In this document: positions 1-64,000 of the stretch, in pieces | Numbering within the stretch: position 1 is the first letter of the stretch | Layout of the letters: the number at the start of each line of letters is the position of its first letter | Assembly: GCA_001817065.1 (NCBI GenBank) | Contig: MHHQ01000025.1 | Span: 119,777-183,776 of the forward strand | Direction of reading: 5' to 3' | DNA length: 64,000 bases | Origin: Candidatus Andersenbacteria bacterium RIFCSPHIGHO2_02_FULL_46_16 | Lineage (GTDB): Bacteria; Patescibacteriota; Andersenbacteria; UBA10190 | Program-made: the position numbers and the translations under genes | The notes under the pieces: generated by a model | The model's database searches: none | Seen by the model: the letters and a program-made list of their open reading frames with translations, nothing else | Told to the model about the DNA's origin: nothing

Positions 1-413
1 GCACTAACGCACCTGCTCCCACCACGCTCCATCTCCAGCTCAGCCGCATAACTTCCCGCAAGGTTCCATCATAACCAGTCGATAGTGCCCTGAGCAATGA
101 ACTGTTAAAACCTGTAATAGCTAAGACCGCCACTAAACTATAAATCGATAACAGGAGTTCGTATTGTCCCACCACTTTTAAATCAGTGAGCCTGGTAAGC
201 ATTACAATGATGCCTAATTCGCTAACCATTCTCGCCGCCTTTTCCAAGTTCAGCCAAAAACTGCTTTTTATTAAAAAATTCGTATCAACACCCAGCCATT
301 TATTTAGCATATGGCTACCCCACATAACATTTGCTCATAGCCTCAATTATATACTAACTTCATTCCCTGCTATTTTTCCTATCCGTTGCTCCACCAAGAC
401 CATACAAATATAG

Positions 414-651
414 ACATCACATCATGAAATGTCACTGCAGAATAAGCGGGTGGCGGCGCGGGGGTCCCCCACCGAGCGCCAGCAGCCCTGAGCCTGCCTA
501 CCGGTAGGCAGGCTTGCCTACCGGTAGGCAGGCTTGTCGAAGGGCGATGCCGTCGGATGGGGGAGCAGCGCCGACAGACCTGCCAGCCGAAGCCATAGCG
601 AAGGCTGGACCCGTTTCTTGTCTGGTGACTTTTCATAATGTGACACCTATA
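414..651. repeat. Repeat family A copy 1. GC-rich imperfect palindrome with about 23-bp terminal inverted repeats, carrying a 2x21-bp tandem insert (cctaccggtaggcaggcttg)
   Basis: The ends acatcacatcatgaaatgtcac...gtgacttttcataatgtgacacctata are inverted. The core gtcactgcagaataagcgggtggcggcgcgggggtcccccaccgagcgccagcagccctgagc matches the copies at 41389, 44351 (reverse complement) and 23165. GC content is far above that of the flanking DNA. Confidence 0.8.
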
Positions 652-686
652 CTTTGCTCCAGTTACAACCTCTAATAAAAACTATC

Positions 687-2084
687 CTATCGCAAAGTCG
701 AAAACATCGTCCGTAAGTAGACAATTATTTTGGAATTTTGTTGCGGCTTCTCCACCATCTGCTGCAAATTATTTACCACCTCATCATTTTGCCTACTGCC
801 GGAGGACCCATTCTGCAGTTGCCATATGTTGGGTAAACTCGTCTTTCTCACCTGCCTTTTTTCCTCTTTCGCAAATAGTTCCTCCACCATTTTTTCTCCT
901 GGCCGTCGCCCCACCACCTTAATCTTCACATCTTTATCCGGAATTAGATTGTGGCTCCGTATCGCACACTGCGCCACTTCATTCACTGAGATTAAGTCTC
1001 CCATATTCAGCACATAAATAGCACCCTGCGTCATCCTAGTCGCACTCATTATCACTAACTGCGCAGCCTCACGAATTGACATGAAGTACCTTTCCATTCT
1101 CTTATCCGTTATTGTCACCTCGCGTCTTTCTAATACCTGCCTGCTAAACATGGGCAATACCGATCCCTGAGAATTAATCACATTGCCGAATCTTACAATA
1201 CTAAAACTGGTCACCTCCGATCGTCGTTGCCTCACATACATTTCCGCTATCTTCTTTGTTGCTCCCATGACACTGGCCGGATTAACCGCTTTATCCGTTG
1301 ATACTTGCACGAACTTCTCCACCCCATTCCGCGTAGCTGCATCTGCCACATTCTTAGTTCCCAGTACGTTTGTCTTGATCGCCTCGCCCACATATTTCTC
1401 CATGAGATGTACATGCTTATACGCCGCGGCATGAAAGACTATCCTGGGTTTAACTTTTTTCATTATCTCTTCTGTCCGTGTCCGGTCAACCACACTACCC
1501 ATCATCAATTCATATTTTGACTTTTTAACTTTCGCTTCCTTTAATTCTTGTTCCAGCCCATAAACAAGCCACTCCGAATTATCCATTACCACTACCTTCT
1601 TAACTTTAAGTTCTAATAATTGCCTGACAATTTCCGACCCAATTGACCCTGCTCCACCTGTTACAAGCACAATTTTATTTTTATAATATTTCTCCAAACC
1701 GTTTATACTTCTTCGCACTGGCGGTCTACCCAGCCAATCCTCATCCGTCAGCTCTCTCACAGCCTGATACTGCACATCATTATGCCTAATCACCCGCTGT
1801 TCCCGCGGCACAATTCTAATCGGCACTCGATTATTTAAATTAAGCATCAATATTCGTCTGACTAGTGATCCCTCGGCTGACGGAATAGCTATCACCACTT
1901 CATCTACCTTGTACCGGCCAAGCACACCTTCTATTTCTTCAATTTTTCCTAAAATTTTAACATTAGCGCGGCTGATATCATCAATGAATCCCACCACCTC
2001 ACAATTGTGATAGCTATGTTTAATGTCTGCTTCCAATAACCGCCCGGCTATGCCCGCTCCAATTATGATGATTTTCTTTTTCAT
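687..2084 (-). CDS. CapD/PglF/WbpM-family nucleotide-sugar 4,6-dehydratase, soluble two-domain form (polysaccharide biosynthesis protein)
   Basis: N-terminal Rossmann motif IIIIGAGIAGR, a second VTGGAGSIGSE SDR domain, and a YKHV...STDKAVNP catalytic region typical of the CapD/FlaA1 family. The start is moved to MKKK at 2084. Confidence 0.7.
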   Translation of the reverse strand: MKKKIIIIGAGIAGRLLEADIKHSYHNCEVVGFIDDISRANVKILGKIEEIEGVLGRYKVDEVVIAIPSAEGSLVRRILMLNLNNRVPIRIVPREQRVIRHNDVQYQAVRELTDEDWLGRPPVRRSINGLEKYYKNKIVLVTGGAGSIGSEIVRQLLELKVKKVVVMDNSEWLVYGLEQELKEAKVKKSKYELMMGSVVDRTRTEEIMKKVKPRIVFHAAAYKHVHLMEKYVGEAIKTNVLGTKNVADAATRNGVEKFVQVSTDKAVNPASVMGATKKIAEMYVRQRRSEVTSFSIVRFGNVINSQGSVLPMFSRQVLERREVTITDKRMERYFMSIREAAQLVIMSATRMTQGAIYVLNMGDLISVNEVAQCAIRSHNLIPDKDVKIKVVGRRPGEKMVEELFAKEEKRQVRKTSLPNIWQLQNGSSGSRQNDEVVNNLQQMVEKPQQNSKIIVYLRTMFSTLR

Positions 2085-2212
2085 AGTCCATTCCCTATGT
2101 AATATTGTTCGTCCACTATGCCTTTTCTCCAATTATTTGCCTATTCCCCAATATTTACGCATCCGTTCAGAGTGCCCGAAATACGAAAAAAAAGCTATGA
2201 TTATCCTATCCT

Positions 2213-3649
2213 ATGCCACACCGATCTTTTTTTATGCCTGCCGCTCTAATCACCTCCTTCTTGATTCTGCTGATTCTCTCCCTACAATATCCCCTCAGTA
2301 CCACATTCCCCATCGGTGGTGACGCTGCTTTTTATGCCCGTCGCGCTCAGGTCGCTCTACAGTTCTTTGACGATCCCACCGCATCCATCCAAGCCCTTAA
2401 AAATTCGTGGTATCCGCTTTCTCTGGCCATTTTTTCCGCCACCAACATATTGCCGTTGGATTGGCCTAGCCGCTTTACTTGGTCAATGGTCATCGCCCAT
2501 GTCTCCGTAGGAATCTGCTTAGCTTTGCTCCTACGACGCATCGGAGGATGGCCTTCGGCCGCCCTAGTGATGATTATTTGGGCTGTAACAACTACCAGCA
2601 TTAACAGCAATTTTGAAGACGGTACACTCGCGCAATTAATCAGCTTTTCCTTCCTCGCTCTTTTTTTGGAACGCTTTACCGCTGGCGCTAAGTGGTCCGC
2701 CCTCCTCGCACTCATTGCCACGCCATTAACTCACCCCATAACTGGATTAGCACTGCTAGTCAGCCTGCTTGTTACGACTCCCGCGCTTTTTTCTGCCTGG
2801 TCATCACTAACCGCACCACATAAAAAACAGTTACTCCTGATCTGCCCGATCAATTTTCTTCTGCTTCTATTAGTGCTGTTCACCGGTAAATCTGTCTTTT
2901 CTACGTCCAAATATATAATTGGTGTAGCTAAGGACCCCTTCATCAATGTCCTGGTTTCTAGTTATGCCCCCTTTGTTACCCTGGCTCCCCTGGGACTGCT
3001 CCTCTTATTAAGATCTGCTGCTCCGACCACCGCTAAATACATCATTGCTATTCTCTTTAGCCTTTCCGTTATGCTAGCCGGTAATGATTTACTGGAGATT
3101 GCCGTCTGGACACAACGCCTCCTGCCTCTTTTTATTTTTTTTGTTTCTATTTTAGCCTCTTTATCGCTATCGCACATCATTCAAACCGTCTATAAAAGTA
3201 ATTTTTCTCGTGTTCTATTTAGTTTAGTTATCGTAGCCTATTTCTGTACCGCTGCCTGGATAAGCAACAGTCGCGTCTACCGTTATTACGAAAACCCTGC
3301 TAACTATGCCAGGCTGCACCCGGATGAACTGGCCGCCATGTATTGGCTTCGTGACCATTTAACCAAGAATAGTTATATCACTACCTCTGATAAAAACCGC
3401 CATACAGAGTGGCTGCCTGTCATTACTTCCCTGCAGTGGCTCGCTGTCTCACCCGATGATGAATCCCTAATTAACCCCACCAACGATCAGATTGATTCAT
3501 TGACTTATCGCAAACAAAAGTACGTTGCTTATTTTACCCAGCGCGAAAACATCCCCACTCCAGTCTTAGAGTCTCCGGGCCGATATCCTCTGGTCTTTTC
3601 TAATCAATCTGTAGCCGTTTATCATGTACCGCCCTACACCTATGAGTAA
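2213..3649 (+). CDS. Polytopic membrane protein of at least 10 TM segments, possibly a GT-C-type glycosyltransferase or polymerase
   Basis: Long hydrophobic ORF with a C-terminal soluble tail. I recognise no family motif. Confidence 0.45.
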   Translation: MPHRSFFMPAALITSFLILLILSLQYPLSTTFPIGGDAAFYARRAQVALQFFDDPTASIQALKNSWYPLSLAIFSATNILPLDWPSRFTWSMVIAHVSVGICLALLLRRIGGWPSAALVMIIWAVTTTSINSNFEDGTLAQLISFSFLALFLERFTAGAKWSALLALIATPLTHPITGLALLVSLLVTTPALFSAWSSLTAPHKKQLLLICPINFLLLLLVLFTGKSVFSTSKYIIGVAKDPFINVLVSSYAPFVTLAPLGLLLLLRSAAPTTAKYIIAILFSLSVMLAGNDLLEIAVWTQRLLPLFIFFVSILASLSLSHIIQTVYKSNFSRVLFSLVIVAYFCTAAWISNSRVYRYYENPANYARLHPDELAAMYWLRDHLTKNSYITTSDKNRHTEWLPVITSLQWLAVSPDDESLINPTNDQIDSLTYRKQKYVAYFTQRENIPTPVLESPGRYPLVFSNQSVAVYHVPPYTYE

Positions 3650-4019
3650 TAACTTTATCTCACGTCTCGCTGCCTACCTTCTCCTCCTCACTTTTGGCGG
3701 TCTTTTATTGCCTATCCCTAAAGTTTATCTGGCTACCATTCTTCTAGTTAGTTTACTACTTTACTTAGTTAATACAGCCATCACTCATCCATCGACCGTT
3801 CTAATTTTCCTTGTCTTCATCATTATCCCCTTGGTTGCCTTCCAAGTGCCCACTTTTATCCCTGCAACATTGCCTCCCTTGCACCAATTGGCAATCGCCA
3901 CCGCCCTGTGGGGCACGCTAATCAGCCTGCTTGTTTCAATCCTTTCCTTGTCTACCAGTTATATTCGATTACGCTTAGGTCAAACCGTTCCATCTCGGTC
4001 GGATCATGCTCCAAAGTAG
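3624..4019 (+). CDS. Small hydrophobic membrane protein (hypothetical)
   Basis: The ORF is 131 aa with 3-4 predicted TM helices. It overlaps its neighbours at both ends. Confidence 0.25.
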   Translation: MYRPTPMSNNFISRLAAYLLLLTFGGLLLPIPKVYLATILLVSLLLYLVNTAITHPSTVLIFLVFIIIPLVAFQVPTFIPATLPPLHQLAIATALWGTLISLLVSILSLSTSYIRLRLGQTVPSRSDHAPK

Positions 4020-4380
4020 CTAAGTTGGCGACAATCGATAGTTGCTGGCAAAGGCCTATCATTCCGTTGGTCACTCCATGGGGAATATGTAACAAACCAT
4101 AGCAATCTGTACTAAGATAGTATTCTTCAATCTGTCCACCAGTAGACGACTTTTCCCTTCCATCATATAGCACCACCTTGACTGCACCCGTTATGCAAGC
4201 ATAATTCAAGTCCATCTGTTTGTGTTTATGCCAAGCTTTTATCACCCCGTGATATAACGAGGTAAAGTAAATTTCACCGAACTGGCTATATGATTCATCT
4301 GACTTTTTCATCAACTGCCAAACTACACCCCGATCATCTGGGATTTTTTTTAATGTTTTATAAATTACTCCCTCTATCAT
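3952..4380 (-). CDS. RmlC-family cupin, an NDP-4-keto-6-deoxyhexose 3,5-epimerase-like protein
   Basis: PDDRG...F.E...K..GVIKAWHKH...ITGAVKVVLYD aligns with the RmlC core DERGFF...GVLRGLHFQ...RCVRGAIFDVAVD. The gene is co-directional with the rfbF-like gene. Confidence 0.55.
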   Translation of the reverse strand: MIEGVIYKTLKKIPDDRGVVWQLMKKSDESYSQFGEIYFTSLYHGVIKAWHKHKQMDLNYACITGAVKVVLYDGREKSSTGGQIEEYYLSTDCYGLLHIPHGVTNGMIGLCQQLSIVANLATLEHDPTEMERFDLSVIEYNW

Positions 4381-5450
4381 ACCTTCACTTTTATATCATC
4401 GATCATTCGTAGCGTATTCGACATCAATCCTGCCTGCATCATGGCCCGGTAACGCCTTAATGTATAGTAGCCATTAAATTTGCTATCCTCGTTATCAAAA
4501 CCGCGCTTCCTAAAAATTTGCACCAAGTCCTGCACCCCTTGATTAATTGACCATTTGGCTTGCCAGCCAGCTTGCTCTATCTTGTCAAAGCTTACTCGAT
4601 ACGTCCTCTCGTCTCGTGTGCTTTCACTTTTAATGATTATTTTACTGCCTGCTATCACTTGCTGTACTTTCGCGGCAATATCCCGGACTTGCCGGTTATT
4701 CGCTGCCTGACCGATATTAAACGCTTCTCGGCACACTTGCTCGGCAGGCGCTTCCATTAAAAACATAAACGCCTTAGCACAATCCATTACATGCAAATTA
4801 GGCCGCCATGGCGTTCCATCGCTTAAGACCTCTATACGGCCATTTAAATAACCATTGGCCGTCAAATCGTTTACGACTAAATCTAGACGCAACCGAGGCG
4901 AAAAGCCAAAAACTGTGGCATTGCGTAAAATTACTGGCACGAATCCATGGCTGGCCATTCGAACTAGCTCTTTTTCCATCATCACTTTGGACTTAGCATA
5001 GGCCGTTCTCGGATTTACTTTGTCTTTTTCAGTCACCACTTTCGGTCCGCTCGCTCCATAAGTACTGCAGGATGATGAAAATAAAAATCGCTCGATCTTA
5101 GCCTTCTTAGCAATTTCTGCTAATCTGACCCCCGCCTTAAAGTTAATATCGTAAGTCAGCTGCTGATCCAATTCTCCCAGTGGATCGTTGGATAAGCCCG
5201 CCAAATGAATCACCGCTTCACACCCTGCCAAGTCGTCTTTCTCTATGTCACGGATGTCCTTTTTTATTTGGACGGTGGCCGGCAGTCGAGGCACCATTTG
5301 CACATCTTCAAAAATGCCAGCATCAATTCCCACAACCTTATATCCCGCCTCGATCAGCAACCTTGTCAACACCGATCCTATGTAACCTTGGTTACCTGTG
5401 ACCGCTATTTTTCTCTTCCGCTCTGCTCCCAAGTTTTCTTTTGCTGCCAT
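4377..5450 (-). CDS. NAD-dependent epimerase/dehydratase (SDR) of a CDP-sugar pathway
   Basis: VTGNQGYIGSVL Rossmann motif and YAKSK catalytic dyad. It lies between the cytidylyltransferase gene and the cupin epimerase gene. Confidence 0.65.
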   Translation of the reverse strand: MAAKENLGAERKRKIAVTGNQGYIGSVLTRLLIEAGYKVVGIDAGIFEDVQMVPRLPATVQIKKDIRDIEKDDLAGCEAVIHLAGLSNDPLGELDQQLTYDINFKAGVRLAEIAKKAKIERFLFSSSCSTYGASGPKVVTEKDKVNPRTAYAKSKVMMEKELVRMASHGFVPVILRNATVFGFSPRLRLDLVVNDLTANGYLNGRIEVLSDGTPWRPNLHVMDCAKAFMFLMEAPAEQVCREAFNIGQAANNRQVRDIAAKVQQVIAGSKIIIKSESTRDERTYRVSFDKIEQAGWQAKWSINQGVQDLVQIFRKRGFDNEDSKFNGYYTLRRYRAMMQAGLMSNTLRMIDDIKVKV

Positions 5451-6190
5451 AGATTATTTAAGTATTGCACATCCTTTACCGTATTCATCGCATGCCAGAA
5501 TCCATCATGCCGATATTGTCCGAGCTTCTTCCTATCTGCCATTCTAGCTAATCCGTCTTCTAAAGCCTCGCCCACTCGTAAATACTTTAATGCTTCTTGC
5601 TCGAACACCATGAATCCGCCATTAATATATTCCTTCACCTTCGGTTTTTCCGCAAACTTTTTCACTACATCCCTCTTATCCGCCCAGACCTTACCGTAAT
5701 GTGATGACGGATGGGCTACCGTAATTGTTGCCTTAATACCCAAACGCTTTTTTTGTTTATTATGATAGCTGATCAACCTATCTAAATTTACATCACTCAC
5801 ATCATCTCCGTACGACACTAGAAACTGTTTATCCTTAATATATTTAGCCGCTATCAGTACTCTTTCCGCTGTATCTGCCAGCTCTCCCGTTTCAATTAGT
5901 CCTACCTTATAATCCCAGGGCATTTTATCAGTCAACAATTTTATCTCGCCGCCCACTAAGTCCACTTCAACATCATTAGCTGTTTTTACCAGATTAAAAA
6001 AATACTCTCTTATTAAATCACCGCGATAACCTAAACATAACAGGAATTCTTTATAGTCATACTGACCATAGAGGTTCATAATATGAATCAATATCGGCCA
6101 TTCACCCACTCTCACCATTGCTTTCGGTTTAAATTCAGTTTCTTCGTTCATGCGCCAACCACGGCCGCCACATAAAATTATTGTTTTCAT
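5405..6190 (-). CDS. rfbF: Glucose-1-phosphate cytidylyltransferase
   Basis: MKTIILCGGRGWRM...KPKAMV...GEWPILIHIMNLY...FLLCLGYRGDLIREYF closely matches the RfbF/DdhA N-terminus. Confidence 0.8.
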   Translation of the reverse strand: MKTIILCGGRGWRMNEETEFKPKAMVRVGEWPILIHIMNLYGQYDYKEFLLCLGYRGDLIREYFFNLVKTANDVEVDLVGGEIKLLTDKMPWDYKVGLIETGELADTAERVLIAAKYIKDKQFLVSYGDDVSDVNLDRLISYHNKQKKRLGIKATITVAHPSSHYGKVWADKRDVVKKFAEKPKVKEYINGGFMVFEQEALKYLRVGEALEDGLARMADRKKLGQYRHDGFWHAMNTVKDVQYLNNLWQQKKTWEQSGREK

Positions 6191-6541
6191 CTTATCACCT
6201 TAAGCGACGATCCCTCATTCCCGCAAGCTCCTTATTGTGTCTTTCCGTCTTGTCGTCCGAAGCTTTACGCATACGATGAAGCTGTAAAAAAGGTAACGCT
6301 AGAAAGGCAAAACAACAAATTAAAATCAAAATAATTAAGACTGTCATTGCATAGCGAAAGTTTTACACTATGAACCTCCCCGCGGCAAGACCGCGGGGAA
6401 TCATCTAGTTGAATTGATATTTTACGCTTTCCTTTTTACGTTTTTCCTTCTTTGATTATTATCACCTTTTTGCCATACCACACCTGACACTTGAAAATTT
6501 CCGATTTGTATCTACCTCCCACTTTCTAGTATTTTAGTTAT

Positions 6542-7528
6542 ATGAGTAAAATACTCGTCACTGGCGGTGCCGGATTTATTGGTGCCCACGTCGCTACCAA
6601 ACTGCTGGAGCGTGGCGACGATGTGGTTATTATTGATGATTTTAATGACCGCTATGACCCGCGATTAAAACATTTACGCTTTGAACACTTTTTTTCCGGC
6701 AGCCTCAAGCCCAAGTTAGTCACTGGTGATATTCGCGACAATGATCTTATCACGAAACTTTTTGACCAAGAAAAATTCAATCATGTCATTCATTTAGCTG
6801 CTTGGGCAGCCGTTCAAACCAGCATCGATAATCCCTACATATACACTTCTGTGAACGTGGATGGTACCGTTAATGTCTTTGAGGCCGCTCGTCACAACGA
6901 CGTCAAAAACATCGTTTTTGCTTCCAGCTCTTCCGTTTATGGCGGTCGTGATAAAGTTCCGTTCCAAGAAAAAGACGATGTTTCTCGTCCGATCTCACCT
7001 TATGCCGCTACCAAGGCAGCCGGTGAAATTATGTGCGCCACCTGGTATAACCTGTATCAAATCCCGATCAGCGCCCTGCGCTTTTTTACGGTTTATGGCC
7101 CCTGGGGTCGACCTGAAATGGCCATTTTTAAATTCTCTGAAGCTATCCTGCGTGGCCAGCCCTTGTTAATGCGCGGTCATCAAACTATGCGTGACTTTAC
7201 CTTTATCGATGATTGTGTACAGGGAGTCATTAGTGCCTTGGACCATCCGCACCAATTCTCAATTTTCAATTTAGGTGAATCAGACGCCGTGCCTCTGCCT
7301 CGTCTTATTTCCGCCCTGGAGCACTCTTTTAATAAGCCAGCTCTCATTCAAGAGGTTCCCTTACCGCCTGGCGATGTGCCACGTACTCTAGCTGATATTT
7401 CCCTAGCGCAAGCCATGCTGTCCTACCAACCTGTCACTAAAATAGAGGACGGCATAGCTAAATTCACCCAGTGGTATAAAGAGTGGTACATTCCTAACTT
7501 TCTTCCGGATTTAACCAATTCCCTTTAG
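6542..7528 (+). CDS. NAD-dependent epimerase/dehydratase, UDP-glucuronate 4-epimerase-like (GalE superfamily)
   Basis: ILVTGGAGFIGAHV, YAATKAAGE, FFTVYGPWGRPEMA. The gene is divergent from the rfbF operon. Confidence 0.7.
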   Translation: MSKILVTGGAGFIGAHVATKLLERGDDVVIIDDFNDRYDPRLKHLRFEHFFSGSLKPKLVTGDIRDNDLITKLFDQEKFNHVIHLAAWAAVQTSIDNPYIYTSVNVDGTVNVFEAARHNDVKNIVFASSSSVYGGRDKVPFQEKDDVSRPISPYAATKAAGEIMCATWYNLYQIPISALRFFTVYGPWGRPEMAIFKFSEAILRGQPLLMRGHQTMRDFTFIDDCVQGVISALDHPHQFSIFNLGESDAVPLPRLISALEHSFNKPALIQEVPLPPGDVPRTLADISLAQAMLSYQPVTKIEDGIAKFTQWYKEWYIPNFLPDLTNSL

Positions 7529-8232
7529 CTTTCGCCCTGTCCACTCCCTTCCTTCTGCCGCCACAAAGCATGCGGCGCTGCGGCGATTATAACCACGGCT
7601 AATAAATATGCCATCCCAGTAATTATAGCTCGGGTTGGATTCTCTATTGCTCCTTGCTTATATCGTTGCCACTTTTGCCGTCGACCGAACACCTGCATAC
7701 TAATATCGCCATTTTTCTTATTGCTGGCTATCCAATAGTTTCCCGCTGGGTATCTGCCATCATCCTTTTCGATAAATATCCGCGGTGCCTTGCCTTGTTC
7801 GTTACTGCTAATTTCTCTGCCGTCCATGGTTAATACATACTTACCTTCCCAAGCAGTTTCACTATCCAGCGGCAATGCTATTTCGTAAATTCCCTCGTTT
7901 TTTCCCGCTTCGTGATATTCGCTCAACCGCCATTGTTCTAAAACATTTCCTTCTTGCCTCAAACTAATTTCTACTGCCCCCGCTTCTTGTGGTATAAACA
8001 TCGGAATTATCAGTCTCGTCACTGGCGTTCGCTCGTTTATAACAAATTCCTGCGAGACATTAAACTGCGCATATATCTTTAAAGCAAATCCCGGGTCTCG
8101 ATATGCTAAAATATCAATTATTTTATATTCTTCATACTTCGTTGCCATCAACCACCCACTGCCTATTACGACAATTAATATCACTACCGATAATAAATAT
8201 CTTATTATCACAAAAATGATTTCTTTCTTCAT
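7525..8232 (-). CDS. Hypothetical bitopic membrane protein with N- and C-terminal TM helices around an extracytoplasmic domain
   Basis: The ORF-track start at 8241 is a GTG. The first ATG (MKKEII) is at 8232. Confidence 0.45.
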   Translation of the reverse strand: MKKEIIFVIIRYLLSVVILIVVIGSGWLMATKYEEYKIIDILAYRDPGFALKIYAQFNVSQEFVINERTPVTRLIIPMFIPQEAGAVEISLRQEGNVLEQWRLSEYHEAGKNEGIYEIALPLDSETAWEGKYVLTMDGREISSNEQGKAPRIFIEKDDGRYPAGNYWIASNKKNGDISMQVFGRRQKWQRYKQGAIENPTRAIITGMAYLLAVVIIAAAPHALWRQKEGSGQGES

Positions 8233-8257
8233 ACTTCCCACAATAACGGTACAATTA

Positions 8258-8505
8258 CTTAGGCGCCATCCAAAAATAACTTGGCCAGATCTCGTTCAAT
8301 ATGCGTCGAGATACGGCTTTTCCAATTGCCTGCCGGCCATAGCTTTCTTGACCACCGTAGCTTTAGCGAAGGTGGTAGCGACGGCTGGAGCGAACCACTC
8401 ACCGTAGCCAAGCTACGGTGAGTGGTTCGTGATTGAAGAAAAATCGTAAATTGGTGCATAGTGAACGAGAGATGGTCAAGTTATTTTGAGACGGTGACTT
8501 AAGCT
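8258..8505. mobile_element. MITE-like element B copy 1, with about 35-bp terminal inverted repeats and internal hairpins
   Basis: The inverted ends are cttaggcgccatccaaaaataacttggccagatctcg at one side and cgagagatggtcaagttattttgagacggtgacttaag at the other. The internal stem gaaccactcaccgtag/ctacggtgagtggttc is 15 bp and perfect. There is a second copy at 56767. The element fills the whole divergent intergenic gap between the gene that ends at 8232 and the gene that starts at 8511. Confidence 0.75.
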
Positions 8506-8510
8506 TATTT

Positions 8511-10973
8511 ATGATAGCACGCTTTAATTTTGCATATATAACAGGCTTACTACTTATCGTTGGCTCTGGGCTGGCTGCCCTGTTTCTTTTATTGTCGCCA
8601 TCTTTGCCTGAATGGGGTATTCGGCATACCCCGCACAATGAACCAAAATACCTCCCGCTGGTTCCCGAGCAAACTGTTGAACAAACTTTCCTTTTTGAAC
8701 AGCCCTTGCTCGACGGTGTGGCCATTTGGTTCCATCCCACTTCACCCTTGCCGGAAGAGGGGACTCTCAACTTAACCATTTTCACTAAATCTGGTAATTA
8801 CACGTCCAACTTACCAATCACTGATATGTCCCCAGATGGGCTGGCTATCTTCATCTTCTCTCCAGCCATCCCTGCTCGCATCGACCAACCAGGCACGATT
8901 CGTATATCCGCTACCAATACTTCATCGCGTCTTTTTTTGACCTATCAAATAGATGCGACAAAATATCCCGAAGGCCAGTTATATTATTCGCCCAACCCAA
9001 CTAAAGTCGGCGACCTGGCTTGGCAAATTCGCTACCAGCGCCCCGCCCTCAGCACTTCCCTAATTCAATGGTTATACATAATCATTCTAATATTGGCCGG
9101 GTTAGCATCTGCTCTCATTCTAATTTATATTTCCCGCTCCCCTCATACCACAGATAGTTCCGTTACACGAGAACCAAGTCATCTCGCCTCTAGCCACCTT
9201 TCCTCTCCCCACCAAACATCCCCTATCCCGCTAGCCTGGCGGAAATCGCTTGTGCCTTGCCTACTAACCTTCAGCGTCTTTCTTTTTTATTCTTTTCTGT
9301 TGATTCGACCCGGCACTTGGATTGGCCCCTCCGATTTTAGCAAGGAATTAAGTTATGTCACTGCCTCTGCCGAGGCTCTACGGTCCTTTTCTTGGCCTGT
9401 TTGGAGCCACTACACCTGCGGTGGCATGAGCCTCTTGGGTAATCCCGAGAGCACCACCCTCAGTCTTAGTACGTTATTAGCTCTCATCACTTCTCGCCCT
9501 GAGCTTTCCCTTTGGTTAACTTTAGCCTTGGAAGCCAGTATTGCTAGCCTCGGCACTTTTCTTTTAGCCCGTGCTCTTCGTCTTTCTACACCTGCCAGCC
9601 TGCTCTCTGCGGTGATCGTCTCCTTATCCGCTGTGCTCCCTTACAAAATTGTTGAGGGCATCGTTATGGTTGCCGGTCCCGTAGCATTCACGCCGTGGGT
9701 TTTATTGTCTTTGCACCAGTCCATCAAATCACCGTCTCCTGCCTGGCTTTTATTGGGCGGGATAACCTTATCTGCTATTTTTTGGCGCGGTGATGTCCAT
9801 ATTATTATCGGGGTGATAACTATAATGCTGTTGTGGTCAATCGCAAGCGCCTTGAGGCAGCGACTCCTCATGCCTCTACTTGTTCTGCTGACCATTCTGT
9901 TGATCACTTTCCTGGGTGCCAGCATTAAGGCACTGCCATATCTTGAGCAAATACCACTGATCAACGCCCAAGTGGATCCTCATAGCGCACAAATCACTCA
10001 GCAAAGATTATGGTCGGACATTTTTCTTCACGCTTATGACCGCTCGCACAAAATTCCAGTTCTCCACGGCTTACCAGAACATTTTGGTTACTTCGGCGCT
10101 TATGTAGGAATAATCCCCCTGTTTCTGGTCTTGCTGAGCTTATTTTCCCGCCACCCTTGGCGCCGTCTCGGCTGGTTGCTCCTTCTAATTTCTTTATTAC
10201 TCGCTGACGGTTTCTTATACGAGCATGTCCTTAGGTACCTCGGCCCTCTCTCTTCGCTGCTGCGTATGCCTAGCCGTTTACTGACTATCTCCGTTCTGGT
10301 CATCGCCTTACTTGCTGGATTAGGATTCGACCGACTACTTCAGGCTACTAGTCATCGTCAAAATGTTGCGCGAGCACGTTTTACCTGGCTGCTGATCTGC
10401 CTTATTTTCCTTGTTTTTCCTGCCTATGATTTATCTCGCGTCACTTCATCAATCCTACAACAATACTTATCACAGCGAAGTTTTACCGTCTTGCCTCCTC
10501 CCACTACTCCCACCCTCGTGGCACATTTAAATAGTTCCCCCGGCAACCAAAAACACGCCTCCACTTTGCTGCAAGCAGGTTTTCTGCTGCCTCACCTCTG
10601 TGGCGATCAAAATAATCCACCAGAATTTTTGTCCAAAATTACTGATTCGGCCACGCTCACTGATTATCCGACCATTATATCTCCCAACAAAATTACTATC
10701 TATCAACCGCCCACCCACGCTAACGTCAACATACGCTCGCGCTTTGTTTCCTCCTGGCAACCCAGCGCCGGCACACTCATTGCAGCTCCCGACCAGTCGA
10801 TACAGCTAATTACTCCCGCTAACAGCCTTCCCTCAATTCAATTACAATATCAATCAGCGACTATCCGTTCCCAGCAAATATTGCTAATTACATTTTGTGC
10901 CCTCGCCATTCTTATGATTAGTCACTTTATCTACTTAATATTCCCCATCTTTTTTAACTGGCGCCATGCTTAA
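8511..10973 (+). CDS. Large polytopic membrane protein, YfhO-like (GT-C superfamily candidate)
   Basis: The ORF is 820 aa with many TM segments. It overlaps the clear YfhO homolog downstream by 8 nt, which suggests translational coupling. Confidence 0.5.
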   Translation: MIARFNFAYITGLLLIVGSGLAALFLLLSPSLPEWGIRHTPHNEPKYLPLVPEQTVEQTFLFEQPLLDGVAIWFHPTSPLPEEGTLNLTIFTKSGNYTSNLPITDMSPDGLAIFIFSPAIPARIDQPGTIRISATNTSSRLFLTYQIDATKYPEGQLYYSPNPTKVGDLAWQIRYQRPALSTSLIQWLYIIILILAGLASALILIYISRSPHTTDSSVTREPSHLASSHLSSPHQTSPIPLAWRKSLVPCLLTFSVFLFYSFLLIRPGTWIGPSDFSKELSYVTASAEALRSFSWPVWSHYTCGGMSLLGNPESTTLSLSTLLALITSRPELSLWLTLALEASIASLGTFLLARALRLSTPASLLSAVIVSLSAVLPYKIVEGIVMVAGPVAFTPWVLLSLHQSIKSPSPAWLLLGGITLSAIFWRGDVHIIIGVITIMLLWSIASALRQRLLMPLLVLLTILLITFLGASIKALPYLEQIPLINAQVDPHSAQITQQRLWSDIFLHAYDRSHKIPVLHGLPEHFGYFGAYVGIIPLFLVLLSLFSRHPWRRLGWLLLLISLLLADGFLYEHVLRYLGPLSSLLRMPSRLLTISVLVIALLAGLGFDRLLQATSHRQNVARARFTWLLICLIFLVFPAYDLSRVTSSILQQYLSQRSFTVLPPPTTPTLVAHLNSSPGNQKHASTLLQAGFLLPHLCGDQNNPPEFLSKITDSATLTDYPTIISPNKITIYQPPTHANVNIRSRFVSSWQPSAGTLIAAPDQSIQLITPANSLPSIQLQYQSATIRSQQILLITFCALAILMISHFIYLIFPIFFNWRHA

Positions 10974-13740
10974 AAAGTTACCTCGCTCCGATCAATTCGC
11001 TATATTGTCACTCCTTACCGCTTGGTTAGCTTTCTTCAGCCGCACCCTCTCCGCCCAACTGGTCTACCTCTTAGATGACTTAAAAATTATTTATTACCCC
11101 CTGGAATCAATTTATGCTTCTTTTCAACACGCGAACCAGCTTCCGCTCTGGAGTCGTTTTTTTGGTTTCGGCCAGCCGCTGTTAGCCTGGGGGCAGCTGG
11201 GATTTTTTAACCCCCTCCATCTACTGTTGCGTGCTTTTCATGTCCCACCAATCACGCTCCTACAAATCTCCATCCTCGCTTATTTCGCTTTAGGTTGTGC
11301 TGGCATGTATATTTTTCTACGTCAACAAAAGCTTTCTGCTGCCTCCGCCAGCCTGGGCGCATTTGTGTTCACGTACGCCGGTTTTCATGTCGGCCACCTA
11401 AACCACGTCAATTTCTATACCGCTACAATGCTACTGCCATGGCTGCTCCTTTCCTTACATTCTCACATAACGCGACCTGGGATCCGCCACACCTTACTTA
11501 CTACCCTTGTTGCGGCTACCATCGCCCTCAGCGGCCAACCCCAAGTTGTTCTCTATACTTTTCTGCTTGCTGCTATTTGGTTTGTAATATTAATCCTAAA
11601 ATCAAAACACCCGATCCGCGCATTTCTCTTCACTATATTATTAGGACTGTTATCGTTAGCCTTAGCTGCACCAGCCGTCCTCCCACTTGCTGAATTTTTA
11701 CCTATTACCGAACGCGCTTATGGCATCAGTCGCGCAGAAATTCTTGAGTTTAGCTATCCGCCCACTCACGCTATCACCTTACTTTTTCCCTATTTCTATG
11801 GTGATCACAGCTATTACTGGGGCGCGAAGAATTTTCAGGAACTCGCTGCTTATACCGGCATCATTCCTTTACTTCTGATCGGAGCTGCCTTTTTCTCTCG
11901 GCACCGCGCTTTACAGTTATTTGGCATATCCGCCTTGATTGTTGGCATATTGTTTGCCTTAGGCCAATATTCTCCGCTGTATCTATGGCTGGTTAATTCT
12001 GGTGTCATTAAATCTTTATCCATCCCTGGTCGATTTACCCTCTTTTTCGTCGTTGGTGTGGCTATTCTAGCACCCCTGGGTTTAGACACCTTGCGCCATA
12101 TTATAGGCTGGAAAAAAATTATCACGCTTCTAGTGAGCCTTTCCGTAGTTAGTCTGCTCTTTACGCCATTTGTTGCTCTGCTTTATAGTAACCAGAATAT
12201 TTATCGGCATTTCTTATCATTGTGGAATTTCTCCCAGCCTGAGCCGCTTCTCATTATCATTGGTTTTTTCCTCTTTCTACTTGTTTTCTTTTTGCCACTT
12301 CGCCGACATAAACTCAATTTGCTGCCATGGATACTTTCTTTCTTCGTTGCTCTCACTCTTATTATTTATGGCTGGGCATACAATCCGCTCACGAGTACTT
12401 CTATCGCTTACCAGCCATCACCGTTTAATGACGCGCTGCAATCTTTTTTCCGTGAACATAATTCCCCGCCCCGTATTTACCACGTTGACCACCCCTCTAT
12501 TTCCGCTCGCCGCCACACGGAATCTATCGCCCCCTTATTCACTGTTATTCAGCCAATTATTGCCCCTAGTTCCTCCTTATCGTGCTTCACCGTCCCCTAT
12601 CAGCTCAGCAATAATTTTATAGCCGGTTCATTGGTGGAGGCCTCGTTAACTAGAGTACCCGACCCAACTCCTTTGTCCTCCGTAACCATTGACCCCAGCA
12701 CCCTGAACGGCACTCAGTTTACCCTTTGTTTTAAACCAATCGATACCAAACCAGGTGAAAATTTTTTGCTACAGTTTACTAGCGCCGAAGATAGCGGTTT
12801 CCATTTAATTTACCAGCCATCCAGCTTTACTGATCAGCAAGCCTTCGTAATTCGTGTCCCCAATCCCACGGCCGCTCAGCTCGCCCAATCCAAAAAACCC
12901 ATCAGCATTTTAGCCTCCCCCTCCAACAACCAATCGGCTGACTTGTCAGCCTTGCGACTTGACCGCCACATCAATGCTACTACTTCTGCCAGTTCGGCTA
13001 ACTGGATTGGCGCCTTGTCTATAAAAGCTTACCGTAGTTTTGTTACCTCTTTGCTGGATGACGACATTGATCCAGTTCACTATGACAGTCAGTCGATCAT
13101 TACTGATCGGCGGCAATTCATCAATTTAGCCGGCGTTACCCATGTAGTTGAGCAAGCCATCACTGACACAGACTACAGCTATCTCAGCTCCTACGCTTTC
13201 CGTCTCGTTTCTACTTCCACGATAGACAACACTGTTCTTCGCCTCCATCAAAACTCAGCTGCTTTTCCAAAAGCCTGGCTGGTCAAACAAGCTGTCTTCT
13301 CGCCCGTCGACGACGAAACAATCAGTGCCATGCGCCGGCCTGATTTTTCGCCTTTGGAGCTAGTCTATATTTATGGACCCACCCCCCCTCAAACAATGGC
13401 TGCTGCAAATCCTGCACCGCTCGATAGTCAAATTTCTATCACTCGCTATGAAGATACCATCATTGACCTAAAGGTAACCACCAACCAATCAGCTTGGCTA
13501 GTGTTCAATGACTCTACTACGCCTGCCTGGCATACCTACATTGACGATCAACCTGTACCTCATTACACTGCCTTTTCTCTGTTTAAAGCCGCTCAAGTGC
13601 CAGCCGGCCAACATACCGTATCTTTCCGCTACGAATCAGACGCCACAAATATGTCCGTCAACCTGGCTGCCGCATCTTTGCTCATTATCATCGTTCTCTT
13701 TGCCTTATCCGGTACCGATACTTTCGGAAAAAATAATTAA
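10966..13740 (+). CDS. YfhO-family membrane protein (GT-C glycosyltransferase candidate)
   Basis: The N-terminal pattern YYPLESIYASFQHANQLPLWSRFFGFGQPLLAWGQLGFFNPLHL is YfhO-like. The protein is 924 aa with a multi-TM core and a C-terminal extracytoplasmic domain. Confidence 0.65.
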   Translation: MLKKLPRSDQFAILSLLTAWLAFFSRTLSAQLVYLLDDLKIIYYPLESIYASFQHANQLPLWSRFFGFGQPLLAWGQLGFFNPLHLLLRAFHVPPITLLQISILAYFALGCAGMYIFLRQQKLSAASASLGAFVFTYAGFHVGHLNHVNFYTATMLLPWLLLSLHSHITRPGIRHTLLTTLVAATIALSGQPQVVLYTFLLAAIWFVILILKSKHPIRAFLFTILLGLLSLALAAPAVLPLAEFLPITERAYGISRAEILEFSYPPTHAITLLFPYFYGDHSYYWGAKNFQELAAYTGIIPLLLIGAAFFSRHRALQLFGISALIVGILFALGQYSPLYLWLVNSGVIKSLSIPGRFTLFFVVGVAILAPLGLDTLRHIIGWKKIITLLVSLSVVSLLFTPFVALLYSNQNIYRHFLSLWNFSQPEPLLIIIGFFLFLLVFFLPLRRHKLNLLPWILSFFVALTLIIYGWAYNPLTSTSIAYQPSPFNDALQSFFREHNSPPRIYHVDHPSISARRHTESIAPLFTVIQPIIAPSSSLSCFTVPYQLSNNFIAGSLVEASLTRVPDPTPLSSVTIDPSTLNGTQFTLCFKPIDTKPGENFLLQFTSAEDSGFHLIYQPSSFTDQQAFVIRVPNPTAAQLAQSKKPISILASPSNNQSADLSALRLDRHINATTSASSANWIGALSIKAYRSFVTSLLDDDIDPVHYDSQSIITDRRQFINLAGVTHVVEQAITDTDYSYLSSYAFRLVSTSTIDNTVLRLHQNSAAFPKAWLVKQAVFSPVDDETISAMRRPDFSPLELVYIYGPTPPQTMAAANPAPLDSQISITRYEDTIIDLKVTTNQSAWLVFNDSTTPAWHTYIDDQPVPHYTAFSLFKAAQVPAGQHTVSFRYESDATNMSVNLAAASLLIIIVLFALSGTDTFGKNN

Positions 13741-13747
13741 TGTTTGC

Positions 13748-15700
13748 TTACCGGTTCTTGCCTTGCGCTGCCTTATCGCGCTGCAATTTCAGTAGATTAT
13801 TGCGCGCCACCGTTAACTTTGGATCAACTATCAGTGCCTGATTGAATGCTGTCTCGGCTTTATCATAACGTCCTTCCATAGCTTGCAGCGCACCCAGACG
13901 ATTAAACCAAGACGCTTCTGACTGATCAATCTCAACCGCTTTTTCTAACGCTTCTATAGCCTCCACATTTTTCGCTTGTCCCAGCAAGGCATCCCCTAAA
14001 CTAGCCCATGCACTAGCATTATTACTTTGCGCATCCAATACCTGCCGATACATCTCTTCCGCTTCCTGATATTCCTTTCTCACTAAATAGACATTGCCTA
14101 AATTTACATAACTACTCATAAGCTCTGGCTTGATTTCAATCGCTTCTTTTAAGATTTTCAGTGCTTCACCAGTGCGATTCGCTTTACCTAACAAAGCGCC
14201 CAGATTAACCTTCACCTCAATATTGTCTGGACTACTATCTAGTGCTTGCCTGTAAACCTTTTCTGCTTCCTCTCTCCGACCTAGTTCTTCCCAAGCCAAT
14301 CCTAAATTATTTAATGGTCTCGCTTTTTGCGGCGACTTAACTGCCGCATCGGACCATAAAGTTAACGCACTCACCCATACTCTGTTGCGTGCATATGATA
14401 ATCCGCTTAATACTATGATCATTAATATTATTGCCATCCCTAACCGTCGTAGCCATTCCCCAGTAAGTTCTCCTTGTTTATTAGCCTTTGCTATACACCA
14501 GGCCAATCCCTCTACTGCCATCAGTGCCACTCCTACCATCGGTAAATAAAGTCTGTGCTCAAAAATATTATCTTTAATCGGTATTACACTTGATTCCACT
14601 GACAAGGCTATAAAAAACAAAGCTATACCCGCTGCTCCCATTACTCTCCGATGCAACTTTAACCACACGCCAGCCCCGACCACACCCAAGATCAATACCA
14701 ATGAGCTTAAAGCCCTGATATCAAACCAGCGGTCTTGCCATGGAATATCGTGGTCAATATTCAATTCTACCGGCCACACAATCAAACGCATATATCTTGT
14801 TATGACACTCCACTGGGTAACAAAATACGTCCACCTTGCAATGTCTGGCGTTTCCGCAGATACGTTGCTGATTCTCGCCAAACTAATTTTATCTAAAACA
14901 TTTTCGCTATAGGCATAAGGTGGTACCTCAAGATCATGAATGAAGACACCCCTAACTTCCAACAAGTAAGCCGGAATTATCAAAATTGTGATTAACCACG
15001 GTAACAATTTCCACCATCGTCGTCTTAACACCCGCCAGCTTGTACTGAAGAAAAGGTATTCTACTAATATGATTGCGATCGGTAACGTGATCGCAATCTC
15101 TTTTGTATGCATGGCTAACACGGTGCTAATTAATGACATCATCGCCCATCCTGTCGCCCTGCGTCTATTCTGGCTCTCCCGATAAAACCACCACGCCAAA
15201 ATTGCTGCTACATAAAACATGGTGGTCATTAACACCATCCTCTGCACTATATAATTCACACTCTGCGTCTGAATGGGATGCGCTAAAAAAAATAATCCGC
15301 CCGTGATCGCCAGCACCCAATGGTTATCCATAACCAACGACTGATTACGCCAAATCATCTGCGGATAAGTTCGTCGCGCTACCAAATAAATCAAAATAGC
15401 TAATAATGCGCTTGTTATTATATGAATTACTATATTCACCGCATGATATCCTTCCACCCTCAACCCCCCCCAGCCGTAATTCAGATCGAGCGTAAAGTAA
15501 GCTATAGCACGAGTACCAAGAAAGGCAGGTAATGACCACTTGATGGCATGTCTAGCCTCATTTTGCACTATCGAGTGTATATCATCCAGCACAAAAGGCG
15601 CATGCCAGGTATTGCTATAAACAACCACACCCAAACACATAATCATCAACAATCCAACTAATATTTCTTTCACCCCTAGCCTGCCTACAAATGTGAACAT
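13748..15700 (-). CDS. TPR-repeat-fused GT-C membrane glycosyltransferase (PMT/TMTC-like, DUF1736-type)
   Basis: YSNTWHAPFVLDDIH matches the TMTC/PMT DD motif. The TM core is followed by a C-terminal TPR array (AWEELGRREEAEKVYRQALD...). The start is set at MFTFVG to avoid a 56-nt overlap. Confidence 0.7.
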   Translation of the reverse strand: MFTFVGRLGVKEILVGLLMIMCLGVVVYSNTWHAPFVLDDIHSIVQNEARHAIKWSLPAFLGTRAIAYFTLDLNYGWGGLRVEGYHAVNIVIHIITSALLAILIYLVARRTYPQMIWRNQSLVMDNHWVLAITGGLFFLAHPIQTQSVNYIVQRMVLMTTMFYVAAILAWWFYRESQNRRRATGWAMMSLISTVLAMHTKEIAITLPIAIILVEYLFFSTSWRVLRRRWWKLLPWLITILIIPAYLLEVRGVFIHDLEVPPYAYSENVLDKISLARISNVSAETPDIARWTYFVTQWSVITRYMRLIVWPVELNIDHDIPWQDRWFDIRALSSLVLILGVVGAGVWLKLHRRVMGAAGIALFFIALSVESSVIPIKDNIFEHRLYLPMVGVALMAVEGLAWCIAKANKQGELTGEWLRRLGMAIILMIIVLSGLSYARNRVWVSALTLWSDAAVKSPQKARPLNNLGLAWEELGRREEAEKVYRQALDSSPDNIEVKVNLGALLGKANRTGEALKILKEAIEIKPELMSSYVNLGNVYLVRKEYQEAEEMYRQVLDAQSNNASAWASLGDALLGQAKNVEAIEALEKAVEIDQSEASWFNRLGALQAMEGRYDKAETAFNQALIVDPKLTVARNNLLKLQRDKAAQGKNR

Positions 15701-15704
15701 ATAC

Positions 15705-17876
15705 CTACCTTCCTGCTGGTTGATCAGTGTACTTTTTTGCCTCAGTATTATCCGGATCAATTTTTAGTATGGCCCGCCAGACTTCCTGCGCTTTCTGAGG
15801 ATTCTCTAATCCAATAAATATTTTAGCCAGATTATTCATTACGACCGTATCATTCGGCGTCATTTGCAAGTAAGTTGCGTACGCCTTGGCCGCACCATTA
15901 TATTCCCCCTCATCCGCTAATACATTACCCAAATTACTATAGGCACTAGCTAACCCAGGATTCAAATGAATCGCTATCTCTAACTCCGCTTTCGCTTCCT
16001 TTGTGCGATGTAATGCCCCTAATGCGGCCCCTAATTTACTGTGCCATAACGACTGATCCGGAACCATTTTAACGGCTCGCTGATAAGCACTCACCGCCTC
16101 CTCGAATTTTCCTTGCTTCACTAACACATCCCCCAAATTTCGGTATACTCCGGCATCTTTCGTATTTAGCGCAATAGATTTCTCATAAGCTTCTTCTGCC
16201 TCAACAAGTTTTCCCTGCAGCATTAGAACGTTGCCCAAATTATTATAGGCTGCATCATGATTAGGATTCTTGGCCAAAGCCTGTTGTATCTCCTTAATTG
16301 CCTCCTCATACTTGCCTTGCACTCCATATATCGAACCAAGGTTATTGTGCCCCGATACACTATTCGGGTCTATCTCCAGCTCTCTTTTATACAACTCCTC
16401 GGCTCGATCAAACATCTGCCTATCCAGGTAGGCTTTTGCTAAATTATTGTGTGGCCTTGCCTTGTTCGGCGATTTTTGTGTGGCGTCGGTCCATAAACTT
16501 ATCTCGTCTTTCCATGTTAAATTCCTGGCATAACTCACCCCAGCTAAGCTAAAAATTAATATTAAAACGATCCCCACAACCACCGCGTCTGCCCATACTC
16601 TCCGTTTTACGATAGAACCCGCTTTCTCCATCATTAGCTGTGCCATATCTCCAACAAATAATGCAGCGCCCACCATCGGTAAGTAAAGCCTGTGCTCAAA
16701 CATCACGTCCACAATCGGAATGAAACTTGATTCCGGCAGCAAGGCCACGTAAAAAAATAATATGCCCAACGCCGCAATCTTTCGTCCTTTCTTCCAGAAG
16801 ATCAACGCTGCGAGCATCATCACCACATGCAGGACAAGCGATTCGATTGTCGCCTTGTCCCCGATCCTTACGGTTAAAGGATAATCATGGTCAATGTTTT
16901 GACCCTCAGGCCATACCACCAACCGCAGATAAGTTCTCACCACGTTAATTTGTGTCAAAAAATAAGTTTTTCTGGATATTTGCGTCGTCTCTGCCGAAAC
17001 ACTGGCTATTTTTTTGATATTAACTTTATCCAAAAAGGTGTCACCCGCCATAGAGCTTGGCTCACTCTCCAAGTGCCAGAACAAATCCCGCACCTCTAAT
17101 GAATATGCCGGTATAATCAAAATCATTATCAGCCATGGCGTTACCAGCGGTATTCGCCTGACCAAGCTTCGCCAATCTAAGTTCAATCTCCACCACTTTT
17201 TATTCTTTCCACTCGGGGTAAAAAACAGCATTTCAATCATTAAAATGATAATTGGTAATGTTATCGCTGTCTCCTTACTATGCATAGCTGCAATAGTTGC
17301 TGCCAACGATAATCCTGCCCAAATTTTTTGACTGCGCGCATCTAAGCTTAGCCTATATTTCACATACGCGCACAATGCTAGTATATAGAACATTGCTGCC
17401 ATAGAGGCTAAGCGCTGCACGATATACGTAACTGCTTGCGTTTGTATCGGATGAACTGCAAAAAACAGCCCCGCCAGCTCGGCTAAAAATAAGTGGTTGC
17501 TAATTTGTACCTGTCCCAGCGTGATTATTCTTGTCTTATAAACCCTTACCGACAACCAATAAGCCAACCAAAATACACCAATTGAACTTATAATATGAAT
17601 GCCTATATTTACCGCGCGGTAGCCACTAACATTTAATCCGTTAAAATAATAATTTAGATCGAAGGAGAATATGGGAAGCGACCTGTTACCAAACAACCTC
17701 TCTGCTGTAAAATATAATGTGCGACGCGCCTCCTCTTCTACAATCGTGTGTATGTCATCCAATACAAATGGCGCCCGCCAAGTATTGCTATAAACAATCA
17801 ACACTCCCAATACTATTAGCAATATGGGCAGCCACATTCTGGCCCAGCGTATTCTAATCTCACTTCCCTCAGTCAT
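15705..17876 (-). CDS. TPR-repeat-fused GT-C membrane glycosyltransferase, a paralog of 13748..15700
   Basis: YSNTWRAPFVLDDIH motif and a C-terminal TPR array of at least 6 repeats. Confidence 0.7.
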   Translation of the reverse strand: MTEGSEIRIRWARMWLPILLIVLGVLIVYSNTWRAPFVLDDIHTIVEEEARRTLYFTAERLFGNRSLPIFSFDLNYYFNGLNVSGYRAVNIGIHIISSIGVFWLAYWLSVRVYKTRIITLGQVQISNHLFLAELAGLFFAVHPIQTQAVTYIVQRLASMAAMFYILALCAYVKYRLSLDARSQKIWAGLSLAATIAAMHSKETAITLPIIILMIEMLFFTPSGKNKKWWRLNLDWRSLVRRIPLVTPWLIMILIIPAYSLEVRDLFWHLESEPSSMAGDTFLDKVNIKKIASVSAETTQISRKTYFLTQINVVRTYLRLVVWPEGQNIDHDYPLTVRIGDKATIESLVLHVVMMLAALIFWKKGRKIAALGILFFYVALLPESSFIPIVDVMFEHRLYLPMVGAALFVGDMAQLMMEKAGSIVKRRVWADAVVVGIVLILIFSLAGVSYARNLTWKDEISLWTDATQKSPNKARPHNNLAKAYLDRQMFDRAEELYKRELEIDPNSVSGHNNLGSIYGVQGKYEEAIKEIQQALAKNPNHDAAYNNLGNVLMLQGKLVEAEEAYEKSIALNTKDAGVYRNLGDVLVKQGKFEEAVSAYQRAVKMVPDQSLWHSKLGAALGALHRTKEAKAELEIAIHLNPGLASAYSNLGNVLADEGEYNGAAKAYATYLQMTPNDTVVMNNLAKIFIGLENPQKAQEVWRAILKIDPDNTEAKKYTDQPAGR

Positions 17877-18014
17877 ATTATGTTAGTATACGCTATCTCC
17901 CTTTCGCACCAACGGCCTAACTATAAAATGCTTGCCCTATCTTACTCAACACCACTCATCCCCATTAACAACACCGTTGAGATACGCCAACAGCAATCTC
18001 ATTCGAAATGCTAT

Positions 18015-20099
18015 TCAATCCAGCAACTTTTTATCGTCTTCAGTTACAATTTCATTCCCCACCTTGTATCTCAACCGTACTGCCAAATTACCCGGCTTGT
18101 CCTGACCATTTACCACCATGCTAGCTGACCGGTATTCCCTTCCATCGCGATACCTGACTGTCGGTGCCTTCTCCCCCGTTTCAGTCGCCTTTACTATAAC
18201 TTTATATATACCGAAATTGACAATAGGTTGCTCCAACATGAAACTTGTCCATCCCCGATCATTTATTTCCGTTACGGGTAACCGCCATGATCCGATTTTT
18301 TGCCCACTTTGACTATCTACCTCAACCTCCAGATACCCCTCTTTAGCCTGACCAGAAAATGTAGCTGCCATAATATCCAACCCTACCAAGCCTGCTTGTT
18401 TAACCTCCACCGCCTGGCTAACCGCTTGTCCTGCTTTTAGCTCATTTAGCACCCGGTCATATACTTTTTTCTCATACACCCAGGCTGCTTGCTTCCCAGC
18501 CACCTCTACCACATATACCGGCACTTTTTTCTTATAATATTCATCAATAAAATCATTGGCGTAATGATCCGGTTCGCGTCCAAACATATTTCGATACAAC
18601 ACGACATACTTCACTCTGCTTTGTTCATGCGCATTAATATGGGCTACATGAGCCGATGTATATACCCCCAGCTCCTCCGGATACCAGGATGCTACTATCA
18701 CTTCTGGATCATGCTCGTTGAGCCATTTCCCTACCTGCTCTAAACCTTCCCCCCACCCCAACTCCTGACTCAGGTTGTCCGGTAACAGCGGATTGCTGTA
18801 GGCAATAGCGTAGGGATGGTATTGATACAGCACTATGCCCATTTGCGCAGCAATAACCAGCATCAGCGCCGCCATAACAATCGTCCTCGTTGTTCTTATG
18901 AACTTCGTAAATCTGGCTACCAAATTTACTGTACCCACCGTGAGATACCACGCTCCCCACGCCGCTAAAATATCTAATGTGTAAAAGACCGGCAAAATAT
19001 AGCGGTCGCCCTTTTTAGCTCCCAGCGACATCATTACGATAAAGAAAAAAATATATTCGACCAGCAGCCACAAAGTATTAGTCGTTTCCGGCTTTGACGC
19101 TGCCGTTTCATCTGCCCCTGTCACCCTGCCCAATGTCGCAACCTGACGTCCTCGCAGCCCCTTCGCTAACAACAGATTTATCAATGCCACTGCTACCAAG
19201 AACAATGTAAGTGGTGTTGCGCGGCTAACCAGTGTATACCAATAAAAACTGCTATTTAGCTTATATTCACTGTTCATATTATGTGGAGTAGCTGCCGCCA
19301 CGCTAAAATCTCTTTTCAAGACAAGTACATTTCCCTCCGGGTTCGGTACCCATAAAATAGCTGGCCACACGATCACCACTATAATGCCGATTAATAACAT
19401 CCAAACGATTAAATCTCTGAATCGATCCACCCAAAACCTCTTATTTTCCCATTGCTTACGCCCGAACACCAGCGCTACTAGAACAAAATACGGCAGCAAA
19501 AACACCGCTGGGGCTTTAGTTAGTCCCGCCAACGCTGTGAATACCGCTGACAAAACCAACCATTTCCGGCCAAAGCCCCGCTTCGCCCAGAGTAAAATTG
19601 CTATTCCTGCTGCCATCATGAAACCGCCGAGCATAGCGTCAACATGTACTACCCTTGAATAACCGACAAGAAACGGATCCAAGGCAATCATCAAAGCCGC
19701 TAACACAGCTACCATCCGCCTTTTCGGCCATAATTTCCGTAGCAAAATAAAAACTATCAATACTAACCCTGCATTCGTAACGGCGATTGACAGCTGTGCC
19801 GCCCTTACAAAATGTATTAAATTACTGAAGGTAAAAGGCACGTGCGCCGCTAACATTTTTACTGTCACCACTAATCCCCCCAGCCATAAAGTTGTTACTC
19901 CCGGATGAGTGGTTTGCAGCATCTCATTAAACCGCCATTCTTTAAAAGCTCGTATAAATTCATATGACCGGCCAATCCAATTTTTTTCATCGGCCGTTAA
20001 AAACACCCCCAGATCAACCACGCGCGGCACCAACGCGACCGCCAGAATCATGACCGCCATTAATACCTCCCATTTTTTATCCCGCCAAAATTGCTGCAT
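18015..20099 (-). CDS. Glycosyltransferase family 39/83 (PMT/ArnT-like) membrane protein
   Basis: ADEKNW...HPGVTTLWLG is shared with the paralogs at 20744 and 33026. The protein has a multi-TM region and a C-terminal soluble domain. Confidence 0.7.
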   Translation of the reverse strand: MQQFWRDKKWEVLMAVMILAVALVPRVVDLGVFLTADEKNWIGRSYEFIRAFKEWRFNEMLQTTHPGVTTLWLGGLVVTVKMLAAHVPFTFSNLIHFVRAAQLSIAVTNAGLVLIVFILLRKLWPKRRMVAVLAALMIALDPFLVGYSRVVHVDAMLGGFMMAAGIAILLWAKRGFGRKWLVLSAVFTALAGLTKAPAVFLLPYFVLVALVFGRKQWENKRFWVDRFRDLIVWMLLIGIIVVIVWPAILWVPNPEGNVLVLKRDFSVAAATPHNMNSEYKLNSSFYWYTLVSRATPLTLFLVAVALINLLLAKGLRGRQVATLGRVTGADETAASKPETTNTLWLLVEYIFFFIVMMSLGAKKGDRYILPVFYTLDILAAWGAWYLTVGTVNLVARFTKFIRTTRTIVMAALMLVIAAQMGIVLYQYHPYAIAYSNPLLPDNLSQELGWGEGLEQVGKWLNEHDPEVIVASWYPEELGVYTSAHVAHINAHEQSRVKYVVLYRNMFGREPDHYANDFIDEYYKKKVPVYVVEVAGKQAAWVYEKKVYDRVLNELKAGQAVSQAVEVKQAGLVGLDIMAATFSGQAKEGYLEVEVDSQSGQKIGSWRLPVTEINDRGWTSFMLEQPIVNFGIYKVIVKATETGEKAPTVRYRDGREYRSASMVVNGQDKPGNLAVRLRYKVGNEIVTEDDKKLLD

Positions 20100-20258
20100 A
20101 TGTACTCCTTATATAGCATCTATCATACAAGATAGCTTAAAATGACTCTTATTTGGCCGTCTGTCAATAATTTTATTCACTTAACCAACACTCTAATTTT
20201 ACTTGAAACCTTTCCTTTCACTTCCGTCTACCACGTTGTCTCGTTAATTTTAAGGCAC

Positions 20259-20687
20259 CTATTCATCCTTGTCTGCACACTGCTTTATACCTCCGCATAT
20301 CTCGTATCTCCCCCGCTTCGTCACTCGCCAATCAATATTATATTCTTCGTCAAACCCTCCGGTAGGCAAAGGTGCATTCTCCAGATTGCCGCTCACGTAC
20401 CATCCCGTAGCCACATCTCCTTCTCTATTCGTAACGGTGTATTTGTACTTTCCCCCGTCCCATTCCAATGGATATTGCTCGTGCTCATTGTAATACATTT
20501 CGAGAGCTGTTTTTAACTGTCGTAGTGTCTCTCTTGTCTGTCCGTCTCTTCTTTCCCTTCTGGCGTATGCACCGCCGTAAACAGTGCCAATTATTAATAC
20601 CAACAAGGCCAGTATAATCACGATAAATTCCCGTTTGGCAATTTTACTATCTACTTCCTTGCTATTCTTATAATCTTCCGACATCAT
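20259..20687 (-). CDS. Membrane-anchored protein with a pseudopilin-like domain (hypothetical)
   Basis: One N-terminal TM helix. TLRQLKTALEMYYNEHEQYP resembles the GspG/type IV pilin core, but there is no canonical G-F-T-L-I-E prepilin motif. Confidence 0.35.
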   Translation of the reverse strand: MMSEDYKNSKEVDSKIAKREFIVIILALLVLIIGTVYGGAYARRERRDGQTRETLRQLKTALEMYYNEHEQYPLEWDGGKYKYTVTNREGDVATGWYVSGNLENAPLPTGGFDEEYNIDWRVTKRGRYEICGGIKQCADKDE

Positions 20688-20743
20688 GTAAAATCATTTT
20701 TCTCTTATTTTGCATTTTACTCTTTTCGTTCTACGTTTCTATT

Positions 20744-22204
20744 ATGACTAAATTTATTCAGGGCGGCCTTGTGCTCATCCTGTTACTCAGTCTATTTCTT
20801 CCCCGCGTTTTAAATTTGTCTGCCTTCCAAACTGCCGACGAAAAACGATGGGTATCTAACACCGTCGGCTTCATCACCAATCTAGCACATGGCGACCTGT
20901 CTCACTTAATGCAGCAGCCGCATCCCGGTATTACCACGCAGTGGCTTGGCTCTGCCACCGTCTTTTCCTCCTCGTGGGCTATTCGTAAACTGCCTCTGGT
21001 ACTGGCGCAATCTCTGCTCGTGCTGCTTATCGGTTATTCTCTTCTGCGGCTACTGGATCAGCGAACTGCCTATATATCTACTTTACTTCTCGCCCTTAAC
21101 CCGCTTCTCATCGCCCATACCCGCATCTATGCGATGGACTCCTTGCTTTCTCTTTTTTTATTGTTGTCCATCCTATTGCTATTCTTGTGGTCTAAAACTA
21201 ATAGCCGCCGTTACATTGCCTTCGCTGCTTTCACTGCCGCTGCCGCAGTTCTCTCTAAGCTATCCGGTCTTCTCATCGTCCCTTTTAGTATATTACTTAT
21301 TTTTTATCTTTCTTATACCAACCACCATCCTAACTCTGATCGCCCCGCTGCATTCCCCTGGCGTCCTCTGCTCATTTGGACACTTTTATTCTTAATCAGT
21401 CTCGTGCTCATTTTGCCATCCCTAGCCTTTAACCCCTCGCTAGTCATATCCGACATGGTTTCCTGGTTCAAATCCGACGATTACCAACTGCATCAAATCG
21501 GCCCCGTGTTTTACTTAGGCACGCTTGCCTTTCTTTCCACTCCTCTTCATTTATTCGCTGTCCTGCTCTTGCCAGTATTGCTCTACAAAAAGTACTTTAA
21601 CCATCCGTCCAAGAAGCTACTCATTGCTCTTCTTCTTTTCAGTCTGACATTCCTTGTTATGATGTCACTCGGAGCTAAAAAGGGCGACCGCTATATTCTG
21701 CCGGATTTTCTCGCGCTGGATATTATCACCGGCTTAATAGTCTCCTGGCTTTTCACACAAAATATACGCCGTATATCTGTAAAGGTAGCCTGTCTTTCCA
21801 TCTTGGCTCTACTAATTATGCAAACATATCACGTGGCCTCTTTACACCCACACGAGCTATCCTACATCAACCCAATAACCAGACCTTGGCTCGGAGAAAG
21901 GCGTCTTGGCTGGGGTGAAGGCTTGGATCTTGCCGCAGCTTTCCTCAATAATCTGCCCCAAGCCGATAGCCTTACCATCGCTTCTTATTACCCCAACGAA
22001 TTCCAGTCAAATTTTGTCGGCCATACCGTGCCTATCCATCAACACGATTCTCCCGGCGTCGATTATGTCATCATATATCGGGCTATGTTTGAACGAGGAC
22101 AATCAGCTTGGGAAACTGATGTGGTAAATATTTATCGTCCACAAACTCCTCAAAAAATAATTATAATCGCATCCGTTCCCATGGCTTGGATTTATCAAAA
22201 ATAA
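20744..22204 (+). CDS. Glycosyltransferase family 39 (PMT/ArnT-like) membrane protein
   Basis: ADEKRW...HPGITTQWLG and a GAKKGDRYILP motif shared with 18015..20099. Confidence 0.7.
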   Translation: MTKFIQGGLVLILLLSLFLPRVLNLSAFQTADEKRWVSNTVGFITNLAHGDLSHLMQQPHPGITTQWLGSATVFSSSWAIRKLPLVLAQSLLVLLIGYSLLRLLDQRTAYISTLLLALNPLLIAHTRIYAMDSLLSLFLLLSILLLFLWSKTNSRRYIAFAAFTAAAAVLSKLSGLLIVPFSILLIFYLSYTNHHPNSDRPAAFPWRPLLIWTLLFLISLVLILPSLAFNPSLVISDMVSWFKSDDYQLHQIGPVFYLGTLAFLSTPLHLFAVLLLPVLLYKKYFNHPSKKLLIALLLFSLTFLVMMSLGAKKGDRYILPDFLALDIITGLIVSWLFTQNIRRISVKVACLSILALLIMQTYHVASLHPHELSYINPITRPWLGERRLGWGEGLDLAAAFLNNLPQADSLTIASYYPNEFQSNFVGHTVPIHQHDSPGVDYVIIYRAMFERGQSAWETDVVNIYRPQTPQKIIIIASVPMAWIYQK

Positions 22205-22370
22205 CATCTCGCTAAATTCAGCCGGCCTTCTTCTTCTGTCTCTACTGACCTCTCCTTGCTACGTCCAGCCTCTTTTTCAGTCTAGCCTCTTTTATTAGCC
22301 AAATTACCAAATTGGTAATACAGTAATAAACAGCCGTATTTCCAGACTATATATATTAACTTTATACAAC

Positions 22371-22399
22371 TTGACAGTACAGCTTATAAAGAGGATAAT
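22371..22399 (+). promoter_or_regulatory. Sigma-70-like promoter candidate of the form TTGACA-N17-GATAAT
   Basis: ttgaca at 22371-22376 and gataat at 22394-22399, about 120 nt upstream of the GNAT gene. A strong SD sequence aaggagg lies at 22509-22515. Confidence 0.35.
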
Positions 22400-22522
22400 A
22401 TATCGTTCTTTAATTAACAGGTTGCCCTCTTCACCATCAATACACAAGGTATCTAGGCCACTTTAGGGACTAGTTTCCCCAGTCAGAATGTCCGCGCAAA
22501 CATCGTTTAAGGAGGATTCGTT

Positions 22523-23044
22523 ATGTTTACGGCTAAATCTGAGATATGTGTGCACATTCGCCCAATGATTCGACGCGATATGGTTGAAGTTCTGGAAACT
22601 GAAAATGAGAATTTTGAGTTTCCATGGTCTGAAGACGATTTTAACCGTTGCTTTCGCCAACGCAAGTGCTTCGGCATGGCGGCCGAGTTCAACGAACTCG
22701 TTGTTGGATTCATGATCTACAAGTATCATAAAAACCGTCTTCATCTTCTCAACTTTGCCGTTTCCACTGAATTCAGGCGAAGAGGTGTTGGACGACAAAT
22801 GGTTGAAGAGCTCATCTATAAGCTATTGGATCAACATCTCAGTCATATCATGTTAAAAGTCCGCGAAACGAACCTGGCAGCACAGGTCTTCTTCAGGACC
22901 TTGGGTTTTCGAGCTATAGCGGTATTGCGAGATTTCTATATTGAAACTACCGAGGACGCCTACCTGATGCAATTTCAATTCCCTCACGATTTCAAGGACG
23001 ACTCATTCATCCCCGTGAGTCGTATTTCCCGATTTGCGCGCTAA
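22523..23044 (+). CDS. GNAT N-acetyltransferase, RimI-like
   Basis: IRPMIRRDMVEVLETENENFEFPWSEDDF aligns with the RimI N-terminus. Acetyl-CoA motif RRRGVGRQMV. Confidence 0.7.
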   Translation: MFTAKSEICVHIRPMIRRDMVEVLETENENFEFPWSEDDFNRCFRQRKCFGMAAEFNELVVGFMIYKYHKNRLHLLNFAVSTEFRRRGVGRQMVEELIYKLLDQHLSHIMLKVRETNLAAQVFFRTLGFRAIAVLRDFYIETTEDAYLMQFQFPHDFKDDSFIPVSRISRFAR

Positions 23045-23105
23045 CTTCTTCTGTCAAGCCCAAGTTCAACTGCTTAAGTTCAACTGCACATTACTATTCC
23101 CCATT

Positions 23106-23138
23106 CCCGGCACAACACACTTTGCCGGGTTTTCTATT
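23106..23138 (+). terminator. Rho-independent terminator candidate
   Basis: cccggca-(11 nt loop)-tgccggg followed by ttttctatt. Confidence 0.4.
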
Positions 23139-23164
23139 ACTAAAGAACCTTCCTGCCTATGGAA

Positions 23165-23330
23165 GTCACATTATGAAATGCCACAAATATAGTGACGGGC
23201 CCTGTCGGCGCTGCACCCCCACCCGACGGCTTCGGCCTGCCAGGCGGGCAGCCTGCAGGCGCTCGGTGGGGGTCCCCCGCGCCGCCACCCGTTTATTTAA
23301 GAGTGGCATTTCATAATGTGACATCTATAT
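23165..23330. repeat. Repeat family A copy 2, divergent and shorter, in the same orientation as copy 4
   Basis: gtcacattatgaaatgccac...ggcgctcggtgggggtcccccgcgccgccacccg...gtggcatttcataatgtgac. Confidence 0.65.
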
Positions 23331-23528
23331 ATCACAAGTAGTGTATTAATTTTCGCATCGGCTACCGTCTAAGCATTAAAGATTGACAACGAATATGATA
23401 AGTTATTTAATGCATAAGCAAAACTCTCGCTTGTTCTTCTCATCGCTAATAAATACACGCCAACCTTTGGTCACCAAAGCAAGCTTACCAATTCGTGTTT
23501 TTGTCGTAGCTATCAGGAGGATTATGCC

Positions 23529-24110
23529 ATGCTATCTGACATTCGTGTGATTGTGCGAGAGCCAATTACTAGGCAAGATATGAGGGAAATCGTTGCTGTC
23601 GAACAAGCCTCCCATATACTTGCCCGTTCAAAAACTGAAATATTCAAGAAGGATAATTATATTCTGTTGGCTGACTATCGAGGCCACGTGGCAGGGTATA
23701 TGATATTTCGCCTTTATGGTAATCGCGCCTTTCTCGACGACATTGTAGTGCTCCACGATAAACGAGGAAAAGGAGTCGGTACGCAAATGATACAAAGACT
23801 CATTTCCCTAATCACTTCCGTGCGTGATGGATACACAGAAGATAAGAGCGACTCTAGAGCAATCAGCAATATCAGATACCGGATGGCTAGTCAACTCTGT
23901 AGCGGCATCGACTTATATTTGCGAGAAACAAACATGCTTGCGATATACTTCTTTAGCGGCTTGGGTTTCGAAGCCAGGAACGTATTGCGTAATTTCTATG
24001 ATAAGCCCAGAGACACAGGAGAGGATGCTTACACTATGCATCTGTGTCTTAGACCTCACCCAATCCAGCCATCTATTCTGACCAATCGCATAAGTCAATA
24101 TTTTCGCTAG
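23529..24110 (+). CDS. GNAT N-acetyltransferase, a RimI-like paralog with an internal insertion
   Basis: VREPITRQDMREIVAVEQASH...HDKRGKGVGTQMIQ. It has its own SD (caggagga). Confidence 0.65.
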   Translation: MLSDIRVIVREPITRQDMREIVAVEQASHILARSKTEIFKKDNYILLADYRGHVAGYMIFRLYGNRAFLDDIVVLHDKRGKGVGTQMIQRLISLITSVRDGYTEDKSDSRAISNIRYRMASQLCSGIDLYLRETNMLAIYFFSGLGFEARNVLRNFYDKPRDTGEDAYTMHLCLRPHPIQPSILTNRISQYFR

Positions 24111-24123
24111 TTCTTTCTTCCGC

Positions 24124-24165
24124 CCCTGTACTCGCTAAGTGTACCGGGGTTATTTTTTATTTTTC
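24124..24165 (+). terminator. Rho-independent terminator
   Basis: cccctgtac/gtaccgggg stem (8 of 9 bp) followed by ttattttttatttttc. Confidence 0.55.
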
Positions 24166-24166
24166 A

Positions 24167-24227
24167 CCAAAATTAGTGATCCCGCCCTTGGCACGACGCA
24201 CATTTTGAGTGAAAAATAATCCGCCGG
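24167..24227. repeat. Direct-repeat motif C copy 1, about 60 nt
   Basis: ccaaaattagtgatcccgcccttggcacgacgcacattttgagtgaaaaataatccgccg is about 85% identical to 24844..24904. Confidence 0.55.
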
Positions 24228-24843
24228 AGTCCGCCATATTGGCAAACGAAGATGGATACCATGAATGTCACGTGCTATATCTTAAAACTTCCCGCCTAAT
24301 TCTTAATAAACTCATCAACTAAACAAATAAGAGCGCCTTCGGCGCACCATGAATTCTGAGCGAAATAATAACCCCGCACTAACATTACCTTCTCAGTCAA
24401 ACATTACTCAAAGGAACCATCAAATTAAGTAACCGCTAGCGCTATGCGCGGGCTTCATGAGCCACTCCTTTACCTCGTCCGATCTTGTACTATTATATCA
24501 AACTGCATTCGGCAAAATCTAAGTCCCTTTCTATATCCGCACAGTGCGTCAACGTTCCTTACAATGTTTATTACTTTTGTCGACAGAACACTAAAGCGAA
24601 TGCATTAAATATCAGTTCACCCCACGTATTTTAATTAAATCAGTCCATTTATCTCTTTTTATGGGCTTAGCATAAGCCCTAAACAAAGTTATCCACCAAA
24701 TTCTGTCAAAATCATTTGACATAATCATTGGCGCTGCTACTATTAAATTATCAATTCGTTCTTTATTTCTCTCTTAGAGCCTTACCCTTCACTTTTCCTC
24801 TTTTTACTCTCTTCCTCCTAGGCTCTTTTCTTTTTGTTTTTCT

Positions 24844-24904
24844 CCAAAATAAGTGATCCCGCCCTTGGCGGGACACGCATTTTGACAGAAAAACAATCCG
24901 CCGT
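24844..24904. repeat. Direct-repeat motif C copy 2
   Basis: ccaaaataagtgatcccgcccttggcgggacacgcattttgacagaaaaacaatccgccg. It contains the hairpin cccgcc-ctt-ggcggg. Confidence 0.55.
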
Positions 24905-25112
24905 AACCCTGAGCGAATTCGAAGAGCGAAGCTGAGGGTCCATTTCTTATCGCAATACTAGGTCAGCCTCACAAACCCATGTGTTTGGTGGAAGGAATGA
25001 TGGTTTATTCAAGCTTGCTCCTTCTTTCCATAATCAACTATAACGTGTGTAACGTCATCATTTTAAGCCTTGTTGTTTTTACGTTTTTCGCTTTACGTTT
25101 TATCTTTTGCAT

Positions 25113-26630
25113 TTATTTCGGATTTAAGAATTTATCACCACCCTCAGGCAGAGTCCCGCCCGAGGCGGAAGGATTTCGGATTTCACTATTCCCATTCACA
25201 CAAAAGAATTTCAAACCACGACATCCCTGCGGAACTTCCAGGTCGTTGCATGTACCTTCTTGTATCATCCGATAACTAACTAAATAATCAGCCTGGCTAG
25301 GGTCTTCTTCGCTCGCCACATCAAACCCTCTATTACCCCGGCTTAAATAGATCAATCTATTCCTGATATGAATGTCATCGGCATAAACCGTACCAGCTCC
25401 AGTCACACAATTCTCTAGCTCCTTTGTCTGCACTAAATCAGTTGCCTTGTTTGTTCGATTGCCTATAGAAAAATCATTATTGCTTCCACCTGTTTCCCGA
25501 TACACCCAGCCAACCTGCCAGACCATCCACCCTGTTAATAAACCAGCGATCACTACGGCCATTCGGTACGACCATTGTCTGTCTTCAAGCCATGACCTGA
25601 CTATTGACCACCATCCCCAACCAGCCATCGCCCATAGTGATAATACTAGAGGCACAAAATAACGCAGTGTAAATCGGTCAATCATAAACATTAATACTAT
25701 CAGCTGTCCTCCCATACCCAGAACCCAAGCCCAAGTTAATGGTTTTCGCCAATTCATCAACCACGCTATGCCAGCCAAGATCATCACTATGCCTGTTATT
25801 AATAACGTATCGCGACGTTTCAATTCAGCGCCGGTATAAGCCGCTATATAAGACGAACCAGACACTACCATTGGCATTAGTTGGGGTAAGGCTTTCCATC
25901 TCTCTTCCGCCGCGCTCGCCACCATTGTCAGATCGCCCTGGTCTTCCTTCATATTCATTAGCACTAACGCTTGACTGCCAAATCCAAACGTACCACCAAC
26001 TAGTACCATTATTGCTCCTAACACAAATTCCTTCGCTTTAATTTTCCTCTCTTTAATACGTGCCACCCCCATTACCACTACCCCCACCGCGATACCAGCT
26101 GCCGCTCCGGTAAATAGAATATGGTTACTTAACCCTAACCCACCGACTATTCCGACCCACCACCATTTAAATCGGCCTCTAGTAGCGACTATCGCGATAA
26201 TCAACAACGTAAAAAAGGGGATCAAGGTTATCGCCCAACCTAATCGTTGATATAAAATGTATGCTGGTGAGAACAAACCGGCCGCCACCGCTATCATCCC
26301 GCCGTGATCATCGCCGGCTTTTCCCGCTAAGCCGACCGCCAGCCAAAACAGTATTACTGAAAAGATAAACATCACCACCCTCAACGCCAGCGCATCATAA
26401 CCAAATATCAGCACAAACGGGATCCTCAAGTAATCAATTAACGGCCCGATATATGACCGCTCTCCAATTAGCACCAATCTTCCCGCCTGCTGTATCTGAT
26501 ACGAATTTTCTCCTTCTGACCCTTCGTCTCCCATTAATCCCGGCACCGATCCCAAGTAAGCTAAATTAACCGCTACAAATAGTATAAACAAAACCCACAC
26601 CCACTTTGATTGTCTGTGGAAGAAACTCAT
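25113..26630 (-). CDS. GT-C membrane glycosyltransferase (ArnT/GT39/GT83-like)
   Basis: About 13 TM segments. A GDEG motif lies in the first extracytoplasmic loop. The protein carries a C-terminal soluble domain. Confidence 0.55.
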   Translation of the reverse strand: MSFFHRQSKWVWVLFILFVAVNLAYLGSVPGLMGDEGSEGENSYQIQQAGRLVLIGERSYIGPLIDYLRIPFVLIFGYDALALRVVMFIFSVILFWLAVGLAGKAGDDHGGMIAVAAGLFSPAYILYQRLGWAITLIPFFTLLIIAIVATRGRFKWWWVGIVGGLGLSNHILFTGAAAGIAVGVVVMGVARIKERKIKAKEFVLGAIMVLVGGTFGFGSQALVLMNMKEDQGDLTMVASAAEERWKALPQLMPMVVSGSSYIAAYTGAELKRRDTLLITGIVMILAGIAWLMNWRKPLTWAWVLGMGGQLIVLMFMIDRFTLRYFVPLVLSLWAMAGWGWWSIVRSWLEDRQWSYRMAVVIAGLLTGWMVWQVGWVYRETGGSNNDFSIGNRTNKATDLVQTKELENCVTGAGTVYADDIHIRNRLIYLSRGNRGFDVASEEDPSQADYLVSYRMIQEGTCNDLEVPQGCRGLKFFCVNGNSEIRNPSASGGTLPEGGDKFLNPK

Positions 26631-26647
26631 TTTAACTCTATCTTATT

Positions 26648-28507
26648 TTACCTCACTAATTGTTTTTGCCACATCTTCAGGGCAATCAGCGTCCATAGTT
26701 TCTTGCGATTATCTGCCCGGCCACTTCGATGCTCCGCTAATAACTTCATAACTGCCTCTGTTTTAATAATTTCTTGTTCGCCTGGCTCACTTTTGATTAA
26801 TAGATCGCTAGCCCATCCGTATAATTCCCCTCTTAACCAATGTCCCAGCGGCATAGCAAACCCTTGCTTGCGCCGGTCAATTATACTATCTGGTATCCTG
26901 CCCCGCATTACTCGTTTCAACAGCCGCTTACCCTGCTTATGTTCCATCGGCAAACGCATGATAAATTCTGCCAAATCGACATCCAGAAAAGGTGTCCTAG
27001 CCTCCAAACCAAACGTCATCGCTGCCCGATCCAGTTTAACTAGAATATCATTTTGCATGTAGTCTGCGATTATTTGTCCAGACATACCATCAAACCAGTT
27101 TAGGTCGCTAAATATATGAGCACGTTCACTAACCTGACTCCACGCTTCTTCACTCAATACCACATACTCATCAGTCAGTAAACTCCGAAGTTCGCTGCTA
27201 TTAAATGATCCTAACCAGGCTTGTTGCCGCGCTGCCCTCTCTAAACCAATCCCACGTAAGAATGATTTTATTTTGAAATCAATCGTAAAATATTCATAGC
27301 TAGTAGGTAATTGCCGGCTCAGTATTGAAGCAAAGTTTCCCAGGACTTTTGGCAACTTTGGCAGTCTCTCCGCCCACACCGCCGCTTCAAACACGCCATA
27401 ACCGCCTAGCAGTTCATCGCTCCCATCTCCGTCTAAAACAACTTTTACTTGTTGGCTGGCCAATTCGCTCACCGCCCAGGTCGGCAGCAACGATGAATCG
27501 CCCAGCGGAATATCCATATCGCTTAAGTGCGCAAGGTAGCGCTTGAATTCCTTAATTCCAAATTCCCGATGGTTATGTTTAGTACCTAAAACACTGGCCG
27601 CCTGCTGAGCATAGCCAGCCTCGTTAAACGTATTCTCTATAAAACCAATGGAAAAAGAATGCAGTTCTGTCCCCTGAATCATTCTCATATACCAACCTAC
27701 CGCCGTCGAATCAATGCCTCCGCTCAGCAGTAATCCTACCGGCACATCCGCCACCAATCGCCGTTTCACCGCCTGCATCATCAAGTGGTCAAACTCCTCT
27801 GCCGCCTCATCCTCAGTCATTGACTTTTTCGGTAGAAAACTTAACCTCCACCATTGCTTGATTCGCATCCCCTGAGCATTAACTTCACCCCAACAGCCCA
27901 TCGGTAATTGTTTTATATCTTGCCAACCCGTCGCCGGCTCCGGCACATACTCATATATCAAATAACGTACTAGTGCTCTCTTATCCGCCGCCCTCTTAAC
28001 CAACGGATGTTCTATTAACGCTTTAATCTCCGAAGCGAACAAAAACACTCGTTTATTTTGCCAATAATAAAGTGGTTTTTTGCCAAAGGGGTCTCGCGCC
28101 AGCAATAACTGTTGCATGGTATTATCCCATAAAGCCAAGGCAAACATGCCTTTCACTTCCTGCAAAATTTCTGTGCCTCGCCTTGTCAATAAACTCAGCA
28201 ACACTTCTGTATCCGACGCAGATCTAAAAACCTGCCCACGGCAATATTTTTCGCGTAATTCGCGATAATTATATATTTCCCCGTTAAATACTATTTGATA
28301 TCGTCCGTCCTCTGACACCATGGGTTGCGCTCCTGCGGCCGTTAAGTCAATGATTGCCAGCCGCTGATGTCCCAGGCCAGCCGCTCCTTTCACCCATATT
28401 TTGTTGTCGTCGGGACCACGGTGCCTAATTTTACTGCTCATTTGCCTCAAGACATCAGCGTCCACCGGCTGTCCGTACCAATTAATAATTCCGACAATTC
28501 CGCACAT
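26648..28507 (-). CDS. asnB: Asparagine synthase (glutamine-hydrolysing)
   Basis: MCGIVGI Ntn-amidotransferase start, a conserved C-terminal synthetase domain and an SGGIDS PP-loop. Confidence 0.85.
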   Translation of the reverse strand: MCGIVGIINWYGQPVDADVLRQMSSKIRHRGPDDNKIWVKGAAGLGHQRLAIIDLTAAGAQPMVSEDGRYQIVFNGEIYNYRELREKYCRGQVFRSASDTEVLLSLLTRRGTEILQEVKGMFALALWDNTMQQLLLARDPFGKKPLYYWQNKRVFLFASEIKALIEHPLVKRAADKRALVRYLIYEYVPEPATGWQDIKQLPMGCWGEVNAQGMRIKQWWRLSFLPKKSMTEDEAAEEFDHLMMQAVKRRLVADVPVGLLLSGGIDSTAVGWYMRMIQGTELHSFSIGFIENTFNEAGYAQQAASVLGTKHNHREFGIKEFKRYLAHLSDMDIPLGDSSLLPTWAVSELASQQVKVVLDGDGSDELLGGYGVFEAAVWAERLPKLPKVLGNFASILSRQLPTSYEYFTIDFKIKSFLRGIGLERAARQQAWLGSFNSSELRSLLTDEYVVLSEEAWSQVSERAHIFSDLNWFDGMSGQIIADYMQNDILVKLDRAAMTFGLEARTPFLDVDLAEFIMRLPMEHKQGKRLLKRVMRGRIPDSIIDRRKQGFAMPLGHWLRGELYGWASDLLIKSEPGEQEIIKTEAVMKLLAEHRSGRADNRKKLWTLIALKMWQKQLVR

Positions 28508-28522
28508 GTCAGTGTCTAAAGC

Positions 28523-29266
28523 CTAGATCGACAGTTTATTCAACAATCTGTTCGGTATACAAACAATCACCAGCATAATCCACCGCCAAAACCACGGCGT
28601 ATAGATCACTGTTTTTCTTTTATCAACCGCCCGAATGATGTCTCCTGCTACTTTTTCCGGTGTTGCCCACATCATGCCCTTCTGCTCAATCGCCGCTGTC
28701 ATTGGTGTTATTACATAGCCCGGTTTGACCGTTACTACTACTACGCCCTGGCCTGCCAAACGATGTCGCATACCTGCTGCCCATATGGCTAGTGCTCCCT
28801 TAGCTGCACCATAAGCATAGATAGTTTTACGCCCCCGGTCTCCTGCCACTGAGCTTATCGCGACAATCACGCCCTGCTTCCTTTCCGCCATGCCTTTGGC
28901 TACCAATTCCATAATCACAGCTGCTCCGGTAAAATTTGTCGTAATTATTTTTTCCGCCTCATCAGTACTGCTCTCCGCTAATTTTTGTTCCCCTAAATAA
29001 CCCTGTGCTACCAATAAAATATCTACGTGTCCCATTTTGTTCTGCACTTTCTCCTGCATGATCCCAATAGCCTCTATGTCAGTTAGATCAATCCCTAAAC
29101 TCCATACCGCTTTTGCTCCTTTAACCCTTAAGTCATTAGCTACCGCCTGTGCTTTTTTCTCTTCTTTATCAACAACAAAAATACTATAGCCGCGATTAGC
29201 CCAAATAATCGCTGCTTGTTGCGCGATCGCCGATCCGCCTCCGGTAATTAATACATTCTTACGCAT
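28523..29266 (-). CDS. DprE2-like short-chain dehydrogenase (decaprenylphospho-2-keto-ribose reductase family)
   Basis: SDR Rossmann motif ITGGGSAIAQ and catalytic YAYGAAK. The C-terminus IPNRLLNKLSI parallels the Mtb DprE2 ending IPRSIFRKLPI. The gene sits beside the DprE1-like gene. Confidence 0.65.
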   Translation of the reverse strand: MRKNVLITGGGSAIAQQAAIIWANRGYSIFVVDKEEKKAQAVANDLRVKGAKAVWSLGIDLTDIEAIGIMQEKVQNKMGHVDILLVAQGYLGEQKLAESSTDEAEKIITTNFTGAAVIMELVAKGMAERKQGVIVAISSVAGDRGRKTIYAYGAAKGALAIWAAGMRHRLAGQGVVVVTVKPGYVITPMTAAIEQKGMMWATPEKVAGDIIRAVDKRKTVIYTPWFWRWIMLVIVCIPNRLLNKLSI

Positions 29267-29292
29267 ATGCCACTCTGACTTATTTTATATTT

Positions 29293-30618
29293 TTACTTTA
29301 ATACACCCGTCACCCGTCGCCAAAAACTTGAGCTAATTTTTGGATCAATATATTCCTCAAATAACTCCCAGTTAGAAAAAGAAGATTTAAACGCCTGTGC
29401 CGACATCCGTCCGTCTTTAGACGGATTGACCGCTCCTCCGCTTTTCCATACTACTTCATCCAGTGTATCCAGCAGCTGCAAAGTCTCTGCGCTGGCATTA
29501 ATAAAATCAATGGCCAATACTAAGCCCGGTCGGGGAAAAGACATCAGTCCTGGCGATTTAATATCGCCAAAATATTTCAGTGTTGATAAAAACGATGCTC
29601 TGCCGGATTGCGCCACTTTAGTTAGAATTTCTTTAATGGCTGCTTCGCACCGATCTCGTGCTATCACTACCTGATATTGTAAAAATCCTGATCGGCCATA
29701 AACCAGATTCCAATTATTCACCACATCTAGCGGATAAAAGAATTTGTTGAAATGTACACAACGGCTAACTTTATCGCCCATACTTTTCCGATAGAACACT
29801 TCATTAAAAGCGCGCACGCTCCATTTGTTCATCAGGCCTGGTGGACCAGCTAACGGCCACTGGGCTTTAGCCCGGTACCAGCTATGCCACTCCGATAAAT
29901 CCACCGGCTTTACCGAGTGGTTTCCTCGCAGAAACAATCCACGTCCCAATTTTTTCCCCTGCGCTTGGCAATCCAGCCAGGCCACCGTGTAGTCGAAGTT
30001 CTTATCTGACTCCTCTGCCAAAATGAAAAAATCATCTATGCTATTCATCTTAATAACCTCCTCATCAATCAGGGGACTGACTACCTTTACCAACTTAATA
30101 TCTGCCCATAATATCACCCCCGTTAATCCCAGTCCGCCAATCGTCGCCTGGTATAACTCTGTGTTTTCTTCCTGTGAACAAATTAATTCTTCGCCCGTTG
30201 AGCGTAATAATCCCAATCGCGGAACGTGACATCCGAATGTTCCAGCCCAATGATGGTTCTTCCCGTGCACATCATTAGCAATAGCACCGCCCACCGTTAC
30301 ATGCTTAGTTCCCGGTGTGACTGGTAAAAACCATCCGTCGGGCAATGCTAGCTTCAATATGTCCGCCAGCGTAACACCAGCTTCACAAGTTACTGTCCCT
30401 GCCAACACATTCCAGTCCACGAAACGATTGAGCATTTGTACATCCAACAAAGTTCCCTGGTCATTAAGACATACATCTCCCTGGCTGCGCCCAGCCCCGC
30501 GCGGTAAAAAAACTCCTTCGTGCTGCAACAGATTCCTCGCCTCCTCCGGCCAATACACCTGCTTAACCTTTTGCTTAAAAGCTTTAGGATATCTTCCCCA
30601 GGACTGATATTCATTCAT
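29293..30618 (-). CDS. DprE1-like FAD-dependent oxidase (decaprenylphosphoryl-beta-D-ribose 2'-oxidase family)
   Basis: SWGRYP, RGAGRSQGD, TPGTKHVTVGGAIANDVHGKNHHWAGTFG and FLQYQVVI align block by block with M. tuberculosis DprE1. Confidence 0.75.
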   Translation of the reverse strand: MNEYQSWGRYPKAFKQKVKQVYWPEEARNLLQHEGVFLPRGAGRSQGDVCLNDQGTLLDVQMLNRFVDWNVLAGTVTCEAGVTLADILKLALPDGWFLPVTPGTKHVTVGGAIANDVHGKNHHWAGTFGCHVPRLGLLRSTGEELICSQEENTELYQATIGGLGLTGVILWADIKLVKVVSPLIDEEVIKMNSIDDFFILAEESDKNFDYTVAWLDCQAQGKKLGRGLFLRGNHSVKPVDLSEWHSWYRAKAQWPLAGPPGLMNKWSVRAFNEVFYRKSMGDKVSRCVHFNKFFYPLDVVNNWNLVYGRSGFLQYQVVIARDRCEAAIKEILTKVAQSGRASFLSTLKYFGDIKSPGLMSFPRPGLVLAIDFINASAETLQLLDTLDEVVWKSGGAVNPSKDGRMSAQAFKSSFSNWELFEEYIDPKISSSFWRRVTGVLK

Positions 30619-30619
30619 A

Positions 30620-32065
30620 CTATATTGCTAATAAAGCCAGCACTATCGTTAACCCAATTATCCAGTAATAAATAGGGTCTCTTATAATATACATGACTGG
30701 ATCATCACCTATCTTGCCACGATAGGCATTCAACCAGCCCCGGCTTACTCCATATAGCAATAGCAAAGCTACTAACCACCAGTATTCCGAATGCCTATAG
30801 AGTCTGGCGACCTGTGTACTATTTATGTATAAAGCCATCACCAATACCGCCAAAAATCCGCTCATTATGCCCATCTGTCCCACCAATGCCATATCAGCTC
30901 TCGCGTATCCTCGGCCCGACAAATTACCTTTTACCGCTAGTTCCTTCACTCGACTAAGCTCAACATATCGCTTCATCAAAGCTCCACTTAAAGCTAAAAA
31001 TAATATTAAGGCCATTAACCAATCGGATACAGCAATATTGGCCGCCGCGCCTCCCGCCATAATACGCAAACCGTATAAAACGGCCAATATAATTACATCC
31101 AACAAGACAATCTGCTTTGCCCCTAGTGAGTATATTAAATTAAGCAAGAAATAAGTTATCACCATTTTTACAAATAGTCCATCTAGACCCGCCGCAATGA
31201 TTGCTCCAGTTCCTAACAACACTATTACCATTGCTGTGCCTTGCCAAAGCGACAGCTCGCCTGAGGCTAATGGCCGATATCTTTTAGTCGGATGACGCCT
31301 ATCCGCCTCCAGATCCAACATGTCATTGATTAGATAGATGGCTGATGCAATCAAGCAGAACACCACAAACGCCCTGCCCGCTTTCACACCGACTATCCAA
31401 TTCAGCTGATGATCCGCTAGCATAGGAATCAACAGTAATAAATTTTTTACCCACTGGTGGGGACGTATAGCCGCCCACATCGCTTTCAGCGCCGACCTCT
31501 TACTTCGCCACACCTTTCCCACTAACGTTGTCTTCGCGACTATCCGCCTTAGCCGATCGCTGTTCGTTACCGCATGTGCGGTGCCGGCTTTTTCCCACAC
31601 CGCCAGGTCCTTTCGGCTGTTGCCAATATAATCGAAACCTCTTAGCCCGAATTTATTTACCAGCGCTGTTGCTTTATTCCTGCCGGACAGATTGACCCCT
31701 TCTTCCGTCCCCATCACTCCTTCAAATATTTGTAAATGTTCGGCCACTTGCCTAGCTATGCGACTATCGCTAGCTGTCACCAACCATAGCTTTCTGCCAG
31801 CGATTCTTTGCGTCGTCAAGTAATCCAGTACAGCCAAGTGATATGGCAACGTCGCGACATTAATCTGCGCTTGTCCGACCAGCCGTCCTTTAAAATAAGC
31901 TAAGCCTTTTCTCAGCCACCAAGCGCTCTTGAATACCCCACTCGCATCGCGCTTGGCCAGTCTCAGCCACAGCTCGAATAAGGTATCTGTTTTTACTAGC
32001 GTGCCGTCCAGGTCGACGGCAATCGGTCGGCCTTTATTTTCCACCTTCTGCGCATCAAAAACCAT
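30620..32065 (-). CDS. Fusion protein: an N-terminal HAD-family phosphatase domain plus a C-terminal UbiA-family polyprenyl-phosphate phosphoribosyltransferase (Rv3806c-like)
   Basis: HAD motif I VDLDGTLV. UbiA motif INDMLDLEADRRHPTKRYRPLASG followed by about 7 TM helices. The gene is co-operonic with the DprE1/DprE2-like genes. Confidence 0.65.
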   Translation of the reverse strand: MVFDAQKVENKGRPIAVDLDGTLVKTDTLFELWLRLAKRDASGVFKSAWWLRKGLAYFKGRLVGQAQINVATLPYHLAVLDYLTTQRIAGRKLWLVTASDSRIARQVAEHLQIFEGVMGTEEGVNLSGRNKATALVNKFGLRGFDYIGNSRKDLAVWEKAGTAHAVTNSDRLRRIVAKTTLVGKVWRSKRSALKAMWAAIRPHQWVKNLLLLIPMLADHQLNWIVGVKAGRAFVVFCLIASAIYLINDMLDLEADRRHPTKRYRPLASGELSLWQGTAMVIVLLGTGAIIAAGLDGLFVKMVITYFLLNLIYSLGAKQIVLLDVIILAVLYGLRIMAGGAAANIAVSDWLMALILFLALSGALMKRYVELSRVKELAVKGNLSGRGYARADMALVGQMGIMSGFLAVLVMALYINSTQVARLYRHSEYWWLVALLLLYGVSRGWLNAYRGKIGDDPVMYIIRDPIYYWIIGLTIVLALLAI

Positions 32066-32985
32066 ATCAAAGCCACTAATACCAGACCAAACACGCCCAC
32101 TGCTGCCATTCGAATGATTGTTGTTGCTTTAAATTTATACTGTTTTTCTTCATCATTTGTAACTGGTGCCGGTGTGGGCTCAATTTTCACCAAGGCGTTT
32201 TCTGTTCTAGTAAACATGAGTGCTTGGCTAGCTGCTAATGTTCTACCATCAGTACTAACTGCTGCAGCATAAATTTTGTAATCACCTATGTCAAGCGTGT
32301 CACCGCTCACATAAGTAAAGCGCCCTGTTTTGTCTGTCCTGGTCACCCATAACTTTGGCTGATTGCCCATGACCAATAAAGCTATCAAACTATAATTAGG
32401 TCCGGTGCCAGTAATCGTTAACTGTTCATTTTCTCCGCTGTCCCCCAACCTCATACCCGTTATCTGATAACGATTATCATTTGCTTGGGTCGGTTCTGTG
32501 TACTCAATTTTGTCGTTCGGAGATGCCAGCAGCGGATTATAACCTCGCACCACCTCAATACCATCCGCATATGTATCACCATCGGTATCAGGATTACTGG
32601 CATTCGTAATCAACATAATCTCATCACTATCGCTCAAACCGTCCTGATCTCGATCTAGGCTCGCTTCTAGCAGTGGAAAAGGCAAGTCAGCGGTGTTAAC
32701 ACTGGGCAAGGCTGAGACTTGCGGCAACACCGACTCAACCACATTTCTACTCTCCATTAATTGCTGCACTAAGTTAGGATTCCCTGCTCGCTGCGCTTCC
32801 TCTAATGCTCTTTGATAACTCTCCATCAAATCAGCACTCGTCCCCGCTTCTTCGCCCGGTACCGCCACCGTTTGCTGATCAGCCCCAGGCTCAATTGCAT
32901 CATGTACATCAAAATCTTCATTCGCCCATACTGCAAGACCAGCTATTAACCCTCCGCTGATTAGCACTGTTATTAACTTTCTCAT
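31996..32985 (-). CDS. Secreted, C-terminally membrane-anchored protein with Ca-binding Asp-rich repeats (dockerin or thrombospondin-type-3-like) and a Pro/Thr linker
   Basis: Signal peptide MRKLITVLISGGLIAGLAVWA. Repeats DQDGLSDSDEI...DTDGDTYADGIEV. PTPAPVT linker, followed by a TM helix and an RRRWK tail. Confidence 0.5.
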   Translation of the reverse strand: MRKLITVLISGGLIAGLAVWANEDFDVHDAIEPGADQQTVAVPGEEAGTSADLMESYQRALEEAQRAGNPNLVQQLMESRNVVESVLPQVSALPSVNTADLPFPLLEASLDRDQDGLSDSDEIMLITNASNPDTDGDTYADGIEVVRGYNPLLASPNDKIEYTEPTQANDNRYQITGMRLGDSGENEQLTITGTGPNYSLIALLVMGNQPKLWVTRTDKTGRFTYVSGDTLDIGDYKIYAAAVSTDGRTLAASQALMFTRTENALVKIEPTPAPVTNDEEKQYKFKATTIIRMAAVGVFGLVLVALIWFLMRRRWKIKADRLPSTWTAR

Positions 32986-33025
32986 ACTTTCATTATGTCT
33001 CGGAAAAACAATCCCGCCAAATGAC

Positions 33026-35167
33026 TTACTGCGATTGTGTAAATCGATAAGCTATATCATAACCTTCGCGGCGAAATTGACTATTACTCGCCCTCTCTCC
33101 CAATGCCTCGTGGCGCCACGCCATCTGTCCCACCAATATGTCCACTGGCGAGAATAGCACGGTTATTGCATCACCCGGTTTTGCCATCGGACTGGTCAGA
33201 GAAATAAAGTATTCTTCCCCGTCGCTATTATTAAGTGACGCAAAATCAAACCGGTGCCACTCCATGTCCTCAATCTGATCAGCCGCCACTTTCATTGTTC
33301 TAATATCGGTATTGTCATTAATATCCTTCCGGATATGTAGCATAACGTCCTGTGTGTTATTCCGGCCGCTGAAATTTGCTAGGCCAATCTCAATACTTTG
33401 CCAATTGGCTGGTGCCGTGATTAACTGACCCACTTCCATATCACCATAAAGCTCTCCGGTATTATTAGTAAAATATTTAAGCCCGATCACGTTATAAATC
33501 CACACGTATTCTTTCCCGGTTATTCTTATCACATGTTCCGGCACTTTATCCGCCAACTCTTTCAATACATTAGAAGCTAGCTCATCCTCGCCTCTTCCAT
33601 ACATGTTGCGATATGTTACAACATAGCCCACCCGGTCATCATGCCGGGAGCTTAAACTCATCGTTTTTCCTTGGAAATAAGTCCTCATAACTCCCGGATA
33701 CCAAGAAGCAACCGTCAGCCGATTCCCCAACGTCCGTTCGTTTAACCATAACGCTGCCGCATCCAAACCCTCTCCCCATCCTTGCGAACTTAACGCTCTA
33801 ATATCAAACATTGGACTATTGTAAGCAATACTATAGGGTATCCAACCGACCACCTGAATCAGCAACGCTACTACCACCAAACCCATCACCGTTCTTCGCC
33901 ACATAATTTTCTGCCAAGTTGCAATCGTTTTCTTTATAGCCTGATCAGCTACACTAAGCCCCAGGGCAGCCAATACTGGCAACACCACCAATGCCGGCAA
34001 TGCATATCTATCCGCTTTTTTGGCCATCAAGGAAATTACCACAAGGTAACCGATAATATATGCTATCAGCCATCCCAGCACTCGGATAAACACAACACTA
34101 TCAGACCCTTTTACTCCATCATGCCTGCCCAGCCGTCCGACCACATGACGCCAAATTAACTCCTGTCCATAAAACCTGATCCAACCTACTATCATTCCCA
34201 AGCCAATCAACAAAACAAATGGCGATGTTCGCCCTAATACCACGCGGACATAGAAACCCAGTGCCTCAATCGGCTCCTCCGACTGCTCTAGCGTCACGTG
34301 CTCCTGTGTTGCCACCGACACAACATCCCGTGCATAATAATCAGCCAAATTTGTCTTTACCCACAGTGCCGGCCAGACCAAGTAAAAAGTTAGTACGGCG
34401 ATCCCTACGTAGAATAAAAATTGGCGACTGACCGTTTTAATTTGCTCACCTAGTATACGCCAATCAATGTGCCTTATAGCAGGAACAAACCAACCATACT
34501 GTCCTTTTATAATCCCGGCACTGACAAGTAATAACCAAAGACCTGGTAATAATTTAGTCCCCCATGCAAACCCGGTCATTATTCCAGCTATCACTAACCA
34601 GCGCCATTTCAAATTTTCTGTAAAAATCAGTAATCCCAGCATGGCGGATAACATAAATAACGCCAGCAGCATATCGACATGAACTATTTGACTCATACCG
34701 ACTAGATACGGCTCCACGGCCAATAACACGCCCGCCCACGTTCCTACGAAACTGCCCATCAATCTCGTCACTAAATAAGTTATCAGACCAATCAATAAAG
34801 ATACGCCTAAGACCATCGGCCAAGTACTAGCCATGCGAAATGCAGCCAAATTAGACGTATCTACTCCCGTCCCCATTCTCTTTTCTTGCGCGTAAATACC
34901 AGCCCCAGCCAGCCACTGTGTTGTTGCCCCCGGATGAGTCGTGGTAAATGTTCCGCCCGGATCATTTTTTTCCAATAACTTATGATAAAATTCACCGCTC
35001 CTCGTCATCCATAGCTCCTCGTCTACCGTCATAAATGATCCCACGCCATAAAGGCGCAATACCACTGTTAAAAATACTACTCCCCAAACTATCCTGACCG
35101 GCTTTTTTGCGGCCAACTTCTGCTCATTCCCCCGATTACCACTGCTTATCGCACGAATTGTGTTCAT
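33026..35167 (-). CDS. Glycosyltransferase family 39 (PMT/ArnT-like) membrane protein
   Basis: VDEELW...HPGATTQWLAG and AKKADRYALP motifs shared with the paralogs at 18015 and 20744. Confidence 0.7.
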   Translation of the reverse strand: MNTIRAISSGNRGNEQKLAAKKPVRIVWGVVFLTVVLRLYGVGSFMTVDEELWMTRSGEFYHKLLEKNDPGGTFTTTHPGATTQWLAGAGIYAQEKRMGTGVDTSNLAAFRMASTWPMVLGVSLLIGLITYLVTRLMGSFVGTWAGVLLAVEPYLVGMSQIVHVDMLLALFMLSAMLGLLIFTENLKWRWLVIAGIMTGFAWGTKLLPGLWLLLVSAGIIKGQYGWFVPAIRHIDWRILGEQIKTVSRQFLFYVGIAVLTFYLVWPALWVKTNLADYYARDVVSVATQEHVTLEQSEEPIEALGFYVRVVLGRTSPFVLLIGLGMIVGWIRFYGQELIWRHVVGRLGRHDGVKGSDSVVFIRVLGWLIAYIIGYLVVISLMAKKADRYALPALVVLPVLAALGLSVADQAIKKTIATWQKIMWRRTVMGLVVVALLIQVVGWIPYSIAYNSPMFDIRALSSQGWGEGLDAAALWLNERTLGNRLTVASWYPGVMRTYFQGKTMSLSSRHDDRVGYVVTYRNMYGRGEDELASNVLKELADKVPEHVIRITGKEYVWIYNVIGLKYFTNNTGELYGDMEVGQLITAPANWQSIEIGLANFSGRNNTQDVMLHIRKDINDNTDIRTMKVAADQIEDMEWHRFDFASLNNSDGEEYFISLTSPMAKPGDAITVLFSPVDILVGQMAWRHEALGERASNSQFRREGYDIAYRFTQSQ

Positions 35168-35173
35168 CCCTCG

Positions 35174-37849
35174 TTATCTCTTACGCCGGTAGTAAGTCAT
35201 AGTGTTTGATCCGTTCTCTATACCTTTAACGGCCTGCCAATTCCTGGCTAACCCCGCCTCAATTTCCTCATATTCCATCAAAAACGAGAATCCTGTTTGC
35301 TGCTCTAGTAATAACCATTCAGCATCGCGGTATGCTTGCAGCATTTCTTCTACCGTCGGCAAAAATGCATTCAGCCTGGCCGTATCTGTACGCGTAAATC
35401 CGTACGCATACCAACGCGGATGAGCGATATCGAGCGATACCTCATGTCCTGATAAAAATGGTATAGCCGCTGCACCAGTAAATATCGGCTCATCTATTGG
35501 TATATTCTGTTTTGCCCAATTTGCCGCCTCTTGTAGAGATGTCAGCTGGAATGTTCCCGTATGTTCATGCACGTAAGTTACATAATTCGCCACAAATAAT
35601 GACCATCCCAGTACCCCGATAAATCCCAGTGCTAATGTCCTCTGGCTTACTTTATTAACTATTGCACTATGGCTGCCTTGTCCTTGTGTTAATCTTCGCC
35701 ATCCTTCCGGTATTGCTAAACCTGCGATAATCACCAACGGCGGCAGAAACTCGCCGATATAATTAGCATGAAATTTTATCCAGTTATGATAGAAAAAGAC
35801 TAGTCCAACCACCCATACGAATGGCAATAACCAGCCCAGGAGATTCCAGCGTCCCTCTGATTTTAGCTGGTTACCAAGCCTATCGATCTTCCCCGCCGCC
35901 AATCCGTCCGCCAGGGTACCTCGATATTCTAATAATTCTTCCTTGCCCAACCTCTCCGTGTCATCTTTATTATTTCTTATTTTTTCATTTTTATTCTCTC
36001 TAACTCCAGACGGCCAGGCAGCCATAAATACAATTACTAATAACATCGCCCACCATAAGCGATACATGCCGAACACCATTATGCTGCTGCCTTCATACTC
36101 TTGAAAAAACGACCACGCCCAGCTATATACCATTACCGGTATAATCCAGAATAGTTTTTGCACGACGTTCTGTCGCCAGCCTAATCCACCCTGCCACCAT
36201 TCCATTTGACCAACTAGAGAACTTGCCAATCGCTCTCCCGCGAAACCCAAACCTAGCACAGCTAACATGATTAAAGGCAGGGACTCCCGGAAAAATGGCG
36301 TCATTCCTCGTATCGAATAGGCTCGCACTTGTTCCCGTTCGGATTCTTCTACGGCGGTAATACTATCCTCCACTGAATTAAATCCAGTTGCTTCCCATAA
36401 CCCAGCCTGACCATAAATTAACATTGCAACGCCTAAAAAAACTGCTAATACGATCACAAACCCCGCACCGACTAATAATAAACTCTGGATTTTTTGTCGT
36501 CCCGTCTTACTGCCAATCAATATTACCAATAATGGCACTAAACCTGTGGCTAGAATGCTTTTGCGCGATACCACCCCTAATCCCAACAATGCCCCCGCCG
36601 CTATTAACCACGCCTTGCCTGTTACCCTGTATTTTCTTTCCATACTCACCTGGCTCACGTACATATCCCTAGTTCCCAGCAGCAAAGCAGCTATTCCAGA
36701 CACGGCAAAGAAAATCGCTAGCGACTGTGTATGCACGTATATATTAAACACTACCGTTACACCCAGCAGCGCCCAGGTCGTAGCAACCGATAGTCCGACT
36801 TTTTTACTCCATAATTCTCGGCCAATAATATACATCGGCCACATCGTCATTGCGCCAATCACCACCGACGACAAGCGTCCCACAAAAATTGATGTGCCGC
36901 CCAACCATTCCCATAGCGCAATCCACAAAACTACTAACGGTGCTTTAACATACCCATCTCCGCCCGCCAATTTACCTTTAAGCAGCGTAGCCGCATCGTA
37001 TAAATAATTTCCCTCATCATTAGTCAGCGGCAGCTCCATCGCATATAAAATTCTAGCGACTAGTGCCAGCACAAACAATGTCACCAACCATCTCGCCACC
37101 TGCCAACGCGATTTAGCGCTTACCGCTTTACTCTTAATGCCTACGGTCACTGCCAAACAAATCCCCACCAGGAGCAGGGACTGCATAGCCACCCGTCCCC
37201 ACAAACCATAAGTCGCCCTGGCTTCATACCAGGTCTCTCTAAAATACTGCACTGCCCGCCAGCCTTCACTTCCCCATGCCACATACAATGGCACCTTATA
37301 TGCTGTGCCAAAAGCTAGGTCCATTTTCACTTTACCTCCTCTGGCCAGCTCTGTATCAGATATTTCCCCTGTCATTCCCCGCCAAATATAAGCGGAGCCG
37401 CGATGATAAGGATCCCTGTTATCAACGTCCACTGTCACCGCTTTTCCAGGCATCCCGTCTGGTAATTCTAGTAAAACAATAAATGTTATATCCTTGGCTT
37501 GCTCCACCGGATCAAAATTAAACTGGTACATTTGATTATCTCCAAGCTCTCTAGTACTTACCTCCACTTCACGTAAAATTTCTGACAGCTTATCCAACCG
37601 ACGCAAAGTAAACTTTACTTGTCCGGTATTCCCCCGCCCAGAATAAGTAGCGAACATTACCAAGACACTGGATAAATTATCACGCTCGCCCACAAAAGTT
37701 TGCCCCACCACCACTCCACCCAACATTTCCCCCGCATTCGCGGTATATCTCTCCGCCTGATATCCTTCTAATTCCGTAGTACCCAGCCATACCACCATCC
37801 CCAGCACCGCCAGCACACCGATCATCAGGCTGATGAAACCAATTTTCAT
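35174..37849 (-). CDS. Large GT-C-type membrane glycosyltransferase (ArnT-like) with an N-terminal extracytoplasmic domain
   Basis: The ORF is 891 aa. A NDEGNY motif precedes a multi-TM core. Confidence 0.5.
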   Translation of the reverse strand: MKIGFISLMIGVLAVLGMVVWLGTTELEGYQAERYTANAGEMLGGVVVGQTFVGERDNLSSVLVMFATYSGRGNTGQVKFTLRRLDKLSEILREVEVSTRELGDNQMYQFNFDPVEQAKDITFIVLLELPDGMPGKAVTVDVDNRDPYHRGSAYIWRGMTGEISDTELARGGKVKMDLAFGTAYKVPLYVAWGSEGWRAVQYFRETWYEARATYGLWGRVAMQSLLLVGICLAVTVGIKSKAVSAKSRWQVARWLVTLFVLALVARILYAMELPLTNDEGNYLYDAATLLKGKLAGGDGYVKAPLVVLWIALWEWLGGTSIFVGRLSSVVIGAMTMWPMYIIGRELWSKKVGLSVATTWALLGVTVVFNIYVHTQSLAIFFAVSGIAALLLGTRDMYVSQVSMERKYRVTGKAWLIAAGALLGLGVVSRKSILATGLVPLLVILIGSKTGRQKIQSLLLVGAGFVIVLAVFLGVAMLIYGQAGLWEATGFNSVEDSITAVEESEREQVRAYSIRGMTPFFRESLPLIMLAVLGLGFAGERLASSLVGQMEWWQGGLGWRQNVVQKLFWIIPVMVYSWAWSFFQEYEGSSIMVFGMYRLWWAMLLVIVFMAAWPSGVRENKNEKIRNNKDDTERLGKEELLEYRGTLADGLAAGKIDRLGNQLKSEGRWNLLGWLLPFVWVVGLVFFYHNWIKFHANYIGEFLPPLVIIAGLAIPEGWRRLTQGQGSHSAIVNKVSQRTLALGFIGVLGWSLFVANYVTYVHEHTGTFQLTSLQEAANWAKQNIPIDEPIFTGAAAIPFLSGHEVSLDIAHPRWYAYGFTRTDTARLNAFLPTVEEMLQAYRDAEWLLLEQQTGFSFLMEYEEIEAGLARNWQAVKGIENGSNTMTYYRRKR

Positions 37850-37893
37850 AATAATTATTATACTATGTTCTGCCCCCAGTAGACTCTTTCATT

Positions 37894-38880
37894 CTACCAA
37901 TATTCGTTCTTATTCTGCCGATAAAAAGCTACTGTTCGTCTTAACCCTTCTTCCAGAGATACCCCCGGTTCCCAATGAGTCACCTGTTTGATTTTAGCAG
38001 TATCGGCCACATAATCACCCGTTTCATTTTTTTCATAATCCTCCGGCCATGGCACAGACTCTTTTTCTCCCTGACCCACCGCCTCAATTACCGCATCTAC
38101 CATCTCCGTAAAAGTAATTCCCCGACCGCTGCCGATGTTATATGCCTCACCATCTTGGCCTGCTACTATTAGTCGCATCATCGCCTCAACAATATCATCA
38201 ATATAAATGTAATCTCTTAGCTGATTGCCATCACCGTAAATCTGAATCTTCTTTCCTTCCATCGCTTGCCGGATGAACCATCCGACAATCGCATATTTGC
38301 TGTGTTTCATTTGCTGTCTCGGTCCGTATGGATTAGGTATCCGCAGCGACATGCCATGCACCCCGAAGTTATGCGCGTAATAAGCGTAATATTTTTCCCC
38401 TAATAATTTGTGAATTCCATACAACGACAATGGTTGCGTCTCATGACTTTCTTTAACCGGCACTTCCTTAATTTTTCCGTATACCATGCGCGATGAAGAA
38501 AATAAGATTCGCGCTCCAGGGGCTTGCTCTTTGACTGCCTCCAGTACAATCAAATTTCCCCGCCCATTAAAGTCCAAATCAACAAAAGGTTTTTCCTTGG
38601 CATCTAAATAACCCACCTGACCTGCTAAATGAAAAATAAAGTCCTTTCCTCGCACTGTTTCAGTCACTGTCTCCTCGTCCGTAATATTGCCGTTCACTAA
38701 TTCAACCCGATCTTCGATCTCTTTGATATTAAATTTATTGCCTCCGTAGGGTGTCAGTAATGCATCTAATATACTCACCCGCGCTCCTACCTCCACCAGC
38801 CGATGTGTTAATGTACTGCCTATAAACCCCAAGCCGCCCGTGACAAGAACTTTCTTACCACCAAAATCTCTTTTAAACAT
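37894..38880 (-). CDS. NAD-dependent epimerase/dehydratase (GalE/UXS-like SDR)
   Basis: VLVTGGLGFIGSTL, the SSSRMVYG...YGIHK catalytic region, and NPYGPRQ. Confidence 0.7.
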   Translation of the reverse strand: MFKRDFGGKKVLVTGGLGFIGSTLTHRLVEVGARVSILDALLTPYGGNKFNIKEIEDRVELVNGNITDEETVTETVRGKDFIFHLAGQVGYLDAKEKPFVDLDFNGRGNLIVLEAVKEQAPGARILFSSSRMVYGKIKEVPVKESHETQPLSLYGIHKLLGEKYYAYYAHNFGVHGMSLRIPNPYGPRQQMKHSKYAIVGWFIRQAMEGKKIQIYGDGNQLRDYIYIDDIVEAMMRLIVAGQDGEAYNIGSGRGITFTEMVDAVIEAVGQGEKESVPWPEDYEKNETGDYVADTAKIKQVTHWEPGVSLEEGLRRTVAFYRQNKNEYW

Positions 38881-38935
38881 GCTCTAAGAGTAAAACTTCG
38901 CCCCTGCTTTTACAATCAGAGGTGTTGCTAAATTT

Positions 38936-40087
38936 TCATTGCTTTAAGCCCTTGTCATATTTCAAATACAGCTCATTATACTGTCGCATAATCTCTGCCC
39001 AATTGTATTGCTTGGCCATTTCCCTGCTCCTCTGGCCCATCTCGCTGCGCAAATTCTCATCATCGATCAATTGAACTAGGTCATTCGCTAATTTACTGCT
39101 ATCGTCCCCCCTGATTAAATAACCGTTCCAGCCATCACTTACCAACTCATTATTTCCTCCCACATCACTGGCCACTACCGGTAAACCACAACCCATCGCC
39201 TCCAGAATGACTGATGGCATCCCTTCTGACAACGAGGTCAACACAAATATATCTGCTTGCTGATAGGATTTTTCCAGTTCGTCATATGGCACAGTTCCGA
39301 CATACTTTATTTGCTCAGCTACCCCTAATGCCTGAGCGACATCATCCAACTTTTTACGATGCTCACCGCTGCCCACCACCTCAACCTCGAACGCCTCATG
39401 TACTTTCTTTTGCACTTCCGGTAAAGATCGGATCACCCTTTCAAAACCTTTACGCGGGATTAAACGGCCTATGAATAATACTTTTACCTTTTTGTTTCTA
39501 GGCCGCTCTACGGGCTTAAACCGATCCCATTCAACCCCATTTGGGATAACCACGAACTCGCTCGTGGGATCCACTATCTTACCTAGCCTTGCTAACTCTT
39601 CCGAACAAACCGTTCTAAACTTTGCCCTTTGCCAAATTGCTCGGAGCAGCGGCGTTATCAAGGGATAAATCCTTTTATACCGCGACAAATTAGCGCCGGG
39701 TAAATCAGACCCGCCGAAATAGACGGCGTACGGTATGCCTCGCACCATGTTCAGCATCCAGGCCACCCAGCCAGCCGGTACAGCAAAATATGCTTGGACA
39801 AAATCAACCCGGTGACGACCAGTAAAAATTAAACTGTATATCAGTGCAGACAAACCAAACGTCACCAGCTCCCATTGCGCACAAAAATCCTTATAACGCC
39901 TGATGGCCGGTATGCGAATTACGAGCGCCCCTTCCACCTGCTCCCGTTTCGGTAAATCGCGATACTGCGAAGTAATTAATGTCACCTCGTGGCCCGCCTG
40001 CACCAAATATCTTATCGCGTATTTAGTGACTGTAGACCCACCCCCGCCGATCGGCGGAAATTCATTGTTTATCAGCAGCAGTTTCAT
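38936..40087 (-). CDS. Glycosyltransferase family 4
   Basis: E(x7)E region SEGMPSVILEAMGCGLPVVASDVGG. Confidence 0.75.
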   Translation of the reverse strand: MKLLLINNEFPPIGGGGSTVTKYAIRYLVQAGHEVTLITSQYRDLPKREQVEGALVIRIPAIRRYKDFCAQWELVTFGLSALIYSLIFTGRHRVDFVQAYFAVPAGWVAWMLNMVRGIPYAVYFGGSDLPGANLSRYKRIYPLITPLLRAIWQRAKFRTVCSEELARLGKIVDPTSEFVVIPNGVEWDRFKPVERPRNKKVKVLFIGRLIPRKGFERVIRSLPEVQKKVHEAFEVEVVGSGEHRKKLDDVAQALGVAEQIKYVGTVPYDELEKSYQQADIFVLTSLSEGMPSVILEAMGCGLPVVASDVGGNNELVSDGWNGYLIRGDDSSKLANDLVQLIDDENLRSEMGQRSREMAKQYNWAEIMRQYNELYLKYDKGLKQ

Positions 40088-40173
40088 GCCTAGTTGCTAC
40101 AATTATTCTAAAACAAACCATAAATATTTCTGCTATTCAAAACATGTTTGCTTTATAATCACTCCCCAGAATG

Positions 40174-41136
40174 CTATATTTTATCCCACCCTATTGTCTC
40201 CTTTATACTGTAAGCTTTCTTCTGCGCATAATACGTTTTGGCCACCACGTCAGCCAGCACACCAGTCAATAAAAACTGAAAACCTAGTAGCACGAGCAAC
40301 ACCGCTAACAACGGCAAGGAGCTATTTGCAAAACCGGTAATCTTCAGTAACCAGATGATTAATATTGAACTGCCCAATATAAAACCAGCGAAGATAAAGC
40401 CTATCCCGATTGCCCCGAAAAAATGCATCGGCCGCGCTGCGTACTGCACCCAGAATTTAACCACGATTAAATCAAGAAATCCTTTCAACTTCTTCTTCAC
40501 CGAGTAATTTGTTCGACCATGTTCCCTCGGATAATGGTTAACCTCTAATTCTCCAACCCTAAATCCTTTCCAAGACAGTAACGCTGTTATATAACGATGC
40601 ATCTCACCATACAACTCTAGGTCTATCAGCACCTCCCGCCGATATATTTTCAAGCTGCATCCATGATCATGGATTTTTTCGGCCGTCATCCATCGGTGCA
40701 CCACGTTGCCAATTTTGCTCAGCAACACCATACCGCCATTATCCTGACGATGCCGGCGCCAGCCTGATACCACATCTAAATCCTTGCCAAGCAGATGCTT
40801 CATCATCGCTGGGATATCCTTAGGATCATTCTGTAAATCAGCATCCATCACAATGACAAATTCGCCCTGGACACGATCAAATCCAGCCGACCACGCTGCT
40901 GTCTGTCCAAAGTTTCGTCTGAATTCAATCATCTTTACACACTGGTCCTTCTGCACGAGCTCCCTCATTATTTTATTAGTATCGTCATCGCTGCCGTCAT
41001 CAATAAAGATGATCTCCCACCCGCCATCCATCTGATCCATGACTTCTTTAGTCGCTTGATACAACGACCGCAAATTATCCTGTTCGTTATGGGCAGGAAT
41101 CACTAATGAATATTTCATATTATCTGCAGTATACAC
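40174..41136 (-). CDS. GT2 polyprenyl-phosphate glycosyltransferase (DPM1/ArnC/GtrB-like)
   Basis: SLVIPAHNE...IFIDDGSDD...VVMDADLQ DXD motifs and two C-terminal TM helices. Confidence 0.75.
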   Translation of the reverse strand: MYTADNMKYSLVIPAHNEQDNLRSLYQATKEVMDQMDGGWEIIFIDDGSDDDTNKIMRELVQKDQCVKMIEFRRNFGQTAAWSAGFDRVQGEFVIVMDADLQNDPKDIPAMMKHLLGKDLDVVSGWRRHRQDNGGMVLLSKIGNVVHRWMTAEKIHDHGCSLKIYRREVLIDLELYGEMHRYITALLSWKGFRVGELEVNHYPREHGRTNYSVKKKLKGFLDLIVVKFWVQYAARPMHFFGAIGIGFIFAGFILGSSILIIWLLKITGFANSSLPLLAVLLVLLGFQFLLTGVLADVVAKTYYAQKKAYSIKETIGWDKI

Positions 41137-41388
41137 TACTAAAAATAGATTAAGGACACACTGTAAACCTTATTAATAGCCATGTCAAGCCATAGTCTTG
41201 TGCAGGGCAATCGCATTGAATTGAGGGCTCAAATAGGGCTGCGAAAGCAAAGGGGTGATTTTCGTCCTGCTCAGAAAATAAGCAAACTTGCTCCGATTGG
41301 TCCCTAAGCCATTAATTGCAGTGCGATTGCCCTGTAGTCTTGTGAGATCGTACGTTCATACTTATTTACAATTTTACGTAATATAAAA

Positions 41389-41587
41389 ACATCACATCAT
41401 GAAATGTCACTGCAGAATAAGCGGGTGGCGGCGCGGGGGTCCCCCACCGAGCGCCAGCAGCCCTGAGCTTGTCGAAGGGCGATGCCGTCGGGTGGGGGAG
41501 CAGCGCCGACAGGCCTGCCAGCCGCAGCCATAGCGAAGGCTGGACCCGTTTTTTGTCTGGTGACTTTTCATGATGTGACACCTATAG
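41389..41587. repeat. Repeat family A copy 3
   Basis: Its roughly 160-nt core is the exact reverse complement of copy 4. Confidence 0.85.
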
Positions 41588-41686
41588 TAATAGTAATTAT
41601 TGCTTAAAAAAAACTCCTCGTAGAATTAAATCTATTAAGGAGCACAATGCGCCCTGAAAAAAATTCGTGACCAACAACATCTTGTA

Positions 41687-41950
41687 CTATTTGGGTTCCT
41701 TTCCATCCCGGTAAATGGACATTTTCCCTAATGCTGCAAAAAGCTCGCCTTTCATTTCTGGCCCAAATCCCTTTGTCATGGTTATTACGTGTATCTTGGT
41801 ATTCAGTAAATCGCCGATCGTATAAATATGCAGTCGTTCCAATAAACCTAAGATTCTCCCCGCTAGGTATTTACTCTTAAACTGTAAATCAGTCACCGAC
41901 ATTTGCAGTAATTCCGTTAACTCCTCCTTAGTATGTCCGACTATAGCCAT
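41687..41950 (-). CDS. Stand-alone RNA polymerase alpha C-terminal-domain-like (HhH) protein
   Basis: LQMSVTDLQFKSKYLAGRILGLLERLHIYTIGDLL resembles the RpoA alpha-CTD segment LELSVRSANCLK..GI.TIGDLV. Confidence 0.45.
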   Translation of the reverse strand: MAIVGHTKEELTELLQMSVTDLQFKSKYLAGRILGLLERLHIYTIGDLLNTKIHVITMTKGFGPEMKGELFAALGKMSIYRDGKEPK

Positions 41951-42057
41951 GCTGTTTCTCCACTAATTTTGTTCGGCTGATTTAAAAAAGAACGCACTCC
42001 ACCAAACTAATACCTTACCATTAATTACTTAATATTTCTGTCACCAATCGACATCCC

Positions 42058-42930
42058 TTACAGACTAATCTTTCTTAAATAATCGCCATAGCCGCTTTTC
42101 ATTAAGGGCTTGGCCAGTTTTTTTAATTGTCTTTTACCGATAAATCCCATCCGGAAAGCTACTTCTTCAATACAGCCAACCTTCAACCCTTGTCGCTCCT
42201 CTACGGTCTGCACAAACATACCTGCCTGTAACAGGGAATGGTGCGTTCCGGAATCAAGCCAGGCTGTCCCGCGACTCAGCACAGACACTTTCAGCTTCCC
42301 GCGTTTTAAGTATTCCTTATTTACATCAGTAATCTCCAATTCGCCTCGTTGTGAAGGTTTTATCCTGCTGGCAATATTTAACACCTCATTATCGTAAAAA
42401 TATAACCCGGGCACCGCATATGAAGATTTAGGTTTCTTTGGCTTTTCCTCAATTGAGATCACATTACCTTCCTGATCAAATTCTGTAACACCATAGCGTT
42501 CCGGATCGGACACGTGATAGGCAAATACTATCCCTCCGCCGTTATCTTCAACCTGTTGCCGCGCGTTCCGCAAAATAATCGGGATATCATTGCCATAAAA
42601 AATATTATCGCCCAATATTAATGCCGCTGGCCCATCTCCAATAAATCTGCGCCCGATAACAAACGCCTGCGCCAGCCCCTCTGGTTTCGGCTGTTTGGCG
42701 TATTTGATTCTCATGCCTAACTGCGATCCGTCTCCAAATAACTTTTTATAGAACGGTAAATCGTGTGGCGTGGAAATTATTAAAACCTCCCTGATCCCAC
42801 CAAACATCAAGGTCGATAGCGGATAGTAAACCATTGGTTTATCATGCACTGGCAGCAATTGTTTGCTGACACTTATTGTTAATGGGTGCAACCTGGTCCC
42901 CGACCCACCTGCTAATATAATTCCTTTCAT
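42058..42930 (-). CDS. rmlA: Glucose-1-phosphate thymidylyltransferase
   Basis: [18 protein letters not shown]...KQLLPV...GLAQAF over its full length. Confidence 0.85.
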
Positions 42931-43253
42931 ACGCTACTAATACACTATAACCATAAACCAGTCAAGCCTAAGACCGGTAACTGCTCACTGGTCGAGAAAG
43001 ACTATTGGCTAAGATAAGACGTTATAATTTTTCACTTTTAAGAAAACCTTCTTTTTCTGGCTCTAAATATGGCTTAACCTAGTAATCCACCCTTAACCTG
43101 TGAACAGTTACTAAGACCGCTTAAGTCAGTATTCTTAAAATATCAACCTAAACAATGCTAGCCCACACAACTGACTAAATAAAACCGTAGTAAACCAGTA
43201 AGTCTGTTAGATTAAGAGCCTTACCTGTCAAAACTCTGCGCCATTGCTCCCTT

Positions 43254-44228
43254 TTAACTATAATGGATATGTTTCATTAAGTAGTTTTTGACGTAATCAC
43301 TGATGGCTTCCTCTATAGTCATAAAGGGCTTTTGGAACCCAACACCTCGCAATTTAGTAATTTCTGCCTGCGTAAAATCCTGGTATTGGTCTTTTAACTC
43401 TTCCGGCAAATCAATGTATTTGATCTCAACCTTTCTCCCGGCAGCTTTAAACATCGCTCTCGCCACATCATTCCATGTCCTTGCCACACCGGTGCCCACA
43501 TTGAACACCCCGCAGGCTTGTTTATTATCCAAAAAATGCACGGTTGCATCCACCGCATCCTTCACATAAATAAAGTCTCTCTTTTGCTCTCCGTCACCAA
43601 ACTTTTCATTATTTGATTTATACAACTCAATCACTCCGTCTTTTTGCATTTGCTCGAACTTCTTGGCAATTACGCTGCGCATAGCACCTTTATGATATTC
43701 ATTGGGACCAAACACATTGAAATACCTGATTCCTACTACTTGGTCTAGATAACCTCCGTCTCGCGCCCAAATATCTACCAGCAACTTTGACCGGCCATAG
43801 TCATTAAGCGGCTTTAACCGATCAAACAAATCGTGATCATCACTATATCCCTCACTTCCATCACCATATGTTGCACCGCTTGATATATAAACACATCGCA
43901 CCGCTCGATCAACACACCACCGGACGACTTCCTGCGTAAAATCAATATTAATGTCCTCAAACAACGCCCAGTCTCGTTCGATTGTTGACGTAATGGCTGC
44001 CAGATGAAAAACCGCTTCAACTTTTTCTTGATCAAACAAGCCTTCCTTAAGACCCTTTCTAAAACCCGCACCGTCTATTAACTGCTCATACTTAAGCGCT
44101 GATAAATTATGTTCCTTTTCGTCATGGTCCAATTTATCGACCACCAGCAAATCTGATCTTCCTCTTTTATTCAAAGTGCCCACTAATGCACTGCCAATAA
44201 AACCTGCTCCACCCGTGATAATAATCAT
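43254..44228 (-). CDS. hldD: ADP-L-glycero-D-manno-heptose 6-epimerase
   Basis: MIIITGGAGFIGSALV...RYFNVFGPNEYHKGAMRSV...YQDFTQAEITKLRGVGFQKPF aligns along the full length with HldD/RfaD. Confidence 0.8.
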   Translation of the reverse strand: MIIITGGAGFIGSALVGTLNKRGRSDLLVVDKLDHDEKEHNLSALKYEQLIDGAGFRKGLKEGLFDQEKVEAVFHLAAITSTIERDWALFEDINIDFTQEVVRWCVDRAVRCVYISSGATYGDGSEGYSDDHDLFDRLKPLNDYGRSKLLVDIWARDGGYLDQVVGIRYFNVFGPNEYHKGAMRSVIAKKFEQMQKDGVIELYKSNNEKFGDGEQKRDFIYVKDAVDATVHFLDNKQACGVFNVGTGVARTWNDVARAMFKAAGRKVEIKYIDLPEELKDQYQDFTQAEITKLRGVGFQKPFMTIEEAISDYVKNYLMKHIHYS

Positions 44229-44350
44229 AAATAAATATTTTGCCAATCAACACCCCAAAGCCATATTAACATATCCCTCCCTCCCGTAAATGGAGCCCCA
44301 TCCCGCCCCCTGGGTGGGCTAGCGAAATCCCGCGTAGCAGCCAACTATAG

Positions 44351-44548
44351 ACATCACATCATGAAAAGTCACCAGACAAAAAACGGGTCCAGCCTTCGCT
44401 ATGGCTGCGGCTGGCAGGCCTGTCGGCGCTGCTCCCCCACCCGACGGCATCGCCCTTCGACAAGCTCAGGGCTGCTGGCGCTCGGTGGGGGACCCCCGCG
44501 CCGCCACCCGCTTATTCTGCAGTGACATTTCATGATGTGACACCTATA
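44351..44548. repeat. Repeat family A copy 4, inverted relative to copy 3
   Basis: 100% identical to the reverse complement of the core of copy 3. Confidence 0.85.
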
Positions 44549-44977
44549 TCTGCCCCACTTGCTCCACAACCCTCCTTACTCACGAAGCTTTGAATGGCAG
44601 CGCGGGGTTATCCCATTCCTTGTCGGCCAAAGCCTTGGCGACGGTTGATTCATCCACCCCCCCGCCACCGGCGGGGTGGTTTTCTGCGCCATGGGATAAA
44701 AAAAGCTGGCTTTCCAGCTTACAGACCAAGCAGTAGTTTTATTAATGAAGACAGTCCTCCAAACACTGCTGCAACTACTGCTACGACAAATATAAATCGC
44801 ACCCCTTGATCACTGACACCATCCGTCATTACTACTTTAGTTTCCTGCTTACTTTTCCTTCTGTTTACACTCCTTCGCGATAATTTTGACCAGTCCGGCT
44901 TCCGCTGTCGTTCCCCATCTTGACGTGACAATTTTCATCTCCTTTCAAAAGAACCAAGCTGTCGCTACTAGTTATTT

Positions 44978-45496
44978 CTACCTGTCCCTGCGAATTTTAT
45001 CAATCAGGCCTGATGTCGAAAATTTATTTCTTTTCTGGATCTCATATCCCACGGTACCAATTTCCTGCATCACCGACCATTCTATCCATTGCTCCGCCTT
45101 ACCATATTCCCCGCCATTAGCATGTACGTGCGGTTGCACTGTTCGCAGCAATAATTTGGGCACCTCAATCTCATCTGCGTCGATTATTATTACATAGTCT
45201 ACACAACTAAGTGCCGCCAGCATTGCCGCCCGCGCCTCCTCAGTAAAGAAAGGGCGCTCCTTTCCCTTATACCCTCGGATCGATCGATCCGAATTAATAC
45301 CCACAAATAACACGTCTCCTTGCTTCTTCGCTGCTTCCAACTGATCCAAATGACCCACGTGCAATATATCAAACGCACCATTTACCGTAACCAGCTTTCT
45401 GCCATCTTTTTTAAATTTAGCCGCGTTTTTCTTAGCTTCCGCTAACGAAATAATTTTGTTCATTCGCCAATTTGTCTGGTCTAATGTTTCATCCAT
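44978..45496 (-). CDS. hldC: D-glycero-beta-D-manno-heptose-1-phosphate adenylyltransferase (HldE domain II type, monofunctional)
   Basis: Cytidylyltransferase fold VTVNGAFDILHVGHLDQLEAAKKQGD...VGINSD. Confidence 0.75.
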   Translation of the reverse strand: MDETLDQTNWRMNKIISLAEAKKNAAKFKKDGRKLVTVNGAFDILHVGHLDQLEAAKKQGDVLFVGINSDRSIRGYKGKERPFFTEEARAAMLAALSCVDYVIIIDADEIEVPKLLLRTVQPHVHANGGEYGKAEQWIEWSVMQEIGTVGYEIQKRNKFSTSGLIDKIRRDR

Positions 45497-45604
45497 AAAT
45501 GTCTATTAATCACATTAGACATGTTGCGAAAGTCTCAAAACACCCTCTGGGGACAGTATATAATGCTCCTAGAGCCCTAAATAAATCATTTCGCAACATG
45601 TCTA

Positions 45605-46186
45605 TTATTGTCTTGCCTTAAGTATCCACTTTGCTGCCTCATATAACGATTCGGCAATCATGTCTGGTTGCTTGGTTCTATTTACAATATCTGTATTAGC
45701 CCAGTATTTACTTTGAAGCAACCCTGTTTTTGTTCCGACGCTTTGTCCCATTTCCATGTCCAACAACTTATCACCGATCGTCCAACTCGTCGTAAAATCA
45801 ATCCCGCCCATTCTACGTTCCGCATCAATCATCATTCCTGTTCTTGGTTTACGGCAAGCGCATCTGCTATCTCGGGCGTGCGGACAATACATAATCAAAT
45901 CTATTATTACCCTTTCCTTCTTCAACTCTTGTTCCATGTGTTGATGCAAAACTTGCATGTCATGCAAAGTATAATAACCCTGTCCGATGCCGGATTGGTT
46001 CGTCACCACAATTAATTTGTACCCTTCCTCCTGAAACATCCGCAAAGCCTGTGGCACTTTCTCGTCAGCCCACTTCCAATCCTCCACACGATAAACATAC
46101 CCTAAATCAAAATTAATCGTTCCATCACGATCTAAAAAAATCGCTTTATTTTTATCTGTCTCCATATTGATTAGGGGTGGACGCAA
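45605..46186 (-). CDS. gmhB: D-glycero-D-manno-heptose-1,7-bisphosphate 7-phosphatase
   Basis: HAD motif FLDRDGTIN and the Zn-binding insert YCPHARDSRCACRKP. Confidence 0.8.
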   Translation of the reverse strand: MRPPLINMETDKNKAIFLDRDGTINFDLGYVYRVEDWKWADEKVPQALRMFQEEGYKLIVVTNQSGIGQGYYTLHDMQVLHQHMEQELKKERVIIDLIMYCPHARDSRCACRKPRTGMMIDAERRMGGIDFTTSWTIGDKLLDMEMGQSVGTKTGLLQSKYWANTDIVNRTKQPDMIAESLYEAAKWILKARQ

Positions 46187-46206
46187 AACAGCTTCAAGCG
46201 TGCTTG

Positions 46207-47259
46207 CTAAATAGCTTCGTCAACCATTTTTATTTCTGTCTGTTCGTCCTTTACGCCATTTTTAGTCAGCATCTCATATATCTCATCTGTGCTAATACCC
46301 ACACTCCCAACTTTGCTGACTACCACCGCACCTCCTGCGTTAGACAATTCGGCCGCTTCATTTTCACACGCGCCAGATAGCATGCTTAATAATAAAACTG
46401 CCGCTGCCGTATCACCCGCCCCCGACTCATCTGCTACCTCAATCACATTGCTTTGCGGAATATAATGACCATGCTCGCCGCCACAATAAACATATATCCC
46501 CTCTTTGCCCAATGTTAGGAACACGTTAGCGCACATTTTCACGTAGACCATTTTTGCTAATTCTGCCGGCGGGACTTGCTGCTCATGATAGTTCAAGCCG
46601 AGAAATTCATGCGCTTCTCTAACGTTGGGTGAAATAAAAGTTGCCCCTGTAAAATAACTCGCTCGTGATGGTTTCACATCAGCACCAACTAAGATGTCTC
46701 TTTGGCCTGCTTCATCTAACACCACTTCTGCAATCTTTTTTGTGACTAATCCTTTCGCATAATCAGACACAATAACTGCATCGACACCTTCCGCCATGAC
46801 TTTCCTGATTTCAGCTATCACTTTTTTCTCAATCTCGCTATTGATATCTTTAACCTCTTCAAAGTCTACTCTGAGCATATGCTGATTACCCACCAGATAT
46901 CTTTCCTTTCTGATCGACGGCCTTTCCTTGTCTCTAATTAGAATTGCCCGATAGCCTTCCTGATTAGCCGTTTCCTCAATCAGGGTGGCTGTTTCATCAT
47001 CTCCCACTACGCTAACTAAAATTGTCTCTGCCCCTAACCTTGCTAAGTTTTTTGCTGTATTGCCAGCTCCGCCTGTCTCTTCCCGCTCCCTTGTTGCTCT
47101 TAAAATTGGCACCGGTGCCTCTGGATTAATTCGTTCTACTACGCCATGGATATAGTGATCCAGCACAATGTCCCCCACCACCAACACCTTATGCTGGTCA
47201 AATTTTTTAATTAATTCTTTAGCCCTAGATAGTTCCATAAATGAATTTGGAAAATGCAT
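46207..47259 (-). CDS. hldA: D-glycero-beta-D-manno-heptose-7-phosphate kinase (HldE domain I type, PfkB family)
   Basis: KVLVVGDIVLDHYIHG..RINPEAPVPIL and a C-terminal GAGD motif. Confidence 0.75.
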   Translation of the reverse strand: MHFPNSFMELSRAKELIKKFDQHKVLVVGDIVLDHYIHGVVERINPEAPVPILRATREREETGGAGNTAKNLARLGAETILVSVVGDDETATLIEETANQEGYRAILIRDKERPSIRKERYLVGNQHMLRVDFEEVKDINSEIEKKVIAEIRKVMAEGVDAVIVSDYAKGLVTKKIAEVVLDEAGQRDILVGADVKPSRASYFTGATFISPNVREAHEFLGLNYHEQQVPPAELAKMVYVKMCANVFLTLGKEGIYVYCGGEHGHYIPQSNVIEVADESGAGDTAAAVLLLSMLSGACENEAAELSNAGGAVVVSKVGSVGISTDEIYEMLTKNGVKDEQTEIKMVDEAI

Positions 47260-47288
47260 ATTAAATCATTTATAAATAAATGTCAATA

Positions 47289-47861
47289 TTACTTACTTTC
47301 TTCTTCAAACTCCTCACATAAGAGGTGGATGGCATGCAAATGCAGCTCTTGTATCCGGGCCCCGATCGCACTCGGTGATATTATCGCTAAATCAGCCATG
47401 TCCTTAAAACTGCCCTGTGTGCCAGTTAACGCTATGATTGTCATCCCTCGCTCTCTAGCTTTTTCTGCCGCTCTCAATATATTCTTCGATGTTCCAGATG
47501 TGGTCAAGCCAATAAAAACATCCCCTTCTTGCCCCAGTGCTTCAATCTGCCGCGAAAAAATCTGATCATAGCCATAGTCGTTGCCGATGCATGTTATAAC
47601 TGCGCTATCCGCCGTCAATGCAATGACAGGGTAAGCCGTTCTATCCTTCTTGTACCGGCCAACCATCTCGTCTGATAAATGCTGAGCCTCTGCGGCTGAC
47701 CCGCCATTCCCAGCCACTAACACCTTACGCCCTTTCGCAAACACTTCCTTTAAGTGCCTAACAACGTTCTCGATCTGCTCGTGATATTCATCTAAGTCAT
47801 TCAAGACTTCTCGCAATTCATCAGAATGCTTAATAAATTTATTATGAGTCTTCTTAGTCAT
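47289..47861 (-). CDS. gmhA: Phosphoheptose isomerase (SIS domain)
   Basis: KVLVAGNGGSAAEAQHLSDEMVGRY...ALTADSAV...GLTTSGTSKNIL. Confidence 0.8.
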   Translation of the reverse strand: MTKKTHNKFIKHSDELREVLNDLDEYHEQIENVVRHLKEVFAKGRKVLVAGNGGSAAEAQHLSDEMVGRYKKDRTAYPVIALTADSAVITCIGNDYGYDQIFSRQIEALGQEGDVFIGLTTSGTSKNILRAAEKARERGMTIIALTGTQGSFKDMADLAIISPSAIGARIQELHLHAIHLLCEEFEEESK

Positions 47862-47901
47862 GTCTTTTTACCTTATCTAATGATAAACATACTTCCGATC
47901 A

Positions 47902-48789
47902 CTACACTATCGAGCCACTATCGGCCTGCCTGTTACCCATCATACCCGCACCTAAATAGTCTGCCAGCGCATTTTGCCATGATCGTAACTGCGGACCTTT
48001 CTCGTTAAGTAACACGCTCCATGTCGGTCGCTTAGCCGGTCGCGAGGATTCTGTTGATGGCACTGGTATTACTGATACACCCCACTTTAAACTATTAAAT
48101 ATTTCTTCTGCCAGCGAAGACCAATTAGTGACTCCCTCATTGACCAAGTGATAAATACCTAAAGCCAACTTGTCCTCCACAATTTTCCTGGTTGCCTCTG
48201 CCAGATCGACCGTATATGTCGGACTCCCCCACTGATCATTGACCACCCGAATTTCTCGCTTGCCTTCTTCCGCCCTTATGATCTTTTCGCCCAGCTTTAT
48301 CATAGTATCCACAAAATTTCTTCCGCCCACCCCATATAACCAGGCTGTCCTGATTAGGTAAAAATTTGGACTAATCTCTTTCAGTAATCGCTCACCAGCC
48401 AACTTTGTCTCGCCATAACAATTAACTGCCGGTCCCGGTAAATCATCTTCCCGATATCCTTTTTGGTTCGTTCCAGCAAATACATAATCAGTACTGTAAT
48501 GGATTAATATAGCTCCCAAGTCTTTTACGGCACGCGCCACGTTTCCAACGCCGTCTGCATTCACTGCCAACGCAACTGCACGATTGTTCTCCGCCCCATC
48601 AACGTTTGTATAAGCCGCCGCATTTATAACCAAGTTAGGCTTCAAGCCAAATATTGTCTTGCGCACCATATCCTCATCGATAATATCAATCTCTTCACTG
48701 TCCAGTGCCGTCACCTCACCCAACCTAATAAATTCTTTTTGTAGCGCACCACCTAGCATCCCTTTTGCTCCCAATATAACTATCCTCAT
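47902..48789 (-). CDS. rmlD: dTDP-4-dehydrorhamnose reductase
   Basis: MRIVILGAKGMLG...NAAAYTNVD...STDYVF...WGSPTY over its full length. Confidence 0.8.
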   Translation of the reverse strand: MRIVILGAKGMLGGALQKEFIRLGEVTALDSEEIDIIDEDMVRKTIFGLKPNLVINAAAYTNVDGAENNRAVALAVNADGVGNVARAVKDLGAILIHYSTDYVFAGTNQKGYREDDLPGPAVNCYGETKLAGERLLKEISPNFYLIRTAWLYGVGGRNFVDTMIKLGEKIIRAEEGKREIRVVNDQWGSPTYTVDLAEATRKIVEDKLALGIYHLVNEGVTNWSSLAEEIFNSLKWGVSVIPVPSTESSRPAKRPTWSVLLNEKGPQLRSWQNALADYLGAGMMGNRQADSGSIV

Positions 48790-49000
48790 AAATTCTTGTT
48801 TCTATTTAATGCCAGCCTCAGCGTCAATTAACCATGAAACAATTTTAGCATACCAAAGCCTGCTCTGCGCAAACCATAACTATTCCCAACCGGCCAACTC
48901 TGCAAAACTCCAGACATTCCAAAATTACGCCTTTCTATCGCGTTTAAACAGCTTTATCTCCAAGCGCTCTTAGCCTTTTACTGCTAGCGAACTTAGAATA

Positions 49001-49870
49001 TTATTTCTCCAGCAACGCGTTCCAATCCTCAACAAACTTCTTCAAGCCGGCCTCCGTTAATTCATGCTGAATGTTATAGTCCTGCCACTCCTTCCCCATC
49101 TCCACCTGCTCATAAGGAATGCTTTGTCCTTTAAATTCATAAACAAATTCCTTTCCTGGCACTTCAAAACCATTTTGTGCCCACAGTTCAAACCGCTCTT
49201 TATTTATCGTGACCACATCAGCGCCCACCCTGATTATCTCGTAAATATTCTCCAAGGTGCGAAAACTCGCCGCCAGCACCTTAACGTGTCCATCAGTATC
49301 TTCCATCATCTTCACAATATTTCCCACCAGCTCAGCTCCATTCTGTCCCCTGTCCTCAAAACGCCCGATAAACGGTGATATATAAACAGGTTCTGTTGCA
49401 CCGAGGGTTGCTTCATAAACCGCTGCTGCTTGCTGCTGTGAAAAACACAGCGTCATATTTAATCGCACTCGATCTTTAAGCTGCTCTGCCGCTTTCAATC
49501 CCTCTGCAATTATCGGTAATTTTATTCTGGCTGTAGGTATCCATTGGCTCATAATTTCCGCCTGCTTGACCATCGCACCAGCGGAGGTGTTTTTATCAGC
49601 AAACACCTCTACTGAAATATCTCCTCCCGGTATTATCTTCTCCAACTCTCGCACTGTTTGCTGATAGACCGCCAATAAATCTTGCTCGAAGTATTTCTCT
49701 CCGGTAGCGATTTTTTTCTTCACTGCCGGATTCATTGCAAAATACGAGGGGTTGGTGGTAGCCCCATCCAATCCCGCATAATCCTCCTTCTGCAATAAAT
49801 CCTGGATTGCTTGCGCCTCGTTGGGATCACCCGTATCAACTAATAATTTTGCTTTGATTAATCTTTTCAT
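49001..49870 (-). CDS. Transaldolase-family protein (Tal/FSA-like)
   Basis: LLVDTGDP...GATTNPSY and a Schiff-base lysine region IKLP. The gene is adjacent to the transketolase genes. Confidence 0.7.
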   Translation of the reverse strand: MKRLIKAKLLVDTGDPNEAQAIQDLLQKEDYAGLDGATTNPSYFAMNPAVKKKIATGEKYFEQDLLAVYQQTVRELEKIIPGGDISVEVFADKNTSAGAMVKQAEIMSQWIPTARIKLPIIAEGLKAAEQLKDRVRLNMTLCFSQQQAAAVYEATLGATEPVYISPFIGRFEDRGQNGAELVGNIVKMMEDTDGHVKVLAASFRTLENIYEIIRVGADVVTINKERFELWAQNGFEVPGKEFVYEFKGQSIPYEQVEMGKEWQDYNIQHELTEAGLKKFVEDWNALLEK

Positions 49871-49887
49871 AATAACTAATACAAGTA

Positions 49888-50850
49888 TTAATTGTTAACG
49901 ATTTGCTGGACTGCCCTCACTATCCCCGCCGCGTCAATACCAAGTCTGGCTGTCAGTTGGGGGTATGTACCCGATTCGCCAAATTGTGTTACTCCGACTC
50001 GCCTCAGTAATGTCGGCTGTTCCTCACCCAGCACTTCCGCCACTGCCGACCCTAAACCGCCATTAATATTATGGTCCTCAACAGTTACCACTCTTTTTGT
50101 CTTCTGCGCCGATTTTATAATCGTTTCTTTATCTAATGGCTTAATGGTATGCACTCCGATTACTTCAGCATTAATGCCGGCTATTTTCAATTGCTCGCGG
50201 GCCGTTAGTGCCATCACCGTACTAGGCCCGGCTGCAACAATAGTAACATCATTGCCTGTCCGATGGATATTCGCCTGCCCTATTTTAAAAACGTCATCCT
50301 TACCAGTAAAGACAGCCGTGGCTTCACGGTATAAACGCAAGTATACCGGACCATCGAGCGTAGCGGCTGCCCTAAACGCCCACTCGGTCTGATTAGCATC
50401 AACCGGATATATAATCGTCATGTTTGGCAACGCCCGCATATAGGCGATGTCTTCTAAAGCATGCGCTGATCCACCATCCAATGCATTAGATACGCCGCCA
50501 TGCGACCCGACCATTACTGCATGCAAATTATTCTGGCAAATTTGCATCCGGATATGATCAAACGCCCTGGTCATAAAGACGGCAAAGGTTCCCGCGACCG
50601 GCACAAATCCTCCCAGTGCTAAACCGGCCGCTATTCCCACCATATTAGCTTCTGCAACACCGATATCAAAAAATCTTTCGGGCATTTCCTCTTGGATTTT
50701 TAGCATCCGCAGACTTTCACCCAAATCAGCCGTTAAAGCCACCACGCTTTTATTTTCCTTCATCACCTCGTAAAGCGTTTCCCCAAACGCTTGTCTAGTA
50801 GCAATAAGCGCATGCTTTATTGGTTGTTTTAGTGGTTTTAAATTTTGCAT
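49888..50850 (-). CDS. Transketolase C-terminal subunit (pyrimidine-binding domain plus C-terminal domain)
   Basis: Split-transketolase architecture with RQAFGE...GVAEANMVGIAAGLA. Confidence 0.8.
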   Translation of the reverse strand: MQNLKPLKQPIKHALIATRQAFGETLYEVMKENKSVVALTADLGESLRMLKIQEEMPERFFDIGVAEANMVGIAAGLALGGFVPVAGTFAVFMTRAFDHIRMQICQNNLHAVMVGSHGGVSNALDGGSAHALEDIAYMRALPNMTIIYPVDANQTEWAFRAAATLDGPVYLRLYREATAVFTGKDDVFKIGQANIHRTGNDVTIVAAGPSTVMALTAREQLKIAGINAEVIGVHTIKPLDKETIIKSAQKTKRVVTVEDHNINGGLGSAVAEVLGEEQPTLLRRVGVTQFGESGTYPQLTARLGIDAAGIVRAVQQIVNN

Positions 50851-50883
50851 TGTTATTTTAAGTGTTTAGTTTTAGCTTTTTCA

Positions 50884-51702
50884 TTAGCTGCCCAACTCTT
50901 CCATCGCCATCTCGTATTGTTCTAGTGTTATTGCTCCGGCGTGCCAATGTTCGCTGTTTTCCATGAACGACACTCCTTTGCCTCGAACGGTGTGTGCAAT
51001 AATCACCGCCGGTTTCTTTATCCGCTGCGCCTTTACTAACGCTTTCCATATTGCCTTCAAATTATGTCCATCAATCTCCTGTACCTGCCACCCAAAAGCC
51101 CGGTACTTGGCGGCTAACGGATCCAATGTTGGCATAACTTTTTTAGTAAAACCATCAATTTGCATCCCGTTCTTATCCACCAGGGCAACCAGATTATCTA
51201 GTTTCTCTTTCGGCGCATACATGACCGCCTCCCATGTTGACCCCTCCTCTTGCTCGCCATCACTCATCATCACATACACCGATCTCTTATCGTTCTTTCT
51301 TAATTTACTTGCCAAAGCTAAACCAAGCCCCACCGACAACCCTTGGCCCAAACTGCCTGACGATATTTCCACCCCAGGTAAAGACCCCCGATGTGGATGC
51401 CCCTGTGCACCAGCGCCTAGTTGCCTCAGCTTCTTCAGCTCTGCTTTCGGAAAATAACCCCGCTCTGCTAAAACAGCGTACAAAGCTGGACAAGCGTGGC
51501 CATTGCTTAATATAAAATAATCTCTGTTTTCCATATCTGATTTTACCGGATCGTGCCTCAGTAAGCCGCTAAAAAATAATGTGACTAACAAATCCATGCC
51601 AGACAAAGAGCTACCCGGATGCCCAGACTGCGCTGCATACAACATTTCAATTACCTGCTTCCGCAGCCCTCGAGCCTTTTCTTCTAAATGTTTAACGTCC
51701 AT
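50884..51702 (-). CDS. Transketolase N-terminal subunit (TPP-binding)
   Basis: SGHPGSSLS...GSLGQGLS..GLALA...MSDGEQEEG. Confidence 0.8.
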   Translation of the reverse strand: MDVKHLEEKARGLRKQVIEMLYAAQSGHPGSSLSGMDLLVTLFFSGLLRHDPVKSDMENRDYFILSNGHACPALYAVLAERGYFPKAELKKLRQLGAGAQGHPHRGSLPGVEISSGSLGQGLSVGLGLALASKLRKNDKRSVYVMMSDGEQEEGSTWEAVMYAPKEKLDNLVALVDKNGMQIDGFTKKVMPTLDPLAAKYRAFGWQVQEIDGHNLKAIWKALVKAQRIKKPAVIIAHTVRGKGVSFMENSEHWHAGAITLEQYEMAMEELGS

Positions 51703-51807
51703 ATGTAAACATTATACTTTATCAACCATCCTACTATGAACATTTGCTTTTTCAAGGTCACACCACCACGCCTGGCCCTCTCCCCCCAAATATCCCCAAT
51801 CAATTAA

Positions 51808-52263
51808 TCATCTTGGCTTTACCGTCCAGTCAAAACTAATATTTGCATCATCATGCGCCAATCTAAACTCATCCTGCGGATCGTAAACCCGTGTCGTGGC
51901 ATACACTAGCCAAGCCGGCTCGTTGCCCAATACTTTATAACCATGCACCACTCCGTGCGGTATAAATAAAGTAACCGGCTTATGTTCTCCCATGGTTATT
52001 ACTTGCGTTATACCTTTAGTTGTTGCCGCCGCTCGCTGATCAAACAACACCGCCTGAATCATCCCTTTCATACAATACCATAAATCGTCCTGCTTTTCGT
52101 GGTAGTGGAAAGCCTTTATAACTCCCGGATAACTCATGGTCGTCGATAACTGCGAAACACTCTCTAAAACACTTTCCTTAGTTCGAAAGATTTCTCGAAA
52201 AAAGCCTCTGTCATCAGGCATAGTCTTTATTCCTTCCACCACTACACCTTCAATTTCACCCAT
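51808..52263 (-). CDS. rmlC: dTDP-4-dehydrorhamnose 3,5-epimerase-like protein (RmlC family)
   Basis: PDDRGFFREIF...GVIKAFHYH...MKGMIQAVLFD. The start is moved to MGEIEG. Confidence 0.6.
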   Translation of the reverse strand: MGEIEGVVVEGIKTMPDDRGFFREIFRTKESVLESVSQLSTTMSYPGVIKAFHYHEKQDDLWYCMKGMIQAVLFDQRAAATTKGITQVITMGEHKPVTLFIPHGVVHGYKVLGNEPAWLVYATTRVYDPQDEFRLAHDDANISFDWTVKPR

Positions 52264-52337
52264 TTTAGGAGCCTCCTTCCGTCTCTTTTCCTTGCCCTCT
52301 CTAGTTGTGCTATTTGCCATAATATATTCCTGCTTAC

Positions 52338-52715
52338 TTATTTATCTTGCTGTATTAATAAAAATTCGTCTAGTCGTTGTCTGGCCAGCTCTTTATGATC
52401 TTCTAATGACCATCCCTGCCTATCTCCTTCGCCTGACTCTTCCACTCCCATCATATCTCTAACCACATCTGCCCCCAACTTACTCTCGCCAACTACTCTG
52501 CTTTGCCCCATCTGTTCGTCACTGTCTGCCAAAGAAGCATTGGCCGTTTTCTGCAAAATAAACAAAGCATAAATACCCGCTGCTACTACCACCGCAAATA
52601 CCAATTTTCGCTCTCCCCATCCCAAGGTATAACCAATGCTCCAACCTATCACACTACACACCACCCCCCACAAAACGATTGCTAATATTCGGTATGTTTT
52701 AGCTTTAAATTGCAT
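52338..52715 (-). CDS. Small membrane protein with 2 TM helices (hypothetical)
   Basis: Hydrophobic N-terminal half and an acidic C-terminal tail. Confidence 0.35.
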   Translation of the reverse strand: MQFKAKTYRILAIVLWGVVCSVIGWSIGYTLGWGERKLVFAVVVAAGIYALFILQKTANASLADSDEQMGQSRVVGESKLGADVVRDMMGVEESGEGDRQGWSLEDHKELARQRLDEFLLIQQDK

Positions 52716-52766
52716 ATTGTTTAGCTGCCTAATCTAACCTTATTCTGCGTCTAATGCAATACTTGA

Positions 52767-54632
52767 CTAATTATTATCATTCTTGAGCACTTCTATATAT
52801 ACTTTAGCTGGAATTTTAATGGTTGCCATGCCAGCCATTTTCTTCTTCCCTTTCTTTTGTTTGTCCAGTAGCTTTCTCTTTCTGGTAACATCTCCCCCAT
52901 ACAAATGCCCGGTGACATCCTTACGCATCGCCGATAACGTCTCTCGTGCCACCACGTCGCCACCCACCGCCGCTTGCAGGGGAACAGCAAACTGCTGCTT
53001 CGGTAAAACCTTTTTCAATCTTGCTACCATCCGCCGGCCTGTTCTCGCTGCTGCCTCACGCGGCACAATCACAGATAACGCTTCCACCACATCCTTGTTC
53101 ACCAGCATCTTCAATTTAACCACCTCCGCAACGTGCCAATCCCCCATCTCATAGCTCAGCGAGCCATAACCAGCGGTCACCGACTTCAATTGGTCATACA
53201 GGTCTACGACCAATTCCCTAAGCGGCATAGTATATTTCAGCATTACTCTTTCGGAACCAATATAATCCTGACTAACCAGTTCTCCTTCATTTTGTTTAAA
53301 CAATTCAAACACTGCCCCCATAAATTTCTTGGGCACAATAACTTCCGTCAGCACAAACTGTTCCTCCACTTGTACAATACTTGATCCATCCGGCCACTCC
53401 GCCGGTGTTTGTACCTCCCGGACCGTTCCATCAGATATTTGTACCCGATACAAAACGCTCGGCGTAGTCACCACCAGCTCCACGCCCCACTCACGCTGTA
53501 GTCTCTCCTGCACAATCTCTAAATGCAGCATTCCCAAAAAGCCACAGCGAAAGCCTCGCCCTAACGCCTCACTTTGCTCGGCTTGCACTTGCAAACTGGC
53601 ATCATTTAACTGCAATTCCTCTATCGCCTCCCGTAACTCTGGAAAATTATCTCCGTCCGCCGGATAAATACCGGCAAATAACTTAGGCTGGGGGACATCA
53701 AAACCAGGCAATGCTGTAAGCTTAGCCTTATCTTCTGCTCGTACCACCGTATCGCCTACCCGAGCTTGTCTGACATCTTTCAATCCGGTAGCAATATAAC
53801 CAATGTCTCCGGCCATTAAACTTTCCGCCTTCTGCCACTGCGGTTTCATCACACCTACTTCTACTGCATTATCTTTCATATCCGTTCCCATGAAAGATAT
53901 TTGATCACCACCTTTTATTGATCCCTCCACCACGCGCACATAAGCCACGACGCCCTTATATTCATCATAGATCGAATCAAAAATCAAAGCGCGCAACGGT
54001 TTCTCCTTGTCCTGTTTAGCAACCGGCACACGTTTGACTATTTCTTTAATAACCTTTTCTACCCCCTGGCCTGTCTTCGCCGAGATTGTTAAAATATCAT
54101 CACCCCTGCCGCCAATTAAATCGACGATCTCTTGTTTTACTTCATCAACCTGCGCTGCCGGCAAATCAATCTTATTTATTACCGGTATAATCTCTAAGCC
54201 AGCCTCAACTGCCAGATATAAATTGCTGATTGTTTGTGCCTGCACGCCCTGCGTTGCATCTACCAGCAGCACTGCTCCCTCGACGGCTTGTAAACTGCGC
54301 GACACCTCATACTGAAAATCTACGTGTCCCGGCGTATCAATTAAATTCAATATATGCTCATGATTTCGCGAATCTGCATCCGCCACATTCTCAGCGGGTA
54401 TCATTGGTGTCTCAGTGCTATCCAGCACCTCATCCCAAAGCATTGTTACCGGCTGTAATTTGATGGTAATTCCCTTCTCGCGCTCCAGGTCCATCTGATC
54501 CAGCAGCTGGTCGCGCATTTTTCGCGCTTCCACGGTATGGGTTAATTCCAGCAGCCGGTCTGCCAAGGTAGATTTACCGTGGTCAATATGCGCTACAATG
54601 CAAAAATTATGGATATTTTTCCCTTTCATCAT
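52767..54632 (-). CDS. lepA: Elongation factor 4
   Basis: IHNFCIVAHIDHGKSTLADRLL...ITIK GTPase motifs and the LepA-specific C-terminal domain. Confidence 0.9.
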   Translation of the reverse strand: MMKGKNIHNFCIVAHIDHGKSTLADRLLELTHTVEARKMRDQLLDQMDLEREKGITIKLQPVTMLWDEVLDSTETPMIPAENVADADSRNHEHILNLIDTPGHVDFQYEVSRSLQAVEGAVLLVDATQGVQAQTISNLYLAVEAGLEIIPVINKIDLPAAQVDEVKQEIVDLIGGRGDDILTISAKTGQGVEKVIKEIVKRVPVAKQDKEKPLRALIFDSIYDEYKGVVAYVRVVEGSIKGGDQISFMGTDMKDNAVEVGVMKPQWQKAESLMAGDIGYIATGLKDVRQARVGDTVVRAEDKAKLTALPGFDVPQPKLFAGIYPADGDNFPELREAIEELQLNDASLQVQAEQSEALGRGFRCGFLGMLHLEIVQERLQREWGVELVVTTPSVLYRVQISDGTVREVQTPAEWPDGSSIVQVEEQFVLTEVIVPKKFMGAVFELFKQNEGELVSQDYIGSERVMLKYTMPLRELVVDLYDQLKSVTAGYGSLSYEMGDWHVAEVVKLKMLVNKDVVEALSVIVPREAAARTGRRMVARLKKVLPKQQFAVPLQAAVGGDVVARETLSAMRKDVTGHLYGGDVTRKRKLLDKQKKGKKKMAGMATIKIPAKVYIEVLKNDNN

Positions 54633-54674
54633 GACAGGAACATATCACGGCCTTCCTCTTAAAGCAAAGAAAAA

Positions 54675-54747
54675 GGCCACTTGTGTGAAAAGTATAGATC
54701 AGCCTTAACTAGGCTAACCTTACTGATCTGCTTTTACGCAAGTGGCC
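54675..54747 (-). other. Long nested hairpin in the lepA 5' leader
   Basis: Outer stem ggccacttg...caagtggcc and inner stem agatcag...ctgatct. Confidence 0.3.
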
Positions 54748-55135
54748 ACAAGAACAGCGTCGACAGGAGCTCACTTTATAGCTACGGGGGTACACCAAAG
54801 TATCTCATGTTCGGTTCCTTTTGCTGGGGATTGGGCACGACGCAAGCTGTCTACAAAATCCCAATCATACTCTGGGGTCTCCTATTAACGCTTAAAGAAC
54901 CAGGGACTTCTACAACATTTGAATTTATATCACTCGATATATCTGTCAACTAAACCCAATTTTCTTATTCACTTTTACTTTTCCTCTTTTCTCACTTCTG
55001 TTTTCTAACTTTAGTCCCTGGAATTTAAAATTACCGTCGCGTGTGTCTGTAATGTATGTTGCTGATTTATTATAATTCGGAAAGTTTGTAAAGATTTCTG
55101 TCTTGTTTGTGTTTTTGTGACTATCTGTCTGCCTC

Positions 55136-56758
55136 CTATTCCGCCAATCCTTCCCACCTCGGTGTATCCGTCCCAGCCGGTATTTTTTTCAAAGCCGGTT
55201 TTTGCGGCAAATATTTCCTAAGCACAATGATTTCTTCGCTCTTCAGTAACCAAGTTAACAGTAAATAAACTGCCACTCCGCCACTGCCTGCAACCACTAA
55301 CTGCATCAATACTCCCCAAAACCGTTGCATGTCAACCACCGCTGCCACAGGATATTTCAATACCTGCACCATCATCCCGCCTCCCAAAGCGGCTAAAACA
55401 ATTTTGACTAAGCTTAATATCACCGCTTTGTCATCAAATCCCTTGAGCTGCCAATGCAGCACCCCTAACAGCAGCATTAAGTTCACAATCGCTGACGCTG
55501 AAAATGCTAAAGCTAACCCTTGCACTCCCATTATTGGTGCAAGATACAAAGCCAAACCAATATTTACGACCATACTAATGATCGATATTACCACGGGTGT
55601 CTTAGTATCTTGCTGCACATAAAAAGCTCGCACCAAGAGCGGTATGGTTGCTTGGGCAAAGATGCTTATGACCAGCCACCCGAACGTATCAAAAGTCAAA
55701 ATCGTATCCTCCCAGTCGAACGCACCATCGCCAAATAATACCCGGATAATTTGCGCTCGCAGTAAAAAGAAAAAGAGCGATGTTGGTACCACCAAAAACA
55801 TAATATAGCGAAATATTCTGGTCAATGTTCTGCTAAATTCAGCCTTTTGCCGTCTGGCTATTTGTTCGGCTAGAGTCGGAAAAGCTGCTTGCGCAAAAGA
55901 TATACCAAATATTCCTACCGGTAAATACTGCACATTGTTGGCTAAGTGAAATACCGCTATACTGCCCGCTAACATTGATGACCCAATCACCGTCACAGTC
56001 ACCAAGTTCACTTGCATCGCCGCTAACCCCACAATTCGCGGTAACATCATTCGCCACAATTTATGGAAATCATCCGTCGACCAGCCGACAATAGGTTTCC
56101 AGCGGTATCCCACCTGCCATATACTAGGTAGCTGCACCAGCATATGGGCTGCTGCTCCCAGCACCACGCCCCAAGCAATACCAACAATACCCATTATCGG
56201 CACGAACAGAAACACGCCAATGATGATACCCAGGTTGTATAATATTGGGGCTAGCGCATAAACCACGAAACGTTTATAGGAATTGAGCATGCCTGAAAAA
56301 ACAAAGCTAATGCAAAGTAGCACCGGTTGCAAAGCCATGGCTTTAGACAGCATGATAGTCAGCGCTAATTTTTCCCCGCCGAAACCAGGTGTTATAACCG
56401 GCACAATCTTGTCCGCCAGTAAAAAATATACCCCCGACATAAGACCTACTACTATAACGATCGCATTGAGCACCGAGGTAGCAAAATCAAACGCCTGCTT
56501 CTCACCTTTCTTACCTTGAACCAATTTTTCCGTAAATATTGGTATAAACGCCGCCGATAACGCTCCTAGAACTATCAGATTAAATATTAAATCGGGTACA
56601 CGAAAAGCGGCCACGAATGCATCGAACACATCCCCGGCGCCAAAAGTGGTGGTGAGCACTCTTTCTCTAACTAGTCCAACAAAGCGGCTTAGCAAAGAGG
56701 CCGTCCCTAATATTATGGCTGCCGGGATAACCCGGCCATTCCCAAAATTTTGCGGCAT
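55136..56758 (-). CDS. murJ: Lipid II flippase MurJ (MviN; MOP superfamily)
   Basis: LLSRFVGLVRERVLTTTFGAGDVFDAFVAAFRVPDLIFNL is MurJ-like at the N-terminus, followed by about 14 TM helices. Confidence 0.8.
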   Translation of the reverse strand: MPQNFGNGRVIPAAIILGTASLLSRFVGLVRERVLTTTFGAGDVFDAFVAAFRVPDLIFNLIVLGALSAAFIPIFTEKLVQGKKGEKQAFDFATSVLNAIVIVVGLMSGVYFLLADKIVPVITPGFGGEKLALTIMLSKAMALQPVLLCISFVFSGMLNSYKRFVVYALAPILYNLGIIIGVFLFVPIMGIVGIAWGVVLGAAAHMLVQLPSIWQVGYRWKPIVGWSTDDFHKLWRMMLPRIVGLAAMQVNLVTVTVIGSSMLAGSIAVFHLANNVQYLPVGIFGISFAQAAFPTLAEQIARRQKAEFSRTLTRIFRYIMFLVVPTSLFFFLLRAQIIRVLFGDGAFDWEDTILTFDTFGWLVISIFAQATIPLLVRAFYVQQDTKTPVVISIISMVVNIGLALYLAPIMGVQGLALAFSASAIVNLMLLLGVLHWQLKGFDDKAVILSLVKIVLAALGGGMMVQVLKYPVAAVVDMQRFWGVLMQLVVAGSGGVAVYLLLTWLLKSEEIIVLRKYLPQKPALKKIPAGTDTPRWEGLAE

Positions 56759-56766
56759 AGACGAAT

Positions 56767-57034
56767 CTTAGGCACCGTAAATAAATAACTTGACCAGATC
56801 TCGTTCAATCTGCGTCGAGATACGGCTTTTCCAATTGCCTGCCGGCCGTAGCTTTCTTGACCACCGTAGCTTTAGCGAAGGTGGTAGCGACAGCTGGAGC
56901 GAAATACGAAGCGCAGTACTACGGTAAGTGTTTCGCGATTGCCTGCCGGCCGTAGCCTTGGCGAAGGCTGGAGAAAAAGTCGTAGATTGCATAGTGGGCG
57001 AGAGATGGTTAAGTTATTTATTTACGGTGACTTA
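56767..57034. mobile_element. MITE-like element B copy 2, with an internal partial duplication
   Basis: Terminal inverted repeat ends cttaggcaccgtaaataaataacttgaccagatctcg and cgagagatggttaagttatttatttacggtgacttaa. It abuts murJ, whose start is 8 nt away, and its terminal taa is the stop codon of the 57032..59923 ORF. Confidence 0.75.
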
Positions 57035-59923
57035 ATCTGTCGTTCTGGCAAAAACCATCCCAGTCAGCAAGTCTTTCCTAAGTAACCCACGATAAATCAG
57101 CGTCCGATCGTTATCTTTGGTCACACCGGACTCCGGTACAGTATGAACCATCTGTACGTTTTCTGGTAAATCAATCTGCACCCGAATTGTTGTCCGCATA
57201 TCACCAGGCTGCTTAACCACATATGTATCAAATCTTCCCGCCGGATTTATAATCCCCGGCCACTCTGCTTTATCCGGCAATCGATAGCGATAAAAAGCCA
57301 CGCTCGTTTTACCCGGTTTCGTCACTATCCAATTGGCAAAAAAAGTATAACCTGCTTCTTCTCCTACCACCGTGCCACTCTCGTGGACATATTGGCCTGT
57401 CTGCCAGTCCACCACATCTTCATCTGCTTTAGTATGTTCATAAGTTTCTGGTACTACCATTTGTCTTATATCAGCCGCCGCTGAAAAACCATCCGCTTCC
57501 AGCAACTTTGCCCCCTTGGGCACCAGCACTCGCTGGTAAACAATATTATCCTTTTGTGCCGGATTTTCGTCCTCTGGATAGACAAAGGCAGGTTGCTCAA
57601 CATTACCACGGTGTTCACGTTTTATCATCACGACCGCCTCGGCCGTCCCATCCCCCATAATCTCCAGCCGGTAATCGATTTCCTGTTCAATAAATTGATC
57701 GCTCTTATGTCCCGCAATATTAGCATTATTAACAGCCAGTAGCGCTGGTTGATTAGCCGGCAGGTCGCCTGACCAGCCAATCTCAGTTAATTTTGTCTGC
57801 CAATTATCATTGTTTAGATAAACTAACAACTGCTTTTCTTCAATCATTTTAATAATACCTGCCAATGCTTCCAATGAATTATTGGCATTGCCGGACAGCA
57901 GCCGATTAAGCAATACTGGCGCCAGATCTGCTAAGAATTTCTTAGGCTTATTCAGCTGCTTATCATAGGAGTAACTTACCTGGTCCTGCGTCACCAGCCA
58001 GAAGTTATCATAGTTTACTTCCATGTCATACCCAGGCATTAGAATTGGACCTGTCACTTTCAACAATTCGCGAATGACTTCTGGCGTCATAGCAATCACA
58101 CCATCTACAGTAGGACCGCCTTCTTTTTCAAAAAACTCTATTACTTTGCGCGCGCTAGCCGAAAAATCAACAAACCAATTGGCGTCCCTTAGATACCACC
58201 GATTACTCACCACTTTCAATGGTTGCGGCGGTTCAATATATTCTTTCAACTGGCCGTCTGGATCATAAACACTGTTTATGTCTATGGCCTCTACCGCTCC
58301 CCGATCGATGTGCACTAAGCCAATACTCCCAATAAAACCGCCAGTCGGTCTGATTTCATGATTATTTTGAAACAATAATAAATACTGTTTGTCACTCTCC
58401 GCACCCAGCATTGCTAGGACAACATCACTGCGCTCAATGAAACCGCTCAGTGTTAACCTGATCTTCTTGGTACTATCTGTTATCTTCTCCAATTGAGAAC
58501 GAATTTCCACAGGCACCAATAAACTGTCTACCTTGCTAAGTGATTTCTCGGCTTTGCCTAATGCTTCCTCGGCTAGTGCTAATTCACCTTTTGCTTCAGT
58601 TACTGCTGCCACAAAAGATGCTTCACCTTGTCCGCCTAACAATTGATTGGCAGCTTGTGCAATATACCCTCCGGCTACTGATAATTGCTCCCCAGCTGAG
58701 AGTATCTCCTGCCCTGATCGTACAGTACCCGTTACGTCCGCCCATCGTAATACATTTTGTGACGATGCCATAGCGCCTCCCAGTTCTGCCTGTGCTTCTT
58801 GAATCAATCGAGTCGCATCACTAAATCCTGCCTCGCTGGCAACAAAATCCGTCTCTGCCAACGCTGATGAAGCAGACATTAAGCTACTGTATGCCTCAAC
58901 CACCCTTTCCTGCACATTCCCCATAACCTGCCACCCCCGGCCCAACCCATTTAAATTCCAAATTACTCCATACACTAGTCCGCATCCGACCACCAAAATA
59001 ACTGCATTTACCGCTACTTGCCAATTAAATACTGCGCCTACCCAACTCAATAAATTACGGCCTGTTTGCGCTACCTCAACTGCTCCACGCCGTAAATATC
59101 TGTTCGGTTGCTGAATTAAACCACGCTTTGACCGAACATCATCTGTCGACGATCTCTCGTTCAGCAACTCATCTGTTTTGCCTTGCTTCGGTATCCTGCC
59201 TAACCCAAACCCACTAACCAATTGGCTGCTCCGGTTTACCGGCACCATCATCTGCCTTTCCGTTTCTCTCAACGAATCATACAAACCAGCTGGCCTATTA
59301 GTTGCCAGCGTCACCAATTTGCTGTCCTGATGCCAACTACTTTGCTTAGTATTGCCAAAATTTCTGCTCGACTCACTCTGCTTATTGTCCGCGTCACTTC
59401 CCTTAGGTTTAAACTCATACGGCAAATCCCGCACTGCCGGTAGCAGCTTGTCCTTATTCTCCTGCCCGGCACGATATTTTTTCGATTGCGGTAATCTATT
59501 GCTCTGAATCTTATGGCCATTTTGTTCTGAGACCAACTTTTTGATTGGTTGATGTTTGCCAGACAACCCCATTCTCTTTTCACTCATCCGCTCTCGCTTG
59601 GCTACAGCGCTTATATATGGTGGTGCCGAAACTTGAATTTCTGGCCGAGATCTCATATAAACATCACCAGTATGATGCTCAGCTCCAATATTCCTGCGAT
59701 ATAATAGCGGCCGACGATCGTGCGGTTCTGTTCTTATCGTCCGTCGCTCAAATTCTATCCCTGCCTGGTTATTACGAGCTAATTCACGATTCCTTCTTAA
59801 CTCCTGACCAATCGGCCGTCTTAAGCGAGCCGGCAACCTATACTGCAATCGCAGCACCTGATCACGCGGCGCTGTTTTTTTTGTTTTCCGAATACTGCCA
59901 TCCGACGGCACAATGTCTTGCAT
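57032..59923 (-). CDS. Large membrane protein with an N-terminal basic low-complexity cytoplasmic region of about 300 aa, one TM helix and a DUF4012-like extracytoplasmic domain
   Basis: Motif NHEIRPTGGFIGS is characteristic of DUF4012. TM helix AVNAVILVVGCGLVYGVIW. Confidence 0.55.
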   Translation of the reverse strand: MQDIVPSDGSIRKTKKTAPRDQVLRLQYRLPARLRRPIGQELRRNRELARNNQAGIEFERRTIRTEPHDRRPLLYRRNIGAEHHTGDVYMRSRPEIQVSAPPYISAVAKRERMSEKRMGLSGKHQPIKKLVSEQNGHKIQSNRLPQSKKYRAGQENKDKLLPAVRDLPYEFKPKGSDADNKQSESSRNFGNTKQSSWHQDSKLVTLATNRPAGLYDSLRETERQMMVPVNRSSQLVSGFGLGRIPKQGKTDELLNERSSTDDVRSKRGLIQQPNRYLRRGAVEVAQTGRNLLSWVGAVFNWQVAVNAVILVVGCGLVYGVIWNLNGLGRGWQVMGNVQERVVEAYSSLMSASSALAETDFVASEAGFSDATRLIQEAQAELGGAMASSQNVLRWADVTGTVRSGQEILSAGEQLSVAGGYIAQAANQLLGGQGEASFVAAVTEAKGELALAEEALGKAEKSLSKVDSLLVPVEIRSQLEKITDSTKKIRLTLSGFIERSDVVLAMLGAESDKQYLLLFQNNHEIRPTGGFIGSIGLVHIDRGAVEAIDINSVYDPDGQLKEYIEPPQPLKVVSNRWYLRDANWFVDFSASARKVIEFFEKEGGPTVDGVIAMTPEVIRELLKVTGPILMPGYDMEVNYDNFWLVTQDQVSYSYDKQLNKPKKFLADLAPVLLNRLLSGNANNSLEALAGIIKMIEEKQLLVYLNNDNWQTKLTEIGWSGDLPANQPALLAVNNANIAGHKSDQFIEQEIDYRLEIMGDGTAEAVVMIKREHRGNVEQPAFVYPEDENPAQKDNIVYQRVLVPKGAKLLEADGFSAAADIRQMVVPETYEHTKADEDVVDWQTGQYVHESGTVVGEEAGYTFFANWIVTKPGKTSVAFYRYRLPDKAEWPGIINPAGRFDTYVVKQPGDMRTTIRVQIDLPENVQMVHTVPESGVTKDNDRTLIYRGLLRKDLLTGMVFARTTD

Positions 59924-59975
59924 AAATCAATTTTAACACATCTCTGTTCATTTCTTCATAGACCCAGTCTCTCCT

Positions 59976-61103
59976 CTAACTTTTTACCACTTCTTGATAA
60001 AATTCTAATGTTTGTTTAGCACAATTTTCCCATAAATACCTTTTTGCCTGGTTTCTGCCGAACATTATTAACTTTTGCCGATATATATTATCCGTTAACA
60101 CTAATTCTATTGCCCGTTCGATGTCCGCTGTATTTTCCGGATTCACAAAAGCTGCGCCCTTCCCCATCACTTCCGGTAGGCTCGTCACGTTCGCGGTAAT
60201 CACTGGTGTTCCACAAGCCGCCGCTTCAATTGCTGGCAAACCAAATCCTTCATATAAACTCGGAAAAACCAGCATCGTTGCCCCAGCGTACAGTGCCGGT
60301 AACAATTGATCCTTAATATGACCAACGAACTTAATCCGACCAGCATCAATCCTCAGCCTTTGCGCTAGTTTTTTAGCATCAACAAATCCTGGCATCGCAT
60401 TACCTGTTAACACCAGATCAATCTTTTTATGCTTAATAGCAATGTTTGCATAAGCTTCTAACAAACGAGGCAAGTTCTTGTGGTTCATCCAGACCCCCAC
60501 ATACAATAAATAATTTCTTTTGTTTAGCATCTTTTCTATCTCCTGACGGCTTGTGTCGGAAATTTTCTGGTAAAATTGCCCTTCCACTCCTTCGTAGATA
60601 ACCTTGGTGTTCACAGGGGCATTAATGGGTAAAGCGTTCAACTCATTGCACGTTGCATTAGAAACAAAAATGGCCCCTACTGCTTGCTCAACTGCCCTCT
60701 TAAAAACCTGCTCGTAGACAATTTGCTTCAGCAAACCCTGTTGCCTCTGCCCAGGAAAGATAAATCGAGTTATATCATGAACAGTAACCACGTAAGGCTG
60801 TCGAAACATGACCGGGACATTGAAATTAGGGAAATGCCATAAGTCCGCCCTGACCCTCTTTGCTTGTTGCCAAAATATCACCTGCTCCCGCCACGTATAA
60901 TACGAACTATCTACCGTCTTGACGGAAAAATTATCTGTTCGCTGAACAAATGCATTCTCTTGCCAAAGAGGCAAGTCCTCTGGACCAATCAAGATTATAT
61001 ACGTATTTTTCCGATCAATCTGAGCTAAGCCAGTAATCAAATTCCTTACGTACCTTCCCACCCCAGCCCAAGCCCAAGCCCTAGCATCTATGGCAATAAT
61101 CAT
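59976..61103 (-). CDS. Glycosyltransferase family 4
   Basis: YEGFGLPAIEAAACGTPVITANVTSLPEV. Confidence 0.75.
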   Translation of the reverse strand: MIIAIDARAWAWAGVGRYVRNLITGLAQIDRKNTYIILIGPEDLPLWQENAFVQRTDNFSVKTVDSSYYTWREQVIFWQQAKRVRADLWHFPNFNVPVMFRQPYVVTVHDITRFIFPGQRQQGLLKQIVYEQVFKRAVEQAVGAIFVSNATCNELNALPINAPVNTKVIYEGVEGQFYQKISDTSRQEIEKMLNKRNYLLYVGVWMNHKNLPRLLEAYANIAIKHKKIDLVLTGNAMPGFVDAKKLAQRLRIDAGRIKFVGHIKDQLLPALYAGATMLVFPSLYEGFGLPAIEAAACGTPVITANVTSLPEVMGKGAAFVNPENTADIERAIELVLTDNIYRQKLIMFGRNQAKRYLWENCAKQTLEFYQEVVKS

Positions 61104-61194
61104 TTCTTTAGATTAATCCCGCCTCAGCTTCGTGCAAGCGCATCGATTTTGGCAGTTTGTGCTTTTAACTCTTTCTGTGATCGCCCCTCCTTCA

Positions 61195-62382
61195 TCACCG
61201 CAGCTTTTTCCCTGCTGCTTGCTCTAAAACTTCCAATGTTTGTCTGGCCGCCCTATCCCAGGAAAATTTCTGCTTGATCTTCTCGATTGTCGCTGTTGTC
61301 ACTTTCGGCCGGTCACGTAATTGTTCTCCCATCACCTGCGCTAACTCCGCCACGTCGTAAGGGTTTACCATCGTCGCAAAATCACCAGCCACCTCCGGCA
61401 GCGATGAATTATTTGAAGTTATAACTGGTGTTCCCGCCAGCAGTGCTTCCAGCGGCGGAAAACCAAACCCCTCATAAAAACTGGGGTAGATAAATAATTC
61501 CGCTGCCTGGTACAATCGTTCTTTTTCTGCTTCAGTCACCTGCCCTATCTGGTGTATTTTCTGACGGGCCATCGACTTAGACACCGCACGCTTAATATTA
61601 CCCCCTAACCAACCACTCTCCCCGGCTATCACTAAATGATGAGGGACATCTGGCGCAATAGCCGTAAATGCCTCAATAATGCTGACTATATTTTTCCTCG
61701 GCTCCAATGTACCAAGATACAAAATGAATCGGTCCGGCAAGCCGTCGAGGTTGTTGTTTATACCAGACCGTCTGTCTATTAATTTCTCAATCTGACTTGC
61801 CATTTTTTCTGAAAAACTTTTTTCCGCTCCATTGCCAATCCCAGAATATACCACCGTTACCTTCTCTGGCTTTATATCATATAACCTTACTAGGTCATCT
61901 TTAGTGGCTTGCGATACAGCAATCACCTGTACTGCGCTCTTTAATAATTGCCGCGGACGCATCAGTTTATGCCAAAGACGCCTGCGCCACGAATAAAATT
62001 CCGGAAACATTTCATATGATAAATCATGCGCTGTCACGACATATGGCGTGTCAACCAGGGGTATTAACCGTGCATTAGGTACAAATATTACCGCTGGTTT
62101 TAGCCCAATCTTCCGCTGGATCATCTTGTCCCAGCGAGGTTGATTGATCACATATTGCCACAGATTAAATATCTTGTTGGGATAACAAAAAGCCACCACT
62201 TTAACAGCCGAACCAAAATCTGGCAGCATAATATTCCGCCAGGAATTATAAAATAACACCCATTCGTTATTCGGCGCCTGCTTCATCATGGCCCGAATTA
62301 TCTTTATCGCATATTCCTCTACGCCGCTATGCCTGCCTTCCATTAAAGATCGCACGTCTACACCAATAATCATTTTCTTCAC
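61195..62382 (-). CDS. Glycosyltransferase family 4
   Basis: [29 protein letters not shown]. Confidence 0.75.
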
Positions 62383-62441
62383 TTAATAGGCTTTAATTTG
62401 TCTCTTCCATAATCATGCCCTAATTTTATGTTATCAAACCA

Positions 62442-63074
62442 TTAATCCTCCGACTGCTTTGCCTCAGCGCTCAAACTAGCTCTTAATAGAACTACATTAA
62501 CCCCACCAAACAATACTAACAGGAAGACACTGACCGAGATTACTGCTGCGGCCACCCGACCTACTCCCACCCAAGATTCAGTCGGTATTACTTTAAATAT
62601 TAGCGCTGGTATACCCTCCTTATGATATTTCTCTACATTTTCCTTCATTACCTCCTGCAGCCCCTCTGTTAACCTCAAGGCCTTCTCCTTGTCTTTATGC
62701 CGCACAACTATCTCCACCAATTGAGGTCCCGTCTTATTAGCTTGCACTGCCCGAAACAATGCTCGCGGTTCTTCACTCGGCGCGGTCAAGTTAGCTTGTC
62801 TATAGGCCGCGGCAATGACCTCTGGTGTTTTTACCCACGAGGCTAAAGTCGTCGTAAATAAATCTGTCGCTGATAATGCATAATAGCCATCGTACCGAAA
62901 ACTGCTGCTTGTTTCTCTTTCGCTTAGTGAGACCAAGTAAGAATAATGCACTTCATAATCTGGCTTACTCCTTTCTGCCCAGACAAAAGCCAAGACTGCC
63001 GCTGATGCACTAATTAAGATAAGCCCAAGTGAAGCTTTCTTTATGGCTTCTAGATAATAATTATATGCCGTCAT
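62442..63074 (-). CDS. Wzz/PCP-like polysaccharide chain-length determinant candidate with N- and C-terminal TM helices
   Basis: Bitopic topology and a size of 210 aa, located inside a GT4 cluster. I recognise no strong motif. Confidence 0.35.
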   Translation of the reverse strand: MTAYNYYLEAIKKASLGLILISASAAVLAFVWAERSKPDYEVHYSYLVSLSERETSSSFRYDGYYALSATDLFTTTLASWVKTPEVIAAAYRQANLTAPSEEPRALFRAVQANKTGPQLVEIVVRHKDKEKALRLTEGLQEVMKENVEKYHKEGIPALIFKVIPTESWVGVGRVAAAVISVSVFLLVLFGGVNVVLLRASLSAEAKQSED

Positions 63075-63086
63075 AAATTTAACTTT

Positions 63087-64000
63087 TTATTGTTGCCCAC
63101 GCCGTTTCCAGATGCAATACTCGTTATTCACTTTCTCCTCTATACCACTCATAAAAGCTTGTTTACTAAACTTCTCCGCGTGCCGTCTGATTACTGACGG
63201 ATCAAACGTAATTTTTTGCCATTCTAAAATGCCACCTTTTATACTTTGCACTGTTTGCTCTGAAAAAAAAACTCCTGTTTTACCAGGCACTATAGTTTCT
63301 AAAGCGCCACCCGCTCCATAAGCTATAGTTGGTCGGCCACTTGCGGCCGCTTCTAGCGGTGTTATGCCAAAGTCTTCCTCTTGAGGAAACAACAACGCCT
63401 TCGCTCCCCGATAAACCAATGCCAATTTATCATCCGGCACAAATCCTAAAAAGCTTGTCCATCTCTTAGCGCGCCGACGCAGCAGGCTTTCTTCCGGCCC
63501 AACTCCTACTATCTTCAAGGGATATCCCAAGTCTTCGCAAGCATCAATGGCTAATTCAATTCTTTTATATGGCACCAATCTGGAAACGACCAAAAAATAC
63601 TCGTCGCCGTACACACCATTAATGCTGAATGTGTCCAAATTAACGGGCGGTGCCACCACATATGCTGCACGACGATAATACTTTTTGATTCTCTTAGCCA
63701 CATATTCTGACAAAGTTATATACGCATGTACCCGCTGCGCCGCATAGTAATCCCATAGTCTGATATAAGACAAACCCAGCGGTGCCAAGCGCTGCAGCAT
63801 CCGTCCCGGGGCAAACTCCCTCACGTAACGGTGACTGTCATCCCATGCGTATCTAGTAGGTGTAAAGCAATAAGAGACATGCATCGTCCGCGGCCCCGCA
63901 ATAATTCCTTTACCAAAACTGTGACTAGCCGATAATACAATGTCATACTGCCTTAAATCAAATTGCTCTACGGCAAGCGGCATCAAGGCCAGCGGAAAAT
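63087..64000 (-). CDS. Glycosyltransferase family 4, probably truncated by the window edge so that its N-terminus lies beyond 64000
   Basis: QEEDFGITPLEAAASGRPTIAYGAGGALE GT4 C-domain. The ORF runs off the end of the window. Confidence 0.65.
   Translation of the reverse strand, partial: FPLALMPLAVEQFDLRQYDIVLSASHSFGKGIIAGPRTMHVSYCFTPTRYAWDDSHRYVREFAPGRMLQRLAPLGLSYIRLWDYYAAQRVHAYITLSEYVAKRIKKYYRRAAYVVAPPVNLDTFSINGVYGDEYFLVVSRLVPYKRIELAIDACEDLGYPLKIVGVGPEESLLRRRAKRWTSFLGFVPDDKLALVYRGAKALLFPQEEDFGITPLEAAASGRPTIAYGAGGALETIVPGKTGVFFSEQTVQSIKGGILEWQKITFDPSVIRRHAEKFSKQAFMSGIEEKVNNEYCIWKRRGQQ

Follow-up and report, generated by a model that had tools for sequence, protein, structure and literature searches.

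What are the GC-rich palindromic repeats that recur between the genes of a 64,000-nt stretch of Candidatus Andersenbacteria DNA (hereafter the window), and does the inverted pair that brackets three of these genes form a unit of its own? Our data suggest that the repeats, which we call family A, are MITEs, non-autonomous DNA transposons found in a population of Candidatus Andersenbacteria (CPR/Parcubacteria), with a probability of roughly 0.85. The element is ordinary in kind but its host is unusual; family A is neither a composite transposon nor an RNA gene. A first-pass annotation of the window had offered a MITE as one of its readings, and this reading is borne out by the terminal inverted repeats (TIRs), by duplication of a TA target site, by 22 or more unrelated insertion sites and by empty sites in relatives.

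A profile search recovered exactly four copies in the window and no degenerate extras. The copies, GC-rich and palindromic with TIRs as first described, were present at the expected places, and we refined their limits as follows:

411..649, plus strand: copy 1, subfamily A1, 239 nt; TA at 409-410 and 650-651
23160..23327, minus strand: copy 2, subfamily A2, 168 nt; TA at 23158-59 and 23328-29; between two GNAT genes, in agreement with the earlier placement
41386..41584, plus strand: copy 3, subfamily A1, 199 nt; TA at 41384-85 and 41585-86; between an 87-aa ORF and a GT2 gene
44348..44546, minus strand: copy 4, subfamily A1, 199 nt; TA at 44346-47 and 44547-48; ~100 nt upstream of hldD

In each copy, TIRs of 19-25 nt flank a GC-rich hairpin, and every complete copy carries a 19-nt TIR core (TCACATYATGAAAWGYCAC) at either end. 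The termini read TAGAYR.../...YRTCTA, and the TIRs (5'-TAGAYRTCACATYATGAAAWGYCAC...) are imperfect, with imperfect complementarity extending inward to ~43 nt. At the left end of copy 3, TAGA has mutated to AAAA. GC content was 59-61% in the elements and 75% in their core. The window as a whole has 45% GC, and the host is therefore not really AT-rich, contrary to the first description. Copy 1 does carry a tandem palindromic insert at its hairpin apex, made of two units (494-511 and 514-531) that are 20 nt long rather than the 21 nt originally given. The 168-239-nt elements have no coding capacity. The ORFs that overlap them are over-extended starts of neighbouring genes or spurious, the latter extending across the GC-rich element; an ORF with a TTG start adjoining copy 1 had no match on record.

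We observed TA on both sides of every full-length copy. An empty version of the copy 3 site was recovered from three relatives (L083, L084 and L085), and the lengths were equal after removal of the element and one TA. The occupied site in the window reads ...ACTATTAC-TA-(199 nt)-TA-TATTACG..., and the empty site reads ...ACTATTGC-CA-TATTACG.... The strain with the exact empty site has ~90% nucleotide identity; this is one locus, at which the relative has CA rather than TA and the terminus of the occupied copy is mutated. At a different locus (L091), removing an A2 copy and one TA (170 nt) joined two frames into a 211-aa ORF, for which we roughly estimate a chance expectation of ~1 in 20. Copies 3 and 4 were both absent from relatives with 79-97% RmlA identity. 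Copy 4 was absent from four relatives (L083, L086, L087 and L088), in which divergence of the spacer leaves no exact junction to be read. We also looked for another exact empty site via the GNAT neighbour of copy 2, a protein without relatives in the database. Insertion of family A takes place at a TA dinucleotide, which becomes duplicated. The TA flanks, the copy 3 empty site and the restored ORF together identify family A as a TA-duplicating MITE.

The first-pass annotation had called for copies outside the window, and had named a lack of further copies and of target-site duplications as the outcome that would count against it. A metagenome scan recovered 18 further distinct sites with unrelated flanks, which brings the family to at least 22 insertion sites in one population, each full-length copy bounded by TA. 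The 24 metagenome loci represent this one population (overlaps 99.99-100% identical), and the host is a Candidatus Andersenbacteria (CPR) known from Rifle aquifer MAGs in groundwater. Most sites are intergenic, between co-directional genes, and one lies inside an ORF. A BLAST search of plasmids and phages with the element gave no matches, nor did a scan of viral contigs for the TIR and core. Among 185,579 GTDB species genomes, which do not include the host species, the TIR had 42 unrelated single matches (~35 expected by chance, a rough estimate).

Two subfamilies were distinguished, A1 (199 nt, two GC-rich hairpin modules) and A2 (168 nt, one module). Copy 2, without the second module and with a different apex, had been described as degenerate; we found it to be a typical A2 member that shares 99-100% identity with copies at 11 further sites whose flanks are unrelated. 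Because A2 copies at these 12 sites are 99-100% identical, A2 must have spread very recently, and it is the younger subfamily. A sister of copy 1 with one palindromic apex unit occupies another site (L070), so the insert-bearing variant has itself transposed. At least two to three other MITE-like families lie beside family A in the same 64 kb.

Searches for a mobilising transposase covered the window and the fetched loci, the GTDB species representatives (the host species not among them) and viral contigs, and none of these contained an autonomous element with matching TIRs. Nor did a second TIR pair enclose an ORF in any of the fetched loci; the long inverted repeats that this search did return belong to an IS66-family IS (L063) and a serine-recombinase region (L054). 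An HTH ORF beside an A2 copy, considered as a disrupted transposase, is an HTH/sigma-like gene of 211 aa into which the MITE has inserted. The same genome contains an IS630-family IS (L089, 10536-11755) with HTH_32/29/23 and DDE_3 and a TA duplication. Its TIRs (TA followed by GTACCGCATTCTTTTAATT...) have no similarity to those of family A, and it was rejected as the mobiliser; further IS630 copies may lie in unsampled parts of the genome. No Y1 transposase was present in the Pfam annotation of those fetched loci that carry such annotation. The proposed check for copies and a cognate transposase thus returned the copies, but no matching transposase in the sequence searched. Family A could be moved in trans by a TA-targeting DDE transposase of the IS630/Tc1-mariner or IS5/IS427 type.

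Folding, also proposed at first pass, confirmed a strong hairpin (z about −6), with a minimum free energy of −105.2 kcal/mol on the plus strand (z = −6.1) and −95.4 kcal/mol on the minus strand (z = −5.7). Comparison of A1 with A2 showed double changes of a compensatory kind at nine of its 54 consensus pairs, in TIR and core alike, and the long hairpin has been kept across the subfamilies by such changes. A 32-nt hairpin (CTGCCRGCCGYAGCCWTRGCGAAGGCTGGA) is common to A1 and the otherwise unrelated family B (88% identity); its stem covaries (CCAGCC/GGCTGG versus CCACC/GGTGG) and its loop (GYAGCYNTRGCGAA) is conserved. One reading of the hairpins, which we consider unlikely, is that the GC-rich modules and not the TIRs are selected. 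The modules might be a host-factor or RNase motif captured by several MITE families of the reduced CPR genome, with a regulatory role, or the hairpin might be needed for single-strand transposition without a resident transposase.

Less probable still is that the elements are structured RNA genes or cis-elements (an sRNA, or a REP/BIME-like mRNA stabiliser or terminator) kept for their function, their spread being secondary. The very stable fold and its compensatory changes would suit such a role, as would the module common to families A and B, the run of T6 that follows the hairpin in A1 and the location of all four window copies between co-directional genes. The forward strand also folds ~10 kcal/mol better than the reverse; however, both strands fold strongly, and orientation relative to flanking genes was without bias (~6 sense, ~7 antisense). 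In the window no Rfam 15 family reached its gathering score, and at E <= 10 no Rfam match overlapped an element in either of two loci (L065 and L067). Close relatives are without copies at the same operon positions, one copy breaks an ORF, and TIRs with a TA duplication are traits of transposons, not of REPs. These data speak against the structured small RNA or REP/BIME interpretation that had been offered beside the MITE.

We then considered copies 3 and 4. The two had been described as an inverted pair identical over ~160 nt; we find reverse complementarity across 197 nt, at 98% and with 3 mismatches implied, and a distance of 2755 nt between the copies. They differ only in 3 nt immediately outside TCACATCATGAAA, at one or both ends. 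The bracketed features are:

41687..44246, minus strand: bracketed segment; host genes, not cargo
41687-41950, minus strand: 87-aa ORF, bracketed host gene
42058-42930, minus strand: rmlA, bracketed host gene
43254-44246, minus strand: hldD-like epimerase, bracketed host gene

The 87-aa ORF had been labelled 'alpha-CTD-like', for which we found no Pfam support. Near-identical inverted repeats 2.8 kb apart invite the reading that the two copies and the three genes are a composite mobile or invertible unit, in which the 197-nt repeats mobilise or flip the genes. Family A repeats also coincide with an alternative contig join (L097), in which the left half of the L070 copy is fused to the right half of copy 1, but this join may be an assembly chimera. 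Against a composite unit, hldD, rmlA and the 87-aa ORF keep identical order and strand, in the same sugar-nucleotide (heptose/rhamnose) operon, in relatives that carry neither element (L083-L088). Gene order and strand are kept there, and a mobile unit, recently mobilised or otherwise, is not supported. MITEs encode no transposase, and the two flanking copies have no coding capacity; the genes share their strand with nearly all their neighbours, and GC skew is uniform across the window. As an inversion substrate the pair could serve recombination in principle, but no inversion of the segment was seen in six assemblies (L001-L006), all six of which have the same orientation. We therefore consider a composite or invertible unit very improbable. 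Copies 3 and 4 are two independent insertions into intergenic spacers of the sugar-nucleotide operon, and copy 4 probably arose recently and locally from copy 3. The interior of copy 4 matches the reverse complement of copy 3 exactly, whereas its outermost ACA...CAC subterminal bases are still in plus orientation, and the interior has therefore flipped in situ. This flip could have come later, between the perfectly inverted 13-nt TIR cores, by recombination or by template-switching during replication.

That copies 3 and 4 owe their identity and inverted arrangement to faulty assembly, the failure foreseen at first pass, has a negligible probability: apex truncations with loss of flanks occur in the GW2011_GWA2_45_14 genome, DNQH01 and MHHV01 have N-gaps and some contigs end within elements, but the arrangement was recovered in six independent assemblies (L001-L006), and the fully assembled copies agree across different samples and pipelines (ENA ERZ4903125, ERZ27254759 and ERZ4903070; NCBI GCA_001817145.1). 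Seeming internal deletions and insertions in two of the six (L003 and L005) were N-gaps. Family A hairpins do corrupt public MAG assemblies, through apex truncations, N-gaps, contig breaks and possibly chimeric joins. The truncations remove flanks, part of a tRNA gene included, and gene calls adjoining the elements need caution.

We also assessed how the MITE might affect its host. The element ends carry outward sigma-70-like candidate promoters, which combine GTGAC(T/A) in the TIR with a TATA-type −10 box, a candidate box composed of the element end, the TA duplication and the flank. These are weak matches to the consensus (9-10/12) and regionally not enriched over shuffles. Outward transcription from such predicted promoters would be a likely side effect on the host, and the very stable hairpin could act in processing or attenuation of polycistronic transcripts.

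The genomes of CPR/Patescibacteria are small and regarded as streamlined. A MITE family that was active recently, together with the other MITE-like families in the window, shows that genomes of this sort still carry proliferating non-coding mobile DNA. In a full-text literature search that combined 'candidate phyla radiation' or 'Patescibacteria' with MITE, we found no description of MITEs in CPR bacteria.

A TA-targeting MITE with a long hairpin and possible promoters follows known precedents, and family A is functionally like Correia, ERIC and RUP. REP sequences are palindromes of ~20-40 nt that are not known to have TIRs or target duplications. REP/BIME elements, which are associated with RAYT transposases, share with family A GC-rich extragenic palindromes and a mosaic of hairpin modules; we rejected this assignment for family A, which has 19-25-nt TIRs and a TA duplication, with no Y1 transposase in the annotated loci. 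RUP (Streptococcus pneumoniae) and ERIC/IRU (enterobacteria) resemble family A in being small, palindromic, non-coding and mainly intergenic repeats inserted at TA. RUP is mobilised by IS630-Spn1 and shares its TIRs with this resident IS630-family element, whereas the IS630-family IS of the family A host has TIRs unrelated to those of family A. Insertions of RUP are found within other genes and IS elements as well (PMC2229807).

Facts on the Correia, RUP and ERIC/IRU comparators were taken from PMC2229807 and PMC10969869. Close parallels exist with Correia/NEMIS of Neisseria, which like family A are non-coding elements of 100-200 nt with ~24-26-nt TIRs, a terminal TA and a TA duplication. Both form a long hairpin, and in both an internal module distinguishes subtypes of different length. 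For Correia elements no cognate transposase is known, and for family A none turned up in the sequence searched. By sequence family A is not a Correia/NEMIS element: the TIR and core sequences are unrelated, the family A TIR occurs at chance level in GTDB representatives, and the host is Candidatus Andersenbacteria, not Neisseria. Unlike Correia/NEMIS, family A has a core far GC-richer than its host, which is a CPR bacterium. Correia elements provide outward promoters, RNase III cuts them within transcripts, and they can undergo in-situ inversion (PMC2229807, PMC10969869). Overall, the anatomy of family A is comparable to that of Correia elements, with promoter-like ends and one copy with a flipped interior.

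We observed all four family A copies in the window where the first-pass annotation had placed them, and repeat finding joined them into one family. A search of the 64 kb with a profile of 14 full-length copies returned exactly these four matches and no degenerate extra copies:

411-649: copy c1, whose insert consists of two palindromic units of 20 nt each
23160-23327: copy c2
41386-41584: copy c3
44348-44546: copy c4

Repeat finding gave c3 (41392-41588) and c4 (44344-44540) as an inverted pair of 197 nt, 98% complementary and 2755 nt apart. The 19-nt core of the terminal inverted repeat (TIR), TCACATYATGAAAWGYCAC, was present at both ends of each copy. The whole element folded into one long hairpin (c3 + strand, -105.2 kcal/mol, z = -6.1; c3 - strand, -95.4 kcal/mol, z = -5.7). 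GC content was 59-61% in the elements and 75% in the core, compared to 45% in the window.

JGI metagenome contigs were scanned with the invariant core GGCGGCGCGGGGGNCCCCCACCGAGCGCC, which yielded 24 loci. Overlaps among these loci were 99.99-100% identical; they therefore sample one population. Deduplication left 18 further insertion sites with unrelated flanks, 22 sites in total. The copies included two subfamilies and several variants:

Family A subfamilies and variant loci
A1: 199 nt; c1, c3, c4 and six others; ends TAGACATCAC...GTGACACCTA; two hairpin modules
A2: 168 nt; c2 and eleven others; ends TAGATGTCAC...GTGACTTCCA; apex differs, second module absent
L056: variant, chimera of an A1 TIR and an A2 core
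L070: variant, one palindromic unit (two in c1)
L058: variant without the apex
L066: variant, second module differs

A2 copies at different sites were 99-100% identical, which indicates a recent burst. It was therefore wrong to call c2, a member of A2, degenerate. The start of a gene read by eye, from its N-terminal translation, as EF-Tu lay ~100 nt downstream of one A1 copy (L050, 895-1101).

Every complete copy was bordered by TA at either end, with unrelated flanks farther out. The c3 empty site was found in three assemblies of relatives (L083, L084 and L085; RmlA identity 97%, nucleotide identity ~90%), where it reads AATTACTATTGC-CA-TATTACGTAAAATTG; the reverse strand of the window reads AATTACTATTAC-TA-[199 nt]-TA-TATTACGTAAAATTG. 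Removal of c3 and one TA from the window gave the exact length of the empty site. At locus L091, an A2 copy lies inside a reading frame, and its removal with one TA (170 nt) joined the upstream 90 codons to the downstream open frame. The restored ORF encodes 211 aa, including an HTH, and matches Sigma70_r2 weakly. c4 was missing in four relatives, in which the spacer was too diverged for an exact junction. The TA-bounded copies, the c3 empty site and the restored ORF therefore establish that family A inserts at TA and duplicates it. TA duplication, sites with unrelated flanks and empty sites in relatives all support the earlier reading of the family as a MITE. Neighbours of the A2 copy in the 211-aa HTH/sigma-like gene (L089/L091) were LAGLIDADG-like, STIV B116-like, TrmB and UDG genes, and the region resembles an integrated mobile island.

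A structured small RNA had also been proposed. No Rfam family matched, both strands of the element folded strongly, and orientation relative to co-directional flanking genes was mixed (~6 sense, ~7 antisense, from crude ORF calls). Together with the absence of copies in relatives and the interruption of a gene by one copy, these data argue against a dedicated RNA gene. Sequence comparison indicates that the hairpin is conserved between A1 and A2, with compensatory double changes in 9 of 54 consensus pairs (TIR: C-G to U-A, U-A to C-G; core: U-A to A-U and others), a handful of events between two lineages only. These changes would fit selection for TIR symmetry or hairpin formation; correction of palindromes during replication would explain them equally well.

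The suggestion that c3 and c4 form a composite unit was not borne out. The bracketed genes (hldD, rmlA and an 87-aa ORF) had the same order and strand, in the same operon, in relatives without both elements; gmhA-, hldE- and gmhB-like genes belong to this operon outside the bracket. This conserved order indicates that c3 and c4 are two independent insertions into spacers. We did not observe inversion of the 2.8-kb c3-c4 segment in six assemblies. When A1 copies were oriented by their interior, ACA...CAC lay beside the TIR core in all except c4, which had GTG...TGT. On the + strand, c3 and c4 share their ends and have opposite interiors, and the break points fall within TCACATCATGAAA/TTTCATGATGTGA, which are perfectly inverted over 13 nt. 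Most simply read, the c4 interior would have flipped in situ, with the TIR cores as the sites of recombination or template switching. Correia elements have been reported to invert in situ (PMC10969869). The interiors of c3 and c4 match exactly, which suggests that c4 arose recently as a copy of c3.

Adjoining c4 is a GC-rich, internally palindromic stretch of ~105 nt (44590-44695) that the relatives L083 and L086 lack; it may represent a further inserted element. Beside c3, a 164-nt interval (41190-41353) contained an inverted repeat of 16 nt (41203-41218 / 41319-41334); the counterpart in L083 (7375-8379) was ~1 kb and included, on the opposite strand, a gene for 212 aa. The spot is strain-variable.

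Family A is hosted by a CPR bacterium of the Rifle aquifer. Window proteins matched exactly on MHHU01000044.1 (GCA_001817145.1, Candidatus Andersenbacteria bacterium RIFCSPHIGHO2_12_FULL_46_9), and Parcubacteria group bacterium GW2011_GWA2_45_14 is a sister assembly. An assembly artefact behind the c3/c4 pair was ruled out, because the rmlA locus had the same arrangement in six independent assemblies and the apparent internal indels in two of the six were runs of N.

Many copies in GW2011_GWA2_45_14 (LCKH01 / Ga0075963) were truncated at the hairpin apex or close to it (L051, L057, L061, L062, L068, L069, L072, L074, L089 and L095). Those checked against sister assemblies also lacked flank (~70-100 nt where measured), and at L061 the sequence beside the cut resembled, by eye only, a tRNA gene without its 3' part. 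The sister assemblies were complete at the cuts, which most likely arose as systematic artefacts of assembly or curation. N-gaps in DNQH01 and MHHV01 lay at the same place. In one metagenome contig (L097, 8219-8438), the copy at the L070 site contributes its left half and the flank on that side, and c1 contributes its right half and right flank; either two A1 copies have recombined in some cells or the contig is chimeric.

No fetched sequence contained a second family A TIR pair enclosing an ORF. The TIR was not found beyond chance in GTDB representatives and was absent from viral contigs. The host genome carries other mobile elements:

L089 10536-11755: IS630-family IS, HTH_32/29/23 and DDE_3, A7 frameshift site, TA duplication within CTAG
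L063 1551-3105: IS66-family IS, 27-nt TIRs
L054 4280-5903: large serine recombinase gene, ends overlapping 100-nt perfect inverted repeats

The TA duplication of the IS630-family element, which is 4.3 kb away from an A2 copy, indicates that TA-targeting enzymes are present in the host. The TIRs of this element bear no relation to those of family A, and no cognate transposase was found in the fetched sequences, the GTDB representatives or the viral contigs.

A second MITE-like family, B, occurred at 8258-8505 and 56767-57038 (~250-280 nt; TIRs ~45 nt, …GGCRCC…AAATAACTTGRCCAGATCTCGTTCAAT…), with more copies at L056, L060, L061, L066, L071 and L072; its flanks suggest TTA duplication. Family B and A1 have in common a 32-nt hairpin module, CTGCCRGCCGYAGCCWTRGCGAAGGCTGGA (88% identity), in which the stem covaries and the loop is conserved. 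A third MITE-like element of 85 nt (45518-45602) lies between two - strand genes, with TA at 45516-17 and 45603-04 and perfect 16-nt inverted repeats TAGACATGTTGCGAAA that include the flanking TA. Its empty site in the related strain L083 (...AATCACAC-TA-TCATCTT...) indicates a TA-duplicating insertion. Both copies of a 73-nt direct repeat (24154-24226 and 24831-24903; 86% identity) lie in the long spacer that follows the second GNAT gene, and at least the first copy has an internal inverted repeat, TTATTTTTCACCAAAA...TTTGAGTGAAAAATAA (24157-24219). GC skew was negative in every 1-kb bin (~-0.07 to -0.40, mostly -0.2 to -0.4), and the majority of long ORFs were on the - strand.

Possible host effects are inferred from sequence. 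c1-c4 all lie between co-directional genes, and operon transcripts therefore probably include them. Each element end carries a putative outward sigma-70-like site: a -35 GTGAC(T/A) within the TIR, a 17-nt spacer and a -10 (TATAGT, TATACT or TATATT) to which the element end, the duplicated TA and two bases of flank contribute. These sites match the consensus weakly and show no regional enrichment. The one at c4 faces hldD, ~100 nt away.

Our literature search found no description of MITEs in the CPR lineage. The mechanism of family A holds no surprise; the family is useful for CPR genome annotation and as a warning on assembly errors. Although by sequence a member of none of Correia, ERIC or RUP, family A is functionally a bacterial MITE of the Correia/ERIC/RUP type (PMC2229807, PMC10969869).

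What the first reader, a model, noticed from the sequence alone, without database searches (positions are those of the whole stretch)
2213..37849. Exceptional density and paralog expansion of GT-C membrane glycosyltransferases
At least 10 large polytopic GT-C-like proteins lie within about 36 kb. There are four GT39/PMT/ArnT-like paralogs that share the ADE(K/E)xW...HPGxTTxWLG and AKKxDRYxLP motifs (18015, 20744, 33026 and probably 25113). There are two tandem TPR-fused TMTC/PMT-like enzymes carrying the YSNTWxAPFVLDD motif (13748 and 15705). There are two tandem, translationally coupled YfhO-like proteins (8511 and 10966). And there are two more at 2213 and 35174. A GT2 polyprenyl-phosphate hexosyltransferase (40174..41136) lies nearby as the probable lipid-donor synthase. 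Together this suggests a dedicated, elaborate protein or cell-envelope O-glycosylation machinery. Bacterial TPR-fused PMT/TMTC-like enzymes are essentially uncharacterised.
Basis: partly seen in the sequence, partly recalled or inferred. Interest (0 to 1): 0.7.

Follow-up and report, generated by a model that had tools for sequence, protein, structure and literature searches.

The report
Ten-enzyme membrane glycosylation cluster with arabinose-donor pathway
An uncultured ultra-small groundwater bacterium (Candidatus Andersenbacteria) packs ten membrane glycosyltransferases of the GT-C type into 36 kb, next to a complete mycobacterium-style pathway for a lipid-linked arabinofuranose donor, so it probably builds an elaborate pentose-containing cell surface.

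Summary
All ten flagged ORFs are polytopic membrane proteins with GT-C hallmarks, and they fill 58% of the 35.6 kb.

- Four pass Pfam cut-offs: 18015, 20744 and 33026 (PMT/PMT_2) and 10966 (YfhO).
- 8511 is a divergent YfhO relative (hhalign 97.7%).
- 35174 is confirmed through its family profile.
- 25113 is only probable, and it is not a paralog of the 18015 group.

Genes 28523-32065 encode a HAD-UbiA phosphoribosyltransferase plus DprE1 and DprE2 homologs, the polyprenyl-phosphate D-arabinofuranose pathway. They appear co-transcribed with three of the GT-Cs and with the GT2 donor synthase.

The source is Candidatus Andersenbacteria (CPR/Patescibacteria). The whole array, including the arabinose cassette and a pilin-like gene, is syntenic in a relative at about 50% identity, so the paralogs are old.

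Closest known systems are pilin arabinosylation by Pseudomonas TfpW (also GT-C plus TPR), three-component pentofuranose systems, and the mycobacterial arabinan cluster. Acceptors remain unknown. I rate it a new variant of a known kind, with two orphan GT-C families.

The parts
2213..3649 (+). A: orphan-family GT-C glycosyltransferase (478 aa)
   Evidence: No Pfam, NCBIfam or PDB sequence hit. Only 18 homologs among 5.8 billion clusters, all from Andersenbacteria-like organisms. AF2 pLDDT 86.3; the top 27 Foldseek PDB hits are all GT-C, including STT3, ArnT, AftA and PglB. D37 is invariant in the loop after TM1.
3624..4019 (+). Small hydrophobic ORF (131 aa, about 4 TM helices) overlapping the end of A; candidate lipid-sugar flippase or accessory subunit (speculative)
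   Evidence: Hydropathy. No Pfam hit. A 128-aa gene is called at the same position in the syntenic relative, although tblastn did not detect similarity.
7525..8241 (-). L: bitopic membrane protein (238 aa, TM helices at both ends) with an extracytoplasmic domain
   Evidence: No Pfam or NCBIfam hit. Conserved at the same position in the relative at 37% identity. Weak hhalign match to the N-terminal domain of B (E 2.6e-4, prob 42%). Same architecture as stand-alone homologs of J's N-terminal domain, but not detected by that domain's HMM.
8511..10973 (+). B: divergent YfhO-like GT-C (820 aa) with an N-terminal extracytoplasmic domain
   Evidence: No Pfam hit. 27 homologs, one of them fused to a GT2 domain. 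Weak DUF6044 hits in 6 of 25 family members. Family profile against C: hhalign 97.7%, E 2.2e-12, 342 columns. D275 is invariant.
10966..13740 (+). C: YfhO-family GT-C (924 aa), overlapping B by 8 nt
   Evidence: Pfam YfhO 41.7 bits, above the 28.5 cut-off. LLDD motif after TM1. The overlap with B is conserved in the relative.
13748..15760 (-). D: GT-C membrane domain (about 1-470) fused to C-terminal TPR repeats; TMTC/TfpW-like architecture. The true start is probably the ATG at 15700.
15705..17876 (-). E: paralog of D (42% identity), GT-C plus TPR
   Evidence: BLAST E 1e-153 to D. TPR Pfam hits. Has its own ortholog at 57% identity in the relative.
18015..20099 (-). F: PMT/PMT_2-type GT-C with a C-terminal extracytoplasmic domain of about 130 aa
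   Evidence: Pfam PMT 34.9 bits, above the 22.7 cut-off. The domain is shared with I and J.
20259..20687 (-). M: pseudopilin-like small membrane-anchored protein between F and G; candidate acceptor protein
   Evidence: Weak GspG/T2SSG hits (E 7.7e-5 and 2.7e-3, both below cut-off). One N-terminal TM helix and a C-terminal Cys-x5-Cys. No canonical prepilin G/E+5 site. Conserved at the same position in the relative at 52% identity.
20744..22204 (+). G: PMT_2-type GT-C, paralog of F and I, without the extra domain
   Evidence: Pfam PMT_2 35.0 bits, above the 26.1 cut-off. 29% identical to F.
25113..26630 (-). H: probable GT-C (PMT_2-like), a lineage separate from F, G and I
   Evidence: PMT_2 23.5 bits, below the 26.1 cut-off (E 7e-5), covering 149 of 160 model positions. 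GDE motif after TM1. hhalign to the J family at E 2.5e-4 in the correct register. Absent from this position in the relative.
26648..28507 (-). AsnB-type glutamine amidotransferase, conserved next to DprE2
   Evidence: Pfam Asn_synthase 283 bits; NCBIfam asn_synth_AEB 443 bits. Same position in the relative. Its role in this cluster is unknown.
28523..29266 (-). DprE2-like SDR reductase
   Evidence: NCBIfam PRK07102 268.6 bits, above the 267 cut-off. DprE2 model 147.6 bits, E 5e-43, below its 250 cut-off.
29293..30618 (-). DprE1-like FAD oxidase
   Evidence: NCBIfam DprE1 model 339.8 bits, E 3e-101, below the 500 equivalog cut-off. Matches PDB 4AUT and 4FDN (DprE1) at E 2e-67 over nearly the full length.
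30620..32065 (-). Fused HAD phosphatase (residues 1-190) and UbiA-type polyprenyl-phosphate phosphoribosyltransferase (196-481)
   Evidence: NCBIfam PRK08238 527 bits, above the 351 cut-off. Matches PDB 8J8J (Rv3806c) at E 2.8e-31, including the NDxxDxxADRxHPxKRxRP motif. HAD motif DLDGT is present. Same N-terminal PRP plus C-terminal PPPRS order as C. youngae ORF15.
31996..32985 (-). K: predicted surface protein with N- and C-terminal hydrophobic segments and thrombospondin-type-3-like Asp-rich repeats
   Evidence: Hydropathy and sequence. Only weak NCBIfam hits to CglD and MtsD repeats. Possible acceptor or accessory protein; this is inference only.
33026..35167 (-). I: PMT/PMT_2-type GT-C with a C-terminal domain, in the apparent operon with the arabinose cassette
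   Evidence: Pfam PMT 34.4 bits and PMT_2 32.2 bits, both above cut-off. Domain at 558-682 is shared with J 39-163.
35174..37849 (-). J: large GT-C (891 aa) with the shared domain at its N-terminus, a PMT_2-type membrane core, and a conserved C-terminal region
   Evidence: PMT_2 24.7 bits, below cut-off. 854 homologs among representative clusters. 30 of 34 family members hit PMT_2. The family profile hits GPI mannosyltransferase I and ArnT in the PDB. D278 and E279 are invariant.
37894..40087 (-). NAD-dependent sugar epimerase/dehydratase (37894-38880) and GT4 glycosyltransferase (38936-40087), upstream in the same apparent operon
   Evidence: Pfam Epimerase 180 bits; Glycos_transf_1 150 bits.
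40174..41136 (-). GT2 polyprenyl-phosphate sugar synthase (ArnC/GtrB/PgfS-like) with two C-terminal TM helices; first gene of the apparent operon
   Evidence: Pfam Glycos_transf_2 115 bits. NCBIfam ArnC 166 bits and PgfS 146 bits, both below the equivalog cut-offs. Sequence.
687..7528 (.). Nucleotide-sugar genes flanking A: PglF/CapD-like dehydratase (687-2132, -), cupin isomerase (3952-4380, -), epimerase (4377-5450, -), nucleotidyltransferase (5405-6190, -), epimerase/dehydratase (6542-7528, +)
   Evidence: Pfam hits. The same block and gene order occur in the relative.

Best explanation
This is a conserved cell-surface glycosylation supercluster of a Candidatus Andersenbacteria (CPR/Patescibacteria) organism.

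Inferred mechanism:
1. Lipid-linked monosaccharide donors are made on the cytoplasmic face of the membrane. [quoted passage not shown] The fused HAD domain removes the 5-phosphate. DprE1 and DprE2 epimerise C2 to give polyprenyl-phosphate D-arabinofuranose.
2. In parallel, the GT2 enzyme makes a polyprenyl-phosphate hexose or amino sugar from a nucleotide sugar. The many dehydratase, epimerase and nucleotidyltransferase genes in the window supply those nucleotide sugars.
3. The donors are flipped across the membrane. The flippase is not identified.
4. Ten extracytoplasmic GT-C transferases from at least six lineages then use these donors to glycosylate surface acceptors. The lineages are A; B/C (YfhO-like); D/E (TMTC/TfpW-like with TPR); F/G/I; H; and J.

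The TPR-bearing D and E most likely act on proteins, as TfpW and the TMTCs do. The conserved pseudopilin-like protein M is the most obvious candidate acceptor. F, I and J carry a shared extra domain of about 130 aa that may bind a glycan acceptor, like the carbohydrate-binding modules of Emb, AftD and GT136 enzymes.

Shown by computation: the identity and fold class of the enzymes, the presence of the full donor cassette, the gene spacing that suggests an operon, and conservation in a relative. Inferred: the actual sugars, the flipping step, and the acceptors.
For: GT-C status of the ten ORFs.

Donor cassette:
- HAD-UbiA fusion: PRK08238 527 bits, and Rv3806c (8J8J) at E 3e-31 with the catalytic motif conserved.
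- DprE1: E 3e-101 against the NCBIfam model and E 2e-67 against PDB DprE1.
- DprE2-like SDR.
- The UbiA-DprE1-DprE2 gene order is the same as in cassettes from Mesorhizobium, Competibacteraceae and other phyla.

Operon structure: genes from 41136 down to 25113 are all on the minus strand, with gaps of 1-86 nt or overlaps. In order they are GT2, GT4, epimerase, J, I, K, HAD-UbiA, DprE1, DprE2, AsnB and H.

Synteny: a relative at about 50% protein identity keeps the order epimerase, L, B, C, D, E, F, M, G, AsnB, DprE2, DprE1, HAD-UbiA. It also keeps the block PglF, A, small ORF, cupin, epimerase, NTP-transferase.

Precedents:
- TfpW is a GT-C with a TPR domain that uses the DprE1/DprE2 pathway to arabinosylate pilin.
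- The three-component pentofuranose systems have an N-terminal PRP plus PPPRS fusion and a GT-C with a C-terminal CBM.

Reality of the locus: identical proteins occur in several independent assemblies.
Against: - No donor flippase (GtrA, SMR or MATE type) was found inside the cluster. The only candidates are an unclassified 4-TM ORF at 3624-4019 and a MurJ/MOP protein 17 kb away at 55136-56758, which is probably the lipid II flippase.
- DprE1 and DprE2 score below NCBIfam's equivalog cut-offs, so the product could be another pentofuranose.
- None of the GT-Cs hits the Emb/Aft Pfam families, and membership in GT136 could not be tested.
- Nothing assigns a donor or an acceptor to any single GT-C.
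- M lacks a canonical prepilin cleavage site, and its pilin similarity is below cut-off.
- H is supported only by sub-threshold matches.
- The organism is uncultured, so no chemistry is known.
Confidence: 0.6

Rival explanations
1. The cluster is purely a protein O-glycosylation machine. All ten GT-Cs would be protein O-glycosyltransferases of the PMT/TMTC type, fed by the GT2 polyprenyl-phosphate hexose synthase.
For: - PMT/PMT_2 hits for F, G and I.
- TPR fusion in D and E, as in TMTC and TfpW.
- A pseudopilin-like gene lies between F and G.
- The GT2 resembles PgfS, from the streptococcal Pgf system that I recall as an adhesin O-glycosylation system (for the match; the function is from my own knowledge).
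Against: - Pfam PMT_2 also covers lipid and polysaccharide-directed enzymes such as ArnT. The J family profile hits ArnT and GPI mannosyltransferase I.
- YfhO enzymes are known for glycosylating teichoic acids, not proteins (my own knowledge).
- This reading ignores the arabinose cassette, which appears co-transcribed with three of the GT-Cs.
- The extra domains on F, I and J resemble in position the glycan-binding CBMs of polysaccharide-directed GT-Cs.
Confidence: 0.2
2. The cluster assembles or decorates an envelope glycopolymer or lipoglycan. This could be arabinan-like, as in mycobacteria, or several independent three-component side-chain systems acting on a Wzx/Wzy or teichoic-acid-like polymer. 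Protein acceptors would play no part.
For: - DPA genes clustered with several GT-Cs mirror the mycobacterial aftA-embCAB-dprE1/E2-ubiA region (text; also my own knowledge).
- Three-component systems modify polysaccharides.
- Rhamnose and heptose pathways, GT4 enzymes and a MOP-family protein lie in the same window. A Wzx-type flippase lies next to the A block in the relative.
Against: - No Emb/Aft-family hits.
- The TPR domains on D and E and the conserved pseudopilin-like gene point to at least some protein acceptors.
- No Wzy polymerase or ligase was identified in the window.
Confidence: 0.3
3. Several of the GT-C-fold proteins are not glycosyltransferases. They could be polymerases, ligases, flippases or inactive scaffold subunits that share the fold, so the true number of transferases would be well below ten.
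For: - TfpW has been proposed to flip its own donor.
- A and B belong to tiny orphan families with no tested member.
Against: - All ten keep the acidic motif in the first loop, and it is invariant in the four family alignments made (A1, A2, A3, A7).
- Each has been maintained as a separate ortholog in a relative at about 50% identity.
Confidence: 0.15

Closest known systems
Pseudomonas aeruginosa Pa5196/PA7 pilin arabinosylation system (PilA, TfpW, PsPA7_6246-6249)
   Same: - A GT-C enzyme with a DDx motif in loop 1 and a large C-terminal TPR domain, which is the architecture of D and E.
- The donor is made by a UbiA-type phosphoribosyltransferase plus DprE1 and DprE2.
- A pilin-type gene lies within the gene neighbourhood.
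   Different: - Here there are two TPR-GT-Cs plus eight other GT-Cs.
- The TfpW/Emb Pro-rich motif YX6PFX7P is absent from D and E.
- The phosphatase is a fused HAD domain.
- No GtrA-like gene was found.
- The pilin-like gene lacks a canonical prepilin site and lies next to F and G rather than D and E.
- Sequence similarity to TfpW itself was not tested.
Three-component extracytoplasmic pentofuranose systems (Citrobacter youngae O1/O2: ORF15 PRP-PPPRS, ORF14 MATE flippase, ORF12 GT136; Kelly et al. 2024, PMC11127046)
   Same: - An N-terminal HAD (PRP) domain fused to a C-terminal UbiA-type PPPRS.
- An optional DprE1/DprE2 pair for Araf.
- A GT-C with a small domain after TM1 and an extra C-terminal domain. 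F and I have that layout.
   Different: - No MATE flippase lies in the operon.
- Ten GT-Cs rather than one.
- The extra domain is not shown to be a CBM.
- GT136 membership was not tested.
- The host is a CPR bacterium, not a Gram-negative organism with an O antigen.
Mycobacterial arabinan locus (Rv3789-Rv3808c: dprE1, dprE2, aftA, embCAB, aftB, ubiA)
   Same: Decaprenyl-phosphate arabinose synthesis genes are clustered with several GT-C arabinofuranosyltransferases. DprE1 and Rv3806c are clear homologs of the window genes.
   Different: - None of the window GT-Cs hits the Emb/Aft families.
- The phosphatase type differs: HAD here, the unrelated Rv3807c in mycobacteria.
- The density is higher here: ten GT-Cs in 36 kb against about five in a similar span in M. 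tuberculosis (my own knowledge).
Eukaryotic TMTC1-4 O-mannosyltransferases (GT105)
   Same: - GT-C membrane domain followed by TPR repeats.
- Shared motifs: DD in loop 1, KE(T/Q)xxT (here KEIAIT), an ERxxY-like EHRLY, and part of the M2 region (LTFxLN).
- The closest solved folds are PMTs.
   Different: - No hit to the Pfam DUF1736 segment, and the DW motif is missing.
- No detectable sequence match to any solved GT-C.
- The donor may be a pentofuranose rather than mannose.
YfhO/CsbB-type teichoic acid glycosylation in Firmicutes, and the streptococcal Pgf system
   Same: A GT2 polyprenyl-phosphate sugar synthase works with a YfhO-type or other GT-C enzyme outside the membrane. The window GT2 resembles PgfS and ArnC, and C passes the YfhO model.
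   Different: - B is far diverged and has no Pfam hit.
- B and C are a fused-operon pair, each with a large extra domain.
- The acceptor is unknown.

Membership tests
GT-C glycosyltransferase fold superfamily | Polytopic membrane core of about 7-13 TM helices | tested here: met
   Hydropathy for all ten. AF2 helix maps for A and D.
GT-C glycosyltransferase fold superfamily | Acidic (D, DD or DE) motif in the first extracytoplasmic loop after TM1 | tested here: met
   Present in all ten. Invariant in the family alignments of A (D37), B (D275), D/E (D59 D60) and J (D278 E279).
GT-C glycosyltransferase fold superfamily | Structural similarity to solved GT-C enzymes | tested here: met
GT-C glycosyltransferase fold superfamily | Transfer from a polyprenyl-phosphate-linked sugar donor | not testable with these tools
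   Needs biochemistry.
Pfam PMT / PMT_2 (GT39/GT83-type) | Score at or above the Pfam gathering cut-off | tested here: met
   Met for F, G and I. Not met for H (23.5 against 26.1) or J (24.7 against 26.1), although 30 of 34 J-family members match PMT_2 at E up to 0.01.
YfhO (PF09586) | Score at or above the Pfam gathering cut-off | tested here: met
   C scores 41.7 against 28.5, with the best stretch only in the C-terminal part of the model. B has no hit but is homologous to C by hhalign.
TMTC (GT105) | GT-C domain followed by TPR repeats, with the DD (M1), KE(T/Q)xxT (M4) and ERxxY (M7) motifs | tested here: met
   TPRs. D59 D60, K220-E-I-A-I-T225 and E401-H-R403-L-Y405 are conserved in alignment A3. 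Motif definitions come from PMC7801869. M7 matches only approximately.
TMTC (GT105) | DUF1736 segment with the DW motif in loop EL4 | tested here: not met
   No DUF1736 hit in any of 20 family members at E up to 1. The corresponding loop reads QNLDYDYP.
TfpW-type pilin arabinosyltransferase | GT-C with a DDx motif and a C-terminal TPR domain, together with DprE1/DprE2 donor genes | tested here: met
   Features as described.
TfpW-type pilin arabinosyltransferase | Pro-rich YX6PFX7P motif before the TPR domain | tested here: not met
   A regular-expression search found no match in D or E.
TfpW-type pilin arabinosyltransferase | Gene lies directly beside the major pilin gene | tested here: inconclusive
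   A pseudopilin-like gene (20259-20687) lies between F and G, 2.4 kb from E. Its pilin similarity is below cut-off and it has no prepilin site.
Three-component pentofuranose glycosylation system | Polyprenyl phosphoribose synthase (UbiA-type) with an HAD phosphoribose phosphatase | tested here: met
   The domain order matches ORF15.
Three-component pentofuranose glycosylation system | Dedicated flippase (MATE or SMR/GtrA type) in the locus | tested here: not met
   No such family hit among the cluster ORFs scanned. A MurJ/MOP gene lies 17 kb away. The small 4-TM ORF at 3624-4019 is unclassified.
Three-component pentofuranose glycosylation system | GT-C of family GT136 | not tested
   No GT136 model or sequence was available in the tools. 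Only the domain layout of F and I is similar.
DprE1/DprE2 epimerase pair | Full-length homology to DprE1 (FAD oxidase) and an adjacent SDR reductase | tested here: met
   DprE1: E 3e-101 (NCBIfam) and E 2e-67 (PDB 4AUT), residues 37-426. DprE2 model at E 5e-43. Both are below the NCBIfam equivalog cut-offs.
Emb/Aft arabinofuranosyltransferases (GT53, GT85, GT87, GT89) | Sequence match to the family models | tested here: not met
   No Pfam or NCBIfam hit to the arabinosyltransferase families for any of the ten. AftA, AftB and AftD appear only as fold neighbours.

The most novel reading that the evidence does not exclude
Ultra-small CPR bacteria of the Andersenbacteria lineage make polyprenyl-phosphate D-arabinofuranose. 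Outside Actinobacteria this donor is known from only a few Proteobacteria. They would use it, together with other lipid-linked sugars, through an ancient ten-member GT-C array to build arabinofuranose-containing surface glycoproteins or glycans. That array includes two GT-C families with no known relatives outside the lineage (A and B). Such glycans could mediate attachment to host cells or protection from phages.
Probability: 0.45. Interest if true: 0.75.

Novelty: new variant of a known kind. Interest (0 to 1): 0.62.

Why it matters
CPR/Patescibacteria are thought to be reduced episymbionts that live attached to other cells, and their surface chemistry is almost unknown. This lineage keeps about 21 kb of GT-C genes plus a full arabinofuranose-donor pathway, within a window of at least 64 kb that is nearly all glycan biosynthesis.

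If the prediction holds:
- D-arabinofuranose glycans would be extended to a new major branch of bacteria.
- Two new GT-C families would be available for structural and enzymatic study.
- Bacterial TPR-fused, TMTC-like enzymes would gain a tractable context, with a defined donor cassette and a candidate acceptor gene.

My searches of the paper library for CPR, Patescibacteria or Parcubacteria together with GT-C, mannosyltransferase or decaprenylphosphoryl terms surfaced no such report. Two of them returned no papers, and for the third only the ten listed titles (none mentioning Parcubacteria) were checked.

Tried and rejected
1. Sequence searches against PDB chains found no GT-C match for single protein I or for the family profiles of A, B and D/E. 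Two gave no hits at all, and the other two gave only unrelated chance matches at E 0.13 or worse. Only the J profile worked.
2. hhalign between the shallow F/G/I alignment and the A, D/E and H queries gave no significant link. The lineages therefore could not be joined by sequence, and fold evidence was needed.
3. Scanning D/E-family members against Pfam for DUF1736 or PMT gave nothing.
4. The afdb50 fold library, which would have shown TMTC models directly, was not available.
5. A metagenome scan for H relatives returned only two loci, too few for a profile. H stays 'probable'.
6. I tested whether L (7525-8241) and the N-terminus of B carry the same domain as F, I and J. An HMM built from 35 homologs of the J domain finds I (E 1e-39) and F (E 7e-9) but not L or B. 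Only weak hhalign matches link B with L and with J. I report this as suggestive only.
7. The Emb/TfpW proline motif was not found in D or E.
8. The GTDB hit naming 'Candidatus Riflebacteria GWC2_50_8' was rejected as the source. That contig shares only 355 residues of DprE1 with the window and nothing downstream. Nine of the ten GT-Cs are deposited under Andersenbacteria/Parcubacteria MAGs.
9. Misassembly or recent duplication as the cause of the array was rejected, because of the independent assemblies and the one-to-one orthologs in a relative.
10. No tRNA or Rfam RNA lies in the window.

Full report
**Source.** Nine of the ten flagged proteins are found, residue for residue, in NCBI records of 'Candidatus Andersenbacteria bacterium' MAGs and of 'Parcubacteria group bacterium GW2011_GWA2_45_14'. 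The tenth, D, was not found with the TTG start I used. The DprE1-like protein lies on a 186-kb contig of GCA_001817145.1 and on at least 24 other metagenome contigs. The organism is therefore a CPR/Patescibacteria bacterium, and the locus has been assembled independently several times. Nearly all of these proteins are deposited as 'hypothetical protein'. A GTDB contig labelled Riflebacteria shares only part of DprE1 with the window and looks chimeric or mis-binned.

**Checking the observation.** The ten ORFs exist at the stated coordinates, and all are polytopic by hydropathy. The quoted motifs are real, but 25113 (H) has none of them and no BLAST similarity to 18015, 20744 or 33026.

Evidence by family search:
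- F, G and I pass the Pfam PMT/PMT_2 cut-offs, and C passes YfhO.
- H and J fall just below the PMT_2 cut-off, at E 7e-5 and 3e-5.
- A, B and the membrane halves of D and E hit nothing in Pfam or NCBIfam.

I resolved the unassigned ones as follows:
- **B.** Its family has 27 members, one of them fused to a GT2 domain. The family profile aligns to C over 342 columns at 97.7% hhalign probability. B is therefore a divergent YfhO-like protein.
- **A.** It has only 18 homologs in 5.8 billion clusters. The AlphaFold model built on that alignment (pLDDT 86) matches only GT-C enzymes in its top 27 Foldseek hits, including STT3, ArnT, AftA, PglB, ALG12 and DPY19.
- **J.** It has 854 homologs among representative clusters. 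Of 34 aligned members, 30 hit PMT_2, and the family profile hits GPI mannosyltransferase I (E 3.5e-9) and ArnT (E 3.7e-6) among PDB sequences.
- **H.** It remains 'probable'. The PMT_2 match covers 149 of 160 model positions, and a weak hhalign match to the J family (E 2.5e-4) puts its GDE motif in register with the family's invariant DE.

All ten carry an Asp-containing motif a few residues after the first TM helix of the GT-C module. None resembles a transporter family. The ten genes cover 20.7 of 35.6 kb.

Between H and I lie four genes of known type:
- 30620-32065 is a fusion of an HAD phosphatase and a UbiA-type prenyl-phosphate phosphoribosyltransferase. It scores 527 bits on NCBIfam PRK08238 and matches Rv3806c (8J8J) at E 3e-31, with the catalytic NDxxDxxAD motif conserved.
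- 29293-30618 is a DprE1 homolog, at E 3e-101 against the NCBIfam model and E 2e-67 against the solved enzyme over nearly its full length.
- 28523-29266 is a DprE2-like SDR.
- 26648-28507 is an AsnB-type amidotransferase.

The first three genes are the complete route from PRPP and polyprenyl phosphate to polyprenyl-phosphate D-arabinofuranose, as established in mycobacteria and summarised in PMC11127046. The gene order UbiA-DprE1-DprE2 is the same in cassettes from Mesorhizobium, Competibacteraceae, Peptococcaceae and others, which are 38-49% identical in DprE1.

By spacing (gaps of 1-86 nt, or overlaps), the genes from 41136 down to 25113 form one apparent minus-strand operon. In order they are GT2, GT4, epimerase, J, I, K, HAD-UbiA, DprE1, DprE2, AsnB and H. 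Two lipid-linked donor synthases are thus co-located with three GT-Cs.

**Conservation.** In a relative represented by a 465-kb metagenome contig, the following order is kept: epimerase, L, B, C, D, E, F, pseudopilin-like M, G, AsnB, DprE2, DprE1, HAD-UbiA. The block PglF, A, small ORF, cupin, epimerase, nucleotidyltransferase lies about 7 kb further on.
- Each window protein has its own ortholog there at 49-65% identity, apart from L at 37%. The paralogs are only 26-42% identical to each other.
- The duplications therefore predate the split of these lineages. The array is old and maintained, not a recent local expansion.
- The two GNAT genes and H are absent from this position in the relative, so they look like an insertion. 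In the relative, the arabinose cassette directly abuts the GT-C array.

**Extra domains.**
- F and I (C-terminal) and J (N-terminal) share a domain of about 130 aa (BLAST E 3e-11; hhalign 98.9%, E 1e-17).
- Among J's homologs the domain also occurs at the C-terminus of other proteins of about 500-600 aa (not examined further), and alone in proteins of about 220 aa with a TM helix at each end.
- L has that last architecture, and the N-terminus of B aligns weakly with L and with J. However, the domain HMM does not detect either one.
- The position of the domain recalls the carbohydrate-binding modules of Emb, AftD and the GT136 enzyme. Its fold was not determined here.

**D and E.** They combine a GT-C core with C-terminal TPR repeats. 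Their family has more than 1600 members across many phyla. The JGI source names many of these 'protein O-mannosyl-transferase', while their precomputed Pfam hits cover only TPR-type and other repeat or helical families, with no GT-C family among those shown. Compared with the TMTC motifs defined in PMC7801869:
- They keep DD in loop 1, KE(T/Q)xxT (here KEIAIT), an ERxxY-like EHRLY, and part of M2.
- They lack the DUF1736 segment and its DW motif.

The bacterial precedent is TfpW of P. aeruginosa. It is a GT-C with a DDx motif and a C-terminal TPR domain that polymerises D-Araf onto pilin using the DprE1/DprE2 pathway. D and E lack TfpW's Pro-rich motif. A conserved pseudopilin-like gene (M) lies between F and G, but its similarity to GspG is below cut-off and it has no prepilin cleavage site.

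**Mechanism proposed.**
1. Donors are made on the cytoplasmic face: polyprenyl-phosphate Araf by the cassette, and a polyprenyl-phosphate hexose or amino sugar by the ArnC/PgfS-like GT2.
2. They are flipped by an unidentified protein.
3. They are used outside the membrane by the ten GT-Cs on protein acceptors (likely for D and E, possibly M or K) and/or on glycan acceptors (likely for the domain-bearing F, I and J).

The rest of the window supplies precursors: dTDP-rhamnose genes, a complete heptose pathway, transketolase and transaldolase, several epimerases, and GT4 enzymes. The enzyme identities and gene linkage are shown by computation. The sugars, the flipping step and the acceptors are inferred.

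**Weak points.**
- No GtrA, SMR or MATE flippase lies in the cluster.
- DprE1 and DprE2 score below the equivalog cut-offs.
- No GT-C could be tied to a particular donor or acceptor.

**Comparison and novelty.** The parts belong to known kinds: GT-C transferases, the DPA pathway, and three-component pentofuranose systems. What is new:
- The combination and its scale: ten GT-Cs of at least six lineages, kept together with the cassette.
- The host, a CPR bacterium.
- Two GT-C families (A and B) that are recognisable only by fold or remote profile and appear confined to this lineage.

My literature searches surfaced no report of GT-C arrays or DPA synthesis in CPR bacteria; two returned nothing, and for the third only the ten listed titles were checked. 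I rate it a new variant of a known kind, of moderate to good interest.

Noticed in passing
window 1-64000: Very strong strand compositional asymmetry. GC skew is -0.27 over the whole window and between -0.08 and -0.375 in every 2-kb bin (the weakest bin is 22001-24000). At third codon positions, coding-strand skew is +0.42 for minus-strand genes and -0.32 for plus-strand genes. The 12.3 kb outside the 38 listed ORFs, used as a proxy for non-coding DNA, has skew -0.24. The bias therefore follows the DNA strand, not transcription direction. It also shapes proteins: the plus-strand GT-Cs A, B, C and G look visibly richer in S, P, T and L than their minus-strand paralogs by eye, with second-codon-position skew of -0.32 against 0.0.
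   Followed up: partly
window 447-480 (-), 23258-23291 (+), 41422-41455 (-), 44477-44510 (+): Four copies of a GC-rich element lie between the larger ORFs, overlapped only by short ORFs that are probably spurious. They share the exact core GGCGCTCGGTGGGGGNCCCCCGCGCCGCCACCCG, with 0 copies expected by chance. The copy at 23160-23345 folds into a single hairpin of about 165 nt (-98 kcal/mol, z -8.0), bounded by the inverted repeat GTCACATTATGAAA / TTTCATAATGTGAC. There is no Rfam match. It could be a MITE/REP-like repeat, a terminator or an unknown RNA.
   Followed up: partly
window 43254-51702 (-): A complete nucleotide-heptose pathway is present: HldD-like epimerase, cytidylyltransferase-like enzyme, GmhB-like HAD, PfkB kinase and SIS isomerase. 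Next to it lie RmlD, transaldolase and a split transketolase. These could supply sedoheptulose-7-phosphate, and ribose-5-phosphate for PRPP.
   Followed up: partly
window 22523-24110 (+) and 25113-26630 (-): Two GNAT acetyltransferase genes and GT-C H lie between G and the AsnB gene. They are absent from that position in the syntenic relative. The GNAT segment has much weaker GC skew (-0.08) and contains one copy of the hairpin repeat, so it looks like an insertion.
   Followed up: partly
L005 (MFYY01000265.1, 'Candidatus Riflebacteria bacterium GWC2_50_8'): This contig is 100% identical to the window over DprE1 residues 1-355. It contains none of the neighbouring genes, which suggests a chimeric or mis-binned contig in that public MAG.
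   Followed up: partly
window 57032-59923 (-) and 55136-56758 (-): A 963-aa DUF4012 protein and a MurJ-family (MOP) flippase sit among GT4 genes downstream of the cluster. MurJ is probably the lipid II flippase, but it is the only flippase-type gene seen in the window.
   Followed up: no
P0186 (homolog of B): One member of the B family is fused to a GT2 domain (PF00535). This supports a functional link between this orphan YfhO-like family and polyprenyl-phosphate sugar synthases.
   Followed up: no

Follow-up and report, generated by a model that had tools for sequence, protein, structure and literature searches.

What are the two related repeats that fill gaps between neighboring genes in a stretch of 64,000 nucleotides (the window) from Candidatus Andersenbacteria, a CPR/Parcubacteria lineage, and do they provide the adjacent genes with a stop codon, promoters and ribosome binding sites (RBS)? 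An earlier note on this DNA had answered with a MITE-like element that supplies the stop codon and probably the rest. Both copies were confirmed at the places it had named. Their boundaries were set from empty sites and a family alignment, which shifted the exact limits slightly (8262-8498 instead of 8258..8505, and 56771-57031 instead of 56767..57034). The features at the two loci, with TSD standing for target duplication, are the following:

7525..8232, minus strand: left neighbor of copy 1, a hypothetical protein without Pfam match; orthologues share its start, the ATG at 8232
8228..8255, plus strand: ancestral promoter-like sequence TTCATA-16-TACAAT, 3 nt left of the insertion point of copy 1 (consensus scan; same hexamers in the element-free loci L032-L036)
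8259..8261, plus strand: left TSD of copy 1 (TTA); the element-free L032-L036 have a single TTA in ...tacaattac TTA atctactct ATG
8262..8498, top strand on plus: MITE copy 1, 237 bp, the 177-bp backbone with one nested module (family alignment; not in orthologous loci)
8328..8387, plus strand: 60-nt palindromic nested module of copy 1 at backbone site 1 (ATT^GAG; family alignment)
8499..8501, plus strand: right TSD of copy 1 (TTA), 9 nt 5' of the ATG at 8511 (empty sites and family alignment)
8511..10973, plus strand: right neighbor of copy 1, an 820-aa hypothetical membrane-type protein without Pfam match
55136..56758, minus strand: murJ (lipid II flippase; Pfam MurJ, E = 6e-90), start codon 9 nt from the left TSD of copy 2
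56768..56770, plus strand: left TSD of copy 2 (TTA; TAA on the gene strand); the empty L028-L031 have one TAA, then 9 nt, then the murJ ATG
56771..57031, top strand on plus, antisense to the DUF4012-murJ operon: MITE copy 2, 261 bp, the backbone with two nested modules
56837..56896, plus strand: 60-nt nested module of copy 2 at backbone site 1
56941..56970, plus strand: 30-nt nested module GCCTGCCGGCCGTAGCCTTGGCGAAGGCTG of copy 2 at backbone site 2 (ATT^GAG)
57032..57034, minus strand: right TSD of copy 2, the TAA stop codon of the DUF4012 gene
57032..59923, minus strand: 963-aa DUF4012-domain protein (Pfam DUF4012), C-terminus intact

Copy 1 and copy 2 are 90% identical over the first 150 nt and 84% identical at their right ends, and the window contains 4 occurrences of the 20-nt arm core AATAACTTRRCCAKMTCTCG where 0.02 are expected. 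With the corrected limits the filling of the gaps stood and the spacer lengths changed: copy 1 is separated from the start codons by 26 nt on the left and 9 nt on the right (previously 25 and 5 nt), copy 2 from that of murJ by 9 nt (previously 8 nt). The start of the left gene of copy 1 is the ATG at 8232, not the GTG at 8241.

Close relatives (75-93% protein identity) carry empty sites at both loci. The empty copy 2 site reads ...GACAGAT-TAA-GATTTGTCT-ATG(murJ), the empty copy 1 site ...TACAATTAC-TTA-ATCTACTCT-ATG, and in both cases insertion has added the element and one further TTA/TAA to the empty sequence. This identifies the element as a mobile MITE that duplicates a 3-bp TWA target. Its proposed identity as a MITE is borne out by the presence/absence polymorphism at both loci, the TSD, the terminal inverted repeats (TIRs) and many copies elsewhere: a direct TTA flanks each copy, as had been looked for at the element boundaries, and the empty alleles contradict a conserved non-mobile region lacking such polymorphism. 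Two other target duplications were ruled out by the empty sites, namely a 4-bp TTAG, since these sites read TTAA and the G is part of the element, and a TA as in IS630/Tc1-like elements. The ancestral gaps measured 9 nt at the copy 2 site and 38 nt in the divergent spacer of copy 1; the element does fill entire gaps, but only because these were so short.

The relatives also preserve the ancestral 3' end of the DUF4012 gene, which the earlier note had hoped to recover from genomes without the element, and it is the same as at the filled site: the C-terminus aligns identically to element-free orthologues through ...GMVFARTTD*. These orthologues share the final residues and the TAA, which contradicts the supposed truncation or replacement of the C-terminus. 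The terminal taa of copy 2 is indeed the stop codon of this gene (57032-57034, minus strand), but it is duplicated target and was not donated.

The MITE family is specific to Candidatus Andersenbacteria and comprises at least 24 distinct copies in genomes and metagenomes (a Rifle-type genome, the MAG SZUA-179, GCA_003501005.1 and several metagenomes), with insertion sites differing between related strains. Matching 3-nt flanks, either TTA..TTA or TAA..TAA, were found in 19-20 copies, non-matching ones in four (L037, L040, L050, L051). Among near-identical copies the flanks can switch between TTA and TAA, e.g. in L047 compared with L038/L052. The target logo is symmetric with the consensus C-TWA-G (C at -1 in 11/23, G at +1 in 14/23). 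For copy 2 (w2) as well as L037, L042, L046 and L002b the TSD is the stop codon of the flanking ORF. L046 at first looked like an insertion of its own within murJ, but corresponds to the copy 2 locus, with about 52 nt deleted and a foreign right flank, possibly on a chimeric short contig.

The backbone has a length of 177 bp, with the ends GGCRCC...GGTGAC; the copies span 150 to 321 bp and canonical copies 183 bp. Nested palindromic modules of 24-60 nt are optionally present, with the sequence patterns CCTGCC...GGCWGG and ...GAGCGAAGTCGAAGG... The 60-nt module at site 1 is found in copy 1 (w1), copy 2, L040, L045 and L046, is truncated in L042 and does not occur in the canonical 183-bp copies. 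The 30-nt module at site 2 is found in copy 2, L037, L040, L041, L046 and L055, not in copy 1 or canonical copies, and occurs also in a second family of the window, MITE family A (579-608, 41514-41543, 44389-44418). The internal partial duplication ascribed to copy 2 is real as far as the repeated stretch ATTGCCTGCCGGCCGTAGC is concerned, but this stretch represents the independently present or absent 30-nt module. The element has no coding capacity, and its internal ORFs are spurious: when a 74-aa ORF within copy 2 was used as bait, all 3 proteins retrieved were other copies of the element, including 2 new loci. No match to Rfam 15 reached the gathering score in the whole window; at E <= 1 both copies gave sub-threshold miRNA-type hairpins only, and ARAGORN detected no tRNA or tmRNA.

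The TIRs of about 35 bp and the strong internal hairpins that had been described were both recovered. The outer helix consists of 35 pairs, conserved over 20 copies, and pairing runs on through the whole backbone, which forms a single hairpin of 70 pairs with 96% of cells paired; its arms of about 65 nt each are consistently unlike each other and pair along the entire element. Copy 1 folds with -129 kcal/mol (z = -13.9), and copy 2 reaches z = -6.4. Double-sided changes were observed in 22 pairs; shuffles gave 12.1±1.7 and slid controls no more than 5. Since the copies are related, these counts do not represent independent events. G·U is the majority pair in 11 columns and tied 10:10 with C·G in a twelfth; A·C is the majority pair in none. 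The top strand folds more stably in 22/22 copies, by about 30 kcal/mol. Local mutational bias was rejected as the source of this asymmetry, since it would yield A·C on the C-rich strand and the asymmetry is common to the whole family. An element moved by plain double-strand cut-and-paste would not be expected to show such covariation or G·U pairs confined to one strand.

The orientation of the copies on the chromosome is equally strict. Considering copies as informative when the flanking |GC skew| was >= 0.09, we found the better-folding strand on the C-rich chromosome strand in all of them (20-21 of 20-21), the skew in top-strand orientation being negative for every one. MITE family A of the same window shows mixed orientations. 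The direction of neighboring genes was rejected as a determinant: copies lie both sense and antisense to their neighbors, while the skew predicts every case. The C-rich strand is probably the lagging strand; this polarity (G-rich as leading strand) is an assumption based on the strand bias of the genes in the window. The lock may stem either from oriented insertion coupled to replication or from the loss of oppositely oriented copies. Together with the strand-specific fold, this skew-linked orientation is not expected for a plain cut-and-paste MITE.

We are confident that both repeats belong to one non-autonomous DNA transposon (MITE) without coding capacity, which duplicates TWA, possesses a hairpin backbone and is locked in its orientation. 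Insertion at T-W-A duplicates 3 bp, which suggests a staggered cut of the DDE type like that of IS5-family/PIF-Harbinger (‘Tourist’-type) elements, for which a TWA target duplication is the rule; the TSD is the single feature that suggests the DDE/IS5-like assignment. No autonomous partner was detected: in every genome or metagenome hit the arms either lay within 330 bp of each other or were truncated by the end of the contig, the gene tables of the fetched loci list no transposase Pfam family, a scan of viral contigs gave no match to the element, and the 2.7 kb between two inverted copies of family A contain sugar-nucleotide enzymes and no transposase.

The failure to find a DDE transposase, the whole-length hairpin with its compensatory changes, the G·U pairs on one strand only and the strict orientation to the strand skew would also fit mobility as a single strand: an HUH-type or other enzyme would move the folded top strand at replication forks to sites 3' of TTA/TAA, the right TTA being the element's own and no true duplication. 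IS200/IS605 elements are replication-locked in their orientation (PMC5371812). However, we regard this mode of movement as quite unlikely. The element has long TIRs, its 3-nt flanks match on both sides and its target logo is symmetric. Moreover, the TTA and TAA flanks of near-identical copies switch together, for which HUH guides would need matching changes, and the location of the better-folding strand on the C-rich strand, the presumed leading-strand template, is opposite to the IS200/IS605 rule.

It had further been argued that the promoters of the divergent gene pair must lie inside copy 1, an argument that fails with an ancestral gap of only 38 nt. Consensus scans of both copies revealed neither terminators nor outward sigma-70-like sites in the conserved element. 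The sole promoter-like site is a hybrid, TTGAGA-18-TATGAT, at the right end of copy 1, whose -10 overlaps the ATG and uses the variable subterminal segment; copy 2 contained none in the same scan. The ancestral TTCATA-16-TACAAT beside copy 1 may function as a promoter. A supply of RBS did not hold up either: the 9 nt 5' of both ATGs are ancestral flank and contain no Shine-Dalgarno motif with or without the element, a motif missing from most genes of the window. On the basis of these scans, neither a promoter nor an RBS can be shown to come from the element. It is very improbable that we are dealing with a host regulatory or structural RNA region (structured UTR, sRNA, processing site) or with a domesticated MITE supplying promoters, RBS or a stop codon: the strand-specific covariation resembles selection at the RNA level, some bacterial MITEs, e.g. 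Correia, bear promoters (PMC10969869), and there is the hybrid site of copy 1, but relatives have empty sites, the neighbors of the copies are unrelated and lie in either sense to them, Rfam gives no match, and both the stop codon and the 9-nt leaders predate the insertion.

For a TWA-duplicating transposon the two loci may be read as follows. The host genome is very compact, and therefore surviving insertions are located in tiny spacers or exactly on TAA stops. At the DUF4012-murJ junction copy 2 hit the TAA, 9 nt before the start of murJ, and the duplication rebuilt the stop, so that the protein remained unchanged. Copy 1 hit the 38-nt divergent spacer, 9 nt before the start codon and 3 nt past the probable -10 box. 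The 820-aa gene would probably have acquired a long structured leader in this way, and a structured spacer of 265 nt would probably break the tight DUF4012-murJ junction. Copies later gain the small nested palindromic modules.

The element resembles Tourist/PIF-Harbinger and IS5-family elements (IS1031/ISL2/IS427-like) in its 3-bp TWA TSD, the near-palindromic C-TWA-G target, the TIRs, the ends starting with GG and the existence of small non-coding derivatives. In contrast to these, no cognate transposase or full-length IS was found here, the long unlike arms (about 65 nt) are paired throughout and the orientation strictly follows the skew. With the classical bacterial MITEs (Correia/NEMIS, ERIC, RUP, Chunjie, Nezha) it shares the nature of 100-300-bp intergenic repeats with TIRs and TSDs. 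Those are co-transcribed with their neighbors as long RNA hairpins, often between operon genes (PMC2229807, PMC10969869); however, most duplicate TA, and Correia has demonstrated outward promoters and an IHF site, none of which were found here.

Orientation biases related to replication are documented for Tn7/TnsE, IS200/IS605 and several IS families (PMC5371812). IS200/IS605 and their PATE derivatives likewise consist of strand-specifically folded DNA whose orientation follows the replication direction (PMC5371812, PMC5027513), but they lack TIRs and target duplications, have subterminal hairpins only and integrate 3' of a fixed tetra- or pentanucleotide, and the active strand of IS200/IS605 is on the lagging-strand template, whereas here the better-folding strand is on the other strand (skew polarity assumed). 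The TnsE pathway of Tn7 and beta-clamp-binding IS transposases combine DDE transposition with a strong orientation bias set by the fork (PMC5371812). They are large and autonomous and use dedicated targeting proteins, in contrast to a 177-bp MITE with no protein identified; nothing similar is known for an element of this kind. The attC sites of sedentary chromosomal integrons are also imperfect palindromes whose recombinogenic strand is kept on one replication template, modulating hairpin extrusion (PMC5371416), but they are recombined by an integrase in cassette arrays and are not dispersed elements flanked by TSDs.

What is new here is the whole-backbone hairpin with covariation, the strand-specific fold and the orientation lock. 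In CPR bacteria, whose genomes are tiny, few mobile elements have been recognised. Our literature search turned up no description of a MITE family from this group; a single paper contained both terms, and it dealt with diversity-generating retroelements. Speculatively, and with rather little expectation of being right, we propose that a strand-specific mechanism coupled to the replication fork acts on the folded top strand, or that a polar transpososome reads the fork, by means of an enzyme unrecognised in minimal CPR genomes, and that the nested 20-60-nt palindromic modules form a second layer of smaller mobile hairpins riding inside MITEs. If true, either mechanism would fix the orientation of a TIR- and TSD-bearing MITE on each replichore.

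For the annotation of these loci the results imply a correction: the DUF4012 gene is complete, and the element should not be taken for a promoter cassette. When a MITE targeting TWA inserts into a TAA stop codon, the stop is regenerated, which would allow cost-free lodging in a genome with almost no intergenic DNA. Element-free sister strains represent natural controls, with which the effect on the coupling of the DUF4012-murJ operon and on the near-leaderless promoter is testable. The link between orientation and skew could inform on transposition or hairpin stability in relation to replication in these organisms, and the orientation of the element could mark the direction of replication in fragmented CPR assemblies.

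The two family B copies in the window are, as the earlier note had it, related repeats with inverted arms. Copy 1 and copy 2 can be aligned end to end in a pairwise alignment, and the repeat finder gave 90% identity over 150 nt, 84% at the right ends, and inverted arms of 44-62 nt. Four occurrences of the 20-nt arm core were counted in the window, where 0.02 would be expected by chance. All four neighboring genes were confirmed:

7525-8232, minus strand: hypothetical gene, left neighbor of copy 1
8511-10973, plus strand: 820-aa hypothetical gene, right neighbor of copy 1
55136-56758, minus strand: murJ, neighbor of copy 2
57032-59923, minus strand: 963-aa DUF4012 gene, neighbor of copy 2 (stop codon 57032-57034)

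Comparison with orthologous loci, which the earlier note had proposed, shows that family B is mobile: the closest relatives lack the element at both sites. In contigs with DUF4012 orthologues of 93% and 76% identity the element is absent and murJ starts 9 nt past the stop codon; the empty copy 1 sites come from orthologues of the 820-aa protein (75-81% identity).

Copy 2, empty, gene strand: ...GACAGAT TAA GATTTGTCT ATG
Copy 2, filled, window: ...GACAGAT TAA (GTCACC...261 bp...GGTGCC) TAA GATTCGTCT ATG
Copy 1, empty: ...TACAATTAC TTA ATCTACTCT ATG
Copy 1, filled, window: ...TACAATTAC TTA (GGCGCC...237 bp...GGTGAC) TTA AGCTTATTT ATG

Adding the element and one further copy of a 3-bp target to the empty site thus yields the filled site at both loci. 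This 3-bp direct repeat at the boundaries of both copies is the target-site duplication (TSD) that was also to be looked for.

One of the two target copies at copy 2 is the DUF4012 stop codon (57032-57034). The family B element went into this stop codon and regenerated it. The TAA at the element's edge does terminate DUF4012, but it is the duplicated ancestral target. Nor has the C-terminus been truncated or replaced: the window protein ends in ...GMVFARTTD* like its 93%-identical element-free orthologue, the 76%-identical one has a single substitution there (...FARATD) and the same end point; nothing was lost. The element does occupy the entire gaps, but only because the ancestral spacers measured 9 and 38 nt.

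The 9 nt upstream of the murJ and 820-aa start codons are ancestral in position and length, with one or two substitutions before murJ and a diverged sequence before the 820-aa gene (agcttattt vs atctactct). Neither stretch contains a Shine-Dalgarno motif in filled or empty sites, which speaks against a ribosome binding site contributed by the element. Most window genes lack this motif and several have, 7-15 nt ahead of their ATG, a -10-like box (TATAAT-like, e.g. at 37850-37870, 51703-51725 and 17877-17895); such boxes close to the ATG suggest that this organism has mRNAs with no leader or a very short one. Promoters within the element found no support either: a consensus scan of both copies detected no outward promoter in the conserved parts and no terminator, and the single hybrid match in copy 1 places its -10 on the ATG (copy 2: zero matches). 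Element-free loci conserve a TTCATA-16-TACAAT site whose end, at copy 1, lies 3 nt to the left of where the element inserted. The 820-aa gene is probably now transcribed through the element with a leader of ~250 nt, and the DUF4012-murJ junction would be split by a structured spacer of ~265 nt. The supply of stop codon, promoter and ribosome binding site, which had made the finding attractive, was mostly not borne out. At two other loci (L041, 2530-3087; L002, 6560-7552) the flanking ORF extends 17-20 nt into the element and then stops; here the element may really provide the last codons and the stop.

Family B copies longer than 183 bp contain discrete inserts at fixed backbone positions. Modules of this kind are 20-60-nt palindromes (CCTGCC...GGCWGG, conserved loop GYAGCYWTRGCGAAGG) nested inside families A and B:

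493-532, 579-608, 41514-41543 and 44389-44418: palindromic modules
8328-8387: 60-nt module, copy 1
56837-56896: the same 60-nt module, copy 2
56941-56970: 30-nt module, copy 2
L055 (locus outside the window), 9959-10251: palindromic modules

Both insertion sites read ATT^GAG, and modules are found in all combinations among family B copies. The 30-nt module is also present in three of the four window copies of family A and missing from the fourth. Hence the stretch of copy 2 that had been read as an internal partial duplication is a nested insert in its own right. In L055 a 20-nt palindrome lies within the 60-nt module, making the nesting three levels deep. Within the window these modules are exclusively MITE-internal; other types (TTTATCCTGAGCGMAGTCGAAGG) occur in loci L016, L018, L045 and L053.

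Family A, a second MITE-like family, has inverted ends of ~40 nt (TATAGACATCACATCATGAAATGTCAC...) and four window copies (405-658, 23158-23335, 41378-41588, 44339-44552). Two of them (41392-41588 and 44344-44540) are 98% complementary and flank 2.7 kb with an NTP-transferase and an epimerase, an arrangement that looks like a composite-transposon or inversion substrate. A 1-kb region without long ORF (24110-25113), with no Rfam or tRNA match, holds two 73-nt copies (24154-24226 and 24831-24903, 86% identical) of a third hairpin-forming repeat (TTTTTCACCAAAAT...ATTTTGAGTGAAAAA), the second adjoined by a GAGCGAA..CGAAG-type module. Short direct (81%, 15555-15627/17728-17800) and inverted (83%, 18969-19037/21656-21724) similarities between neighboring large genes are probably paralogous coding segments.

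Scanning one genome per species, we found the arm core repeated in SZUA-179, a second Andersenbacteria MAG; 18 further loci came from a metagenome scan and two more from a pseudo-ORF bait. The canonical copy comprises 177 bp plus two 3-bp flanks (nine distinct copies: L038, L047, L049-L052, L002b, L007, L009). Flanking triplets are identical on both sides in 19-20 copies, either TTA..TTA or TAA..TAA, and otherwise nearly identical copies carry TTA in one case and TAA in another; target reconstruction gives C-TWA-G. The duplicated triplet doubles as the stop of an adjacent ORF in five copies, as expected where a compact genome offers few TWA sites that can be hit without harm and TAA stops belong to them. 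The symmetric TWA target and 3-bp duplication presumably point to an IS5-family or PIF-Harbinger-type DDE transposase. Genome and metagenome matches and a viral scan yielded no transposase gene of that type and no long element with family B ends. By every defining feature that could be tested family B is a MITE; only an autonomous partner was not found in these scans. It is not a PATE, is unlike Correia promoter elements and matches no Rfam family. A full-text literature search returned no description of a CPR MITE family or of Andersenbacteria transposable elements (the one match for CPR was a paper on diversity-generating retroelements); family B is new.

Two variants were noticed. L046 (Ga0209212_1122815, 1-1540) is the copy 2 locus in altered form: ~52 nt, the murJ start codon among them, are absent beside the left end of the element, and on the right lies a different gene, with the TSD as its stop codon. 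Either two copies recombined or the short contig is chimeric. In SZUA-179 a ~60-nt derivative (L004, ~7560-7620) shows the left-arm core (AATAACTTGGCCATATCTCGTTCAC) as loop on a new 11-bp stem built from the two extreme ends, and appears to be an internal-deletion remnant.

The fold was analyzed on a 20-copy alignment of the backbone. The consensus structure has 70 pairs with 96% of cells paired. Changes affecting both partners were seen in 22 pairs; shuffles gave 12.1±1.7 and slid partners no more than 5. Since the copies are related, these changes are not independent events. G·U is the commonest pair in 11 columns (a 12th is tied 10:10 with C·G), A·C in none. The better-folding "top" strand exceeds its complement by ~31 kcal/mol as RNA and ~11 kcal/mol with DNA parameters, and is the more stable one in 22 of 22 copies. 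The subterminal segment exists in at least five different complementary versions and a few chimeras, e.g. copy 1.

GC skew in the window is very strong and uniform, ~-0.2 to -0.37 in all 2-kb bins apart from 22-24 kb (-0.08), with the same sign over plus- and minus-strand genes and no switch within 64 kb. The plus strand is also T-rich, and flanks of related loci show skew of the same magnitude. In every copy with flank |skew| ≥0.09 the top strand coincides with the C-rich strand; these are 20-21 distinct copies, drawn from three or more genomes (skew in top orientation -0.09 to -0.36; two-sided binomial P ~2e-6 by our own calculation); three copies with essentially skew-free flanks are uninformative. 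Gene direction does not explain this, since some copies are sense and others antisense to neighboring genes. In family A orientation is mixed (4 to 2). The G-rich strand carries the majority of window genes and is therefore probably the leading strand. If so, the better-folding strand avoids the lagging-strand template. Two explanations fit: insertion coupled to the replication fork in a set orientation, which Tn7/TnsE and several IS families are known to show (PMC5371812), or loss of copies exposing the stronger hairpin on the lagging-strand template, comparable to the orientation effect at integron attC sites (PMC5371416). An IS200/IS605-like single-strand mechanism is less likely, since family B has terminal inverted repeats (TIRs) and a symmetric target, and both flanks switch jointly between TTA and TAA. 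It is unusual for a TIR element that forms a TSD to combine a conserved, strand-specific fold with strict strand orientation.

Follow-up and report, generated by a model that had tools for sequence, protein, structure and literature searches.

Three adjacent genes of Candidatus Andersenbacteria, an uncultured groundwater bacterium of the CPR, probably (we put the likelihood at roughly 80%) encode enzymes that would make polyprenyl-phosphate-beta-D-arabinofuranose at the cytoplasmic face of the cell membrane, for a surface glycan or glycoprotein. The genes lie at 28523-32065 of the 64-kb stretch of DNA analysed here, hereafter the window. In the pathway we envisage, a phosphoribosyl group would be transferred onto polyprenyl phosphate, the 5'-phosphate would be removed by the HAD half of the same fused enzyme, C2' would be oxidised by a DprE1-like flavoenzyme, and the 2'-keto intermediate would be reduced to the arabino configuration by a DprE2-like SDR; a putative flippase would then carry the donor across the membrane, and a GT-C enzyme would attach arabinofuranose (Araf) to the surface glycan or glycoprotein that an 11-gene operon and the glycan island around it assemble. 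Sequence comparison and structure prediction establish the families of the proteins, their intact catalytic residues, the order and packing of the genes and their conservation. Which sugar is made, its lipid carrier and flippase, the acting GT-C enzyme and the acceptor are what we infer; the activity of the related ORF15 of Citrobacter youngae and the chemistry of DprE1 and DprE2 have been established by experiment in other organisms. An initial annotation of this DNA had proposed a three-gene pathway of the mycobacterial DPA type, and the homologues of Rv3806c, DprE1 and DprE2 that it named were recovered with confidence. Its "decaprenyl" is not supported: nothing in the data points to decaprenyl as the lipid carrier.

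An eleven-gene minus-strand operon

The six minus-strand ORFs previously placed between 28523 and 37849 were confirmed at exactly those coordinates, and the operon reaches past these bounds on both sides, comprising 11 tightly packed genes from 41136 to 25113 with intergenic gaps of -70 to 86 nt (Table 1). The surface protein gene shares 70 nt with the gene that follows it, and gaps within the colinear trio (fusion, DprE1-like, DprE2-like) are 1-26 nt. The two large GT-C genes had been described as downstream of the trio; given the minus-strand orientation, they are upstream of it in the direction of transcription. Promoter-like sites such as the one preceding the first gene were no more numerous in the region than the shuffled expectation.

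Table 1. Features of the operon and its flanks, in order of transcription.
Feature	Position	Strand	Evidence or remark
Promoter-like site TTGACA-17-TACAGT	41160..41188	-	consensus match only, just upstream of first operon gene
GT2 polyprenyl-phosphate sugar synthase, ArnC/GtrB/PgfS-like	40174..41136	-	Pfam Glycos_transf_2, E 4.4e-33
GT4 cytoplasmic (Leloir-type) glycosyltransferase	38936..40087	-	Pfam Glycos_transf_1, E 4.3e-44
NDP-sugar epimerase/dehydratase (extended SDR)	37894..38880	-	Pfam Epimerase, E 8.4e-53
GT-C-like membrane glycosyltransferase GTC891, 891 aa	35174..37849	-	weak PMT_2 match, TM prediction
PMT/ArnT-like GT-C glycosyltransferase GTC713, 713 aa	33026..35167	-	
Surface protein, 329 aa, secreted and anchored	31996..32985	-	signal peptide, C-terminal TM anchor
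Predicted HAD phosphatase + UbiA-type polyprenyl-phosphate 5-phosphoribosyltransferase fusion, 481 aa	30620..32065	-	NF006088
DprE1-like FAD-dependent putative polyprenyl-P-ribose 2'-oxidase, 441 aa	29293..30618	-	4aut, NF053785
DprE2-like SDR, putative 2'-keto reductase, 247 aa	28523..29266	-	NF005489, NF053786
AsnB-like glutamine-dependent amidotransferase	26648..28507	-	Pfam Asn_synthase E 5e-84 + GATase_6/7
Third GT-C-like membrane protein, 505 aa, last operon gene	25113..26630	-	weak PMT_2 match
Terminator-like hairpin, 8 pairs (6 G-C), then T-rich tail	24856..24874	-	3' of last operon gene

The GT2 protein, with two predicted C-terminal TM helices and 65-88% conservation in CPR relatives, scored 166 bits against the ArnC-type family NF007986 and 146 bits against PgfS, both under the NCBIfam cutoffs; its product would be a second possible lipid-linked donor within the operon. 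The GT4 protein is conserved at 67-72% in six relatives, the epimerase is RmlB-like (TIGR01181, 186 bits, under the cutoff), and the AsnB-like gene also occurs in loci L001, L002 and L088. The island around the operon carries rhamnose and heptose pathways, many GT4s and a MurJ-like flippase.

The three enzymes of the proposed donor module

The initial annotation likened the UbiA-family enzyme to Rv3806c and saw a HAD domain fused to its N-terminus, and here profile, PDB and structure comparisons agree with it. The HAD phosphatase domain occupies residues ~13-190 and the UbiA-type domain residues ~195-481; residues 7-481 align to positions 6-480 of the 482-position profile NF006088/PRK08238 (527.2 bits, cutoff 351). 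DPPRS models gave 128-148 bits, models of quinone, haem and chlorophyll prenyltransferases at most 47 bits. The best solved relative was Rv3806c itself (8j8j, E-value 2.8e-31), with the NDxxDxxxDRxHPxKRxRPxAxG motif kept. Modelling with AlphaFold, a check the annotation had suggested, produced an AF2 structure (pLDDT 86.5) whose UbiA half matched 8j8j by Foldseek (E-value 2.5e-11, target-normalised TM 0.81) and whose other half resembled SerB-type HAD phosphatases. Across 16 diverse fusions (41-68% identity) D18, D20, K131, D153, N247, D248, D251, D255, R366 and E369 were invariant, and T97 of HAD motif II was at least 90% conserved. In the HAD domain D18 and D20 correspond to the DxD nucleophile and acid, K131 to motif III and D153 to motif IV; in the UbiA domain the loop II residues N247, D248, D251 and D255 and the loop IV residues R366 and E369 align to the Rv3806c motif.

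The architecture itself, presented earlier as novel, is already known: the HAD-UbiA fusion is a curated NCBIfam family, searches of the protein collection and of metagenome contigs gave >1,800 and >583 relatives respectively, and biochemical work published in 2024 demonstrated polyprenyl-P-ribofuranose synthesis by its prototype, C. youngae ORF15 (Kelly et al., PNAS 2024, PMC11127046). The functional residues of ORF15 (D18, N247, D248, D251, D255, R366 and E369; PMC11127046) bear identical numbers in the Andersenbacteria fusion, the equivalence being drawn from residue number and motif. That the HAD domain can stand in for a separate phosphatase was demonstrated experimentally for ORF15 (PMC11127046), and the intact catalytic residues support the proposal that the N-terminal HAD domain replaces Rv3807c in Andersenbacteria as well.

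For the FAD oxidase, the claim of a DprE1-like protein with conserved blocks held up well, DprE1 scoring far ahead of the lactone oxidases and all other families. The match to DprE1 (4aut) had an E-value of 2.1e-67 with 36.5% identity over 386 columns, the other PDB families following at 4e-10 (cytokinin dehydrogenase) and 2e-5 (xylitol oxidase). NF053785 scored 339.8 bits, under its equivalog cutoff of 500, and the next NCBIfam family 45 bits, so that ~295 bits in the profile search, and ~57 orders of magnitude of E-value in the PDB search, separate DprE1 from every other FAD-oxidase family. On these scores the oxidase belongs to the DprE1 clade as a homologue, without qualifying as an equivalog in NCBI's definition. 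Its HGKNHH segment (118-123) and K401 (PSKDGR) align with M. smegmatis DprE1 residues, and Ala369 takes the position of the BTZ-target Cys387; we take the HGKNHH segment and the Lys matching Mtb K418 to be DprE1 active-site residues, and Cys387 to be dispensable for catalysis.

A reading in which the UbiA protein is a quinone or aromatic prenyltransferase, the oxidase acts on sugar lactones or alditols and the DPA resemblance is superficial finds an echo in the automatic database names of relatives ("4-hydroxybenzoate polyprenyltransferase", "FAD/FMN-containing dehydrogenase"). We consider it extremely improbable: UbiA/MenA-type models reached at most 47 bits against 128-527 bits for DPPRS and PRK08238, lactone-oxidase models at most 45 bits against 340 bits for DprE1, with the PDB ranking in agreement, and the fusion retains the catalytic Asp residues of its HAD domain. 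The outcomes that the initial annotation had named as fatal to its proposal, namely these family assignments or a HAD domain without its catalytic Asp residues, were not observed, and the scores, the PDB ranking and the Asp residues together rule this reading out.

The third protein was described as a DprE2-like SDR with a conserved C-terminus, and its sole PDB match below 1e-20 was indeed DprE2 (21gq_C, E-value 7.8e-23), the alignment including the hydrophobic C-terminal tail (residues 225-245 against the DprE2 C-terminus). It has TGGGSAIA at 8-15, S138/S139 and Y152xxxK156. By profile it barely exceeded the cutoff of NF005489 (PRK07102; 268.6 bits, cutoff 267), and the DprE2 equivalog NF053786, the second-best family, was not reached (147.6 bits, cutoff 250). 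Because the scores of both the DprE1- and DprE2-like proteins fall below the NCBI equivalog cutoffs, their exact substrates and products are extrapolated.

Distribution of the module and its known counterparts

The colinear order fusion, DprE1, DprE2 was found in 26 of the 49 loci with enough downstream sequence, making it the commonest metagenome context of the fusion. These 26 loci comprise three CPR relatives, in which the trio is kept as a unit at 49-75% identity, the cultured Aquabacterium fontiphilum (locus L005, same order, 41-45% identity), and 22-23 other unrelated metagenome loci. The pairing of the DprE1-like and SDR genes, separated here by 26 nt, recurs in L001, L002, L005, L091 and 22 metagenome loci. 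DprE1-like proteins are also abundant in Chloroflexi and other phyla, Araf glycans of Stenotrophomonas and Rathayibacter had already been connected with DprE1/E2 homologues, and Kelly et al. noted such homologues in loci of Araf-containing glycans (PMC11127046). The earlier statement that Pseudomonas aeruginosa Pa5196 and Azorhizobium were the only known precedents outside the Corynebacterineae is therefore too narrow.

Within the lineage the module is absent, or present as the fusion with an SDR epimerase, or as the fusion with DprE1/E2; in L088 and L090 the neighbouring genes are kept, and an SDR epimerase of 346 aa accompanies the fusion in place of DprE1/E2. Judged from these neighbourhoods, the glycan locus is otherwise conserved in the lineage, and the donor module is an accessory in it that can be swapped.

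The C. youngae O1/O2 system (PMC11127046) is similar in its one-polypeptide HAD(PRP)-UbiA(PPPRS) protein of about the same length and residue numbering, by prediction for Andersenbacteria also in a donor built from PRPP on polyprenyl-P and in an optional epimerase cassette that sets the pentofuranose displayed, and in an ArnT/PMT-like GT-C that is the partner there and a candidate partner in Andersenbacteria, ORF12 and GTC713 both having a C-terminal beta-sandwich (CBM-like) domain. It differs in having a single SDR, ORF13 (Xylf), where Andersenbacteria has the DprE1/DprE2 pair (predicted Araf), and a small ArnE/F-like flippase gene that the Andersenbacteria locus lacks; its GT-C is of GT136, and the window's GT-C family is almost confined to Andersenbacteria; it also serves O antigen synthesis in an enterobacterium, as opposed to a CPR host that is presumably single-membraned. 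The mycobacterial DPA pathway (Rv3806c, Rv3807c, DprE1, DprE2, Rv3789; Emb/Aft) would share the chemistry of the four cytoplasmic steps; its enzymes were the top solved-structure matches for all three proteins, with DprE1 motifs and the DprE2 tail kept, but at identities of only 28-37%, and Andersenbacteria differs in the fused HAD domain in place of a separate Rv3807c, in the Ala at the BTZ-target Cys, in lacking a GtrA-family Rv3789 homologue and in having no Emb/Aft-family transferase detectable by sequence. P. aeruginosa Pa5196/PA7 (PsPA7_6246-6249 and TfpW) likewise has a non-actinobacterial Rv3806c/DprE1/DprE2 set feeding a GT-C outside the cytoplasm, but its PPPRS is without the HAD domain (PMC11127046), it has a GtrA-like gene (PsPA7_6247), and its acceptor pilin is encoded beside tfpW, whereas no pilin gene was recognised in the Andersenbacteria operon. 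The environmental PRK08238-DprE1-like-PRK07102 trios, such as that of A. fontiphilum, have the same genes in the same order, but often include a GtrA-family gene (in 10 of 27) or, adjoining the UbiA gene or fused to it, a PF03706 membrane domain, and none has GT-C enzymes in common with the window.

Neither the operon nor the 64-kb window contained a recognisable GtrA, ArnE/F-like (EamA/SMR), MATE or PF03706 flippase, and HMMs built from the GtrA proteins of other trio loci found nothing in six-frame translations of the window. The one flippase-type protein in the window is MurJ-type and 17 kb away. A partly dispensable or shared flippase in P. aeruginosa may, by analogy, explain this absence.

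Candidate transferases and acceptors

The two large GT-C genes that had been put forward as arabinosyltransferases are present as described, but a dedicated role is weakened by orthologues in three fusion-less loci. GTC891 has ~13 predicted TM helices and, at its N-terminus, an extracytoplasmic domain; it contains the motif NDEG at residues 277-280, scored 24.7 bits against PMT_2 (below the cutoff of 26.1) and had no match in a PDB sequence search. Each of the seven CPR relatives has an orthologue of it (43-66%), whether or not the pentose module is present. In GTC713, which has a GT-C fold, D49-E50 after TM1 are invariant, and the C-terminal domain is a CBM-like beta-sandwich. The 505-residue protein (~8-10 predicted TM helices, GDEG at 34-37, PMT_2 23.5 bits against the same 26.1 cutoff) has orthologues (38-62%) in all but one of the seven relatives, also independent of the module. 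No sequence relationship to mycobacterial EmbA/B/C, AftA, AftB or AftD was detected for the GT-C enzymes.

Since orthologues of GTC713 and GTC891 persist in relatives without the pentose module, the pair are less likely to be dedicated arabinosyltransferases. It is nearly an even proposition that both use a polyprenyl-P-hexose from the operon GT2, Araf being moved by another GT-C (the 505-residue protein or one of at least six others in the window) or by a promiscuous member of the pair. The pair is retained together with GT2, GT4 and epimerase in L092 and L093, and by itself in L089, with no fusion gene within 7-10 kb in any of the three; the GT2, ArnC/GtrB-like with two TM helices, is a classic GT-C partner, and a C. 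youngae GT-C takes two different pentose donors (PMC11127046). Set against this, the fusion directly follows the GTC713 orthologue wherever it is present in the lineage (with a 1-11 nt overlap in L088 and L090), genomes without the module at this locus could hold it elsewhere, and two GT-C enzymes are not obviously needed for one GT2 product. The final transfer step is left without an assigned enzyme, because no flippase was recognisable, no GT-C co-varied with the pentose module among the lineage loci, and no relatives of the window's GT-C enzymes were detectable beside the trio in other phyla.

The acceptor might also be a protein and not a polysaccharide, a PMT-like GT-C O-arabinosylating the 329-residue surface protein or pilins as TfpW does in P. 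aeruginosa Pa5196; we regard this as unlikely. GTC713 is nearest to protein O-mannosyltransferases by sequence profile and predicted fold, but such a fold does not fix the acceptor class, and in the fold comparison the scores of ArnT, ALG and Aft enzymes are close behind. TfpW is a known case of Araf transfer to protein and possibly of a GT-C doubling as flippase. The surface protein, alone among the genes, is gained and lost together with DprE1/E2 in the lineage, but this co-variation is based on just three related loci. It has two TSP3-like acidic repeats (residues 111-142) and a beta-rich region; it gave no informative Pfam or PDB match, and TSP3_bac appeared as a faint match in its L002 orthologue. 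Of the secreted Pro/Thr-linker protein proposed earlier, secretion stands, but the "linker" amounts to seven residues in one stretch (EPTPAPV, 269-275), a short Pro/Thr region that speaks against a protein acceptor. The surrounding island, with its rhamnose and heptose pathways, GT4s and MurJ-like flippase, looks like polysaccharide synthesis.

We found no report in the literature of a DPA-type pathway in the CPR. With the three genes read as a lipid-linked Araf donor pathway, the gene architecture is one already known, and it is the organism that would be new for such a pathway.

Gene order and enzyme assignments of the operon

All six open reading frames named in the initial annotation were found at exactly the coordinates it gave, and they are the central members of a block of 11 genes (see table) whose neighbours are spaced by -70 to 86 nt. 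The block is part of a long minus-strand gene run, and the window has ~45% GC and a strongly negative GC skew. A promoter-like site lies immediately 5' of the GT2 gene and a good hairpin-plus-T terminator immediately 3' of the last GT-C gene (GTC505). From the gene order in the direction of transcription, the two large GT-C genes (GTC891 and GTC713) are upstream of the trio formed by the HAD-UbiA fusion, DprE1-like and DprE2-like genes, not downstream as first described. Several operon proteins were 99% or 100% identical to Candidatus Andersenbacteria MAG proteins from the Rifle aquifer (RIFCSPHIGHO2_12_FULL series; Parcubacteria group GW2011_GWA2_45_14), which assigns the window to a CPR/Patescibacteria genome. 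The surface-protein gene runs 70 nt into the fusion gene in another frame (31996-32065), and the related loci L001 and L002 keep an overlap of 52-58 nt. The start of the fusion is uncertain; a database entry has it seven residues later, at a Val codon. The gap 3' of the operon holds two direct copies of a short repeat (73 nt, 86% identity), one of which contains the terminator-like hairpin.

Coordinates of features in the window and in loci used for comparison
Feature	Coordinates	Strand	Remark
GT2	40174-41136	-	operon gene 1 in transcription order
GT4	38936-40087	-	gene 2
NDP-sugar epimerase/dehydratase	37894-38880	-	gene 3
GT-C, 891 aa (GTC891)	35174-37849	-	gene 4
GT-C, 713 aa (GTC713)	33026-35167	-	gene 5
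Anchored surface protein, 329 aa	31996-32985	-	gene 6
HAD-UbiA fusion	30620-32065	-	gene 7
DprE1-like	29293-30618	-	gene 8
DprE2-like	28523-29266	-	gene 9
AsnB-like amidotransferase	26648-28507	-	gene 10
GT-C, 505 aa (GTC505)	25113-26630	-	gene 11
Direct repeat	24154-24226, 24831-24903		hairpin 24874-24856 in second copy
Palindromic element	23158-23335, 41378-41588, 44344-44548		three copies
16-TM protein	8511-10973		no family assigned
YfhO-like protein	10966-13740
TPR-tailed GT-C-like paralogues	13748-15760, 15705-17876		42% identical
PMT-like GTC713 paralogues	18015-20099, 20744-22204
RmlA; RmlD; RmlC-like	42058-42930; 47902-48789; 51808-52320		dTDP-rhamnose genes
Cytidylyltransferase-like	44978-45496		NDP-heptose-type set
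HAD phosphatase	45605-46186		NDP-heptose-type set
PfkB kinase	46207-47259		NDP-heptose-type set
SIS isomerase	47289-47861		NDP-heptose-type set
Transaldolase	49001-49870
Transketolase (split)	49888-50850, 50884-51702
Varied redox partners of fusion, other loci	L006 9469-12391; L007 9509-10537; L016 6045-7355; L088 13335-14375; L090 8892-12171
Separate PF03706 gene, Aquabacterium L005	7020-7988		directly upstream of fusion

The fusion matched NCBIfam NF006088 (PRK08238) over its full length with 527 bits (cutoff 351), followed by the decaprenyl-phosphate phosphoribosyltransferase models with 128-148 bits, while quinone, haem, chlorophyll and archaeal-lipid prenyltransferase models all scored 47 bits or less. 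Its best solved relative was M. tuberculosis Rv3806c (8j8j, E-value 2.8e-31), and the motif NDxxDxEADRxHPxKRxRPxAxG is fully preserved. Across 16 aligned fusions (41-68% identity) the residues of HAD motifs I, III and IV (D18, D20, K131, D153) were invariant, as were N247, D248, D251, D255, R366 and E369. The C-terminal half of an AlphaFold model (pLDDT 86.5) matched 8j8j with a target-normalised TM score of 0.81, and the N-terminal half matched SerB-type HAD phosphatases.

The oxidase scored 340 bits on the DprE1 model and 45 bits on that of the next family, the sugar-lactone oxidases; its match to M. smegmatis DprE1 (E-value 2e-67, 36.5% identity across 386 columns) was far better than that to cytokinin dehydrogenases (4e-10). 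The oxidase retains the HGKNHH segment and the active-site lysine, K401, and has Ala369 in place of the benzothiazinone-target cysteine. The SDR narrowly passed PRK07102 (268.6, cutoff 267), with DprE2 as its second-best family and its sole strong PDB match (E-value 7.8e-23), the alignment extending through the characteristic hydrophobic C-terminal tail. By profile scores, PDB ranking and HAD catalytic residues, then, the oxidase did not group outside DprE1, the UbiA domain did not group with the quinone enzymes and the HAD domain did not lack its catalytic residues, the three outcomes that the initial annotation had named as contradicting it. Homology to enzymes studied by experiment lends good support to the proposed function of the trio.

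Precedents and distribution of the fusion and trio

The fusion had been put forward as a novel one-polypeptide architecture, a claim that falls, as it belongs to the NF006088 family, of which a member has already been characterised. This is Citrobacter youngae ORF15 (AWU66546.1), in which an N-terminal HAD "phosphoribose phosphatase" domain precedes a UbiA-type polyprenyl-phosphate phosphoribosyltransferase (Kelly et al., PNAS 2024, PMC11127046). The GT136 enzyme ORF12 is encoded beside ORF14 (AWU66545.1) and ORF15. Membranes expressing ORF15 make farnesyl-P-ribofuranose from farnesyl-P and PRPP, the 5-phosphate intermediate builds up with the D18A variant, and activity requires N247, D248, D251 and D255 (PMC11127046); the functional sites of ORF15 carry the same residue numbers as those invariant in the window's fusion. 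DprE1/E2 homologues are known from loci of Araf-containing glycans in Stenotrophomonas maltophilia and Rathayibacter, and a different SDR epimerase leads to Xylf (PMC11127046). With these homologues, and with the trio itself in Aquabacterium and metagenome loci, the near-uniqueness outside the mycolata that had been proposed did not hold either.

More than 1,800 proteins in the collection searched were related to the fusion (among them proteins of Verrucomicrobia, Deltaproteobacteria, Methylococcaceae and Aquabacterium), and a metagenome scan confirmed at least 583 relatives. A single-protein search of genome contigs matched one locus. Among the matches listed, 49 loci had at least 2.3 kb of downstream sequence, and 26 of these (three CPR relatives, Aquabacterium and 22 other metagenome loci) kept the order fusion, DprE1-like, DprE2-like. 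The cultured Aquabacterium fontiphilum has a colinear trio with identities of 45, 44 and 41%. DprE1-like proteins were very abundant, at least 7,999 (7,999 of the 8,000 scored candidates) reaching an E-value of 1e-30 or better; among the scored candidates the nearest non-CPR relatives (52-56% identity) were from Chloroflexi, Calditrichia and Magnetococcales. In Aggregatilinea lenta a DprE1 gene lies next to a DprE2 gene. Literature searches pairing DprE1, decaprenylphospho- or arabinofuranose with CPR/Patescibacteria found nothing relevant in the library searched. The fused enzyme had been described before, as had DprE1/E2 pairs from outside mycobacteria; what is added is the host lineage, and evidence that within it the module can be swapped.

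The redox partners of the fusion vary between loci: some have a GMC oxidoreductase together with an SDR, some an SDR epimerase alone and some a Gfo/Idh/MocA oxidoreductase, and this variety suggests more pentofuranose variants than Rib, Ara and Xyl. An amine-oxidase-like flavoprotein recurred in nine DprE1/E2 loci. The window's fusion was 40-41% identical to other Andersenbacteria fusions and 44-45% to proteobacterial ones; we do not claim horizontal transfer of the cassette, as a neighbour-joining tree of 66 fusions was star-like with the two CPR groups placed near each other, and GC content was uniform.

Module variation, GT-C enzymes and lipid-donor export

The block as a whole, surface protein included, was common to L001, L002 and L003, with fusion identities of 69% (L001) and 55% (L002 and L003). 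More distant Andersenbacteria-type loci kept part of the locus and differed at the module. Where the contig extends, they retained the GT2, GT4 and epimerase (59-71% identity) and the large GT-C pair (43-47%), L089 having only the GT-C enzymes of this set; the 505-aa GT-C was usually kept as well (38-43%). In L088 and L090 a fusion (41% identity) lies directly 3' of the GTC713 orthologue. Its partner is an SDR epimerase of 346 aa, joined in L090 by a Gfo/Idh/MocA oxidoreductase; neither locus has DprE1/E2 or the surface protein. No fusion was present at the locus in L089, L092 and L093. The locus was seen in three states (no module; fusion plus SDR epimerase; surface protein plus fusion plus DprE1/E2), and because related loci keep the surroundings and differ at the module, the pentose-donor module counts as an accessory that varies within a conserved glycan locus. 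Closely related genomes differ exactly here, echoing the serotype logic of C. youngae O1/O2. A specific link of the AsnB-like gene to the pentose pathway was rejected, the gene also occurring in L088, which lacks DprE1/E2.

As the module is variable within a conserved locus, no GT-C enzyme co-varied with it among the compared loci. This weakens the proposal that the large GT-C pair are the arabinosyltransferases, their orthologues being kept in loci that lack the fusion. GTC505 was likewise rejected as a module-specific transferase, being missing from the module-bearing L002 and present in loci without the module. An acidic D-E pair directly follows the first TM helix in all the GT-C enzymes, and the operon's three had no direct sequence match to solved structures, arabinosyltransferases included. 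The GTC713 family (124 matches) was almost confined to Andersenbacteria and other Patescibacteria; its profile reached yeast Pmt2 (5e-8), another PMT (2.6e-7) and ArnT (3e-7), and did not reach Emb or Aft proteins. No BLAST relatives of the window's GT-C enzymes lay beside the trio in other phyla. The operon's GT2 is ArnC/GtrB-like and would give a second lipid-linked donor. The only gene travelling with DprE1/E2 among the compared loci was that of the 329-aa surface protein, for which Pfam and PDB searches returned nothing informative.

A GtrA-family gene occurred in 10 of 27 other trio loci, and a PF03706 membrane domain lay beside or was fused to the UbiA gene in others. Lenient Pfam searches of every membrane ORF in the 64-kb window found no flippase and no PF03706 domain, HMMs of the GtrA neighbours matched nothing in its six-frame translations, and its sole MOP-type protein was MurJ, 17 kb away. 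A 131-aa ORF with four TM helices (3624-4019) was not adopted as a flippase, having no family match and lying 25 kb away. The missing dedicated gene is not fatal to the model, because P. aeruginosa can partly do without its GtrA-like gene and its TfpW has been proposed as the donor translocator. Many fusion relatives of ~790-820 aa (P0016, P0026, P0033, P0045 and others) carry an extra PF03706 domain (LPG_synthase_TM, MprF-flippase-like), and Aquabacterium has it as a separate gene; this domain is a plausible candidate flippase for the polyprenyl-P-pentose donor.

Genomic surroundings and implications

Besides the operon, the window holds unusually many GT-C-like membrane proteins (8511-22204) and, upstream of the operon, sugar-nucleotide supply genes (42058-52320), among which the transaldolase and split transketolase could be a source of ribose-5-P and sedoheptulose-7-P. 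At 2213-4019, amid dTDP-sugar genes, a 478-aa protein with ~10 TM helices overlaps the 131-aa protein; neither matched a Pfam family even at E=5, and a role as polymerase, ligase or small transporter is possible. Scans of the window against Rfam and for tRNAs gave no hits. A GC-rich palindromic intergenic element of ~200 nt is MITE-like, with ~40-nt terminal inverted repeats (TATAGACATCACATCATGAAA...). Two copies (41392-41588 and 44344-44540), 98% complementary and in opposite orientation, flank rmlA and an SDR epimerase gene (42058-44246). For one copy the folding energy is -97 kcal/mol (z = -6.7); the element had no Rfam match and yields spurious identical 54-aa ORFs.

Taken jointly, these observations could mean that Andersenbacteria change which pentofuranose a conserved surface glycan or glycoprotein carries, by exchanging the donor cassette at one fixed position, in a serotype-like manner; that lineage-specific PMT-like GT-C enzymes transfer it, as a new arabinofuranosyltransferase family working without a dedicated flippase; and that the co-varying 329-aa anchored protein is a specific acceptor or accessory factor. 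This reading is tentative, and we would give it a probability of about 0.3.

Nothing here alters current knowledge of lipid-linked arabinofuranose synthesis. The value is modest and taxonomic, in that a complete Araf-donor module is placed in a CPR/Patescibacteria genome, with a set of unclassified GT-C enzymes as a by-product. The labels "UbiA family prenyltransferase" (PRK08238, the name of the NF006088 family) and "FAD-binding oxidoreductase" conceal the pathway in thousands of genomes. Candidatus Andersenbacteria are ultra-small members of the CPR that probably live on other cells, and the cell-surface chemistry of CPR bacteria, presumed to control host attachment and phage exposure, is to our knowledge essentially undescribed. 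The prediction for these organisms is D-Araf on some Andersenbacteria surfaces and a different pentofuranose on others.
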